NCBI RefSeq assembly: GCF_006345805.1
Contig: NC_043000.1
Span: forward strand, 64,046,001-64,110,000
DNA from: Octopus sinensis
Taxonomy: Eukaryota
Direction: 5' to 3'
DNA: 64,000 nucleotides
The notes under the pieces are model-generated. The model was not told the DNA's origin and did no database searches. It worked only from the letters and a program-made list of their open reading frames with translations. Positions 1 through 64,000 of this stretch are shown one piece after another. A program made the position numbers and the translations under genes. Every line of letters starts with the position of its first letter. The first letter of the stretch is position 1.

Positions 1-420
1 GTGAACCCTATTGTCCTGTTTTCCTATGTCTCTGCCCAGTAAGCTTTCACCCTTGAAAACTTTAGCATAAATAATATACTTGACCCCAGCAAAGCATTCA
101 TCTGTGTCTGACATACAAATTTCCTAGTTAAACCACCTTCCCATGGTCTTCATCCATCTCCCGTCTGCTTGAGTGGAAGCTTCTAGTCAGCCTGCACCAT
201 TACAACATGTGCTGATAGTATTTTCATATCTACATTCTATCAATGTTGATTTTCTCCAATATATTAACTATCTACTCATTGCTTCCTCCAATAACAGGCA
301 CTCCTTTGTTCTCTGACCTTCTCTATTAAGTACTTTTCACATGCAGTCTGTACATGTGAGTCTAAATCTGGACTGTCTCTGTGAAAATTTTTTGGTGGGC
401 TCATATCAATCTTATATTCT

Positions 421-478
421 TCATCATCATCATCATCATCGTCGTTTAGCGTCCGTTTTCCATGCTAGCATGGGTTAC
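421..478 (-). mobile_element. 3' tail fragment of RTE LINE / RTE-tailed SINE
   Basis: Reverse complement reads aacccatgctagcatggaaaacggacgctaaacgacgatgatgatg, the same terminus as 11170-11222 and many other copies in the window. Confidence 0.8.
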
Positions 479-919
479 AGCACAAATGATACCTTTGTGC
501 CTCAATAACTCTAGTCATGGACAACAAGCAACAAGACTCTGGAGAATCATTACAAACTTACAAGTGATCTCTTCGGGCGATCTCATATCCACAGCAGTGT
601 AAAACACCCGTCTGACTCTTGAGAGCCTGAAAATACTTCGGCTCCCATCTAAAATTACTAACTCTTTACAATACTTACAATACTTAAGTAAGACTGATAC
701 ATGCATGCACATACACAGACACACACCCACACACGTGCACACATGCAAACACACACACATTGCATTATATAAATAACCATTATCCAGTCAGATCTGAATA
801 ATATTTGAAGTTAGATTTCTTGTTGTTCTAAAACCCTAGAGTCTATTTCACACATCAAACCAATGGTAGCATAACACATTCATATCTATGAATGTGTTAT
901 GCTCAATATAAAGAAGGTG

Positions 920-950
<31 letters not shown>

Positions 951-1463
951 TGTGTGTGAGTGTGTGTGTGTAAATGTATGTCCCTTATTTTCCTATTTTT
1001 TACCAAAGGCTAAATACCACCAAGTTCCAAATTTTCTATTTGTTCCTTTTCCACTCCTCTTTGGCCTCACAACCCTATCTATTAACCACCAATTTCACTT
1101 TACTTTCTCTCTTGCTTACGTGTATTTATATCACTGATTCCTAATACTGTGCTTAGTTTCCAAAAAATAAACAGCCTTTAACAAAACTTTGAAGTAAATG
1201 TCAACTTTTTCATATGTATGCGTGTGTGTATTCATGCACGTACACCCATGTTTTGTGTGTGTCTGTTCTTGTGTGTGTGTGTGTGTGTGTGTGGTTATTT
1301 AAGGTTCAGACCCACTGCTTGGTGTTTTGAGCAAGTACAGCCAACAAAATTTGTGTGAGGGTATTTAATAAACAGAAACTGAAGAAAGCTTCTTGAATGT
1401 ATATATATATATATATATATGTATGTATGAATATGTGTGTTTATGTATATGTATGTGTGTAAA

Positions 1464-1755
1464 CTTTATTTGTGTATCAAGGCTACCATTGGTTTTATGT
1501 TAAGGAATACATCAACAATTATCAAGCCTATCCACATGAAACATTCTTTTGTCTCCATCATAGAAAGTTGCAATAAAATCATGTGGAAATTTCAGTAAAC
1601 AAAGACATTTTCATATGATTTTATTGTGACTTTCTGTGACTTTTTGTGTTTAAATCCACAATGGAAATGAACACAGATGTCCCATGTGATGGGTTTGATA
1701 ATTGTTGAGGCATTCCTCAGCATGAAATCTATGACAGCCTTAATACTGAAATAAA
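1464..1755. repeat. Nested imperfect palindrome with degenerate hammerhead-like architecture in both outer arms
   Basis: Outer arms about 1464-1560 and 1660-1755, inner arms about 1562-1592 and 1605-1635; lies between (TA/TG)n and (CA)n tracts. Confidence 0.7.
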
Positions 1756-1784
1756 TAAATAAATAAATACATGCATACATACAT

Positions 1785-1854
<70 letters not shown>

Positions 1855-1997
1855 TATTTATTGAAGCTGTAAAAGATCTTCACAAGCTGTTACTCAGAAT
1901 TTCATGTTACTGTTTGTTGGACAGTTGTGATGATACTAAATAAATAAAAATTGTGTGGGCATATGTAACATAATATAATATAACAATGTAGTTGTTT

Positions 1998-2260
1998 CAA
2001 TTCAACAAATAAGCAATTGAATTTGAATGAGTGACTAATTTCAAGACATAACAGTCTAGTTAGGCTGCCAGTAGGGATTAATCATAACGGTGGAATAAAC
2101 AATAATTAATAATTGAATTTTTCTGTTAACTTTTATTTGCTTTTGTACAAAGTTTTTTTTTGCTTTAATTATTAATTTATTGTTTATTCCGTAGCCTAGC
2201 CACACTGTTATGTTTTGGAATCAGTCACTCAGGCAAATTCAGTTGCTTATTCATTGAATA
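1998..2260. repeat. Imperfect inverted repeat (foldback/MITE-like)
   Basis: aataagcaattgaatttgaatgagtgactaatttcaagacataacagt..taggct pairs with agcctagccacactgttatgttttggaatcagtcactcaggcaaattcagttgcttatt; inner arms ggaataaacaataattaataatt / aattattaatttattgtttattcc. Confidence 0.7.
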
Positions 2261-2464
2261 ATGTTATAATAATTATGTTATATAATGTGTACCCACATAA
2301 TTATTTAGTTTCGTCACAACTGTTTGAAAAACAGTAACATGATACTCTGAGTAACAGCTTGAGAAGGTTTTTTTTTTCAGCTTTAATAAATAGCATATTA
2401 CTCTACTTTTGGTATTTGAATATTTTCCACATTGTATTGCATTTATGTTTACATGTGTGTGTGT

Positions 2465-2646
2465 GCGTGTGATGTAAAAAGCACTCAGTCCACTCTGCTG
2501 GGTGGTTAGTGTTAGGAAGGGTACCAAGCTGTAAAGATCCTACTAAAACAGACAAAGAAATCTGATGCAGGTTCCAGCCTGGCTGGTTCCTGACAAACTG
2601 CCCAACCCATGCCAGCACAGAAGGCAGATATTAAATGATGATGATA
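2465..2646 (+). mobile_element. RTE-type 3' end fragment with (GAT)n tail
   Basis: gttaggaagggtaccaagctgta...aacccatgccagca...ttaaatgatgatgat, matching other RTE 3' ends in the window. Confidence 0.75.
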
Positions 2647-2666
2647 TATTTTTACATCCTTCTATA

Positions 2667-2908
2667 TGTTGGATATACAGATTTCATGAAGTGGGGATAG
2701 ACACAAGTGTCTTCAAACGATGTACTTCAAATTACTCCACCAAACACAATATTCCAATAAATACAAACTCTCAACAATCTCTATGACTTCCAAAAACTCT
2801 CAATGACTCCTACTACTTCTCTTCTCAACCAATACGCTACTTTTTATAAGAGTTTGACTAGTCCATACTTCCAATCCCACAAGGGTGTCAATGATTCTCG
2901 CCACAACA
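2667..2908 (-). mobile_element. 3' LTR of Ty3/gypsy element
   Basis: Bounded by TGTTG...CAACA; the minus-strand polypurine tract aaaagggggaga (2909-2920) abuts it on the internal side. Confidence 0.75.
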
Positions 2909-5215
2909 TCTCCCCCTTTTCAGATTGACTTCTGTTGGAAGTTAATATTATTATTATATTTATTTTTTTCTTTCACCACAGCTTCCTTTTTGAGATTTTC
3001 TTCCTAGAGAAGTTTAATATTTTTTTCCATTTAAGCACTACTACCAACCATTCTGTTTGTTTCATCTTTCTTGTGCTGCTACACCTAGATTCAACTTCTT
3101 GTGGCATTGGAACGTCAAAGCTGTCATAGAGCACATCCATGGGTATCTCTTTTCTTTTTCCACATATCTATTTTTAGATGGTTTAAATGTCTTTTGTGTT
3201 CCCATTATCATATACGTCATTTTGCTTAATCTTTTTGTTACTCCTGTGTCTTCTCAACCTTCTCTTCCATTTTTGTATATATTTTGAAATACAAGCAGAC
3301 GTTAAACGATGATGATGATGACCTTGTTACTGATATTAAAATACTTTGTCATATTTTTAGTGTTTCCCCAATTTGTTTTTCCTACTGGCAACAGCTTTTA
3401 AAATATTGACTTTATTTTTTGAGCAAACATTAGTTCCACAGGCGACTTGCCTGAACAAGTGTTTGGTGTTATCCTATAAACCCTCGAGACTTGTGTCAAT
3501 GCTATGTCATTGACCAGCTCATTTCTTGATTTTTTTTAATGTTCTTTTAAAAGTATCCACAAACCATTATGCTTGCCTGTTTGATCTTGGGTGATATGGT
3601 GGAGTAGAGATGTGTTCAATTGTGTACATTTTGCAAAAATTTTTAAATGCATACACCATAAACTCTATACCATTATCAGATACTATGGTGTCTGGGACAC
3701 TATATCTTGCAAAGAGTTTATGAAGAAAATTTATTGTTACTACATCTACATATTTCCAACCACTTAGAATAACTATCTATTACAATCAGGTAGTATGTGC
3801 CATTTACTAGTCCAGCAAAATCTGTATGAAGCCTGGTCCATGGACTATCAGTTTTAAGCCATGGTTGAAATCTTACTGGTGGTGACTTGGCTGCAAGGGC
3901 ACAACCTCTGCAGTATTTCACTGAATTTTCAATGTCATGGTCCTTTGTAAGCCAATATATGTAACTTCTGATAAGTGGTTTCATTCTCAAAATCCTTGGG
4001 TGACCAATATGAAAATCCTTTAATAAATGCATTTGTAGTGTTGCCAGAACTACAACTCTTTGTACATACATCAACACATTATCACACAGTGAGAAATGGT
4101 TCACATTTGTGTTACAGATATTTTTATTTTCTTTGGCCATCAATGTTTCTTTCATTTTTATAATGAATTTATCATTCTCCGACTTTGATTTTATGTCTGG
4201 TAATGTAACTAGCAGTTCACAAATGATGTTACACAGAACATTTTTAATTTCATTTTTCACTTGCAAAGCGGCAATCACAGTCTCTTCAAATGGTTCTGCA
4301 TTTTTTAAAATCAGTCTTGATAGACAATTTGCATGGCCTAATTTCTTGGATGGTATATACTCCAATTTGAAATCGTAGTTTAATAATATCGTAGCCTAAC
4401 ATTGTAACCTATTAGCAATATAAGTAGGAATTCCTTTTTTCAACCCAAATATTGATAATAGTCTGTAGCTGGAAACTTCTACCGTGCAAAGATCTGAGAA
4501 TTTTTTTTCACAGCAAAAATGATCACTAGAGCTTTTTTTTTCATGTTGACTATAATTTTTCTCTGCTCATATCAAAGAACATGAGGCATAAACCACCATC
4601 TTCATGTTACCATCTTTATATTTATGTAGCATTACTGCTCCTATACCATACTCAGAAGTGTCTGAAGCTACAACAATCTCTACTGCAGAATTGACAAATC
4701 AGATATTAATATTTTTTTTTATTTTGTCAAACACCTTTTGACAATTTTCTGTTCAATTCCATTTCATATCTTTTTTCAGCAAATTATTCAGTGAAGCCCT
4801 AACCTTAGGCATATTTGGAAATTAATTTTGGTAATAATTTGCCAGTCCTAAAAATGCTTGTATGGTTGCTATATTAATCGGAAGAAGCATATTTTTAATT
4901 GCATCTGCCCTCGACAGATCAGGTCATCATCCATTTCTATCAATAATTTGTCCTAAATATCTTATTTCCAGTAAAAAAAAATTCACGCTTTTCTCAAAGT
5001 AAAGCTATAATCCATAATTTTTTCAAATACATATTTTATGTGCTCAACTTGTTGATCCCTGGATTTGCTTTTACTGAATATATCATCCATATATGGAATT
5101 GCAAATTCACAGTCCACTAACATTGCATCCATTATCTGTTGAAAAATCACTGGTGCGACTTTTAAACCTAATGGTAACCCTTTGTACTTATACAGACCAT
5201 TATGCATGTTATCTG
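2909..5215 (-). mobile_element. Degenerate Ty3/gypsy pol (RT, RNase H, integrase), 5'-truncated
   Basis: ORF 4983-5207 HNGLYKYKGLPLGLKVAPVIFQQIMD...YMDDI (RT); ORF 3718-4365 GHANCLSRL, HIGHP..CRGC zinc-binding region, PWTRLHTDFAG..YYLIVIDSYSKW (integrase). Many stops and frameshifts; ends at a (TATC)n tract. Confidence 0.92.
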
Positions 5216-5218
5216 TTG

Positions 5219-5278
<60 letters not shown>

Positions 5279-5287
5279 CACACACAC

Positions 5288-5660
5288 ATATCATCCTCAT
5301 CATCATCGTTTAATGTCTGGCATGGGTGGGACAGTTTGACAGGAACTGACCAGGTAGAAGCCTGCACTAGACTTCTATGTCTGTTTTGGCAGGGCTCTTA
5401 CGGCTGGATGCCCTTCCTAATACCAACCACCTAGCAGAGTTGACTGAGTGCTCTTTTCATGGCACAAACACAGGTGAGGTCAGTTTTGGCAAGGTTTTTA
5501 CTGTTGGATGCCCTTCCAAATGCCAACCACTTTACAGTGTGGACTGGATGTTTTTTAAGTGGCACTTGTACTGACAGGGTCTCCAAGTAATTTGCAAAAC
5601 AAAAATCTTTTGAGAAGGGAGGAAGCATTGGAGGTGGTAATCTTGTGTCAGATTATGAAA
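5288..5660 (-). mobile_element. Non-autonomous RTE-tailed retroelement
   Basis: (CAT)n tail, duplicated ggatgcccttcc..ccaaccac motif; colinear with 58555-58930 and 27605-27865. Confidence 0.75.
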
Positions 5661-6344
5661 GGTTATACATACATACATACATGTATATTATTTATGTGTA
5701 TGTGTAAGTGTATGTACATACATTCATAGACAGTATATACCTATCACTATTGGTAATGTGTACTTCATAAAGACCATAGTTTTTGGATACATAAGTGCAT
5801 GTAAAAAATCACTGAATATCTTGACTTTAAATTTAAAAAAATATAAAAAATTTTAATTTTCCACAATACCTAACAGATGAAAGTACATAAAAAATCAATA
5901 GAGCTAAAGAACGAAATAAATGAATTGGATGTAGTTTTATATGTTAAGAGTTTATTGACTGCCATCAGCATGTGCAAAAAAAAATAAAAGAAATCTTATA
6001 TTTCTATTGTATTTTGGGTTTTCTTTTTTTAATATTGTAAAGTAGATGTTTATTTCTTTCATTCTTTTTCTATTTGTGCATTACCCTGCAGCAATTGAGT
6101 GCATTTTCAGCTTGTCTGTTGACTTGCACAAACTCACTAGAAATAGATCAACATCCATTTCTATGTACATGCTCTCTTCAAAAGTTCTAAAAATAGCATC
6201 AAGTCCTTTAACCATTTTACTGCCGAAAGTAGATATATCCACTTAAAATTTCATTCCCTTATCTTCAGAAATCAGTTTTATATACCAATCTATCTTTTGT
6301 TGGGGAATGTCATGTTTGAAACCATTTTTTGTGGAGGGCATGGC

Positions 6345-6514
6345 TCATAAGCACAAGAGTAGCTTATGTATAGTAAGAAGCTCACTTCCCAACCACATGG
6401 TTCTGGGTTCAGTCCCACTGCATGGCACCTTGGGCAAGTGTCTTCTATAATGGCCTCGGGCTAACCAAAGTCTTGTGAGTGGATTTGATAGATGGAAACT
6501 GAAAGAAGCCTGTC

Positions 6515-6548
<34 letters not shown>

Positions 6549-6770
6549 ATGTGTGTGTGTCTTTGTGTCTATATTTATCCTCCACCACTGCTTGACAACC
6601 AGTGTTGGTGTGTTTACATCCCTGTAAGTTAGTGGTTCAGTAAATGAGACCAAAAGGATAAATACCAGGCTTAACTAAAGATAAGTAATGGGGTCAATTC
6701 ATTCAACAAAACATTTTTCAAGGCAGTGACTTATCATGATCTGATGATGGAAACAAGAAGGTAAAAGATA
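6345..6770 (+). mobile_element. tRNA-derived SINE (family A, CORE-like centre, internal (TG)n)
   Basis: Head with ggttcagtccc B-box-like motif, caccttgggcaagtgtctt centre, tail gaaacaagaaggtaaaaga; homologous to 20260-20672 and 24435-24865. A second partial copy follows at 6805-6985. Confidence 0.85.
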
Positions 6771-6995
6771 TTGTACAGATGCAAGCATGGGTATGTAGGG
6801 AAAATAGGTGCAAGCATGGCTATGTGTTAAGAAGTTTGCTTCCCAACCATATGGTTCCAGGATCAGTCCCACTGCATGGCAACTTGGGCTAGTGTGTTCT
6901 GCTATAGCCCCAAGCTGACCACAAAGCCTTGTGAGAGGATAGCTGGCAACTGAAAGAAGCCCATTGTGTGTGTGTGTGTCTGTGTATTCATTTAT

Positions 6996-7133
6996 TAAAG
7001 CTGCAAAATTGTCACAAAAACTATTACTCAGAGTTTCGTGCTCCCGTTTGTTGGATAGTTTTCACCACAGCTGTCCAGCGATGGGAACATGAAACTCTGA
7101 GTAATAGTTTCTGTGGAAATTTTGCAGCTTTAA
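6996..7133. repeat. Palindrome made of two inverted degenerate hammerhead-like motifs (Penelope pLTR-like)
   Basis: aaagctgcaaaattgtcacaaaaactattactcagagtttc pairs with gaaactctgagtaatagtttctgtggaaattttgcagcttt; a single arm of the same family lies at about 1860-1926. Confidence 0.8.
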
Positions 7134-7407
7134 TCAAAGTATTTTACTCTGCCTTTGGTATTTGAGTACTATTTTTTATTTCAATGACATCTACAACAGC
7201 AATGACAGCATCTTCATCAATGGCGATGGCCATAATAACAACAGCATCTTTACCAAAACCGGCAGTGGTAGCATCAACACCATCACCACCTCCAATGACG
7301 CCAACACCAGCAACGCTAGCACCAACAGTGGCAGTGACACCAACACCAACAGACACACCACTGCCAACACCCAACCACAGAGAGACGTCAGCTGTTCCGG
7401 GAACTGA

Positions 7408-7700
7408 TTCAAACAGCACCTCTCCAACCACAGATTCTCCTTCAAGATACCGGAAAGGAGATTCATCACATCATTAGCCAGCCATGTATGGCAGCTGATA
7501 GATGATAGGATTCTATACACAATATCATGGAGAATCCTAGAAAATCCAGGCCGCTACATTAACAGGACCAATCACTGTAAATTATGCATAGTGAAACAGG
7601 CGAGGACTACCTCAACCCAGGCAACATCCTGAACTCCAGAATGGAGGTCTTCGAATTGTGCTTACATTTCAGGAAATTCCTGCTAACATATTGGAACCCA
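7408..7700 (+). pseudogene. C-terminal GIY-YIG endonuclease remnant of a Penelope-like element
   Basis: Manual translation FKQHLSNHRFSFKIPERRFITSLASHVWQLIDDRILYTISWRILENPGRYINRTNHCKLCIVK, then after a frameshift ILNSRMEVFELCLHFRKFLL; fits the PLE pattern FKxRxxNHxxSF..LSxHxW..IxWxIL..CxLC..LNxRxE..CxH. Confidence 0.8.
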
Positions 7701-8079
7701 TGGGATAACAGGGTTATCGGTGATTGATTGCCAAAGGATACAATCCCCTTTGTTGACATTGGTGATTGATGATAGCTATGGGGAGACGATCTCCTTTGTT
7801 GACGTTGAGTAATGGGGTCCTTTCCTCCTCCATATTTTAGAGAGGCCAGTTGCTAGAGAGGCTTTGACCAACAGATTTTTGGGATCTGATGATATGCCAT
7901 AAAGCTAAGTCTTTTATGGACATGAAACCTAAGGCAATCTCATAAACTGGCCTTATCTAACTTTAATATATACTGCTCTGTAACTTAAAGAGTGTTTCTT
8001 TTTTCAAATTTATGTTTACAGATGATCCATATATATATATATGTGTGTGTGTGCGTGTTACACACACACACACTTATGG

Positions 8080-8450
8080 CCGGGGGGGGGCTGAAAAGTC
8101 CCTGGCCTTGGGTAAAAGAAAATACAGGAGTATCAGTTATTTATGATTTTATTCAACATATTCCCCTCTCGCACACTTGTTGCAGTGTTCCTTCAGTTTT
8201 TGTAAGCCCTGTAAAATTAATTGGAAGATGCTTTGTGTTCTTGAGCACAACACTTCATCACACATTGCTCTGCGATCACTTCAACATTTGATGTGTGGCA
8301 CACTGTACAGCTGTTTAGACACTGTTGATTTGATGGAAGGAGTGAGCTAATGTACAAAGCACACATTTGATCACCATAAACAAATAATTTGTGCAGGTCA
8401 TTTGGCAGAAGTTGAATACTCATATGTCATCTTCAACAAAAAAGTCCATC
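8080..8450 (-). mobile_element. Mariner-derived fragment with one TIR
   Basis: gggggctgaaaagtccctggc TIR and subterminal sequence shared with the MITE at 34090-34305. Confidence 0.65.
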
Positions 8451-9339
8451 ATGTGTGTGTGTGTGTGGTGTGTGTGTGTGTGTGTGTGTATAAGGGCAAA
8501 TACCCTATCTTTCTTTGCTATTTTTACAGTTATATTGCAGTTGAAATTTACTTGCTTGTCTGTAAAATACCAACTCATTTGGCACTTTCTTTATAGAATG
8601 TTCTTACATTCAAAAAGCTATTATTTAGCATTAAAACTGGCTGTAATTCTTGTTTGGGGCAGCCTAGCTTAATGGTTAGAGCACTCAGCCAAACTTTGAG
8701 AATAATAGAGTTCAACTCCTAATATCCACCTGTTGGCAACTTTTTTTTTCATCTTCCAAGTGTAGATGCCCAATCTCTCTTTCGCTGCAGTTTTCACAGC
8801 TATACTACTGTTGAAAATTACTTATTTGTTTGTAAAATATATAATTATAATGTATGTTAGAACACAGACAACTATATGTGTAAGCACACACTCACACACA
8901 CACACACACACACAAGCACATGTTCTGTAAGGAAAGTTAGGGTACCAAATTAAGACTCTTTAAAGAATGACACACATTCTTGATGACCTCCTCATGCCAC
9001 AATGTCAGCAATCCAAACACATTACTTACCTTTTGAAGTGCATTGAAGTGCCCTCCCCACCACCACCACCACCACCACCACCTAGCAACGACTAATAATG
9101 TATGGCTACTGGTCTAATTAAAGAAGTATATATGACTCATGTTGTTATGCTGTACTTTTTATTATTTTGTGAAACAAAGCAACAGAGAATGATAATAAGT
9201 ACATAAGATTGTTGTGTGACACATTAACTTTGAATGTTGCCGGCTATGTGAAATTACATTTTGCAAACTTTGTTTGGGGAGGAAACACATCTCTCTTCTG
9301 AGTGATTCTTTTTCTAAATATTGTATGTCACATATGTCA

Positions 9340-9512
9340 AGTTGTTATTTAGCATTATCTAGCTAATCAGTCCTGATCAAGCAGGCCTATGATTAAATGC
9401 ATTCCAGATTATGACTATACTATTTTAATTTAAGACATAGTATACTTAGGACTTCCCTTTTAAGATATAGGATTTGATTTGAGGGAGATTTAACTGCTAT
9501 TTCTAGCAGACC
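9340..9512 (-). mobile_element. Old dispersed SINE-like repeat (family with tgctagaaatagcagccaaat motif and (CAA)n tail)
   Basis: Diverged homologues near 23630, 24970-25160, 41020-41070, 58030-58255 and 63405-63590. Confidence 0.55.
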
Positions 9513-9717
9513 AAGATCAACTTTACCTTTTACCCCCTCGGGTTCAATAAAATATGCAACAGTTTAACACTGGGGTCAGTGTAATCAATTTACTCCACCC
9601 ACGAAATTGCTGGCTTCATGCCAAAATTTGAAATTATTATTACTATCATCATCATCATCATCATCCTTATCATCATTGTTGTTATTATTATTATTATTGT
9701 TGTTATTGTTATTGTTG

Positions 9718-9767
<50 letters not shown>

Positions 9768-9853
9768 TCTGAAGAACTAAACAGAATAAAGATTTAGTCT
9801 TGCTGAGTCAAGTTTGTGCTTTCAGTTTCGATTTGATTTGTGTCGTCTTTCCT

Positions 9854-9888
<35 letters not shown>

Positions 9889-9929
9889 ACGTGTGTGTGT
9901 GTGTCTGTATATATACACACACACATATT

Positions 9930-9996
<67 letters not shown>

Positions 9997-9998
<2 letters not shown>

Positions 9999-10284
9999 AG
10001 GTGCAATGGCCTAGTGGTTGGGGCAACGGACTCGCGGTCGCAGGATCATGGTTTTGATTCCCAGACCGGGCGTTGTGAGTGTTTATTGAGCGAAAACACC
10101 TAAAAGCTCCACGAGGCTCCGGCAGGGGTGGTGATCCCTGCTGTACTCTTTCACCACTCTTTCTCCCACTCTTCCTTCTGTTGGCCTGCTCGCTTAGCCA
10201 GCGGGGTGGCGTCACTCGAAGGCTAAAGCAATGCGAACGCATGGTGACCAGCGATGTGTAACAACATCTGATGGTCTGGTCGAT

Positions 10285-10291
<7 letters not shown>
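9997..10291 (+). mobile_element. Young tRNA-derived SINE (family B) inside (TA)n
   Basis: tggcctagtgg A box, ggttttgattcc B box, CpG-rich body; near-identical copy at 62255-62557, also flanked by (TA)n; old 3' fragment at about 20085-20190 (-). Confidence 0.9.
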
Positions 10292-10320
<29 letters not shown>

Positions 10321-10323
<3 letters not shown>

Positions 10324-10471
10324 TTTTTTGCATAATGAGATAAAAAGCCCAAGGCTGTATAGATATTAGAGCACTTATAGATAGAAGATCTTACAGCTGT
10401 AAGACCTTCTATCTATAAGTGCTCTAATATCTATACAGCCTTGGTTTTTTTATCTCATTACGCAAAAAATT
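10321..10471. repeat. Near-perfect 150-bp loopless palindrome centred on cttacagctgtaag
   Basis: gaattttttgcataatgagataaaaagcccaaggctgtatagatattagagcacttatagatagaag mirrored with a few mismatches. Confidence 0.92.
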
Positions 10472-10613
10472 CTTATATACACACGTTGACATAGAACCAA
10501 TGTTGAACCCTTTATTCGCAATATTACCAAATCTGGAACTTAACTATGGTCTGTCTATAGCACTTATTCAGCATTACCTGACACCTTTGGGTCTCAATGA
10601 CACCATTTTCTCT

Positions 10614-10644
<31 letters not shown>

Positions 10645-10958
10645 CTATAAAGTAAACGCAAACAAACAATGTTTAGTTTTAATCTACTTTCCTGTTTACT
10701 CTGCTTTTGCCTAGCTTTTCTCCTTATTGTATTCTGTCTGTTCAACCCTTGATACACACACACACACATACACACACACACAAAATTATCATAACTTTAA
10801 GAAAAGCATGAATGTCATGCAGACCCATAACCCGTCCTTGAAAGTATGTGTCCTTTAGTTATTTGGTTTGTTTTAGTAATATACTGATGTCTTTACTATG
10901 CCAGTGTACAGCTTGGAACTGGGTCAAGTCTAGTTTGTACTTGATGGAAATATGACCG

Positions 10959-11222
10959 CCTGGCCCCGTGCCGGTGACACGTAAAAGCACCATCCGTTCG
11001 TGGCCGTTTGCCAGCTCTGTCTGGCACCTGTGCGGGTGGCACGTAAAAAGCACCCACTACACTCACGGAGTGGTTGGCGTTAGGAAGGGCATCCAGCCGT
11101 AGAAACACTGCCAGATCTGACTGGGCCTGATGAAGCCTTCCAGCTTCACAGACCCCAGTTGAACCGTCCAACCCATGCTAGCATGGAGAACGAACACTAA
11201 ATGATGATGATGATGATGATGA
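10959..11222 (+). mobile_element. Young RTE 3' end (one minisatellite unit, 3' UTR, (GAT)n tail)
   Basis: Starts with the reverse complement of the 20925-20975 unit; CpG-rich; ends aacccatgctagcatggagaacgaacactaaatgatgatg. Confidence 0.88.
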
Positions 11223-11289
11223 ATTATACCAATGTCTTTAGTCTGTCCATGTAGAGTTATGCTGCTAGGTCAAACCTGGTTTCTTTTAT

Positions 11290-11645
11290 CTTTCATCCTT
11301 TACTTGTTTTAGTCATTGGACCACATCCGTGCTGGGGTAGCACCCTGAAAGGTTTAGTCAAACAAATTAACCATAATATTTTATTTTTTTAAGTCTGGTA
11401 CTTATTTTATCAGTCTCTATTGTTGAACTGCTAAGTTACAGGAATGTGAACAAACAAACACTAGTTGTCCTGCAGTGTAGAACAAACACACATATACACA
11501 CATAGATACACATATGCACACATATATACAACAAGCCACGACATAGTTTCTGTCAACCAAATTCACTTACAAGGCATTGGTTGATTTGGTGCTATAGTAG
11601 CAGACAGTTGCCCTAGGTGCCATGCAGAGGGAATGAACCCAAAAC
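11290..11645 (-). mobile_element. SINE family A copy
   Basis: tttacttgttttagtcattgg...ctaagttacagg...(CA)n...gccctaggtgccatgcag...aaccatgtggttg. Confidence 0.8.
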
Positions 11646-13120
11646 CATGTGGTTGCAAAACAAGCTTCTTAACCTCACAACCAAACTGCTTTGTACTGAA
11701 AATATGGCCAAGTGTTAAACTAATGCCTTCAACTCTGTCAGTTGTGGAGCTAGAACAAGTTTGCCTTATATTGGAAATTGAACCCAGTACTAAACTGATG
11801 CCTTTAGCTCTAGCAGTATGCAATGCAACCGATGACTTTAACACTGTCAGAATGCAATAGTGAAGCTGGGTGAGTTCTGGCTTATACTGGTAATGTGACT
11901 GAATACTCAACTGATGTCTAGCTCTATCAACCATGCAGCTTTAAAGTTTTGCTATGCATATTTTGTTTTGAAGTGTTTTACAGTTTTATATACCTGTCAA
12001 AGTAATAAATAAATTGATATTGTTGATAAAGTAATTTCCGTTTGCTATTCTTATTTTCTACATTACATTACATGCCTCAGTAAGGTCTGTATTATGTTAA
12101 AAGCATTCAGATTTATTGATCACCTAATCCTGTAGACATTCAGCCCATCTAAAAATGCTCAATATATTAATCAAACAATCACGCTCAGTAGATAAATCAG
12201 AGACTTAATCAACCAACATGAAAATTATTTGAAGGAGAGAGAAGGAAGAAAGCAGTAACTCAGGAGTTTCTGCTCCAACAAGCTGAGAGATTTACAGCTT
12301 TGTTTTAAATAAGGTAAATCTGAACAAGTTCTCTTTTGTTTAAAATAGGTCTGTTTTTATCTATTTTAAAGAAAAGTAAACAATAAAATTCGAAATAAAA
12401 TAATTGATATATTTACAATGTTGATGAGCATTAAATATCAAAATGCTTCTACAGATCAATGAAAGAGGGAAGTTCTTGGAAAAGCTGTTAATCCAAGCTA
12501 AGTTGCAGGAAATAAAGTTTTTAGAATAAATTGATTTTCCTTTTTTAACAAAGCCACAGATTGAAGTACCTTTTTCAAATGCCTAATTAGGCATTTAGTT
12601 TCAAGTTAAAATCAATATCTATTGGCTAGGTAATAATGATAAATTAGTACAAGTTTAGGAGTTGTCTGACACATAATCAGTGGGATGTATTGATTTGTAA
12701 ATGTACTTTCTTTTATGTTGATCTCTTCTGGTAATTCTTTCTAGTAGTTTCCATTAAAATAATTCTCCTAAATGGAATTATTAAAAGTGATTTTGCATTG
12801 AACGAATTCAAAATCAAATCACATCCAATGTTAAGTTCTCATTTCATGCTACATGATAGTCCCATACAATTTGTATGTGATGAATACAGTAATCATACAG
12901 AACAAAAGAACTTTAAAATGATTGCCACAAATTTCAAAGAGTTAATATATTCACAACATGTCCTACAAAATATAAAATCTGTCAGAAAAACCTAAAGGAA
13001 ATATTGTAAAATTCCAATGTAGCTTATTTATTATTTTAACTTTACATGTGTGCATGTGTGTGTGTATACATATACATATATACACACACACATACATACA
13101 TACACACATATATGTATATA

Positions 13121-14282
13121 CAGGGGTTGGACAAAATAATGGAAACACCTATTATCATAGCATCATAATTTTGAAATATCTATAAAACTGTCAAAAGCGT
13201 GTTTATTTTTATGTTTTTTTTTTTTATTTATTAATAGTATTGCTTAATATGTTTCGCTAAAATTGCTGTTTCTTTTCAGATATCATCAGAAAAAGGTAAT
13301 TAAAATTCATTGAAATGACAGATCTATCTGACTTTCAAAGAGGTCAAATTGCTGGTGCTCGTATGGCAGGCACTAGTGTAACGAAAACAGCCAAAATGTT
13401 TGGTATATCAAGAAGTGCTATCTCAAAAGTAATGACAGCCTTTGAGAAAGAAGGAAAAACCTCTTCATCGAAACAAAACTCTGGAAGAAAACCAAAACTT
13501 TCTGATAGGGACCGTCAAACTTTTACACAAATTGTTAGAAAGGATCACAAAAGTAAAGTGCTCAAAATTACTCCAGAGCTTAATGACCACCTCAGGAACC
13601 CAGTTTCCACAAAAACTGTTCGCATGGGAGGGTTGCAATCAGAAAACCACTACTTTCAAAAATAAACATTGCAAAGTATTTAGAATGGAGTTAAAACCTA
13701 CAGAATTGGTCCCTAGAGCAGTGGGAGAATATTATTTTCTTGGATGAGTCATCTTTACCTTATTTCCAACCACTGGCCAAGTATACATGTGGAAACAGCC
13801 AAAAGAATCATTTGACCCAGACTGCCTTCTTTCAACTGTTAAACATGGAGGAGGATATGTGATGATCTGGGGGGGGCTATATCTTGGAAATCCACCAGCC
13901 CAATGGTTTCCTTTCATGGCAGAATTAATAGTCAAAACTATTTAAGCATTTTATCTGATCAAATTCATCCTATGGTTACAGAAATGTTTCCGGAGGGAAA
14001 TGCAATCTTTCAGGATGATAATGCACCAATTCACACAGCTAAAGTTGTTACTGAATGGCATGAGGAACATTCTAGTGAAGTTGAACATTTCTAGTACATT
14101 TTAGAAAATCAAGTAAGGAATCGATATCCTCCACCATCGCCACTACAAGAACTAGAGACTGTTTTAGATGAAGAATGGACAAAAATTCCTTTGGAAACAA
14201 TTCAAACTTTGTACGAGTGCATAACTCATCAAATTCAAACTTTGAAATTTTAAGGTGTTTCCATTATTTTGTCCAACCCCTG
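13121..14282 (+). mobile_element. Tc1-family DNA transposon, both ends intact, transposase pseudogene
   Basis: Perfect 30-bp TIRs caggggttggacaaaataatggaaacacct / aggtgtttccattattttgtccaacccctg with TA on both sides; DLSDFQRGQI HTH, SGRKPKL, FLDES, VKHGGGYVMIWG, FQDDNAPIH; frameshifted and missing the SPDLNxIE segment. Confidence 0.96.
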
Positions 14283-14446
14283 TATGTACATATGTATAAA
14301 TACATATACATGACATTTATGTATGTGTGTATGTGTGTGCGTACATACATTCAAAGGGATTCAATTTTTAAAAGATATATAAAATTGAAGCAAAACTTTT
14401 ATTCTGTTACATTTTTATTTTGATATTACATTTTTAATAATTATTT

Positions 14447-14487
<41 letters not shown>

Positions 14488-14647
14488 GTGTGTGCGTGCA
14501 TATATGTGTGTGTGTTGAACCTTCCAATAGTGGAAATGTAAATTAACAATTATTGGATATGGCTGAATAGAAAAGTATAGCTTAGGTTCTTTGTTATGAA
14601 AACATATTGGGCAAACCAATGCCAGCATGGAAAATGGACATTAAAGA

Positions 14648-15958
14648 ATCATCATCATCATTGCTTAATGTCTGTTTGCCATGCTGGCATGAGTTGGACT
14701 GTTTGACTAGTAGCTGGCAAGCCAGGAGGCTGCACCAAGCTCCAATCTCATCTGGCAATATTTCTACAGCTGGATGCCCTCCCTAATGCCAACCACTCCA
14801 AGAGTGTAGTAGGTGCTTTTTATGTGCTACTGGCACAGGAGCTAGTCATGCAGCACTGGTAGGGGTGAAATTTGGATGGTGCTTTTTATGTGCCACCAGC
14901 ACAGGGAACTGGTCAGGCAACACTGGCATTGGTCACATTTGGATGGTGCTTTTTACATGCCACCAGCATGAGGAGCCAGTCAGGCACCTCTAGTAATGAC
15001 CCACACATGAATGGTGCTTATTGCATGCCACCACCATGGGATCCAGTCAGGTGGCACTGGTATCGGCAACAACTACAATTTCCAATTGATTTGATTTTGA
15101 TTTTGATTCACTTGACTCAATAGGTCTCCTCAATCATAGCATGTCGCCCAACGATTCAAAGGTACATTTTTGATGGGCTGGTTATGTGACACTGATGTAG
15201 GCTATAGCTGTGATCTCACTTTCCTTGCTGGGTCTTCTCAATCACAGCATATCTGCAGAGGTCTCGGTCTGTCGTCATTGCCTCTGTGAGGCCCAATTTT
15301 TGAAGGTCATGCTTCACCACCTCATCCCATGTCTTCTTGGGTCTCCCTCTTCTACGGTTTCCTTCCACTGTTAGGGAGTGACACTTCTTCACAAAGCTCT
15401 TCTCATCCATATGTAGCACGTGACCATTCCAGTGTAGTCGTCTCTCTTGTAATCACATCTGATGCTTCTTATGTCCAACATTTCTCTCAGGGTGCTTACA
15501 CTCTGTCATGTGTGCACACTGACATTACACATCCAGTGGAGCATACTAGCTTCATTTTTTTCAAGCCTACGCATGTCTTCAGCAGTCACGGCCCATGTTT
15601 CACATCTATCTTTCACTCTGAGTGAGAGGAACTTTGTCACCAGTAGAGGTAGGAGCTTTCTGAACTTTGCCCAGGCTATTCTTATTCTAGTGGCAATGCT
15701 CTCTGAGCATCCACCCCGCCCTACAGACTTGGTCACCTAGGTAGCAGGAAGTTATCAACTACTTCTAGTTTCTCCCCCTGGCATGTGATAGAATCAGTTT
15801 TCTGAGCATCTGCAGTGTTTATTGCCCCTGTGCATCTGCTGCACACAAAAGCTATCTTTCCGGTAAACCTTCCTTTGATGTTGCTGCACCTCTTATGCAC
15901 CCATAGCTTACACTTGGTACATCTTATGGAGTTTCTACCTACACCTTTTCTTCAGATC
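14648..15958 (-). mobile_element. 5'-truncated RTE LINE with 3' UTR repeats and tail
   Basis: ORFs 15216-15419 and 15506-15736 match the C-terminus of the 547-aa ORF; several diverged atggtgcttttta units in the UTR; (CAT)n tail at 14648. Confidence 0.9.
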
Positions 15959-15973
15959 TTTTCTACAAATATT

Positions 15974-16010
<37 letters not shown>

Positions 16011-16014
<4 letters not shown>

Positions 16015-16458
16015 CTTACAAAAAAGGGCAAAAGAAAAAAATTTCAATGCCGAATATGCCGAAATAGACTTAATTGTCAATAACCATATAATATCTCACT
16101 CTATAAGAATTTTCAGTCCGATCATACGTGTCTCGAGGTATGCTGTGGAATTTCTATTTTGGATATATTTGGGGTACTTAAGTGTGCTCATGACTTAGTG
16201 TTTACTTCTTCCATGGGTACAAGTAAATATCTCATTTATTTTCTTATCATATTTATTGCTGATGACGAGAAAATTCTAAATGAATTAACTCAGAAATTGG
16301 GACCGATCCGGTAATAACGAAATTTTTTTAGAAATTTCTATCGGCTTGCTTTCAAGACGCGTGCTTATAATGATAAATTATATGGTTATTGACGATTAAG
16401 TCTATTTCAGCATATTTGGCATTGAAATTTTTTTCTTTTGCCCTTGTTTATAAGTTGT
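16011..16458. repeat. (TA)n-embedded element with about 80-bp inverted arms and an internal hammerhead-like motif
   Basis: agggcaaaagaaaaaaatttcaatgccgaatatgccgaaatagacttaattgtcaataaccatataat mirrored at about 16377-16445; ctgatga at 16259-16265 and gaaa at 16292-16295. Confidence 0.8.
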
Positions 16459-16544
16459 TTATAAATTTAACCTTTAAAGGTATTTTTTTAATATGCTGGC
16501 CATTGATAAAATTTTTTTGAAAATGTTATCCTATATTAGATGTG

Positions 16545-16576
<32 letters not shown>

Positions 16577-16584
16577 CAGATATA

Positions 16585-16670
<86 letters not shown>

Positions 16671-17732
16671 GTATATATGTTGTGTGTGTGTGTACTTTTT
16701 ACTTATGTAGTTTTAAAAGGATAGGCCAAAATGAATCAGAAAGAGTTGATTTATATCTAGTATATATTTTCTAAATTTTTAGTGACAGTTTGCCTATAAA
16801 AATCTGTTAAATGTTTGACTGTATACACTGTTTATTTTGTTTTGGTAAGTTTGAGATTAAAAACAAAATATTTTTTAGATTAACTAAGCATGCATAAACT
16901 ATTTTCATTTACACATTTTAACAAAATCCAAAATAAAAATATTTCTGAGATGAGATGTGAATGAGATAATTTTTCATAATATTAACCTTATCAGAGAATT
17001 ACATTTTTTAAAAAATAATATTGTACATGTAAATATTTTATAAGATCATTTTTAACACATTTTTCATCTCAAATGATGGGGTTAGTATTTCAAAACTTAA
17101 AATCTTTTTCTTAAATAGTTATAACTGTGTTGTAGAGATGTTTCTCTTGCAATCAAAAGGATGCACTTTTTTTTGTTGTTTTTCAGTTGTCTTCTAACAT
17201 TACTCATGTTGATCTAGATCAAAGCTTTATAAGTGAAAGAGTGAGATATGGTAGAAATTTTGTTGAAGCCCAATGTGTGTGTGTGTACCACCAAATTATC
17301 TCTTCTCCTCCACCACTATACATCTCACCCTCTCCATACACCATACCTACTCCCTCTTCTCTGTCTACTCCTGTAACATACCAAACAGTATGTCATCTCC
17401 CTTTCATCCTCCTGTTTATTTCATCATCATTACTATTCACCTACTCTGCACTATCAGATGTTGCCAACTCTTCAGCTCTCTCCTGATCCTTTTGTCCCAC
17501 TCATTTCTACTCACCTCATATCTTGAAGGTCTACCTTCATACCTTTTCACTGTTATTTTCATTGTGTTCCAGCTCCACATGATCACTCCTACCCTCTCTT
17601 TTAAAATGTGTGTAGTCATGTATCTTCTCAACAGCAAGAAACCAGTTCTATTCTTGTCCCTTTCTCTCATACTTTAACCTGTTTCTACTCATCATTTCCT
17701 AGTATAAAGTTGCACTTCCTTATTATTGTCAT

Positions 17733-18104
17733 CATTTAGCATCTGCTTTCCATGCTGACATGGCCTAGATGGTGTGATTGGAACTGGTAAGTCGGAGAGC
17801 TGCACCAGGTTCCAGTCCGAAACCATGCCAAACCAGCATAGTTTCTATGGCTGGATGCCCTTTCTAATAACAACTCCAAGAGTAATGGGTGCTTTTTAGG
17901 TGCCACTGGCATGGGTGCATTTATGTACCACCAACACGGGTGCCAGTTATGTGACACTGGCATTGGCCACAACTATTATTTCACTTGGCTTGATGAGTCT
18001 TCTCAAACACAACATATTGCCAAAGGTCTTGGTCACTTGTCATTGCCTCCATGAGGCCCAATGTCCAAAGATCATGCTTCAACACATCCTCCCATGTCTT
18101 CCTG
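17733..18104 (-). mobile_element. RTE LINE 3' end
   Basis: Tail, UTR and the last codons of the ORF, homologous to 15200-15345 and 21650-21775. Confidence 0.8.
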
Positions 18105-18109
18105 GAATA

Positions 18110-18385
18110 TATATATTCTTTGAATTAACACTTTTTTAGTTCTTTCAAATAATTTCTTCCCATAACATAATAATAATGTTGTCAACCTGGTAGTATGTTG
18201 GAACATCTGATTCTGATGACAGGCAAAGTATGACACAAAACTTGGTTGATGTAGCTAGCAGTTGTTACTCCATTGCCCCAGCCTCGGTCAATGTTTTGGA
18301 AGACCACCAGTCCAAGTTTCTTGTTGACTGCAATCCTGCCCCATACCATAATGCTCTGTCCTCCCCATGAGTCTCTCTCCACCAT
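18110..18385 (-). mobile_element. Tc1-like transposase fragment
   Basis: ORF 18182-18385 WGGQSIMVWGRI...VTTASYINQVL resembles the Tc1 GGGSVMVWG..Y..IL segment. Confidence 0.7.
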
Positions 18386-20259
18386 AGCTATGTTGCTTCA
18401 CAACAATGTAGTTTTGGGTTCGTTCTCCCCAAGTGTCCCCAATGGCAAGTGTCTTCTACTATATGCTCAAACTGATCAATACCTTGTGATGAAATGTTGA
18501 CTGGAAACTGTATAGAAGTCTATCCTCATCATTCATCATCATTTTTATGCAATCATTTCCATGTTTGCATATGTTTTTATGGAACCTTTCCAAAATAATC
18601 TCACCATATATGACATTCTGTTGTCATCTCTTTTGTAATGTTCAGCATCTTTAGATCAACTTTTACCACTCCTACCCATGTCTACTTTGGACTTCCTCTT
18701 CATATGTTTCTTTTCACTTGGACATTTTGGCACTGTTTGAGCCTGTACATCTGTGTTTGTGCATTCTCATCCTTGATATTGTTTATACACTTAAAGTATA
18801 ACACAATGTCACCAGAGAAGTGGTGCCAATGATTACACTTGCCATAAAAATACTTGGCTGTTATACAATTTCTTATGAAAAAATCAAATAAGTAACTTAC
18901 TTGGAAACTAGTAAGCCTTGTCCAGCCAATACTAGCATAAAAAGAATGGGTATAAAAATGGAATGATGATATATACATGCATATATGTATATGTGTGTAT
19001 GTGAAAATTTGTGTATTGAATAAAAATACTTAATGATATTTAGGTATATTTATCTGTCTTCCTTATGTCACAGAGAACTTAAATAGAAATTGATTAAAAG
19101 AAGTACCAGACAAAGTACTGAAGTCAATATAATTGACTGGAAAAGAAAAGAAAGAAAACTTGAAGGTAATGCTCCAGCATGACTGCAGTCTAAAGCCTGA
19201 AGACAGTCAAAGAATAAACAAAATGTAATATGAAGCAGCAAAATCAAAAGAATATGGAAGATGTAGAAGTTTTTCTCAAGCAATTATATGAATTTTGCAA
19301 AAGTGACCTAAACAGTATGAAAAGAATCATTATCAAGATGAAACATAATTGATTTCAGGTTATCAAAATCAATACTAATAATATTGGTTATATTATATAA
19401 TCATATTCATTATTTGTTGCTTGGTCACTCTAAAATATCACTTAACCTTATATTAAACTAATCAATATATTGCATCTGTATTTAATTGATAGGTAAACAG
19501 TGCTATTGTTATTACTAGCATATGTATTGCAAATATACAAAAGAAAAATAGTGTACATAGTTATCATCATCATCATTTTATATCTACTTTCCATGCTAAC
19601 ATGTGTTTGGTGAGTTGTCATTGTTCTAGTCGGTTTTTATTCAGGACTATTATCCTCCTAAATGGATCGAAGGATCTTTTCTCACTCGTACACTCCATTT
19701 TTGATGAGGTTTCTATTGCTGGATACCTTTCCTAATACAAACCACTTTACACAATATACTAAATGTATTTTGTTGTGTCACCAACCCTAGAGAGGTTATC
19801 CTGTCCTCAACAAGACTAAAGCTTCCTTCTACTCTGAATTGTCTCTATTCATTCACTAACCACTTTACAAAGTGTGACAAGTGTATTTTATCCTTTTATT
19901 TAATTCTGTATTAATTTGATAAATATCTATATTTTGAAAAATAGCCATTCATTTCATTATTTTGTGTATGCATCATGAAATTTAAGCAAAGTAAAATTTT
20001 AATTATTGTACCTTTGTAGCATTACCTATCATTATTCACAGTGGGGAAAAGTATTTACCTATTGTAATATTTCACAATAACACTGTATCAACCAGACTAT
20101 TGGATGTTGTTATACATTGCTGGTTACATGCACTTCCTTGTGTTGTTGCAGCTTTCAAATGATCCTCTCCTTCTAGCTAAATGAGTAGGCTTATGATGTG
20201 TAAAGTGACTGAGATCACAACATTCCTCCTAAACAAGATGCTAGTCCATCACAGGGTTA

Positions 20260-20448
20260 CTTACTCTTTTACTTGTTTCAGTCATTTGACTGTGGCCATG
20301 CTGGAGCACCGCCTTTAGTCAAGCACATCGACCCCAGAACTTATTCTTTGTAAGCCTAGTACTTATTCTATCGGCCTCTTTTTGCCAAACCGCTAAGTTA
20401 CGGGGATGTAAACACACCAGCATCGGTTATCAAGCGATGTTGGGGGGA

Positions 20449-20500
<52 letters not shown>

Positions 20501-20672
20501 CATATATACGACAGGCTTCTTTCAGTTTCCGTCTACCAAATCCACTCAGAAGGCTTTGGTTGGCCCGAGGCTATAGTAGAAGACACTTGCCCAAGGTGCC
20601 ACGCAGTTGGATTGAACCCGGAACCATGTGGTTGGTAAGCAAGCTACTTACCACACAGCCACTCCTGCGCCT
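20260..20672 (-). mobile_element. Full-length young SINE family A
   Basis: Minus strand starts aggcgcaggagtggctgtgtggtaag, has ggttcaatcc B box, internal (TG)n, and ends gaaacaagtaaaagagtaa. Confidence 0.92.
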
Positions 20673-20924
20673 ATTTACAACTTATTTACTTATTTACAAC
20701 TTTTATATATATTAATAACAATGCGGTACAGGACGATGACAGAAAAACACATGAAAAAAACAGGAGAAAAATCACACACAATGGAGTCAGACATGCTCAA
20801 TCCCTCATTTGTTGTCTACCAAATAACATCACAATTTTGAAGGCTTCTACCAGACAGTAGATACCAGAAGTGAGTCTGTGGATAAGTTCAGAATATATGA
20901 GAGAAATGGATTGGCTAGTAAAGT

Positions 20925-21600
20925 AACGGCCACGAACGGATGGTGTTTTTATGTGTCACCGGCACGGGGCCAGGCAATGCTGGCAACGGACACGAACGGA
21001 TGGTGCTTTTACGGGGCCAGACAGAGCTGCCAAACGGCCACGAACGGACGGTGCTTTTACGTGTCACCTGCACGGGGGCCAGCCAAGGCTGGCTACGAAC
21101 ACGAACGGATGGTGCTTTTACGTGCCACCGACACGGGGCCAGACAGAGCTGGCAAACGGCCACGAACGGACGGTGCTTTTACGTGTCACCTGCACGGGGG
21201 CCAGCCGAGGCTGGCAACGAACACGAACGGATGGTGCTTTTACGTGCCACGGACACGGGGCCAGACAGAGCTGGCAAACGGCCACGAACGGATGGTGCTT
21301 TTACGTGTCACCGGCACGGGGGCCAGCTGAGGCTGGCAACAGACACGAACGGACGATGCTTTTATGTGCCACCGACACAGGGCCAGACGGAGCTGGCAAA
21401 CGGCCACGAACGGACGGTGCTTTTACGTGTCACCGGCACAGGGCCAGGCGAGGCTGGCAACGAACACGAACGGATGGTGCTTTTACGTGCCACCGACACG
21501 GGGGCCAGACAGAGCTGGCAAACGGCCACGAGCGAATGGTGCTTTTACGTATCACCGACATGGGTGCCAGACGAGGCTGACAGTGGACACGAACAGATGG
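20925..21600. repeat. Minisatellite of about 12 x 60-bp units in alternating A/B order, in the RTE 3' UTR
   Basis: A: ggcaaacggccacgaacggacggtgcttttacgtgtcacc..ggccagccgaggct; B: ggcaacgaacacgaacggatggtgcttttacgtgccaccgacacggggccagacagagct. Confidence 0.93.
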
Positions 21601-21647
21601 GTCACTTAACCCCTGCTTTCTGATATATGATTTGATTTTGATTGTTC

Positions 21648-23364
21648 TCACTGGTCTTGCCGGGTCTTCTGACGCACAGCATACTTCCATAGGTCTCGGT
21701 CTCTGGTCATTTCCTTGGTGAGACCTAGAGTTCGAAGGTCGTGCTTCACCACCTCGACCCAGGTTTTCCTGGGTCTACCTCTTCCACAGGTCCCCTCAAC
21801 TGCCAGGGTGTGGCACTTTTTCACACACCTATCTTCATCCATTCTCGCCACATGACCATACCAGCGCAATCGTCTCTCTTGCACACAACATCTGATGCCT
21901 CTTAGGTCCAACTTTTCTCTCAAGGTACTTACACTCTGTCGACTATGAACACTGACATTACACATCCAACGGAGCATACTAGCTTCATTTCTCGCGAGCT
22001 TACGCATGTCCTCAGCAGTCACGGCCCATGTTTCACTGCCATGTAGCATGGCTATTCGTACACATGCATCATACAGTCTGCCTTTTACTCTGAGCGAGAG
22101 GCCTTTAGTCACCGACAGAGGTAAGAGCTCCCTAAACTTTGCCCAGGCTATTCTTACTCTAGCCGTTACACTTTCAGCACACCCACCCCCACTACTGACT
22201 TGGTCACCAAGATAACGGAAGCTATCAACTACTTCTAGTTTTTCCCCCTGGAAAGTGACGGAAGTTGTTTTCTGCAGATTTTCAGAGGTTAATGCTCCCG
22301 AGCATCTGCCACATACAAAAACCATCTTCCTAGTTAGCCTTCCTATGACATTGCTGCACCTCTTATGTGTCCATAGCTTACACTTGGTGCATCTTATAGA
22401 GTTTCTACCTACACCTTTTCTACAGATCGAGCAGGGCCATCTACCTGAAGGCGTTTGTGATTTGTCTACCTTCCTACTTATTACAACTTTGGTTTTAGCA
22501 AGGTTGACTCTAAGGCCCTTCGATTCTAAACCATGCTTCCACACCTGAAACTTCTTCTCCAGTTCTGATAATGACTCAGCAATTAGAGCAAGGTCATCAG
22601 CATAGAGGAGCTCCCAGGGGCATCCTGTCTTGAATTCCTCCGTTATTGCCTGGAGGACTATGATAAATAGGAGGGGGCTGAGGACTGAACCTTGGTGGAC
22701 CCCTACCTCTACCCGGAATTCTTCACTGTACTCATTGCCAACCCTCACCTTACTAGCAGCATCCCTGTACATGGCTTGCACAGCTCTCACTAACCATTCA
22801 TCTATTCCTAGTTTCCTCATTGACCACCAGATGAGGGATCGGGGGACCCTGTCGAAGGCTTTCTCCATGTCAACAAAAGCCAGGTACAGGGGCTTATCTT
22901 TGGCTAGGTATTTCTCCTGCAGCTGCCTTACCAGGAATATAGCATCAGTGGTACTTTTCCCTGGCACGAACCCAAACTGCATCTCATCTAAACTAACTCT
23001 CTCTCTAATTAGTTGGCTTATGACCCTCTCTGTAACCTTCATCACCTGATCCAACAGCTTGATACCTCTGTAATTATTTGTATCTAGGGCATCACTTTTA
23101 CCTTTGTAGCAGTTGACTATTATGCTGCTACACCAGTCATTGGGTATGACTCCTTCATGTATCACCTGATTAACTATACAGGTGACTAGGCTATAGCCGA
23201 CACTACCAGATGTTTTGAGCATCTCTGCAGTGATACCTGATGGGCCTGGGGCTTTCCCTGTCTTCATGCTTCTAATTGCCTTAGCTACCATGGAACTATC
23301 AACCCTGATAGCTGGTCCCTCTGTTGGGTCAACGTTCGGCAGACTCTCTTTATCCCATTCATTT
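21648..23364 (-). mobile_element. RTE-clade LINE, 5'-truncated; uninterrupted 547-aa ORF (21648-23291) with reverse transcriptase and PHD-like finger
   Basis: KAPGPSG, NYRGIKLL, QFGFVPGKST, FVDMEKAFDRV, GVHQGSVLSPLLF, LYADDL, FRYLG, RRLRWYGHV, GRGRPRKTW; no endonuclease domain present. Confidence 0.96.
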
Positions 23365-24044
23365 GCTGCTATAAAAGAGATGCATAGTTATCTAGCCAGA
23401 GGTGAGAGCAAGAGAAGGATGGAGAGAGAGTGATCAGGAATGAGGGCAGAAACAGATGTACTACTATAGAGGAGACACATGGTTACCCAACCAGAGGGAA
23501 GAGCAAAGGAAAACAGAGAGTAGGAGATAGCAAGAGTGCAAGAGAGAGCAGGAGAAAGAGATTATTCATTTTCCATTAAAATTTGAAATAAATATTTTGG
23601 ACCAATTAGGGAACTGCTTCATAATCCCTGAACTTGCTAGAAATAGCAACCAAATTCCTCTTTAAGCTACATTCTACAGTAGTCACTTGCATTCAAGAAT
23701 GACTTAGTTGCAAATATGCTTTTGCTTTTTGTTTTAGGTACCCATGTAGTCACAAACAGACACAGTTACACCTCAGCACTTACGACCCTGCAGAGAATCC
23801 TGGGAATGATAGGTGGGGAGAGTGGGGGTTGCACCAGCCCTGGGCAGGTACTTTATCAATCCTGAAAGGATGAATCCAAAGTTGATCTCAGTAGAATTTG
23901 AATTCAGAGAGTATAGAGCTGGAGAAATTATCACATTGCATTTTTTTCTTTTTTTTTTTTCCTTTTTCTTTTTTGGTAATCTGATAGCCATACCCTGCCA
24001 TCTTAAATATGGAAACTGAATAAAAATGTACTGGATATATTTTT

Positions 24045-24258
24045 TTTCTACTCTAGGCACAAGGCCTGAAATTTTGGGAGAGGGGGCCAGTCAATTAGAT
24101 TGACCCCAGTATGCAGCTGCTACTTAATTTATTGACCCTGAAAGGATGAAAGGCAAAGTCAATCTCAGCAGAATTTGAACTCAGAATGTAAAGACAGATG
24201 AAATACTGCTAAGCATTTCGCCTGGTATGCTAATGTTTCTGCCAGCTCACCGCCTTAG
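24045..24258 (-). mobile_element. tRNA-derived SINE with Meta-like central domain
   Basis: Minus strand aggcggtgagctggcagaa..gagttcaaattc..gcctttcatcctttcagggtcaataaattaagta; older fragments at 23840-23910, 9520-9635 and 33820-33900. Confidence 0.8.
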
Positions 24259-24434
24259 GTACTGGGTAATGGATATATTGACTAAAATTAAAATGGGATG
24301 GTTATAACTGGAAGACCTTGATTATAGGTCTACTCAATCAGTATCATTGTTGTTCCAAGTCACAACAATAATGTAGATGATAGATAAAGAGAAAACAATC
24401 AAATGGATGGTGGAGAGGGTTACTCAAATGTCAT

Positions 24435-24865
24435 ACTCTTTACTCTTTTACTCTTTTACTTGTTTCAGTCATTTGACTGTGGCCATGCTGGAGTACCGCC
24501 TTTAGTTGAGCAAATTGACCCCAGGACTTATTCTTTGTAAGCCTAGTACTTGTTCTATCAGTCTCTTTTGCTGAACCGCTAAGTTACGGAGACATAAACA
24601 CACCAGCATCAGTTGTCAAGCGATGTTTGGGGACAAACACAGACACACAAACATATACATACACGTACACACACACACACATATATATACACACATATAT
24701 ATGACAGGCTTCTTTCAGTTTCCGTTTACCAAATCCACTCACAAGGCTTTGGTCGGCCTGAGGCTATAGTAGAAGACACTTGCCCAAGGTGCCACGCAGT
24801 GGGACTGAACTCACAACCATGTGGTTGGTAAGTAAGCTACTTACCACACAGCCACTCCTACGCCT
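24435..24865 (-). mobile_element. Full-length SINE family A
   Basis: Highly similar to 20260-20672; (actcttt)n tail. Confidence 0.92.
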
Positions 24866-27604
24866 ATATGTCCACAAAATTTGCTGTAAACATTTTTGCC
24901 ATGGAAAAATTTACTGCAAGTAATTTCACCATAAAGGAAGCACATAAGCAGATTGTAAACTAGATAATTTGTTTTGAAGAAATCTGACATGACCATCTTT
25001 TATGACCATCTTGTATTATTTTCTTACATGATTATCTTGTTATTTTCTGGTATAGTATATCTAGGACTACCTTATCCAATTTTTCCTTCCTTGATTAAGA
25101 CAATAGGATGTAATTTGAAGAAGATTTGGCCTCTATTTCTAACAGGTCAAACAACCTCTTTGCGGCCTGCCTTTTGGTTCATGGCACATGTAATGTGAAA
25201 TGACTACAGCCAGAATTTAACACTGGGTTTCAGGTTTTGCTCACAGAACTTTTACTTAACCCCTGTAACACTTAATGTGGATGGTAAAAGTAAAGTAATT
25301 TCCTGATACTTGGACACTATATTAATGACAGTTTGGGAAACATTTGAAGATATAACCACTACATTGAGCGAGTTAGATAACAGACTTGAATTACATGTCT
25401 TGGCTTCCAATGGCAACACTATTGTTTCAGGCTTGTTTATCTTTTCTTAAGATGGCGGAGTAAATTTAAAGGAGGTTTACTTGCTAATTTTAATGGGTCA
25501 AGTTGCCATATAGAAGCTCATGTACAGGCAGTCAGGCTGCACACTGTACAATATATCACTCCTATTCAGAATGCATCGTACTGCAATAGAATATACCATT
25601 TAATAATTTCTTGCTTAATCATTTCTCACATAACAATTCTTCGTTCATATTATATACTTTTGATAAATGTAAAAATAAAAATTTAAGAGTTAATTATGTG
25701 AAATAATTGCTAAACATTAAGAATAATTGTCCAGAAAGATTAATTATCACAATGTATCTCAGTAATGTGATTATTCATTCACTAATTTTGTGTGCACGAA
25801 CTGTATTCACATTATCTTCATTATTCTTTTGTGTTAAAACTTTCGAATTTATTCACCCTTCCCCTTGGGATTGCTAATTCAACATTTCTAGCCAAATCCA
25901 GGGTGCCTTAATACAACATAACAAATGAAATAAGTCACCTTGGGAATATCTGTAAATCTACTTAATTTTTTAAATAATGTAATGTATTCCAGCTATTTTT
26001 CATTGTTAGTAGGTTTATCATTTTGTTTAGATGACCTAATCACACTCCATGGCAAAATGTGTATCAAATTTAAAGAGTAACTACAATTGAGAATTTCAGA
26101 TTTGCAATAGCAGTCATTACAGTTAAGAATGTAACCACTGTTTTTAATATTATTTCAATATGAATTTGCTTCTCACTTAAAAACGGGAAATTTGGAAGCA
26201 GTTGAATTGTTAAGCCAAAGTATTCCTGTATGGCCACCAGTCAGGAGCAGACACAGTATATCTAAAATATCAGATATGTGGCTCAACTACCTGCATGTTG
26301 CAGGTCTGTTCGATCAGCGTTAGCCTTGTGCTAAACCACAACAAAACCACAAGGTGAATTCTACTACATTATCCCAGAAAACAAAGAAATATCTGACTTG
26401 CAATCTTCATAAATTTCCTCATTGACATTCAATTAGCAACATTGTCGTTGTCGTCTTTGTCATCATCATCCTCATTTTCATGTCTGCTTTTGCCATGTTG
26501 GCATAGGTTGGACAAGATTTACTGAAGCAGTATTTCTGTGGTTAGGTGCCCTTCCTGTCACCAACACTTACTTGTTTCCAAAATAAGGTACTTTGTTTTA
26601 TTATTCCCCTAGTCTTTATATGTGGAAATGACTGAACTACAACATATTGTTTGCAAGGGAGATAAACAAGTCACGGTCACACAAACAGTGGCAAGAAAGC
26701 GCACACACACACACACACATACACACACACACAGATTTCCATACAGTTTCCATCTCCCATCTACCAAAATTTCCCTTAAAAAGCATTAGTTGACTTTAGG
26801 CTAAAGTAGAAGACACTTGTCCAAGGTGCCATGCAGTGGGACAGAACCCAAAACCTTGTGGTTGTTAAGTGAACTTCTTAACTACACAACCTATATTAAA
26901 CATCCACAGGAATAGATATGACATAAAGTCAACAAAAAACAACAACAAATGAATCATATACTCTACTAAGGTTTAAACTGCATATCCCAGACTGATGATG
27001 TTTGTCATCCAACTGTATTTTTATAACAACTGGTACAATTTATTTTGCTGTCACTTTTATTTTTAGCTTTTGCACTAACTAAAAATACTTAAGCTACTGA
27101 ATCAGCTTGTTGGCAAAAATTAAGCATCTATAATAAGAGACATTGAACAGCTTAATGACATGCTGTGAACTGTTACCTTCCAAAGGTATGACGCTATTAT
27201 TATCTCGTTAGTTAAACAGCCACACTATAACAATTGGTGGATATGTCCACTATAAAAAGGTTCTCCATTCTTCTACAGCAAAAACTCTTTGGAAATTCTG
27301 AAGTGGTTCAGTAGCTCGATTCAAGAAGCAATACAGTTATATATATGTGACTCTGTATGTTTGTGTGTGTGTGTGTGTGCACGTGCATGCAAGTTGTAAA
27401 GAACATGGTTAGATGATGCTTTTCTTTTGTATGTGGTATAAAACACCAAAGTACATAACACACACTGGCTGAGAATCACATTGAGTTTAGTTAAATATTT
27501 AGTTCAGTATCATGGCATCACATCAGTATCCAGAGGTTGTTGAAGCAACAGCACTATAGTTAAGTCATGGTACAGAAGTTACAAGCACTATATATATTTA
27601 TATA

Positions 27605-27866
27605 TCATCACCATCATCATTTAACTTCCGTTTTTCATGCTGACATGGGTTGGATGGTTTGACAGAAGCTGGATAGGCAGAAGATTGCACTAGGCTTCAC
27701 TGTCTGTTTTGACATGGTTTTTACCACTAGATGCCATCCATAATACCAACCACCTTGTAGAGTGGACTGAGTGCTTTTTACATGGCACCATCCTATCGAG
27801 GTCTGTTTTAGCATGATTTTTACAGCTGGATGCCCTTCCAAATGCCAACCATTTTAGTGTGGACTG
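27605..27866 (-). mobile_element. Non-autonomous RTE-tailed retroelement
   Basis: (CAT)n tail and ggatgcccttcc..gccaacc duplication as at 5288-5660. Confidence 0.75.
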
Positions 27867-27868
27867 TG

Positions 27869-27914
<46 letters not shown>

Positions 27915-27939
27915 TGTGTGTGTATATATATGTGACTGC

Positions 27940-28140
27940 ATGTGTATTGTAGGCGATTTTTTTCCTTTGTCTTCTCTTCCTTGGATCTTTCTTTTTCTAT
28001 ATTTCTTATGAAGGGGTCCACTCGAAATGTTAAATCCACCTTCTTTCTTTCCTTTCCTGAGCGTCCAGTACCACTATACTTGTTCGATGTTCTCGCATTG
28101 TTGGGTTTTCTCCTTGTGTTTTCATGTTTGGATTAACTCT
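27940..28140 (+). repeat. Microsatellite-embedded 200-bp repeat with degenerate hammerhead-like motif
   Basis: Colinear with 62610-62800; core here reads cttatgaaggggtccactcgaaatgttaaa; partial third copy at 38385-38480. Confidence 0.8.
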
Positions 28141-28154
28141 ACATATATATATAT

Positions 28155-28208
<54 letters not shown>

Positions 28209-28709
28209 AAACACACAGGATATGTGTTTGCCATGTTGTTAAAACTTGAGATATACCCAATATTGACACTACTTATGCATTATCAGTAGCATATAATATT
28301 TTGTGAAAACATTTTTGTTCAATTTGGCAGAGGAAATAAGAACATTAAAATTTTTGTTGATGTCCTGTTGATGCTTCATGTTAACATCCCACACAGCACT
28401 GGGCCATGTGCCTGTGTGTGCGACTGGGTAAAGGCACAACAAACCCATTCATCCATTCTCCAGAAGTGCCCTGTTGATGTTTCACATTTCCAGTCCTGTG
28501 CAATGCAACATGGCCCCGGCAGCATGTCTGCTTTCTATGTCATCCATGTCTGAACTATATAATGCAAAATGTTCATACAAAGAAAACAAACTGCTGTTGT
28601 GACTCACAGCCATTTGAGTTTGACAATGTGACCACTTCCAGAAGCTATGCTCGCCACCTGCAATTAGTCCCCCCATGTTCCCACCCCCGTTTAGTCGCAC
28701 AAGTAAATA

Positions 28710-30504
28710 CAGGGTGTCCCAGAATTAATGATGATTTGAATGAAATCAGATGCATTTTTTTTAAAACTCACTTTTATTTATGTTTATCATGTTTAATATG
28801 TGTTAAAAGTGTATAAATTTTGAATTTTATTTGTAACTAGCAGCATAGCCCGGCATTGCCCGGGTATGTAAGAAACTTTGTCAATAAGCAATGCCCTTTA
28901 CCTTTTTACCCTTTTTTGAACTCATTGAACCGTTATTTTGTAAAATGAAGCCTAAAAGACATTAAGGCATTCAAGGCACCGTTCCCTTGCATGCATGAAG
29001 AAAATCTATGACAGTCAAAATGCATTTTCTGGTTTTGTTTAGCACACCCAACCCAGTTCTGCGGGATCAGTGTCACGACGGGAACGCATGGGTTGGGAGT
29101 TGGACAGGCAGAGGTGATAAGGTTGCACATGCCGGCCCTTTTGACACCGCCCCTCCAAACCCAAGTTGGGTTCGGACCACAGCTAAGCCCTACCTAATGC
29201 TAACTTAAGTCTAGCGAAAGGGGGCTCAGAAGCCTCTAGTAGGCAATGACTAATCCCGATCTAGTCCTTTCTCTCTAGGGAACGAAGGCGCATGTGTAGG
29301 TTGCAACGTCTTCTCTTCACTCCAATACTTCTGTGTATATGATGTTCCTAGCTGAAGCGGCAAAAATCAACTAAATTGCCTGAAATCCGCGAACTATTTA
29401 ACAAAAGTCAGTTTTGTAGGGTTCGCATGGTTGGTCTTAAAGTGATATGGTTTTGTCGATTTCTCCCAATACTTGTTAACTGCATTGACAAAAGGTCGTT
29501 AGTTTGACATTTAATGCAAACTTGATGTCCAACATCGGTGTAAGGAAAATCTATGTGAACTTTCAAAAATTATCGCAGAAAAATCGGTTTGCTATGTGTG
29601 CCACATATGATGTAATTAACCGATTTTTTCCAGTAATAACGTATCCTATTGGAATCAAAAGGGCCATATAACTCCTTGGACATGATGCTCGCTGTGAATT
29701 TCAAAAAAATTCCTGCGAATTTGTTAAAGATATTGTTAAAAATATGTCATCTTGAATTTGAATGCGATTTCCCAAAATGGATTGATTTTATCGATTTTTA
29801 CTAATGGTAATGTATTGCAAGGAAAACTAACGTCAGAATTAAGTTCCTTACAGTAGCATTAAGCTTCACCATGAGTTTGGTGAAAATCGATTGCAAGTTG
29901 CGAAAACTACAACAGAAAATGTGTTGCATATGATAAGTTTAGATTCTCGACCCCATGTCAAATTTATCGATTATTTTCATAACTGGGGGAACTTTTCAAA
30001 ATTTTTACTGCGTTAGTTTTGAATTATGACATTGGGCTATGTGTGTGTCAAGTTTCATCAGAATCGGTTGAAAGCCGAGGTCAGGGTGAGGGTACAACCT
30101 GACAGACACACAGACAGACAAACTGCCTTTTATATATATATATAGATAGATTTTAATTTTCATTCCTGTTGGATCCTTCTTATTTGTCCATGATAACTTT
30201 TTTTCAATTTGGCATCAGTCATTTTCTTTACCTCCATCCCCAAGATGGAGCAATCATTTAGCTGAGCTTAAAGAACACATTCAGTTAGCAGTGCAGGAGC
30301 TAATTCCTGGAATGCTTCAAAATGTGTTTCACAGTGCTAAGGAGATGTTAGAAGTATGCAGGGATACAGACATGTTGAAAATTTTCAATAAACGTTTGAC
30401 GTAAGATTTATAAATCTTTTTGTTTTGGTAGTAAACATAAAATTCTGTCAGTTTTTTAAAAATTTGCTCAATTTCATTGAAACAGTTAATTCTAGAACAC
30501 CCTG
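28710..30504 (+). mobile_element. Internally deleted Tc1/mariner-superfamily element interrupted by a Helitron
   Basis: TA-cagggtgtcccagaattaa ... ttaattctagaacaccctg-TA; residual C-terminal coding LAELKEHIQLAVQELIPGMLQNVF at about 30258-30330. Confidence 0.75.
28837..30150 (-). mobile_element. Non-autonomous Helitron
   Basis: Minus strand starts TC(tatctatatata..aaaaggcagtttgtctgtctg), ends with GC hairpin cccgggcaatgccggg about 8 nt before terminal CTAG, sits between A and T with no TSD. Confidence 0.85.
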
Positions 30505-31033
30505 TATGGTGTAGCATTGTTAGTTGTTGTGTTGCTCAAGTAAATATTAAAATCAAAGGTTTTCTCACCGTAAACATCCCATCTTTAAGCATATTGTATC
30601 AAGGGGTATATTATCCAAAATGTATCTCTCCTTTATAGGCGTGGCTGTGTGGTTGAGAAGCTTGCTTTCTAACCATGTCACATTGGGTTCAGTCTCACTG
30701 TATGGCCCATTGGGCAATTCTGTTTCATTACAGCACTGTGCTGACCTAATCCTTGTGTATTATATAACTGCCATTACTGTATTGATATATGAAATAACAT
30801 ATACAACTCACTTACTATTGTCATACAATAAACAAACAGAAGTTCATGTATGAAATTGATCTTTTTTCTCTTTTTTCTACTTCAATTATTACATGTTTTT
30901 TCCTTATAAAATACACACATACAGGAGTAAATCTATATATATAATAACATTTTGAATGTGGCTTCCAAGAAACAGTAAAAGTAATTACCAGATCAATAAC
31001 AGGTACTACTGCTAGTATATATATATTTTAATA

Positions 31034-31239
31034 GGGAAGCCCAGTTCATGGGATTACATTGGGTTTTCTGTCCATAAAGGGTTTAGTTTTATGGCATGTA
31101 GTCAGACCCCAAAACCTGTTGGCCTAAAACCTCTTCAAAATAGGTCTTAGGCCAACAGGTTTTGGGGTCTGATGATATACTATAAAGCTAAACCCTTTAT
31201 GGACGGAAACCCATGGTAATCCCATAAACTGGCCTTCCC
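31034..31239. repeat. About 205-bp palindrome (two roughly 98-bp arms, 10-nt spacer)
   Basis: gggaag..cagaccccaaaacctgttggcctaaaacct / aggtcttaggccaacaggttttggggtctg..cttccc. Confidence 0.92.
31160..31228 (+). ncRNA. Putative type I hammerhead ribozyme
   Basis: Stem I uuuuggggu/aucccauaaa, core CUGAUGA (31169-31175), stem II cuauaaag/cuuuaugg, GAAA (31206-31209), short stem III CC/GG, GUA site (cut predicted after 31218). Base of stem II is imperfect. Confidence 0.65.
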
Positions 31240-31311
31240 CAGTAAAATATAATTTGCTCTATATCTTAGAGTATGCTTCTTCTCCAGATTTATGTTTTCT
31301 ACAAATGATAT

Positions 31312-32190
31312 CTGTGGTCTGATCAATAAGTATCTGGTCTGTTGTCATAGTAATGAAGCTAAAGTATGAAAAATGAAGTCAGCATAGATTGACCTTAAAC
31401 TCTTCTGTGAATGTGCACTAAGTTTTAACATTCTAACTCACTCCTGCAGTGCTTGGAAGGAAGGTGTGTAGTGTATGATCATCACATTGACCATGACAGA
31501 GGAAGTTGAACAGAGAATCTGCATCAAATTTTGCCAAAAGCTTGCCAATATCTGCTCAGAGTCCTATGCAAAGTTTTTAAAATGTTTTCATCATTCTCGA
31601 CACAATCAAGGAGATTTTGTGCAACTACCTGAGTGTCTTTTTGGTCAGATGAAAGCAGTTTTGGCACAAACTTAACAGACACATGTCTCATACCCAAATC
31701 TTCAGTAATAATGGACTGAACTGAACCATAACTGATCTGCACATCCTCTGATAACTCACAGATGATGATTTGATGATTTCCTCTCACTGCTGCATGCACA
31801 TCTGTGATGTTTTTCTCTGTTCTACTGTTTGGAGGTCTCCTAGAATGTTCATCGATATTGACATTTTTTGGCCATCTTGGAAACATCTGAACCCCTTATA
31901 AACTTGTGTGCAGCTCATACACTCCTCTCCATACACTTTCTGCAACATTGCGTAGGTCTCTGAGCAGGTATCGCCATGACAACTTTCTCTGTCATGATCA
32001 ATGCGACAATCACATGCTACACACCTTCCTTCCAAGCACTGCTGTAAACAGCAGAAGTGAGATAGAACGTTAAAACTTAGTGTGCATGCACAGCAGAGTT
32101 CAGGGTCAATTTTTGCCAAGTAGCTTCACTCTGCATGCTTTAGCTTCGTTACTATGGCAACAGTCAAGATACTTATTGATCAGGTCATGT
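31312..32190. mobile_element. Mariner derivative built from two inverted 5' ends
   Basis: Both ends carry ctgatcaataagtatct..ctgttg(t/c)catagtaa and about 250 bp of shared leader plus transposase start (EQRICIKFCQKL); minus ORF 31524-31886 has SRRPPNS, EDLGMRHVSVKFVPKLL. Confidence 0.88.
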
Positions 32191-32194
32191 ATTA

Positions 32195-33580
32195 TTGTTT
32201 GAAGAAAATGGCTCATTCTCAGCAGATCCACTGAGGATAAGTGAAATACTGAATGTGCAATACAAAAGTGTTTTCACAACTCTGTTGGGACACTTGCAAA
32301 TAGCTATGCATGATGAGTTCTTTAGCACCACAGGTCTACACAAACAAATGGCAATTATTGATTACATTGAATTAGAGGAAATTAATTTTATATTAGCCAT
32401 TGATGAAATGAGCTTAAAATCAGCCACAGTACCAGATGGATATCCAGCAACCATCCTAAAGAAATGCAAAGGGGCTCTAGCAAGACTACTGCAGATTCTT
32501 ATTTTTACAAATGGGAAACTTCTAAAATAATTAAAGGAAGGCATATAGAATCCTTGGATCTGCATTAAGATCTGAAATGTAAAATCTTCTCTACTTTGAG
32601 GTTCCAGTGTTGATTGCACCCATTACAGCCACATATTGTGATGAACTACATCTACCAACATTATAATGGATCTCCAAGCCCCCAGAAACAGCTGTTAGAG
32701 TTATAACACCTTTCTTCCAACCCTGTAATTTCTAAGATCTACCCCATACTCTTACAACCTACCTAACCATACGTCATCTTTCCCACTCTCTCTGTCTGTG
32801 TCTGTCTGTCGGTCCCCTCCCTCTCTCTCTCTCTCCTCTTTCAATCTTCCCCTTTCTACTGTAGCATTAACATTATTATTACTATTCTACTACACTTTAC
32901 TCCAAATTTCTCTCACCTACATTGTCCAACTCATATGTATTATTGGTCACTCTTCAACCTAGCCCAATTTTTACAGTTGTTACCTATTCTTCTTACTTAT
33001 CTCCAGGATGCAGAGAGGCTGGCACAGGATCACCAGTGATGAAGAGCACTGGTGGACATGTTTGGCTCTCTGCATAATGATGTCTCTGGGATCACTAGAC
33101 CTGGAATGACCCCAGCCCTGTCAAGCAAGAAAATGAAGCAGTAGCAGAAGCAGCTACATATCTCTCAACACTTGCCCTTCATTATATTCACCCTCTCACC
33201 CATTCCCTATTGCTAACTATTTCTCACTCCCCAATACACTCTTGCAACCTCTACACACCCACACTTCTTGCTCACCTGTACATACTCATGTCTACTCACC
33301 TCATACCTTTAAAATCTACCCTGACACCTTATCACTACTATTTTGCTCTCTTTCCAGCTCTCACTCTTTCTCTTATAATGTGAGAAGCCATGTAGCTACT
33401 TTACAGTGAAAAATATGTTTTCTCTAACTTCACATATCAGCAAAGTCATTGAATGCATTGTCAGGAGGAAGCTGATCACGTTCCTAAAAGATAATGAGTT
33501 GCTCCCTGATATCCAGCATGGCATCTGCTCAGGAAAAAGCTGCCTTACACATCTTTTGCAGCTTTATGACTGGGAGGTGG
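32195..33580 (+). mobile_element. CR1/Jockey-group LINE ORF2 remnant split by an insertion (about 32550-33400)
   Basis: SEILNVQYKSVFT..KSATVPDGYPATILKKC (32195-32530) resumes as SLTSHISKVIECIV..QHGICSGKSCLTHLL (33406-33575). Confidence 0.8.
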
Positions 33581-34089
33581 TGGGGATGTGGTGAAAAAAA
33601 ATCATAAATTGGAAAAATCTTCATCAAAACAAATTTATGTGGGTGTTCAGTCTGAAACTTTGCCTTTTAATTCTCTTATTTTATCACAAAATTTGTATAT
33701 ATTTCAAAACTAGTTTTTAAAAATTCTTTGTAAAATAAGATTTCTGCAATTTTCAGTTTCTCCTTTTTAACTATGTAGCCAACTTAAAAATAAACAAAAC
33801 ATAATGATAATTTAGAAAAAAAACTTTGCCTTTCATCTTTTTGGGGTTGATGAAATAAGTACCCGTTGATCACTGGGACTGATGTTATCAACTTAGCCAC
33901 ATCCCCAGAATCTAATATTAATAGGGTTTGCCATTTTTTTTTATTTTTTGAAAATTTTCATCTTTGTTTTGTTTTAATTATTTATAAAAAAAATATTAAA
34001 AAACACGTAAAAGAATAAAACAATGTGTGTGTGTATGTGCATGTGTTTGTATGTATGTATGCATATATGTGTGTGTATGTGTGTATGTA

Positions 34090-34305
34090 TGAGAGGCACC
34101 AAAAAGTTCCTGGTTTTAAGGGTATCATGAAAGGCCTGATTGGAAGCCCAGCCTTCTGAGTTCTTTTACATGGCTTAGAATAACCGAAGGATTGCCGCAA
34201 TAATTGTGTGAATCTGAGAGGGGAATATGTTGAATAAAATCATGATTAACTGATCCTCCTGTATTTTCTTTTACCCAATGCCAGGAACTTTTCAGCACCT
34301 CCTTG
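34090..34305. mobile_element. Mariner-type MITE
   Basis: gagaggcaccaaaaagttcctgg ... ccaggaacttttcagcacctcct, TA-flanked; same family as 8080-8450. Confidence 0.75.
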
Positions 34306-34326
34306 TATGTATATATATGCATGTAT

Positions 34327-35400
34327 ATTGGGTCATCCCATAAATAATATTTTTTATACTTCTTTTATTTATCAAAATTAAGATAAACAAAATTCTTTTC
34401 TAATCTAAAATATACTCTTCTTCGTTTTCTATAATGCTCTTCCATCTATCTGGTAGACTTGCAAGGTCCCTCTTCCAAAATTCACTTGTACGTGACAAAA
34501 AATACTCCTTCAGTACTGTTCTGGCCTTGTCTACAGAATTCACATTTTTTCCATCCAAGTGATTTTGAAGACTGCAGAATAAGTGATAATCAGATGGGAT
34601 AATGTTCAGCGAATATGATGGGGCACCGTTTCCCATTCAAAATGCTCCAACCTTTGGAATGTTGTATGTAGCCAAGCATTATCCTGATGGAAGAACACCT
34701 TTCATTGTGAAACCAAAGAGAGTAATTTTTCTTCTAGCACTGACTTAAGCTATTCAAGCTGCTCACAGTAAATCTCCTTTCTTATCATTTGGTTTCAGTT
34801 TAAAAGTTCAAAGTGGACTAAAACTTTCATATCTCACCAAACAGATAACAACACCTTACGTGGGTGAAGACCTTCTTTAGCCTAGAGTGCCAGTGTTTCT
34901 CTTTTCCCTAACCACTGTCTTCGGTGCTTGACATTTTTATAGAGAACCCATTTCTCATTACTAGTCATTATTCAGTTCAAAAAAGGTTCATTCGTGAGAT
35001 GTGACAGCAAAGAAGAGTACACATTCACTCTCTGTGCAGGATTAGACTCGGAAAGTTTGTGATGAACCCATTGCCCCAATTTGCTGACTTTTCCGATGGC
35101 ACACTGGTGTCGATGAATGGCTGAATGACCAAATCCAAGCTTCTCTGCTAGTTCCTTAACAGTTACAATGGGATTTTATTCCACCAGGGTTTGCAGGATA
35201 TCCACATCAAGCTCTACAGATCTTCCAGGATGAGATTCATCTTCTAGGCTATAGTTTCTGGTTTGGAATTTCTGGAACCACCTTTGACACTGGCTTATGC
35301 TTATTGTCTGATCCCCATATACTGCATTAATATTCCTTGCACTTTCCATTGCATTGTTGCTTTTATTGAATTCATAAAGAAAAATTAGATCATTGGTGAA
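34327..35400 (-). mobile_element. Mariner transposase pseudogene
   Basis: Minus-strand motifs WVHHKL, LHPRKVLLSVW, FHQDNA, PSYSLNIIPSDYHLF, LPDRWKSII; TIR-like ttgggtcatcccataaataat at 34328. Confidence 0.88.
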
Positions 35401-35714
35401 TAGTTTGAAACAGAGCCTACATGTTTACATTGGCCTGAGCCTGATACCAGCTTTTTACAATATATCATTATCATCATAATTTAATGTCCACTTTTCAATG
35501 CTTGCATGGGTTAAGGTAATTTTGGGGGCAGATTTTCCTAGAGCTGGGTACCTTTCCTTGTTACCAACACTTACCTGTTTGCACCCAAGGTAATATTTCC
35601 CTATGGTCAGATATATTTTTCTTGGAAGAAGACTAGAAATGGAAATCATTTTTATGACAGTGATGCTTGTTTACAACTATTATATGATGTCAAGACAAGG
35701 GAACACACATACAT

Positions 35715-38040
35715 ACATGATGGCTGCCCTCTTCGTTATCGAGTATGGCCATTGCATGAGGCTTAACAGTTATCAGTGCTGTGATCAAATGTGACTTTTT
35801 AGCCCAGCTAAAGATCTACAATGTCTTGTACAGAATTGGCAGCTAAAACCTTTACCAGCAATAGCTGGCTGTAGCTGTAACTGGGCTTCATGTACCTTTG
35901 CATGTCGTTTAAGTCCTCCCGCCGAATTACTCTCCCTTCTACATACCTGATAGATATGATTAATATGGTGTGTAGCACCACCACCAGTGGCCTGGTTGTC
36001 AATCATCTGTCTCACTTTATGACTATGAAGATGACTCTTGAGTCCAGCTTTACTGAGGCAGGATCTTGCACAGACACTGCATGTCAGCATCATAGGAAGA
36101 CCCTTACCATCTGGAAGTGCAACAGCAATGCCCTTCCTGACATTCATCCTTACTTTCTCATGCGCACAATATTTCTCAAAAGTAGCTGTCCCTTCATGCA
36201 CAATCTTCCCATGTGTCAGGAGAGATGCAAGCATCTCTTAAGGAAGCCTTCAGCAAGTCTTTATACCTCTTTTTTGGTTTATGTGGAGGTTGTTTTCCTT
36301 TAGCTAACTCTCCATAAAAGAGTTGTTTTGGCTTCCTTGAATCCTTGACTAATTTCACTTTTGCATGTACTAGGCAGTGGTCAATCCAACACTCAGCCCC
36401 ACGAAGAACACAAACACACTGCACATCTCATCTGTCATACACCCTAACAAGGATATAATCCAGAATATGCCATTCTTTAGATGTAGGGTGCATCCATGTG
36501 GTCTTAAACTTATTCTTTTGTTGAAACATGGTATTGGTAACACACAGACACAGCTCCTCGCACGTCTGCAGCAGAAGCATACCATTACTATTACACTTTC
36601 CCACCCTGTGCTTTCCAATTACAGCCTATGTGTTAAAATCCCTGCCCACTCTAGCAATAAAGTCACCCAGTACGATGACTTTGTCTGCCCGAGGGATATT
36701 TCTTATAGTGCCCTTCAAAGCATGGTAAAAAGAAACTTTTTCGTCATCAGTATAGCACATAGTTGGAGCATACACACTCACCAAGGTCACATAATTTCCT
36801 TTAACCAAAGGAATTCTCATGGACATAAGATGCTTATTAATCCTGACTAGGAATTCTTCCAACTTGTCCACAAGAGTAGTCTTAACAGCAAATGCCACTC
36901 CAGCCTCTCCTCTAAACTCTTCATTCCTCCCTTTCCAAAAGAATGTATATTTTTCACAAGATTCTTAAAGGTGATCATCTCCAGCTAATCTCATCTCAGA
37001 TAAAGCAACAATGTCAAGATCATAGCATCGAAGCTCCTTCACAACAAGCACAGTCCTTCATTCTCGCAGTCAAGCAGCATCCATACATTCCAACAGCCAA
37101 TATTCAATATTTTATTTGGTTCTATCACAGTAGCATGATGATGGCTGGGTTCAGACTGTGATGCTCTGGAGCCCCTGCTGGGCCAGACTCTTTCATCTGA
37201 TGTGGTTCCAGAGTCCTTACTGCCATTTATTTTTATACTGTTTTGATACATCATTGATTACTTGCTTTTTAAGGCTACAGCCAGCCATTCAGTTGAGACT
37301 CACAGCACTATCAACAATCATGAATTAGTTAATCAATTTAATCAATCAATCAATCAATGTTGTTATCGTACAATGCCTATGCAAGAAGATTTTTATTAAA
37401 GTGAGGAAAGGCTGTGCGCTGAGTTAATCCCACTCACTAAGCAACAGCAGCCATAATCTGAAAAAAGAACAAGTCAACATCATTGGTAACCACTGAGCCA
37501 CAGGTTTTTATGTTAGAGTTATCCCAGCTACCTTAGTTGCCTTCTCCTAGTAGGATGCCCTAACAAAGGCTAGGGGTCTTTCACTCCCAATGGTTTAACC
37601 ACATGATTGGGTATTCAGTCCGATTATTTCTATGTCTCCGCACATGATACAGCCATAAGTTGGATAAGATAGATATAAGGAAAAAAAAAAAAAATATATG
37701 ATATATAAAAAATATTGATATACAAAATATACATGATATGAAGTATACGAAAATATATATAAAAAATATATATAATGAGCAAGCTATAAAAATATACAAT
37801 ATATAAAATTAGTGAGAAAAAGAGAGATATACAGTAAATATATAATTACACATATATTGGATGGCCGCTGACTCTCAAGAGTTCCTCTGCCCTTTTTTTT
37901 CATCCTGCAGAGTGTCCAATAAACACCCTCCTCACCAAGCAAGCTTGGTGGGGTTACCGGTTTAGTCACCAACGGCCCGACCATGCAACAGGTTGTACTG
38001 GGTTACATGTTACCAGTAGCACTCGAAAGTGACCTGACAT
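35715..38040 (-). mobile_element. RTE-clade LINE derivative: 5' UTR, AP endonuclease, RT missing, C-terminal triple C2H2-like finger
   Basis: LNIGCWNV, VSVYAPT, VIVLGDFIARVG, WIDHCLV then directly PKQLFYGEL..KRYKD, followed by CSVC..HLHSH, YQVC..HAKVH, CQFC..H; RTE-like 5' UTR blocks at 37480-37660 and 37860-38040. Confidence 0.82.
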
Positions 38041-38481
38041 AACATACATAAATACATACATACATATCAGGAAATTGTAAGGATTTTTTTAGACATTGAC
38101 TGATAAGGAATTAGCTATGAATTTTCTGTTATGTTTTTGTAAAATTTTCCATTTGTGCATTTGTTAAATTTTTGAAAAAAAAAAAAATATATATGCAAAG
38201 GGCTTCTCTCAGTTTCCATCTACCAAATCTACTCACAAGGCTTTGGTCAGTACAAGGTTATAGTGGAAGACACTTGCCCAAGTATCTCACAGTAGGAGCA
38301 AACTTGGAAATGTGATTACAAACATAACTATGTGTTAGTAAACAGGAATATTTCTTCCAGCCTAAAGTTTTCATATTTAAAGGTTTTCTTTCCTGAGTGT
38401 CTGATAATACAGTACTTGTACCATGTCCTTGCATTATTGTTTTTTCTTGTTTGTTCTTCTTTGTTTGGATTCACTACATAG

Positions 38482-38482
<1 letters not shown>

Positions 38483-38512
<30 letters not shown>

Positions 38513-38637
38513 TGTATGTATGTATGTATGTATGTATGTATGTATGTATGTATGTATGTATGTATGTATGTATGTATGTATGTATGTATGTATGTATGTA
38601 TGTATGCATGCATGCATGCATGCATGCATGCATGTAT
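38483..38637. repeat. (TATG)n-(CATG)n microsatellite
   Basis: Long pure tatg tract grading into catg; explains the MYVC/HTYI ORFs. Confidence 0.97.
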
Positions 38638-39799
38638 GTCATCATCATCATGTTTATTTTTCCTGTTGGCATCTTTAATGTAGTGGGTTAGTTTATGAGA
38701 TTGCTATTCATTTTAAAGATGCATCATCTTTTCTATGAAACCAAACATCTTTCATTGTTTCTAACCTCACCACATCTTCTTATGTCTTTCTCAATATTCA
38801 CTTAGTCATATGAACCTTCCACAATTCAAGGCACTTCTTCACCCACCATTTCCACCACCTACCTATCCATCCATCCATCCATCTATCCATTTACTTAAAA
38901 AATCCATGAGCAGCAAGTTATTATGATAACATACTCAACAGATTACATTCAACTTATTTCTCTGTAACCAACATGTTCCAAAGTATCACAGCTGTTGCAC
39001 TGGCAGAGAAACTCATGGCTGCCATGACTCCCTGAAGTTCTCCATTGTAGATCCCATACTTCCATAGCATTCAAATTATGCCATTATTTCTTAGCCCATT
39101 CAAATAAGAGAAGCTATCAATTACATATAGTATACATAGACAAGTCTTTTATCAATATGGAATAATTGCAGTGACCATGACCTCAGCAGACTCTCTGAGG
39201 TGAATATCAAGTAGTTTTAGATTGTAACCTACAGGAAAACTTAGGTGAAGAGGAGAATTGTAAAGAGCTAGAAATAATATTAAGTTAAACTAATTACTAT
39301 TGGACTTGAGTAATGAGATACAGACAATAAAGGATGATGTGAAGAGGAGAGCATGTGCTTAATTGGAAGTGATATGTTACAAGTTAGTTCAGTCAAACAC
39401 AGGCTGTGATAGTTATGATAGAATAGACAGAGAGGAAAGAGCATGTCTGAGGATCACAGGTTGGGATCATAACTATCTCTTTGCTAATCAATGAGATGAC
39501 CTTCCATTAGGTGTTATCTAAAATGTTTGTTTATGTAGTAGCAGCCCAGTCTCATGTCTCAGTAGTTTACTATTGTGGGTCTCGAGTTTCAAAGGTGAAC
39601 AACAATCAACCAGAGCTGAAAAATTTTGCAGGCTTCAAGAAGAATAATCATTTATGTAATGTAATTTTAGCTATATCATGTATATAAGCTTGCCAGTAAA
39701 GATCATTAGAATGTGCAGTGTTTAGCATTTGCTGTGACATAAAGATATTTAGTTGTATTTTCATTAGAGAGGGGAAAGTACAAGATTATTTCCTTGATA

Positions 39800-40190
39800 C
39801 CTTTTCATCTTTTATCTTTTACTCATTTCTGTCATTAGACTGCAGCCCATGCAGGAGCACTGCTTTGAAGAATTTTTAGTCAAATTTATCAACCCCATTA
39901 CTTATTTTTTGCTAAGCCTGATTCTTATTCTATTGGTCTTTTTTGTCAAACCACTAAGTTACAGGGAAATAAACATACCAACATTGATTGTCAAGCAGCA
40001 CTACCTCCTCCAGGCACTTGATGTAGGCCTCCATATTAAGTCTGAGGCTATGTGGGAAGATGAATGGAGGCATAACATCGCCATCACTAGTGATCACTCC
40101 AAACACCATGATGTTGACTGGATGTTTGATCTTTATCACTCTCGGTACATGCACTATCCTCAGATCAACATCCAAACACTCTGACCTGAG
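39800..40190 (-). mobile_element. SINE A 3' part abutting a maT/DD37D-like transposase fragment (39998-40190)
   Basis: KHPVNIMVFGVITSDGDVMPPFIF..LRLNMEAYIKCLEEVVL in ORF 39954-40175; the D-D spacing itself is not present, so family assignment rests on this motif. Confidence 0.75.
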
Positions 40191-40572
40191 TGTTATTTTT
40201 TTTTCCTTGGCTTTTTTTTTTTGTGAGCTATCAACTAATCTTGGCTTCTAGTATACTGCAAAGGACTTTTTCCCCCTTTGTGGCTTATTAAGAGATCAGA
40301 ATAGTAGCTGTTTTTCATGCCTAATAACTGCTATTTCTACCATAACCACATTGGAAACTGGGTACCTTTGAGTTTATTTAAAAGAAAGAGAAAAATGCTT
40401 TACACAATAAATTCTGATATAATCATAATCTACACCATCTGAGATGTATATACAAAGAATTTTATTAACAAATTATCCATGTTTCAGAAAGTTACCACAC
40501 ACAAATACATACACATATAAACACACACATATACATACACACACACTTATATAAATATATACATAATATGTT

Positions 40573-40610
<38 letters not shown>

Positions 40611-40614
40611 TATC

Positions 40615-40860
40615 ATTATCATCATCATTTAACGTCCTTTTTCCATGCTGGCATGGGTTGGATGGTTTCACAGGGGTCAACAAGCCAGGGGCTACATCTG
40701 GCACCCATCTGGTATGTTTCTTGTAGCTGGATACCCTTCTAATGCCACCACTTTAGAACACATGTGGTACCACATGGGAGCATGGTTTTAACAGCTGGAT
40801 GTCCTTCCTAATGCCATCATTTTACAGCACAGACTGGGTGCTTTTACGTGGCACTGCACG
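40615..40860 (-). mobile_element. RTE-tailed non-autonomous element
   Basis: catcatcatttaacgtccttttccatgctggcatgggttgg and duplicated gctggat..ccttc.taatgcc. Confidence 0.75.
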
Positions 40861-41139
40861 GTAGCATAGTTTCAACAACTGGACTTTTATATTTTTATGA
40901 TTTTTGTATTTTTATGATTCTATAGACCTTGATGCAAGTTGACTGGGAGCCTGAGGTCCACCAAAATTGTTCCCAATTGGGCCCTGCACCTCCTAAGGCT
41001 GGCCCTGATCAAAGGGCAGTGTTAGAGATTTGGTTGCTATTTTAGCAGGTCAAGTGACCATGTAAGAGCTCCTATGTTGGCTTGAAAAATAAAATAGGCA
41101 GTGGTGGTGGTGGAGGTGGTGGTGGTAGTGGTGGTGGTG

Positions 41140-41186
<47 letters not shown>

Positions 41187-41904
41187 CTGATAGTGAAAAA
41201 GGAATAAGATATCTTAGCAGGGGTTCAGGCAATTCAGGCAATACTAATTCATTGAAATGCTAAATGTCACTTCATGCCAATCACATCTGACATGCTTAAA
41301 TCAAAATTGCTCCAAAATGGCCTTTCAAACCCACCAGTTTCCTTATTACCTTAGGTATTTTTTTTTATATATTTTTTATTTTCTCAAATCCATTTCCTTC
41401 TTTTTCTGATTTTCTTGTAAAGCGACTGTGTTAAAATAACTAAATAACTTCCTTCAGGCACTGAGAGAGATATTTTCTTTCAGTAATTTCATTCACAAAC
41501 TATTATTGAAACATACACAAACTCACATATTCACATACATGCACACACATATGCACATGCACACACACTATCTCACACACACACAATGTAATATTCTCAA
41601 AGATAGAAACTCTTCACTGATTTTTCCCACTCTTTGTTGCTTCTTCCTTCTCTGCTTTAAATTTTTTCTGTTGTTGTTTTTACCATTTTTCGTTGCTTGA
41701 TTTACCAACAGGACTTATAACCAGAAGCTGCAACTATAAGTCCTGTATTGCAAAAGCCTAAAAGAATCATATAATTTCTTTCCATAAACAAACTGTTCAA
41801 CATTCTATAGAAGAAGCATAATAATTTTTGGTGCAGATAAAAGATTGATAACCAAGGAATTATGTATGAAATTACAGAAACAAAAAACAAAAAGCAAAAA
41901 TTTT

Positions 41905-42310
41905 TGTGTGGTTAAGAAGCTTGCTTCCCAGCCATGTGGTCTTGGGCTCAGTGCTGCACAGTGATGCACAACAGGACTGAACCTAAGTCTTTTACTATAG
42001 CTCTGAGCTCACCAATGCCTTGTAAGTGGATTTTGGAAGTGGAACCTGAAAGAAGCCATTGTGTGTGTGTGTGTGTTTGTGTCTGTCTTTGTGCTTATAT
42101 TTGTACCTCACTACCACTTGACAACCAGTGTTGGTTTGTTAATATCTGTAACTTAGCAGTTTGGTATAATAGACTGATCAGATAAGCACCATGTTTTAGA
42201 AATAAGTACCAGGCTTTAGAAATAAGTACTGAAATCGACTTGCTTGACTAAACTCTTCAAGGTCAGCCCTAGCATGGCTGCAGTCCAGTAACTGAAACAA
42301 GTAAAAGATA
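41905..42310 (+). mobile_element. SINE family A copy with small internal duplication
   Basis: Head, (TG)n, tail gaaacaagtaaaaga; ttagaaataagtac occurs twice. Confidence 0.82.
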
Positions 42311-43011
42311 GAAAATAAAAAAAAAACATTAACAAACAATTTTCCTTTGTAGCTGTTGCATGCCAATCATTGGGTATGACCTATCACTAAAATACCTGAT
42401 TTACTTTTCAAAAAGTGGTAGCACCATATATTTTCAACACATCAGTAACTGTCCCCTTTATAGTAACCACTTTTCCTGCTTTCACATCCATAACACCACT
42501 TTCAATTGTACAACTGTCATTTTCAACAGCTAGTCCCTTAGTCAGATCTATTTAATTACATTTAATTTAATGTTTATTTAAAGGGCTGGCACTAAAATGT
42601 CTCTTCCCCTAAGAGGATACTAACATATTTACCACTGTGAACCTTATAGAATAATTTTCACTGATACAAAGACAGATATACTAGTTGATCTGAATGGCAA
42701 TGATTTACATTAAGAGGATATTCAGCAAAATTCAGCTATGAACAATATTTTTCTCAATCTTTTTTTATTACTCTTCTTAGAATAAAGAATAATTACATAT
42801 ATATATATATATATATATATACAACAAGCAGAGAAAGAGAGACATAGTGAGAGAGAGAGAGGACACTCAGCCTTGAAGAGAAGCTATTCACCCTGGAAGA
42901 GAAGCCACTCACTCTCCAGTGAACAAAGACTTCCTAAACATTCTCCAATCAAGATATGAAAAAAATCTAATCTCTTTCAACAGCTCAAATATTCAATCAC
43001 TGCTCAAATGG

Positions 43012-44362
43012 GCACAGGCATGACTGTGTGATAAGAAGCTTGCTTCCCAACCATATGGCTCCAGGTTCAGTTCCACTGCATGGCACTTTGGTCATGTATC
43101 TTCTACTGTAGCTTCAGACCAACCAAAGTCTTGCGAGTGGATTTAGCACTGGCATCAACCACGCTCAAATGATGCTTTTTACATGCCACTGGCATGGGTA
43201 CCAGTCAGGTAGCACTGGCATCGGCCACAACAATGACTCCTCTTGACTCAACAGGTCTTCACAAGCACAGTTTATTGCCCAATGATTGAAGGGTACTCTA
43301 AGATGGGCCAGTTATGCTGCACTGGCATAGGCCACGGTTACAATCTCACTTGGCTTGGTGGGTCATCTCATGCACAGCATATCTCCATGAGGCCAAATGT
43401 TTGAAGGTCATGCTCCACCACCTTATTCCAGGTCTTCCTGGGTCTACCTCTTCCACAGGTTCCCTCTACTGCTAGAGTGTGACACTTTTTAACACAGCTG
43501 TCCTCATCCATATGCAGCACATGACCATACCAATGCAGTCGTCTCTCTTGCATACCACATCTGATGCTTCTTAAGTCCAACTTTTCTTTCAGGGCACTTA
43601 CACTCTATCGTGTATGTACACTAACATTACACGTCCAGCAGATCATACTAGCTTCATTTCTTGCAAGCTTACGCATGTCCTCTGTAGTCATGGCCCATGT
43701 TTCACTGCCATGTAGCATGGCTGTTCGCACACATGCGTCATACAGTCTACCTTTTACTTTGTGCGAGAGGCCCTTTGTTACCTGCAGAGGTAAGAGCTCT
43801 TCGAACTTTGCCCAGGCTATTCTTATTCTAGCAGCTATCCTCAGGTAATGGAAGCTATCAACTACTTCTAGTTTTTCCCCCTGGGATGTGGCAGAAGTTG
43901 TTCTCTGCACATTTTCAGTGTTTATTGCCCCTGAGCCTTTGCTACACACAAAAACTATCTTCCCAGTTAGCCTTCCTTTAATATTGCTGCACCTCTTATG
44001 TGTCCATAGTGTACACCGGGTACATCGTATGGAGTTTCTACCTATGCCTTTTCTACAGATCAAGCAGGGCCATCTACCTGAAGAGATTTATGATTTGTCT
44101 GCCTTCCTACTTATTAAGGCTTTTAGTTTTTGCTAGATAGATTCTAAGGCCCTTCAATTCTAGACCTTGCTTCCACACCTGAAACTTCTCTAATTCTAAT
44201 AGTGACTCAGCTATTAGGGCAAGGTCATCAACAGGGGCATCCTGTCTTGAATTCCTCTGTTATTGCCTGGAGGACTATGATGAATAAGAGGGGGCTGAAG
44301 AATGATCCTTGGTGGACCCCTACCCCTACCCGGAATTCTTTACTATACTCACTGCCAAACCT
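43012..44362 (-). mobile_element. RTE LINE fragment (43146-44362, minus) abutting a SINE A head (43012-43145, plus)
   Basis: ORFs 43368-43580, 43605-44063 and 44228-44410 are degenerate versions of the 547-aa ORF, including the Cys/His finger. Confidence 0.9.
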
Positions 44363-44374
44363 GGACAAGGTTGT

Positions 44375-44510
44375 GTGGTGTTCAATTATAAAAATAAATA
44401 AAAGATACACATTAAGTACAGGACATCACCAACGTGTGAAGAATACATAAACACACAGAGATGAGTCCTGTATTTAATGTGTATTTTTTATTTATAGTGA
44501 TGTGAAACAC
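44375..44510. repeat. Imperfect inverted repeat
   Basis: aaataaaagatacacattaagtacaggacatc pairs with gatgagtcctgtatttaatgtgtatttttattt. Confidence 0.65.
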
Positions 44511-44650
44511 CCAGACTGAAGAAGTCAGAAAGACCATGATGGTGCTCCAGCATGACCACAGCAGCATAGCTGAAATGAGTAAAAGAGTGTGTATGCACAT
44601 GTATGTGTGTGTGTGTGTATGTATGTATATATATATATATATTATATATA

Positions 44651-44688
<38 letters not shown>

Positions 44689-45039
44689 CACATTATTGAA
44701 ATAAAAATTTTCCCCAAAATTGAACATATTTATAGAACCTGACACACATATATACATACAATTCACCCACATACACACAAATATTTTACCAAAACATCCT
44801 CATAAACACTCCCAAACATTCACATACAAACATACATATTGACCCTTACACTAAAAATACAATAAATTTCTTCAAATTCAGCAGCTGACCCAAGCAGTTT
44901 TGGATGAATAGGTTTATCTTTTGATGTCTAATGTCACTAAAGGGTAGAAAGTATGTCTTTTCCTTTTTCTTTTAAAGACCTTGTGAATTTTTAAAAAATA
45001 CTTCAGGGAGACTACCTTTATGAAATGTGGAAGTATAGA

Positions 45040-45124
45040 ATGTGGCCCTCTTGAGCACGGGGACCCCCTTTGGTGCAGGGCCTGATTGGGAGCAATCAGT
45101 CCAATTGGCTTAAGGCCAGCCCTG
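45040..45124. mobile_element. hAT-type MITE terminus
   Basis: Ends taaggccagccctg; related end taaggctggccctg at about 40993-41006; another hAT-like end ctagctatgccactg at 57775-57789. Confidence 0.5.
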
Positions 45125-46856
45125 CCTTTGATTACAGGTCCACTTGATAAGAGCTGATGAGGCTAATCAACAACAACAACAACAACAACCACTTTTCCTT
45201 ATCTTGCACCTTAATCATTGGCTCTTTCAGAGTATTGCTTGGCCCCAGTGAAACTGACTTGCTTTCAGGAAGTATACTTCTTTTTTTTCTTTTGTTACTC
45301 ATTTGAGAAGTTCTAATTGATGATGGGTCTCCCATCAAGTAAGTGAATGATCTTTGTCAGCAATAATCATTCAGTTGTTTGACCAGCTGAGTTATAATCT
45401 ACTCAAATTTAGACCAATTGAGCTATCTACCCAAATTTAAATTAATCTGTAAGAGGTTTTTGTATTTTACAGACATACAACATTTTTGGTATGTCTCAGT
45501 GTTGAGAATCTGATTCTATTAAATTTATTTTCATGTTTTACAACAGGTATGGTCAACTTTTTTGGAGAATCAAGCCGCATGATTCAGGTTTATCATCAGG
45601 TGAACCACATTACTAAAAACATTCAAAGTAATTTGTTTTGTTGGCATGCCATTCAGAAAGTCCCATAGCCTGCTTTAAGATATGGATAAAGATAAGCTTA
45701 TACAATAGAATTTATGCATAAATTTTGCTATATAAGACTATTTTTGAACTAAAAAAATCTAGCTAGAAAGACATAAGAAGCAGAGCACAGTTGGGTCCAA
45801 AAGTTCTTGTTGTTGACCTGCCTCCCTCCATCAAAGCCTCATTCTTCAAGACTTCACTGTTTTATGTTCACTTTCAAAGCATTCACTTCCAATATGGCAT
45901 TATCTCTTCTGGAGACAATTCCCAATAATAATTATAATTTATCCCAGTCATCAGTGGTGCCTTTTACCTCACACTGGCCAATGAAAGCTGGTGGATGGAC
46001 AATTTGTCAGACAGATCCCAATTCAGTGGGTATCCGGTAGACTACTGAAGCAGAATGCATCTCTTACTCACACAGTACCTTTGCTCCACAAGACTCCTCA
46101 TGATAGAAAGAAAGACAATATAAATCCGATCACTACAATCAATCACCATCTAAAACAATTTATGCAAATTTACTTTGTTCTTTTGGTCCTTATATTCTTA
46201 CTGACACATGTATCCTAATGTAGTTCTCAGACTGAATCAGTATGACACAATAAGTAGCAAGGCTGGACCTTCGAATTACAGGTACAATCCATCTGATGGG
46301 ATCCCATTCAGTTTCCATTATGTGTCCAATTTCACTCAGAGCTTGGATCTCACTAAATCTATAGTAAAAGAAAGACACTTGTCCAAAATACCACACAATT
46401 GAACTGGCCACTGAACTTCATGATTCTGTCAACCATGTCATATATATATATATATATATATACATACACACACACAAGATGAAAATGTGTGTGTTTTCAT
46501 AGTGTATATTTATTTCATTTTGGTTATGTTCACATTCTGTTGTGTTTGTTTTCATCTCTGTCCTTTGTCTGTTTGCTATATGACTTGTCTTGAGCTGCAA
46601 GGCCTTATTTTATATCATTTTGTTTGTATAATGTATATTTATTTCATTTTTGTTTTTATGTTCACATTTTGTCATGTTTGGTCCCTTGTTTGTTTGCTTG
46701 CTATCTCCCAGTGGCTTCTCATTGTTGATGCCTCCAAAGGGGAACAATATTATCATTAAAGGCTTGAAATAGTTATGATCCTTTGGACAATAATTGATGA
46801 AGATTTAACAACATTTGATGTGTGTATTTTTTGTTAGCTGTATTTCTATATAGTTT

Positions 46857-46888
<32 letters not shown>

Positions 46889-46894
<6 letters not shown>

Positions 46895-47165
46895 ATTAGG
46901 GCTTAGTAAAATAAATTACTTTGCCACATACTGAACTTGCTAGAAATAGCAGCCAAAAAAAAGTTTTTTTGCCATTTCCACTACTTAAAGAAAATTTCTC
47001 TCAGATAATGTTTACTCAAAATAACTCACGAAGGTATGGAGGTAAAAACAGAAAAATATCACAAGTACAAAGATTATTTGAGAACGTTAACGTTTCTAGA
47101 TTAGCCAAATAAACTCAGCAAGTATGTGGCAAAGTAATTTATTTTACTAAGCCCTAATTATATAA
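46889..47165. repeat. (TA)n-associated element with perfect 44-bp inverted arms
   Basis: tatataattagggcttagtaaaataaattactttgccacatact / agtatgtggcaaagtaatttattttactaagccctaattatata. Confidence 0.9.
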
Positions 47166-47284
47166 TGTAATATTTTGAATTCGCCTTAAATGGTCCTTTT
47201 ACATACTGAATACTTGGTGAAATTGATTAATAACTAATTAATTTTACCCTCAATTGTTGATATATATATATATATATATACCAT

Positions 47285-47875
47285 GGACTCTTCCGTTGTT
47301 AGACGATGTATGAGGGTTCAGCAATTTCTTGTCAAACAACCTCACAGATGATTTGTTGATAGTGAGCACCATCTGTCACATGTCAGATGATGAAATGAGA
47401 ACAGAGCAATGTGAAAATGAAGTGCTTTTGCTCAAGAACATAATGCAATGACCCATCTGGGAATCGAACCCATGATCTTGCAATTGTGAGTGCAACACCC
47501 TAACCACTAAGCCATGTGCTTTCACATATACATACATACATGCATACACACACAAACACAAACACACACACAAATATATATGATGGGGCCGCCCATTGAA
47601 GACAATGTTTAAGTTCGGTTTTGGTTGAACAACCTGTACAAATTTGTTTATGGTGATTAAATGTATGTGCTGTGCACATTAGCTTAATCCCTCCATCATA
47701 TTGACACTACATGAACAGGTGCACAGTGCACCACATGTCAGGTGTTGAAGTGATTGCAGAGCAACTTGAGATGAAGGGTTTTGCTCAAGAAACAGTGCAT
47801 CACCCAGTCCAGGAATTAAAACCATGATCTTGCAATCATGTGTGTAACACCCTAACCACTAGGCCATACGCACTC
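47285..47875 (-). mobile_element. Two tRNA-derived SINEs (family C) in tandem
   Basis: ttgctcaagaa..ggaatcgaaccc..caccctaaccactaagcca at 47430-47520 and 47780-47870. Confidence 0.75.
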
Positions 47876-47924
47876 ACATGTGTGTGTGTATGTTCATGGA
47901 TGTGTGGGTGGATGTTTGTGTAAT

Positions 47925-48160
47925 CTTATCTTGACATCATGCAATAGTTGTAAATAAGCATCACCATCACACATGCAGTGTCCTTCATTTCCAATCTTAT
48001 GTGGTAGCATGTCTGACTATAGGGAAATATTACTTCGCTTTGGAAACAGGTAAGGACTGACAACAGGAAGAGCATCCAGCTGTAGAAAATCTGCCTCAAT
48101 GAATTTATCCAACCCATGCAAACATGTAAAAATGGACATTAAAACAATGATGATGATGAT
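47925..48160 (+). mobile_element. RTE-tailed SINE-like element
   Basis: Reverse complement of 35460-35700; ends aacccatgcaaacatg..atgatgatgat. Confidence 0.75.
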
Positions 48161-49539
48161 AGTGTTACAAATATATAGTGTTTATATTAAGATATTAATG
48201 ATTCTGGGGCCACTGATAAAGTACACCATGAGCTTTCAGCATAATCTGTAGAGGAGAAATTATTTGGAGTTATTGACAATTTGATATTGAAAAGATTTTG
48301 TTAGCTTAGTTCACAGACTTATATTCTGAAAGCTTAGTAGAGTTAGATATGGTCTGTTTTATTTATTACTAATTTCTCTATGTTATAAACGCATGGGGGT
48401 CATGGGTGATTGAGGGGGTCACATAGGTGTTATTTTTAGTTGAAAATCATTTTATTGATCACAGTTAAAGGTTTTGAACTCAAGCTGAAGGCTAATCAAT
48501 TATAGAATCTAGGCCATTGCTCTTCCACCAATCCACAATCAACTATTGTAAATTGTGGTGTTGCTAGAGCAATTTCTGATCGAAATAATGAGTTTATTGA
48601 TCATGCTCTATTACACCTTTTTTTATGGATGTCAAAGCTAGTTTAGTCATTATAGAAATATATGTAATTTTATCTTGAGATCCTAGAGTAACTGGTTAAA
48701 TTTCATAACATAAATTCCATCAGTCTATGCAAGCATGGAAAAGGGAAATTTAAATAATGATGATGATTATGATAATAATATATGGCTGCTGTAACATTGA
48801 GATATTGTATATTTAGATTCCTGTACTGTTGCCTAATTTAAATAGTAATAGTCTTTTATGAATAGTTAAAATATTACTTATTTTAAAATTCATATTGTAA
48901 ATTTTGTTTTGAGATATCTACGAAGTCTCACTCATTTAATCTGGAAAAAGTACAAATATATTATTTTTACCAGAAAATGATTATTTTTAATAAGTAGCTA
49001 CAAGCTGTAGTTGTAAATGCACCTACATCAGAGACTCTTGTAAAGCAAGTCTAGCTAACTGTAATAAGAGCTGTTGATATAGTGACAATTTATCCTCTTG
49101 TTTTGGATATGGTTCATAGGGCAGAATTCCTCTGTTTGTCCATGATGTTATCTGGCCTTTCTTTGTTTACGATGCAATGCTTAGGGCTCCCTGCAATTCA
49201 AACTGTCTTAAATGCTGGTATTGCACTTTGTAATTCTCAGATATTTTACACAATGTGAACAATATAATGGAATTTATAGATCTAGATTAAGTATAATGCT
49301 CAAGAAGGTTCTTTCACTAGAGCGGGCCTGTCACTTTTATTAAACTTTTAAATAAATATTGCAATGAGGAAATAATCATTTGACTCACTCAGCTTTGATC
49401 TATTCTTAGTTTGGGAAACATGAAAACACAATACCTTAAATTTCTAATTAAACTAGAAAGTTAACTAAAATGTTTGAATTAAGGATAGAGCAATGACTCA
49501 AGGGTTGAAGATTGATCTTTATTGTTCTAATGATAGAGA

Positions 49540-49866
49540 GGGTAAAAACTCCCTTCGGTCACAAGTGACCATGGGATTAGACCTAGAAAGTTCTCTGAGG
49601 CACAAGTCCAGGTAAGGTTGTTTTGTGGAAGACCAGCAGTCACCCATACATAGCAATCTCCCCTCTCCACATCACCAATGTTGTCCAAAGAAAAGGTATA
49701 GACTGATACAGCTTGGCACCTGTGACGTTGCAACTCATTTCTACAGCAGAGTAACTGGAGCAATGTGAAATAAAGTGACTTGCTCAAGAACACAACCTAC
49801 AGCCCAGTCCAGGAATCAAACTCACTACCTCATGATTGTAAGCCTAACACTCTAACCTCTGAGCCA
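49540..49866 (-). mobile_element. tRNA-derived SINE (family C-related)
   Basis: Minus head tggctcagaggttagagtg..gagtttgattcc, then gtgttcttgagcaagtcactttatttcacattgctcc. Confidence 0.75.
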
Positions 49867-51159
49867 GATTCTTGCTATGTTGAAGCCAACATTGATTTTA
49901 CAGCTTTCTGGAACCCAAGTAATTAACATTAGGGATACAGTGCATAAGTGCTTGGAAAGCTATACTAACACTTAGCATTTCTCAAACTATGAGTTTTCCT
50001 AACTATCACCATCAATGCTAAAATGGCTATAAAAGAAATAATGGGTTGAAAATGGAAAATATTGAAAATAATAGAAAAATATTGAAATGAAAAGATTTTT
50101 ATCAAACTCTGACTGACATAAAAATAACTTCAAAGGGAATTATGAATTCAGGTATTATTATTTAGAATAGCCCAAATGTAGGTGAATGTTCTTGTTCAGT
50201 ATACAAGTCAAGATTTTTTTTTCTTTAGATCAAGGTTTTTTGATGTTCTTGTTTATAATTTAGACAGACACAAGTTTGTAGATCTAAATTGATAAACCCT
50301 TTGCTCAAGAAATGCTTAGTTTTTCCAGCCACTTTTGCAACATCTTTTACAGATCTTACCTGATCTCCTTTCTTGTCCAAATCAGTCAGTTCTTCCTCAT
50401 TCTGTTTGATCTTTCCATTATTGAACAAATGATCATTTACTATTACCCTGCTGTCATCTCTTGCATGCATTTTACTAATGTTATTCATATTCTTCTATAC
50501 TGATCTGATCCCTTCAACCTTCGAGATTACTTTATACCATGCCTCTCTCATTGTTGCTACTTTGAATACAATCAGTTTGTGAAATAAGCTGAGAGCAGAA
50601 AACAGCCAGGAATCTGATGTATCACCTGTTGCTTGTTAGAGAGAAAATAGAGATAGAATGATAATTGAAAGTAACTAGAATAAAAGCAGATCAATTCGTC
50701 TTGACTATTCTGTCTTTGAGTAAGGAAATTATATTAACTTCAGAGAATTGATCTGATCAACAGAGGAATGAGACACTTTCAAACAGGGAATACCACCTCA
50801 TTTAACATACCACCTCATTTAACATATGGGAGCAAATAATATGTATAGCAAAGTCTAGTTCATTTGAATACTCAGCTGCGTAAGTGCATTTGGTGTTGAT
50901 GAGATTCAAAAAGAAGTGATTGGTACCTGTTTAGTGAATTATTGGGTTAGAGGATTATCCCAGTGATGCACCTTATAATTCAGAGATGGTTAGCTCATCA
51001 GTTAATTTTTGGAAGAATTGGTCCAAGAAAGTTTGATATATTTTAGGTTCTTTGATGTAAAGATTTCAAAATTTTTGCTTGAAGAAATGCAAAATATTTT
51101 TACGAAAATGAAAACAGTAATTGGTAAAACTGAGCATCTGTACAGCGTGCTATGAAAGT

Positions 51160-51702
51160 ACATGGCTTAGTGGTTAATGTTTTTGGCTCATGATTGTAAA
51201 GTCATGAGTTTGATTCCCTGTGGTACATTATGTCCTTGAGCAAGTTACTTTATTTTATGTTGTTCCAGCCCACTCAGCTGGCAAAAATGTGTTGTACCTA
51301 TAATTCAAAGAGACAACCTTGTCACATTCTGTGTCACACAGAATCTACCTGATAGCTATGTTAACCCTTTCGTTACTGTATTTCTGTTGAGATGCTCTGT
51401 GTTTCTCTCAATTATTTTAGATATAACAAAGAATTTTGTAAAATTACTTAGTTATCATTAAGCTAGTGTTAGGAACAGTAATTGTGACTCAGGTTTGGTG
51501 GAAAGTTTTAATTAAAAACTTATGAAAATAAGACATTTATATTACAGAACCAGAGCTGGTTTCAGCCAGGTTAGTAATGAAAGGGTTAAGGGTGCATATG
51601 CCTGTGGAGCGCTCATATATTTGCATGATAATTTCATGAGAAGGCTGTTATATTGATTGAATTAACTGGAACATTTGTTGTCATGACCAATGGCGTGCTA
51701 GT
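51160..51702 (+). mobile_element. SINE (family C-related) interrupted by a piggyBac-type MITE
   Basis: tggcttagtggtt A box, gagtttgattcc B box, tgtccttgagcaag; body resumes after 51589. Confidence 0.7.
51365..51585. mobile_element. piggyBac-type MITE
   Basis: TTAA-ccctttcgttact ... agtaatgaaaggg-TTAA. Confidence 0.85.
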
Positions 51703-51902
51703 ACAGTGTGTTACTATAATTTGAAGTCAGTTGATTGGTTGCTTCTGTTACCAACTTCTGGATTACAGAGGCAGTAAATGCAAATAAACCCTTTAATTGT
51801 GAAATTAAATTTCATGGTTATTCCAGTATTGATGTAAAATATTTACCAAAAAATAGAATTGGTATTTTCTGTTAGTCATGTTACCTCAATAAACTTGAGA
51901 TA

Positions 51903-52247
51903 TTCTTTTACTCGTTTCAGTCATTTGACTATGGCCATGCTGGAGCACCACTTTAAATGGTTTTAGTTGGAGAAATTGATCCCAGGATTTAGTCTTTGTA
52001 AGCCTAGTACTTATTCTATTGGTTTCTTTTGCTGAACTGTTAAGTTACAGGGATCGGTTGTCAAGCAATGGTGGTAGGACACACACACACATATGATGGG
52101 CTTCTTTCAGTTTCTGTTTACCAAATCCATTCACATGGCTTTGGTCAGCCTGCGGCTATAGTAGAAGACATTTCCCCAGGGTGCCACACAGTGGGACTGA
52201 ACCTGGAACCATGTGGTTGAGAAACAAGCTTCTTACCACACAGCCAC
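51903..52247 (-). mobile_element. SINE family A copy
   Basis: Colinear with 20260-20672 with a small internal deletion. Confidence 0.88.
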
Positions 52248-53499
52248 AACAAAAAATACTTTCAAACAGGACATTCCTCAACAAAAGATAGGTTGGTGTA
52301 TAAAACTGCTTTTTGTAGTTAAACAATTAAATTTTGGGTGGATATATCTGGATTCTGTAGTAAAAGGGTTAAGTAGATCCTGATACTAATGTTCTCAGTA
52401 AAAGAGACATGAGAGTGCAATAATGTGAGAATGATAAAGTTTATGAAGTATATCTTGGTTTCTTGATAGATAAATACAGATACACCAACTTGACATGTAC
52501 CTTGCTTTCAATATGACAACTGACCTGGACAGATTGTCAGTGATATAAAAGAATCATCCTATCTGATGTTATTAGCAGAATTTTTGTAACTAGCAAGCTT
52601 CTAAGTAAGCCAGTAATTTTTATTTGTTTATTTTTTTGTAATGATCAAGTCTGAGGGAAAAGGGCAGGACCTCTGGTAGGAGAAAGTAAACTTCTGACTG
52701 AATGTCTAGCAAGAGTGTAGACACAACTGAAGATAGTCAAGGGTCCATATGATGGTATTAAAGTGTACAGTGGATTATGTCTGTTGCTTCAAAACAGTAA
52801 GGGTCCTTCTGACAAGCTTCCATACAAGTTCTTTCTACAAAATTTCCCTTGGGGCTTTGGTTGTCCCGAGGCTATGCCATGTAGTGGGGTCAAATCTGTA
52901 AAGTTAAACTACACACAACATATCTGCACCCATATTTGACACTCATGTATTGCTGTAATAAAGCTTATTACCATGAATTTCTTACTCAACCACAGATTAA
53001 TTGCAGATAACTTCATAGATGGATGCTGTCTTCAGCTTTCTATTTGGAGATATAGTGTTATAAGTAGATGGTTATATATATATTGGAAATTGTCATCATG
53101 GGACACTTAATATTTCAGAAATTAATAGTTAATGTTGAAAAGACAGCTTTCCTTACATCAGAAAAGATTGTATCTAATTTATTAAAAGATGTGTGAGTGT
53201 GTTTGTGCCCATATGTGTCAGAGAGAACAGAAGTGAGGTTTCTCAGTAGCATTTAAGGTCACAGTAAAATAATTGTTGAAACAGTAATTAATTTTTAGCT
53301 TGATATAAAATTTAAAATTCAGATAGAACATGAAAATTTCAGATTTACTGTCTAAAGCTTTAAATATGTTGAAAGGTGCGAATGCTAAAAAAAAAATCAA
53401 CACAGCACAGCTAACAATTCCATCTAATGAGATGTGATAGTTTTGATTCCATATCTGACTGAAATGTAGATTCTCTATATACATTCCCATGATAATACC

Positions 53500-55520
53500 A
53501 TGTTTCTGCTACTGTATATCTATTACGATGTCAGCAGCTACTACCATTTATCTACATAGCTTTCAGCTTCCCCTTACACCTTGCTCTCCTCTTTTAGATT
53601 CTCCGGAATCTTTACTCTTTCAATTTGTCTCTCGCTGCACACCTTAACAATAAGAAAGAGGAGACTTTCAGTTAAATAGTAGTTCGCCTCTAAATATTGG
53701 CAAAGAGACAACTATCTGGACTGAATAACAGTTTAATATTTAGCTTGTTTTGAACAACATCATGCAAGCCTCTTTTTATATCAAATGAATATTTTGATTT
53801 TCAACTTGAATTCAGTTAATTCTAGCTCGAAGAAAATTAACCTTCGGACATGGCTGATACTATTTCACACGATGTAATTTTGTTTCGCCATCACACGCCA
53901 TCACCTCTACACCAGTAAGTATAACTGAAATATTTTCTCCACATTTGAACAACTAAACTAACTTTAGGCCATTGTGCGACTTATTCTACAACTGAGCAGT
54001 CAATCAATTAAAGTCCAGAAAGTTCACAGTTAATCTCCATAGCTGTCCGTCCATATGATTGTTTTCTTTCCTTTGTTCTGTTTGTTTCTCCGACAACAAT
54101 CAAAAGCTACATCGACTGAGACTCCTGTCTTTACAACATAGATAATTGACAGGCAAGATGGGGTGGCGAGGTAAACTGATGGATAGTCTGTCAAATTATA
54201 GTTTTCTAATTAACTTGAAAATAGAACAGAGTATGACAACTAGCTCTCTCCCTTATTAATCTGCCTTCGTTGTTTTATTTAATCTAAGAAAGCCTGCTGT
54301 ACTCTGGTTATTAGGATTTGCCTTTCATAGTTAATATTCTTTAAAAAGGATTCTGTTCATAAACTTCTATGATTAATTCTGTAATTATATTAGCCCCTTT
54401 TCGTATAAATTTAAAGGCTTTATATCTTAAGAAATTATTCTTTTGCCTCGATCAATATTATCAATGTTCGTTTGTTGTTATCACTAGAAAAAATACGGCG
54501 GGAAATGCGGGATGCTGGTAATTATTTAGCGAAACAAATATGCGACTTAATTTATTTTTGCCAAATTACATTTGGAAAACGGCATGAATATCACCATTTC
54601 TACATTACCTTAGTAAATCTGGAGGAGGTTTCACTGTTATTATATGAACAGAAATAAGAACACAAAACAAAACAGGCTGCGACACAATGTTCTATTGTTT
54701 ATCAACGATGTTACTAGAGCAGGCAGTCGTCAACTTTTCGTCGAGATCCATTGTTCTTCGACATACTTCAACTAGATATTCTATAATTACTGAATCACAG
54801 TTCTTACTAACTCCCGGAATTCTTTGTACATTATAAACAAACAGGTTTCGATATACGCACCGGGCTTTGAGATGTGGAATTCATTTTTTTCTTTACATGT
54901 AAATCCGGTTAGAATTTTGATTTGTATAACATGTTGCTTGTAAAGCAATACTTTCCAGACACTTCGTTTTTACATGGTACGCTATGATATCAATAGTAAA
55001 TAAATATACTGCAACTTAACACATCGGTACTACTATGTTGGATTAATTTAAATTCAATTTGAAAGAAGGGAACTTTTTAATTGATTTTATAAACAATAGA
55101 ATAATGCATCGATTTTTCTGCTTCTCAGAAGTCTACTTTGTACAAGCTGGAAATTTCTATATTTTAGTTGCCATAAGTTGTTTAGATATTAAGAAGTGCT
55201 CAAGATTTTTTTTATTTTTAAACAATTGAAATTATACTGCTGATAAATAGTTACCATTACAAGTAAATATTATACATCAACAACTAGTATTGTCCGATAT
55301 TTTTCCTTTCTAGGTTACTAGATTCATGTAATATGCCGTCTGAGAGAATATTCATTTTTAGGAATATGTTTTTGCTTACATAATTTTCAAAATTTAGCTA
55401 TTTTACTACTTTCTTTTATTAGGTAGCGTTTACTGGGGTGTCTTAGGACAAGTGTTAAGGATCAAAATATCTTTAGGATGCAGATACGCGGTTTGGTAAG
55501 ATAACCAAAACAACCTTTAT
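53500..55520. promoter_or_regulatory. TE-free, CpG-retaining island; probable promoter / first-exon region
   Basis: Roughly 40 CpGs by eye in 2 kb of unique sequence against very few in the unique flank 52300-53500; no SINE or microsatellite inside. Confidence 0.6.
53850..53914 (+). CDS. Candidate first coding exon of an unidentified gene (MADTISHDVILFRHHTPSPLH, phase 2)
   Basis: gacATGG start context, open frame, consensus donor GTAAGT at 53915, inside the CpG-retaining island. No homology recognised. Confidence 0.45.
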
Positions 55521-56364
55521 TTTCAAAATGATAAACATTAAGCATATTGATATGAAATAAAATTAATCTTTCTTCACTATATTTACAAATAGTAATATCT
55601 AACTTGGGGAAGTCAAGTAGTTTCTAATTTTCTCTCCTGATATTAAGACTGAGAATAAAGTACTATATAGAGAAATACATAAATGTGATTAAAAAGTACA
55701 CAAAACTTGTGCTTATCAGTCATACATTAATAGAAAAACGACAGTTATGTAACATCTTCAGTGTTACTTTTTGCCAGTCTTTTTATATAGTTAAATAACT
55801 ATTTCATTTTTTGGAGATAGGCAGATCCTATAATATTTCCCCGTTATTTCTTTGATTTGTAAGGTTTGTATGGTTTATTCATTAAGAAAGGGCCGACAAC
55901 AGTTCATTTTATTAGCTGCCAAATCTGTCACTGATTAAAGGTGAAATATGTTGTGGACCTAAAGAGGAAAGCTTTGATGCAGATTTACCTATGCTGTAGG
56001 TGTGGGGGGTTGACATAATTGATCATCAGAAATTCTTAGTCCCATTATTTATAAGGGTTTTGAATGTTTTAAATGTCAAAGCTTTCCTGTGATTGTGTCA
56101 TGGTGTTTGGTGAAACTAAGCTGTCATGAACCCAATAAAAGGTGTCTGAGATTTGTATACGTAGAATCGGAGCAAATATAGTGTAAGGTAAATGATGGTA
56201 TCTTCTTGAAGAAGAGTTATGTGGGACATAAAACTTAACCTGTAACTAGATTTGATAAAATGTTTATAGGAGAGAGCCCTGTCAATATACATTGAGATAG
56301 TCTTTTTTTCTTTTTTTTTTTTTGAGGATACTTTATCCTAAAGATGAAAAATAGTAAAGGTTAT

Positions 56365-56529
56365 GTTTGCTGCCACTTTTAACATTTAGTCTACCTGGCA
56401 ATTTACACTTTAGTGTGTAGTCTACCCCCACCCTTAACTCTAATGCTAATCCTAACCCTAACCCAGATCAGGATTTTCACAGCATAGAATATGGATACCG
56501 TAGTAGACTGCATGCTAAAGTAGCACCCT
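56365..56529. repeat. MITE-like repeat containing telomere-like (CCCTAA) units
   Basis: ctttagtgtgtagtctac ... gtagactgcatgctaaagtagcaccct around ctaatcctaaccctaaccc; second partial copy at 61509-61576. Confidence 0.6.
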
Positions 56530-56799
56530 ATGCTCTTTATATGTTCAAATTAGCATTTTGACTTCACTTTCTTGGATATGGTAATACATTTTCCATTGTG
56601 GTCTTCCTTTTGTGTTTTTTAAATGACATGATGTTTTTTTAAGTTATATTTGGTCCTATTTCTAATAGATTCAATAACTATGTAGAAAACTTATGGTTTA
56701 CAAAAGAAAATTTAGGAATTTCACTGGGTAAATTGTTTTTAGATTGAAAAATACATTATAATTATTTGCACTTGTGCAATAAATTGTGACTACATTTTT

Positions 56800-57552
56800 T
56801 TTCTTATCAATGGGAGATTCCCACTTTTGGAATCCTGCTTGGATTTGCTCTAGATTTTGACAACGGTGTTAAAACTGACCTTTGAAATGCTTTTACATCT
56901 TGGAGGAGAGATGGAAGTTTGCTAAATCTGGTGAATAGGGCAGGTGCAGAAGTGATATCATGTTGTTTTTGGTGAGAAACTCATAAGTGAGGGGAGTTTG
57001 GTGATGGTGCATTGTTGACCTGAAGAATCCAATTCTTTGCACTCCACAAATCTGGTCATTTTTGCCAAATATCCTCCCTCAAACACTTTGAAATGTTGCA
57101 GTAGAACTCCTGACTGACAGTCTGGTCCTGGGGGATGAATTCTCGATGCACAATACTGCGGATGCTGAAAAAGACAATGAGTATGCTCTTGATTGAGCTG
57201 CAGCTCTGTCATGCACCCATGCCACTCAAAACATTGCATATGACCCATTGCCTCATTACTGTAATCTTGCTGAAGCATACTCAGTGTCCCTGTAGCAGAC
57301 TTCCCTAGTTTAATGCAAAATTTCATGTTGGGTCTTTGTTCCAACTTCCTGTCCATGACAAAATCACTGACTACAGCATACACATGATCACAAAAATACA
57401 AATTTCACAACTTGTGAAATAAACACAGTGATATCACTTAGCACACTGCCTCATGAAGGTCACTGCTAGCTCTCACTGTGCATCCAACCAGATGCTGTCA
57501 TCAATTGGTGTGCTACAGAACCAGCCTGGGAACTTTTGGATAATGCCTCATA
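56800..57552 (-). mobile_element. Mariner remnant, internally deleted
   Basis: MDRKLEQRPNMKFCIKLGKSATGTLSML..CFEWH N-terminus; TIR-like gggaacttttggataatgcctcata. Confidence 0.85.
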
Positions 57553-58554
57553 AGAAGTACTCTAATGACATAGCTCTCTGTATAAGCTGTTATATAATGA
57601 CACGGCTCTGTACGTATAAGAGGTGGTTAGTAGTATAAAGGGTTGGGGTACAGTTTATCCTAGGCAATGTTTTTTATGGAGACAGCACTTTTGGATCTGC
57701 TGTAGAAGCCTGTATGGGCTTGAGGGCCTAAGGGGTGAGCAGAAAACTCAAGGCCTGCACTAAGGGCACACACACTAGCTATGCCACTGTAGCTGTAATG
57801 GCTTAGCTGTCTATATGAGGTAGGGACCTATGAAGAAATAGCTTTGTATAATAATGATGAGGATGTGTGATATAATGACATAATAATGTATAAAAAGTGG
57901 TCCAAGGATGTAAGGCTATAATGATATAATGATTACAAGAGGCATGATAACCTAATAAAGTATAGAGTATTTAACATAACTAGATATTAAATTATTTTTT
58001 TTTATTTGTCTCTTCATGGACAATCTGGTAATTGTTGTTTGCTGTTTAGCTCCATATCAACCTTGCCAAAGCATATCTATGAGCAGTGAGATTCCAACTA
58101 TTCTACGAACATCCCATTGTTATTCCAAGCATAACTTATTTAAAATTACATTATTCAATGAGTGTGTTTATTTTTTTTTTAAGACAATAGTTGTGAGTTA
58201 TTTTAAGAAGATTTGGTTGTTATTTCTGGTAAGTCAAGCAGCCACATAGATGCTTGAAAAGCTCCATGATCTATTTAGCTAGTATTTATTCTTAGTTTTA
58301 AGGCAATAAATAGAGGAGACACAAACATCTCTATGGGCACAACACCATTTTGTTACATGTTACTTTTCTTGTCGGTGGTATTGAACTGTTGTTTAGAGCA
58401 GTGTTATGCCAGTTCATACTATAGTATGAACTAATCAGGTTGAAATAACAACCAAATGCCCCTCCAACCAAACCCTTCTGTCTTAAATAAGGAAATGATG
58501 AATGGTTAATTTAGTCCTAGACATGCACCTAACAAGAGGGTAGCCACTGCTGCA

Positions 58555-59200
58555 ATCATCATCATTTAACGTCTGCCTTCCATGCTAGCATGGGTGGGAT
58601 GGTTTCACAAGAACCAGTCAGGCCGAAGCCTGCACCAGGCTTCTGTGACTGTTTTGGCAGGAGTTTTACAGCTGGATGCCCTTCCGAACCCCAACCACTC
58701 AGCAGAGTGGACTTAGTGCTTTTTTTGTGGCACAAGCACAGGCAAGATCAGGTTTGGCTAGGTTTTTACAGTTGGATGCCCTTCCAAATACCAACCACTT
58801 TACAGTTTTGACTGGGTGCTTTTAAGTGGCACCTACACTGAGAGGGTCACCAAGTACTTGCAAGACAAAAAAAAACTTTCAAGAGGGGAGGGTCATTGGA
58901 AGAGGTGATCTTGTGTTGGATGAGGAAAAGGTTGTAGTGAGACAGATACAGGTATCTTGCTGCAGAAGAAGTACAAGGTTACCTGGCCGGGGAGAGAAAG
59001 ATCAGGAATGAAGACAGAGGGAAGTGCAGGAGAAGGAGAGAGAGTGGGAAATAGCAGGATAGAGATGGTGGCAAAATACTGGGCATACTCACAAGGAACA
59101 GGGATCAGAATATAAACAGGATAGTTGAGTAAAGGAAGAGAGAGATATAGATGGTGGCAAGTACCAGGGCATACCCTTGAGGTTCAAATGCCATAATATA
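58555..59200 (-). mobile_element. Non-autonomous RTE-tailed retroelement
   Basis: (CAT)n tail, colinear with 5288-5660; the GA-rich part resembles 23365-23560. Confidence 0.78.
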
Positions 59201-59819
59201 AGTGGCAACAAAGAAGCTCCTGGGCAGATAGTCAACATGCTAGAAATAGTAATTAAGAGGACACATTAAATGATATAGGCTTTGATATATAAAAAAAAAT
59301 GCCTTCGACCATGTTTGCCCAACAATGACAATTTAAAGTTAGATGGATTGGTTGTTTATTACCCTATCAAACTTAACTGGCCTGCTAGTACCATTGTCCA
59401 GGAGGTGGCACATTGCTAAATGTGAACAGTTTGTGGAGCCACCAGTGAGAGCTAACAACAGACCTTTTGTTGCAGCAGTTGGGAGTATCATTTGCATCTG
59501 TAACAGTATAATACTACTTCTGGAGTTTCCTCACTTGTGGATGGCTTAATATTGGTGGAGCAGTTTCAAAACTGCATTCACCTATGGAGTTAACTGATGC
59601 TCATTAAGAAATATTGTCCGTGTATAAGAGATGGTGTTTTGGTCTTCTTCAGAATAGGACAAACAAGACCATATCAATAATTCAACCGTATATGCACTAC
59701 TGTATTGAGTCAAACAAGTGGCATTTAACACTGCACCTTGCTCTTTTGTGATATAAGGTTAATGACTGACAGATATATAAATTGATCTGTTCTAATTATT
59801 TAATAAAATGTGTGCTATA

Positions 59820-60292
59820 ATCTGGTGCAAGAGATGGCCCTACTCAGTATGTAGAAAAGGTGTCGGGAGAAAGATATGGACACATAAGAGGTGTAGCAGT
59901 ATCACTGGAAGACTAACAGAGAAAGTAGTCTTTACATGTGGTGAAAGATGTGCAAGTGTATTAAACACCAGGAATGTACAAAAAAAAAAAAATAGATTCC
60001 TTCAAATGTTGTGGGGTATCCATAGAAGTTGTAGATAGTTTCCATTACTTAGGTGACCCAGTTAGTAGTGGTGGAGGTTGTTCCAAAAGCATAGCCACTT
60101 GAATAAGAATAGGCTGGGCAAAGTTCAGAGAGCTGCTACCTCTGTTAGTAAGGAAGGGCATCCAGCTGTAGAAACCATGCCAAATTAGACGTGGAACCCA
60201 GGCAGTTCTCCAGCTGGCCAGCCCCTTGTCAAACTGTCCAACCCATGCCAACATGGAAAATGGATATTAAATGATGATCATGATGATGATGA
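59820..60292 (+). mobile_element. RTE fragment with internal deletion joining the ORF to the 3' UTR
   Basis: RWPYSVCRKGVG..WAKFRELLPLL then aggaagggcatccagc UTR and (GAT)n tail. Confidence 0.85.
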
Positions 60293-60619
60293 AGGGTCGT
60301 TCAAGACTTTAGTGAAATTATTTTCCTTGAGCTTTTGAACCTTACTGTTAAATTAAAAATACCTAAGGTCCTAAGAGGAATCTTTAAACAAGTCAGTTGT
60401 AGTTGCTTCGCACTCAGTTAACTCTTATTGAGGAGCCCTATTATCAAAGTTGCTCCAGCTGTGACTATCACAGATATTTTTTATATTGTAGACTACAAAG
60501 TCCTATAAGTTTTTCTTTATTATCGTTTAAGATAGTAGGTTGTGATTTGATTGGTTGAAGTGAATCCTTCATTAATTGATTAATTATCTTATATATTTAG
60601 ATATGTATTTATGCATGTA

Positions 60620-60673
<54 letters not shown>

Positions 60674-60689
60674 GTATATATGAAGAGCG

Positions 60690-61350
60690 AGAGGGGCGGG
60701 GTTTGCAAAAGTAGGCTAACAGTTACTCCTTTACTCTTTTACTTGTTTCAGTCATTTGACTGTGGCCATGCTGGAGCACCGCCTTTAGTCGAGCAAATCG
60801 ACCCCGGGACTTATTCTTTGTAAGCCCAGTACTTATTCTATCGGTCTCTTTTGCTTTGCAAATGTAGGCTAACAATTGTGACAACTACCTTGAAATTTTG
60901 CACAAGGAGCTGGTGCCTGCAATCCAGGCTATGCCCAATTTTGGCGATGTGTTATTCCAACAGGATGGGGCACCACCATATTATGCAATTCATGCGCATA
61001 ATTTCCTCAGTGAAACATTCCCAAGGAGGTGGATTGGACGACATGGGGGTATTGAATGGCTGCCCCATTCCCCAGACCTAACACCAATGGATTTTTTTTC
61101 TGGGGTATTGTGAAAGAGAAGGTATTCCGGAGAAAGCCATGCACTCTGCCTCTACTACATAGGTTCATTACAGAGGCCTGCCTGGAAATGAACACTGACC
61201 TGGACCTGTGTCATGTGTTTTGCAGTGTGGCTGATAAACTCCAAAAATGTGTCAATGTTCAGGGTGGACATTTTGAGCATATATGGTACTAACGTACAAT
61301 GTTTTTTAAATTACAAAATGTATACAACTATGCCTGCTTTTTGCACCACC

Positions 61351-61353
<3 letters not shown>
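60690..61353 (+). mobile_element. DD41D (rosa-type) Tc1/mariner derivative, internally deleted
   Basis: FQQDGAPP..WIGR..WLPHSPDLTPMDFF with 41 residues between the last two catalytic Asp; right TIR cctgctttttgcaccaccctg-TA. Confidence 0.85.
60722..60854 (-). mobile_element. 5'-truncated SINE A with 20-bp TSD
   Basis: tttgcaaa(a/t)gtaggctaaca at 60702-60721 and 60855-60874. Confidence 0.9.
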
Positions 61354-61396
<43 letters not shown>

Positions 61397-61823
61397 TTAT
61401 GCATGTATGCATCCATCCACCCACCCACCCTCCCATTGGCAAAAATTGACCTTGACCTCTGTTGTGCATGTGCACTAAGTTTTAACATTCTTCCACTGTT
61501 TGCAGCAGTCTAACCCTAACTCTAACCCTAAACCTGATCAAATCATTTCATAGACTGCATGCTGAAGTAGCACCCTTTCCTCTTTGTCTACAGCTGGTAC
61601 ATGTTACCCTCAGACTGGCGACCTGACCCAAATGTTCAACTGAAGCTACCCAAGGATCAGGTAGTGGTGTTTAACTAAATAAACATCCTTCTAGGTGGTT
61701 CATAATTTTTGTTTAAAGATTGTTTTCATGTAATTAATAATTTTTAATTTGAGGAAATCTTTATCTACCTATCTTTCTGTCTTATGTTTGATGATACAAC
61801 AAGAAAATAGAATTCAAAACATT

Positions 61824-61864
<41 letters not shown>

Positions 61865-61872
61865 ATATATAT

Positions 61873-61909
<37 letters not shown>

Positions 61910-61969
61910 GCAGGAGTTGCAGAGTGACTCAAGGGCTGAGAGTTTCATCTATTAGCACTTATATATATA

Positions 61970-62024
<55 letters not shown>

Positions 62025-62254
62025 GAGATATGTTACAAAAAGAAAATATAAAATACACGTGGAAATGTAAGGGTAAAATACGAAAAATCAACGAAAATGC
62101 ACATTGCAAATAAAAAAAGGCTTTTTATGACAGGTAACGACAAACATATACATTTAGATGGACTGAGGTAGTAATAAAAGTCATAAAAGTCATTATTATG
62201 AGATGATTATAAGATGATAATAAAGTAATATATATATATATATATATATAATGT

Positions 62255-62557
62255 GGAGGCGCAATGGCCCAGTGGTTAGGGCAGCGGACTTGCGGTCGTA
62301 GGATCGCGGTTTCGATTCCCAGACCGGGCGTTGTGACTGTTTATTGAGCAAAAACCCCTAAAAGCTCCACGAGGCTCTGGCAGGGGGTGGTGATCCCTGC
62401 TGTACTCTTTCACCACAACTTTCTCTCACTCTTTCTTCTGTTGGCCTGCTCGCTTAGCCAGCGGGGTGGCGTCATTCAAAGGCTAAAACAATGCGAACGC
62501 ATTGTGACCAGTGATGTGTAACAACATCTGATGGTCTTGTCGGTCACGTGATCACGT
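62255..62557 (+). mobile_element. SINE family B inside (TA)n
   Basis: tggcccagtgg A box, ggtttcgattcc B box; near-identical to 9997-10291. Confidence 0.92.
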
Positions 62558-62599
62558 AATATATATATATATATATATATACATATACATTCAAAATGT

Positions 62600-62800
62600 G
62601 ACCGTGTGTGTACCGTTGGCGATTTTTTTCCTCCGTCTTCCCTTCTTTGGATCTTTCCTTTTCTTATGTTCTGACGAAGAGCTCCGCTCGAAATGTTAAA
62701 CCCTCCTTCTTTCCTTCTTTCCTGAGCGTCCAATAATACTATACTTGTTCCATGTCCTCGCGTTGTGTTTTCTCTTTGTGTTTTCATGTTTGGATTAACT
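62600..62800 (+). repeat. (TA)n-embedded 200-bp repeat with minimal hammerhead-like motif (62668-62701)
   Basis: gtt-CTGACGA-a-gagc-tcc-gctc-GAAA-tgtta-aac. Confidence 0.75.
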
Positions 62801-63632
62801 ATATATATATATATATACCTTTATATTTTGAGCAATTCTCAAGCCTCCACTCTTCTTTTTATCATTTACTTTATGTTATTAGAACGACTTCTAACATCAT
62901 TGTGTACAACATGAAAGTCCTTTCCCCATTATGACTATAGGAGATGAGTTAAAAAGTACTTATATACAAGTACTTTTTACCTTTTACTCAATGACACTAT
63001 TCATTTCTTTCTCATGTCTTTGTTTAGTGGGAAATTTATACGCCTGATTGTACATTAGTTATTGCTGTATAAATATGAAAACTGGTATCTGTTTATTTTA
63101 ATTACTTATTAAACCATAAAAATGAGTGAGAGAGAGAGAGAGAGAGAGAGAGTAAAAAGCAACTTTAAAATGGTATTCTTTTTTATATAATGTATATTTT
63201 AAAAATAAGGTTAATGTAAAGTATTAGTAATTCACATGCTAATGGGTTCAGGCTTTGTTACAGTCTTTAGTTTATATTATTCTATTTATTTAGAGATGTA
63301 TGGACAATATTCATGCTGACTGCTACAAGTTGTCATAGAGTGATGTGCTCAATATTTGAACCTTTCTAAGTTAATATCTGTTTGAAAAACGTAAAGAAAG
63401 CTTTTATGTGGTCACTTGACCTGCTAGAAACACAGTCAAATCTCTCTGAAACTAAATTTTATTATTTTGAAGAAGGGAGGATACATTAGATAATATTGTT
63501 CTAAATATTCTAAAAAAAAAACAAAACAAAATGGTTGGATTGGTCATAGCTGAAAAGCCTTGGTATGAGCAGGGATTATACAACAACACTAAGAGCATAA
63601 GAAAAGAGACTTACAGTTTCAGGAGAAATGGT

Positions 63633-63712
63633 TGAATGTAATGTTTGATATAAGGTTTAGTATGATGCGATGAATGTAATGTTCGATATAAGGTTTAGTA
63701 AAGATGCGATGC
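63633..63712. repeat. Tandem duplication of about 38 bp
   Basis: tgaatgtaatgtt(t/c)gatataaggtttagta..gatgcga twice. Confidence 0.9.
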
Positions 63713-64000
63713 ATGAAGAGCTGTTTGGTACATCAAGTAAGCTTAGATAGTGGTGGAACAAAACATACAGATTACATCATATTCTGTGTGGTAAAGGGTG
63801 AAATTGCAAGTAAATCATCAGATAATTTATGAAAGGAAAATTCTAAAAATACCTTTATTGTTGTGTCGTCAATTTTTCAAGAAGTAATTAAGAATAAGAG
63901 TGAGCTTTTGGGTCATGAATTGGAATCTAACATTTGCAATATTATACATTGCATTCTTCAAAATAAGTATATGAATCTAACTGTTGTGGCCAGCCTAGTG

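What the first reader, a model, noticed from the sequence alone, without database searches (positions are those of the whole stretch)
1464..62800. Recurrent architecture: unrelated microsatellite-associated palindromes or short repeats with hammerhead layout
At least five mutually dissimilar families (1464-1755, 6996-7133 with 1860-1926, 16011-16458, 31034-31239, 62600-62800 with 27940-28140), plus weaker cases (10321-10471, 46889-47165), share traits: adjacency to (TA)n/(CA)n, no ORF, usually inverted arms, and a stem I-core-stem II-GAAA-short stem III-UH layout. Inference: a diverse population of non-autonomous Penelope-derived or retrozyme-like elements that favour microsatellites. The PLE-hammerhead link is known; this density and the double-inverted, ORF-free form may be under-described in cephalopods.
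Basis: partly seen in the sequence, partly recalled or inferred. Interest (0 to 1): 0.75.

Follow-up and report, generated by a model that had tools for sequence, protein, structure and literature searches.

The report
Hammerhead-bearing Penelope retrotransposon ends, mirror-paired
The mirror-image repeats beside the TA runs are real and come from seven unrelated repeat families that each carry a hammerhead-shaped, predicted self-cutting RNA motif; four families are cut-off ends of Penelope-type jumping genes and three are protein-free units likely moved by such genes, so these are new examples of known kinds.

Summary
All seven named repeats are dispersed, mutually unrelated families in G000. 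Each has a type I hammerhead layout at family level, although most window copies are decayed. They are not DNA MITEs. E1 and E4 lie in sense 3' of a Hydra-type Penelope endonuclease in 16 of 30 and 19 of 25 loci; E2 and W1 do so in one locus each. The window holds such an endonuclease remnant in front of an E4 copy. E3 and W2 are protein-free tandem units (about 470 and 570 nt) and E5 is a fixed 225-nt non-palindromic unit; no coding parent was found. Head-to-head pairs carry one short end and one 'tail' end (W2 16 of 17, E2 19 of 19, E4 17 of 18), the published Penelope signature. Ends abut microsatellites (12 of 13 unbiased arms, against 10% of random sites). Hydra elements with hammerheads and (TA)n targets are already reported in Octopus (PMC8557442). 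This scan found the same kind of thing before on other DNA. Extras: family-wide U4C cores in E2 and W1. Cleavage and expression are untested.

The parts
1464..1755 (.). E1: head-to-head pair of 3' ends of a Hydra-type PLE; U3-A8 hammerhead core on each arm (1695-1701 +, 1525-1519 -), both decayed elsewhere; no tail recognisable in this copy
1855..2453 (.). E2b: long head-to-head E2 unit with tail on the right arm (2392-2453); hammerheads decayed
6991..7178 (.). E2a: head-to-head E2 unit with partial tail on the right; cores decayed; abuts the E4-parent remnant
7179..7700 (+). 5'-truncated, broken Hydra-type GIY-YIG endonuclease remnant with an Asn/Ser/Thr-rich stretch, parent of E4 (best frame 7408-7629)
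7857..8026 (+). E4b: hammerhead-bearing 3' end (core at 7886) and tail of that element, followed by (TA)n
10321..10613 (.). W1: head-to-head unit whose axis is the hammerhead's own palindromic stem III (10393-10400); the 5' half of the ribozyme is absent; 140-nt tail on the right; (TA)n on both sides
16012..16543 (.). E3: short inverted arm (16012-16092) plus 0.95 of a 472-nt protein-free unit with tail, between two (TA)n runs
16253..16314 (+). Best-preserved type I hammerhead in the window (core at 16259)
27930..28137 (+). E5b: decayed copy of E5, 3' end on (TA)n
31022..31302 (.). E4: head-to-head unit; right arm with intact core at 31169 and tail; left arm decayed
38384..38475 (+). E5c: partial old E5 3' end before a (TATG)n run
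46888..47268 (.). W2: minus arm (unit positions 524-755, core lost, short end) joined to plus arm (150-293, tail end) of a young 561-574-nt protein-free unit
62586..62799 (+). E5a: about 225-nt non-palindromic unit with a minimal hammerhead (core at 62671, extra A before stem II, 4-nt palindromic stem III), between TA runs

Best explanation
These repeats are 3' ends (pseudo-LTRs) of Penelope-like retrotransposons and of protein-free units likely copied by them, each family carrying a type I hammerhead motif predicted to cut only as a dimer, and the palindromes likely arise at insertion when two short cDNA copies are joined head to head at a TA run. Shown: family hammerhead layouts; E1, E2, E4 and W1 lie 3' of Hydra-type RT/GIY-YIG remnants; E3 and W2 are head-to-tail protein-free units; two fixed 3' ends per family; inverted pairs take one of each; microsatellite flanks. 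From published work: the PLE enzyme nicks AT-rich DNA on both strands and starts reverse transcription at two adjacent RNA sites, which gives the optional tail (PMC11167929); Hydra elements insert in (TA)n (PMC8557442). Inferred: each cut strand primes one cDNA, one from each start site; both stop early and anneal at microhomology or at a short palindrome such as stem III (W1); E3, W2 and E5 borrow a PLE enzyme in trans. The stubs are likely dead, and in a read-through RNA the two arms would pair and mask the ribozymes.
For: Arms with core, GAAA and UH intact: E1 18 of 29, E2 12 of 39, E3 28 of 35, E4 11 of 35, E5 26 of 31, W2 29 of 38; W1 core 20 of 24. Each family has its own stem letters and a palindromic stem III. 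In E4, 92% of cells pair and one stem III pair swaps C-G for U-A in 11 of 31 rows. Coding link: the E1 motif lies in sense downstream of the endonuclease in 16 of 30 loci including the query (0.004 expected); E4 in 19 of 25 including the window. L203 (E1) and L284 (E2, from the unbiased sample) show inverted arm + truncated RT-thumb/EN + UTR + end + tail; W1 in L325. Hydra marks: CxCX5C linker in E4 parents; CxCX5C, DKT, CxxC and CxH in the related ORF of L200, as defined. E1's stem III equals that of Hydra-1_Obim, and E2's resembles Hydra-2_Amil. Mixed ends: E2 19 of 19, E4 17 of 18, W1 8 of 8; W2 16 of 17, while single W2 copies end long in 6 and short in 5 (my count). Microsatellite: 12 of 13 against 10%.
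Against: No coding parent was found for E3, W2 or E5: none in 30 Hydra-EN, 20 divergent Hydra-EN, 30 Neptune-EN, 30 PF01541 or 25 E4-parent loci. The apparent W2-Neptune link in L202 failed. E2 and W1 links rest on one locus each. Clade assignment rests on motifs, without a tree, and Pfam gave no significant hit on the Hydra pieces. Covariation within E4 is modest (3 pairs with two-sided change, 245 of 500 shuffles as high). None of 9 single motifs folds into the three-way junction at minimum energy, which fits dimer-type motifs but does not support them. Only 1 of 31 unbiased palindromes passes the descriptor. The window E1 copy shows no tail, and L142 (E4) and L190 (W2) break the mixed-end rule. 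No cleavage or expression data.
Confidence: 0.88

Rival explanations
1. Same origin, but the mirror is made by fold-back self-priming of a single cDNA or antisense template rather than by two primings.
For: Arkhipova 2013 proposes self-priming from palindromes at inverted junctions. The W1 axis sits exactly on the palindromic stem III.
Against: The second arm stops at a fixed site that single copies also use as a 3' end (W1 +80, W2 755-762). One locus (L014) joins E5 head to head with a different family, both ending in (TA)n; this is a single case and could be two insertions.
Confidence: 0.25
2. The palindromes are themselves self-propagating non-autonomous elements, amplified as hairpin units by a PLE enzyme.
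For: Top hits to E2, E4 and W1 are palindromes of similar size, and several W1 copies share the same centre.
Against: Top hits are chosen by likeness to a palindromic query. Centres differ between E2 and E4 copies. Unbiased E2 copies range from single arms to arms 2.1 kb apart around an ORF remnant.
Confidence: 0.07
3. Ordinary TA-target DNA MITEs with chance hammerhead-like strings.
For: Inverted ends, TA flanks, no ORF in the named stretches; single-copy descriptor results are weak.
Against: Asymmetric ends, variable centres, single-arm copies and direct links to RT/GIY-YIG remnants. The window's true TIR elements (about 13120-14281 and 31303-32192) look different.
Confidence: 0.02
4. E3 and W2 are satellite-like tandem amplifications of a pLTR (unequal crossing over) rather than RNA-mobilised retrozymes.
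For: W2 has arrays of three or more units (L196) and a related long array (L182). Li 2026 discusses local tandem growth.
Against: Dispersed copies on many contigs carry variable 5' ends, the two fixed 3' ends, inverted arms and TA flanks, which are the marks of PLE insertion.
Confidence: 0.1

Closest known systems
Hydra clade of Penelope-like elements, including Hydra-1_Obim of Octopus bimaculoides (Craig 2021, PMC8557442)
   Same: C-terminal GIY-YIG with CxCX5C linker, 3' hammerhead with palindromic stem III (E1 has the same stem III as Hydra-1_Obim), unpaired bases at the foot of stem II, (TA)n targets.
   Different: Several further families. E1 has a U3-A8 core and E2 and W1 a U4C core; the Hydra rows I saw in File S2 all read CUGA. 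The E4 parent has an Asn/Ser/Thr-rich stretch inside the endonuclease.
Insertion unit of endonuclease-positive PLEs: pLTR + inverted 5'-truncated copy + one-sided tail (PMC8557442 Fig. 2; PMC3846280; PMC11167929)
   Same: Head-to-head arms with a tail on one arm only and two fixed 3' ends.
   Different: Tails here are longer (about 55-65 nt in E1, E2, E4; 75-95 in E3, W2; 140 in W1) than the 30-40 bp described, and both arms are often cut to under 150 nt.
Minimal type I hammerheads of metazoan PLEs (Cervera and de la Pena 2014, PMC4209133)
   Same: Extra base before stem II, palindromic stem III, U3-A8 variant, dual motifs on opposite strands 100-700 bp apart; E5 fits the minimal form.
   Different: Six of the seven families lack a plain G10.1-C11.1 pair directly flanked by the core and have longer stem III palindromes (8-12 nt).
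Animal non-LTR retrozymes (PMC7229834; Li 2026 preprint 10.64898/2026.07.22.740005)
   Same: E3 and W2: protein-free head-to-tail units with one type I hammerhead per unit.
   Different: Copies here are mostly 0.5-1.5 units with PLE-type inverted arms and tails; no RNA, circle or cleavage shown.

Membership tests
Hydra-clade PLE 3' ends (E1, E2, E4, W1) | End lies 3' of an RT + C-terminal GIY-YIG ORF, same strand | tested here: met
   E1 16 of 30, E4 19 of 25, E2 one locus, W1 one locus
Hydra-clade PLE 3' ends (E1, E2, E4, W1) | CxCX5C linker, DKT/RWK motifs, CxxC and CxH around the EN end | tested here: met
   CxCX5C in E4 parents L382 and L393; DKT, KWK, CxCX5C, CxxC, CxH in L200, a related element beside but not joined to E1; read by eye
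Hydra-clade PLE 3' ends (E1, E2, E4, W1) | RT phylogeny groups with reference Hydra families | not tested
   no tree built; reference proteins not loaded
Hydra-clade PLE 3' ends (E1, E2, E4, W1) | Insertion into (TA)n | tested here: met
   12 of 13 unbiased arms (several families) against 10%; some flanks are CA/TG-type
EN+ PLE insertion unit | Inverted 5'-truncated copy, tail on one arm only | tested here: met
   E2 19/19, E4 17/18, W1 8/8; W2 16/17
Type I hammerhead | Core, GAAA, UH and stems I-III in order | tested here: met
   family level; most window copies are decayed
Type I hammerhead | Canonical U4 in the core | tested here: not met
   E2 has C in 17 of 20 arms and W1 in 23 of 23; met in the other five families
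Type I hammerhead | Self-cleavage at H17 | not testable with these tools
   no raw reads listed
Non-LTR retrozyme (E3, W2) | Protein-free head-to-tail units, one hammerhead each | tested here: met
   periods about 465-472 and 561-574 nt; longest stop-free frame 104 and 80 codons
Non-LTR retrozyme (E3, W2) | Two consecutive complete hammerheads in tandem | tested here: inconclusive
   W2 has multi-unit loci (L169, L196), but both cores were not checked; E3 copies seen are under two full units
Non-LTR retrozyme (E3, W2) | Unit-length linear and circular RNA | not testable with these tools
   only contigs of runs guessed to be RNA
Non-LTR retrozyme (E5) | Tandem units | tested here: not met
   no head-to-tail E5 in 30 loci
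DNA MITE | Fixed symmetric terminal inverted repeats | tested here: not met
   asymmetric ends, variable centres, single arms

The most novel reading that the evidence does not exclude
Every mirror insertion is a record of a dimeric Penelope enzyme copying two RNA molecules at once, one from each cut strand of a TA run and each from a different fixed start site. This would explain the long-unexplained inverted-plus-tail structure of PLEs, and it predicts head-to-head chimeras of different families such as L014. The young protein-free W2 and E3 units would be circular-RNA parasites of Hydra elements. The family-wide U4C cores of E2 and W1 would show that the hammerhead is kept as a dimerising or protein-assisted structure more than as a fast ribozyme.
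Probability: 0.3. Interest if true: 0.6.

Novelty: new member of a known kind. Interest (0 to 1): 0.3.

Why it matters
Mainly for annotation and mechanism. Short TA-flanked hairpins in this genome that MITE finders could take for DNA transposons are retroelement ends. The strict one-short-one-long rule in inverted pairs gives a large natural data set for the open question of how Penelope elements build inverted repeats. Porath 2017 found exceptional genomic double-strand potential and hyper-editing in octopus without assigning it to repeats; these hairpins are candidate sources, which I could not test.

Tried and rejected
Rfam: no hammerhead family at E<=10. W2 as the pLTR of a Neptune element (L202): rejected, because none of 29 other Neptune copies carried W2 and most had their own U3-A8 motif. 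E1 in L200 and L201 lies near Hydra ORFs but is separated by other sequence, so these were not counted as links. The 7.4-kb C27 arrays holding E3 are duplicated blocks with LINE remnants and no PLE ORF seen; they inflate E3's row count. No parent for E3, E5 or W2 in 135 endonuclease loci. Pfam gave nothing significant on Hydra pieces. RNA: no RNA holder listed; laying contigs of four runs on W2 showed presence only and similar change spectra in all four, so this is no evidence either way. Editing footprint in genomic copies: no A>G over T>C excess in any of 7 families (p 0.16-1.0); this says nothing about editing of transcripts. Single-motif folding did not give the hammerhead fold. A wider descriptor, set after viewing the data, gave 5 hits in 400 kb against 0-1 in 10 shuffles and did not recover the long-stem candidates I saw by eye in L309 and L311. 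The 2017 paper on short-stem-III dimer hammerheads (recalled) was not held. Preprint supplements were not seen and may list related families; only part 2 of 59 of the Craig supplement was read.
Full report
Setting. The window is G000:C4:64046001-64110000 of a 2.72-Gb animal genome. Names: E1 1464-1755, E2 6996-7133 and 1860-1926, E3 16011-16458, E4 31034-31239, E5 62600-62800 and 27940-28140, W1 10321-10471, W2 46889-47165.

Observation. Six of the seven have inverted arms at the stated places; E5 has none. All are dispersed families with 553-4023 first-look candidates, of which only 40 each were scored. After removing overlaps, 30, 21, 23, 29, 19, 17 and 29 loci remained for E5, E2, E1, E3, E4, W1 and W2. 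No family model hits another at E<=10. Most window elements are longer than stated because one arm carries a tail.

Hammerheads. On single window copies the signal is thin: 1 strict hit (E3; 0 in 30 shuffles, 1 in the reversed window), 2 of 7 palindromes with a relaxed descriptor, and no Rfam hammerhead. Across copies it is plain. Arms with core, GAAA and UH intact number E1 18 of 29, E2 12 of 39, E3 28 of 35, E4 11 of 35, E5 26 of 31 and W2 29 of 38. These arms were picked by a stem III anchor; a few are truncated or off-target, and E3 includes duplicated C27 blocks. Each family pairs its own letters in stems I and II and has a palindromic stem III of 4-12 nt. W1 first seemed to lack the motif. 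A 29-letter pattern found 453 exact places (0 for the reversed control), and 20 of 24 of the loci fetched show the full core. The window's W1 mirror axis is that stem III, so its ribozyme has lost the 5' half. In E4, 92% of cells pair and one stem III pair swaps C-G for U-A in 11 of 31 rows, but only 3 pairs change on both sides. E1 has the U3-A8 core, known from Schistosoma. E2 (17 of 20 arms) and W1 (23 of 23) have C at position 4; U4C is reported to lower activity in vitro while still allowing viroid infectivity. Minimum-energy folds of 9 single motifs do not form the junction.

Controls. In 40 evenly spaced 10-kb stretches the descriptor finds 6 motifs against a mean of 0.5 in 8 shuffles. 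Of 13 family arms there with E<1e-7, 12 have a microsatellite within 30 nt of the 3' end, against 10.1% of random positions. Against the broad claim, only 1 of 31 local inverted repeats in that sample passes on the single copy (0.8 expected), and 12 of 31 touch a microsatellite. A few more look like long-stem hammerheads by eye, which I did not confirm.

Parents. L203 shows a short inverted E1 arm, a 5'-truncated RT-thumb and GIY-YIG remnant, a UTR, the E1 end and a tail. With that endonuclease as query, 16 of 30 loci (query included) carry the E1 motif in sense downstream and 6 carry an inverted copy upstream; chance is 0.004 per locus. The window itself holds a broken endonuclease at about 7180-7700 in front of an E4 copy at 7857-8026. 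Of 25 loci for that protein (window included), 19 carry E4 downstream in sense. E2 shows the same layout in L284 from the unbiased sample, and W1 in L325. The motifs match the Hydra clade as defined by Craig 2021; no tree was built. That paper's supplement lists Hydra-1_Obim from Octopus bimaculoides with (TA)n targets and a hammerhead whose stem III equals E1's.

Protein-free units. W2 is a young (mostly 95-99%) head-to-tail unit of 561-574 nt and E3 one of about 465-472 nt; neither has a stop-free frame over 104 codons. E5 is a 225-nt unit with a fixed 3' end on TA. None of 30 loci extends beyond a common 5' limit, and 1 of 30 (L028) has an inverted partial copy. No coding parent turned up in 135 endonuclease loci. 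W2 in L202 is an insertion into a Neptune element.

Mechanism. Families have two fixed 3' ends, and inverted pairs take one of each: E2 19 of 19, E4 17 of 18, W1 8 of 8. For W2 it is 16 of 17, while single W2 copies end long in 6 and short in 5 (counted by hand; L172 dropped as a repeat of L168, L182 dropped as a flank array). Independent choice would give about half mixed pairs. Frangieh 2024 showed that a purified PLE protein cuts both strands of AT-rich DNA and starts reverse transcription at two adjacent RNA sites that define the tail, and that hammerhead cleavage is not needed for this in vitro. I infer that each cut strand primes one cDNA from one of the two sites and that the two truncated copies join head to head; an earlier scan note (e1-9979056) proposed this reading, which I reuse. 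Fold-back self-priming remains the main rival. L014, where E5 is joined head to head with a different family, favours two templates but is a single case.

Comparison. The inverted 5'-truncated copy with a one-sided tail is the standard PLE unit. Dual opposite-strand hammerheads were noted in 2014, and animal retrozymes as PLE derivatives in 2020 and 2026. Six literature searches gave no account of these stubs in cephalopods or of family-wide U4C cores in PLEs; the library lacks most subscription papers. The 2026 Octopus vulgaris repeat annotation counts recently active Penelope-like families and does not mention hammerheads.

What I saw of each paper: PMC4209133 parts 1-2 of 4; PMC11167929 parts 1-2 of 4; the Li preprint parts 1-3 of 5; PMC8557442 passages, section 11 and supplement part 2 of 59; PMC3846280, PMC7229834, PMC5625713, PMC13282606 and PMC3088659 passages only. 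The 2017 short-stem-III dimer paper is recalled and was not seen.

Verdict. The scan has reported the same kind on other DNA. New members of known kinds; interest 0.3.

Noticed in passing
L014:1271-1708 (G000:C11:12028563-12031770): E5 joined head to head, with no TA between, to an arm of a different hammerhead-bearing family; both outer ends run into (TA)n. It may record two different RNAs used in one insertion.
   Followed up: partly
window 7179-7400; L382, L387, L388, L391: The E4-parent endonuclease carries a long Asn/Ser/Thr-rich stretch before the YIG motif, apparently between the two halves of GIY-YIG. This recalls the Asn-rich inserts of rotifer Penelope ORFs, though at a different position.
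   Followed up: partly
L199:2213-7348 (G000:C19:48726500-48736499): The upstream part of an E1 arm has grown into a 139-bp tandem array of about 36 units between the two inverted arms.
   Followed up: no
L235-L263; L355-L378: Two other abundant PLE families have their own 3' hammerheads with U3-A8 cores; some PF01541 hits lie in frames of 780-883 codons and may be near-intact.
   Followed up: no
L288, L300, L357: Some E5-type copies outside the top hits have the U4C core as well.
   Followed up: no
window 13120-14281 and 31303-32192: Two ordinary TIR DNA-transposon remnants with symmetric ends; the Tc1/mariner label is from recall. The second abuts the E4 tail.
   Followed up: partly
window 20925-23387: A 61/122-bp tandem array next to a minus-strand LINE RT frame of 579 codons (RVT_1 E 8e-32, weak PHD-like hit).
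   Followed up: no
window 3721-4395: LTR-retrotransposon remnant with an integrase zinc-binding domain.
   Followed up: no
window 44394-44495, 868-903, 62947-62982: Further small palindromes not assigned to any of the seven families.
   Followed up: no
L197-L198 (G000:C27:9008500-9028499): A 7.4-kb block holding an E3 head-to-head unit is repeated in tandem at 96-99% identity.
   Followed up: partly
L309:2570-2833, L311:7366-7742, L313:9277: A further hammerhead-like family with a long stem II, twice as TA-flanked palindromes, in the unbiased sample.
   Followed up: partly
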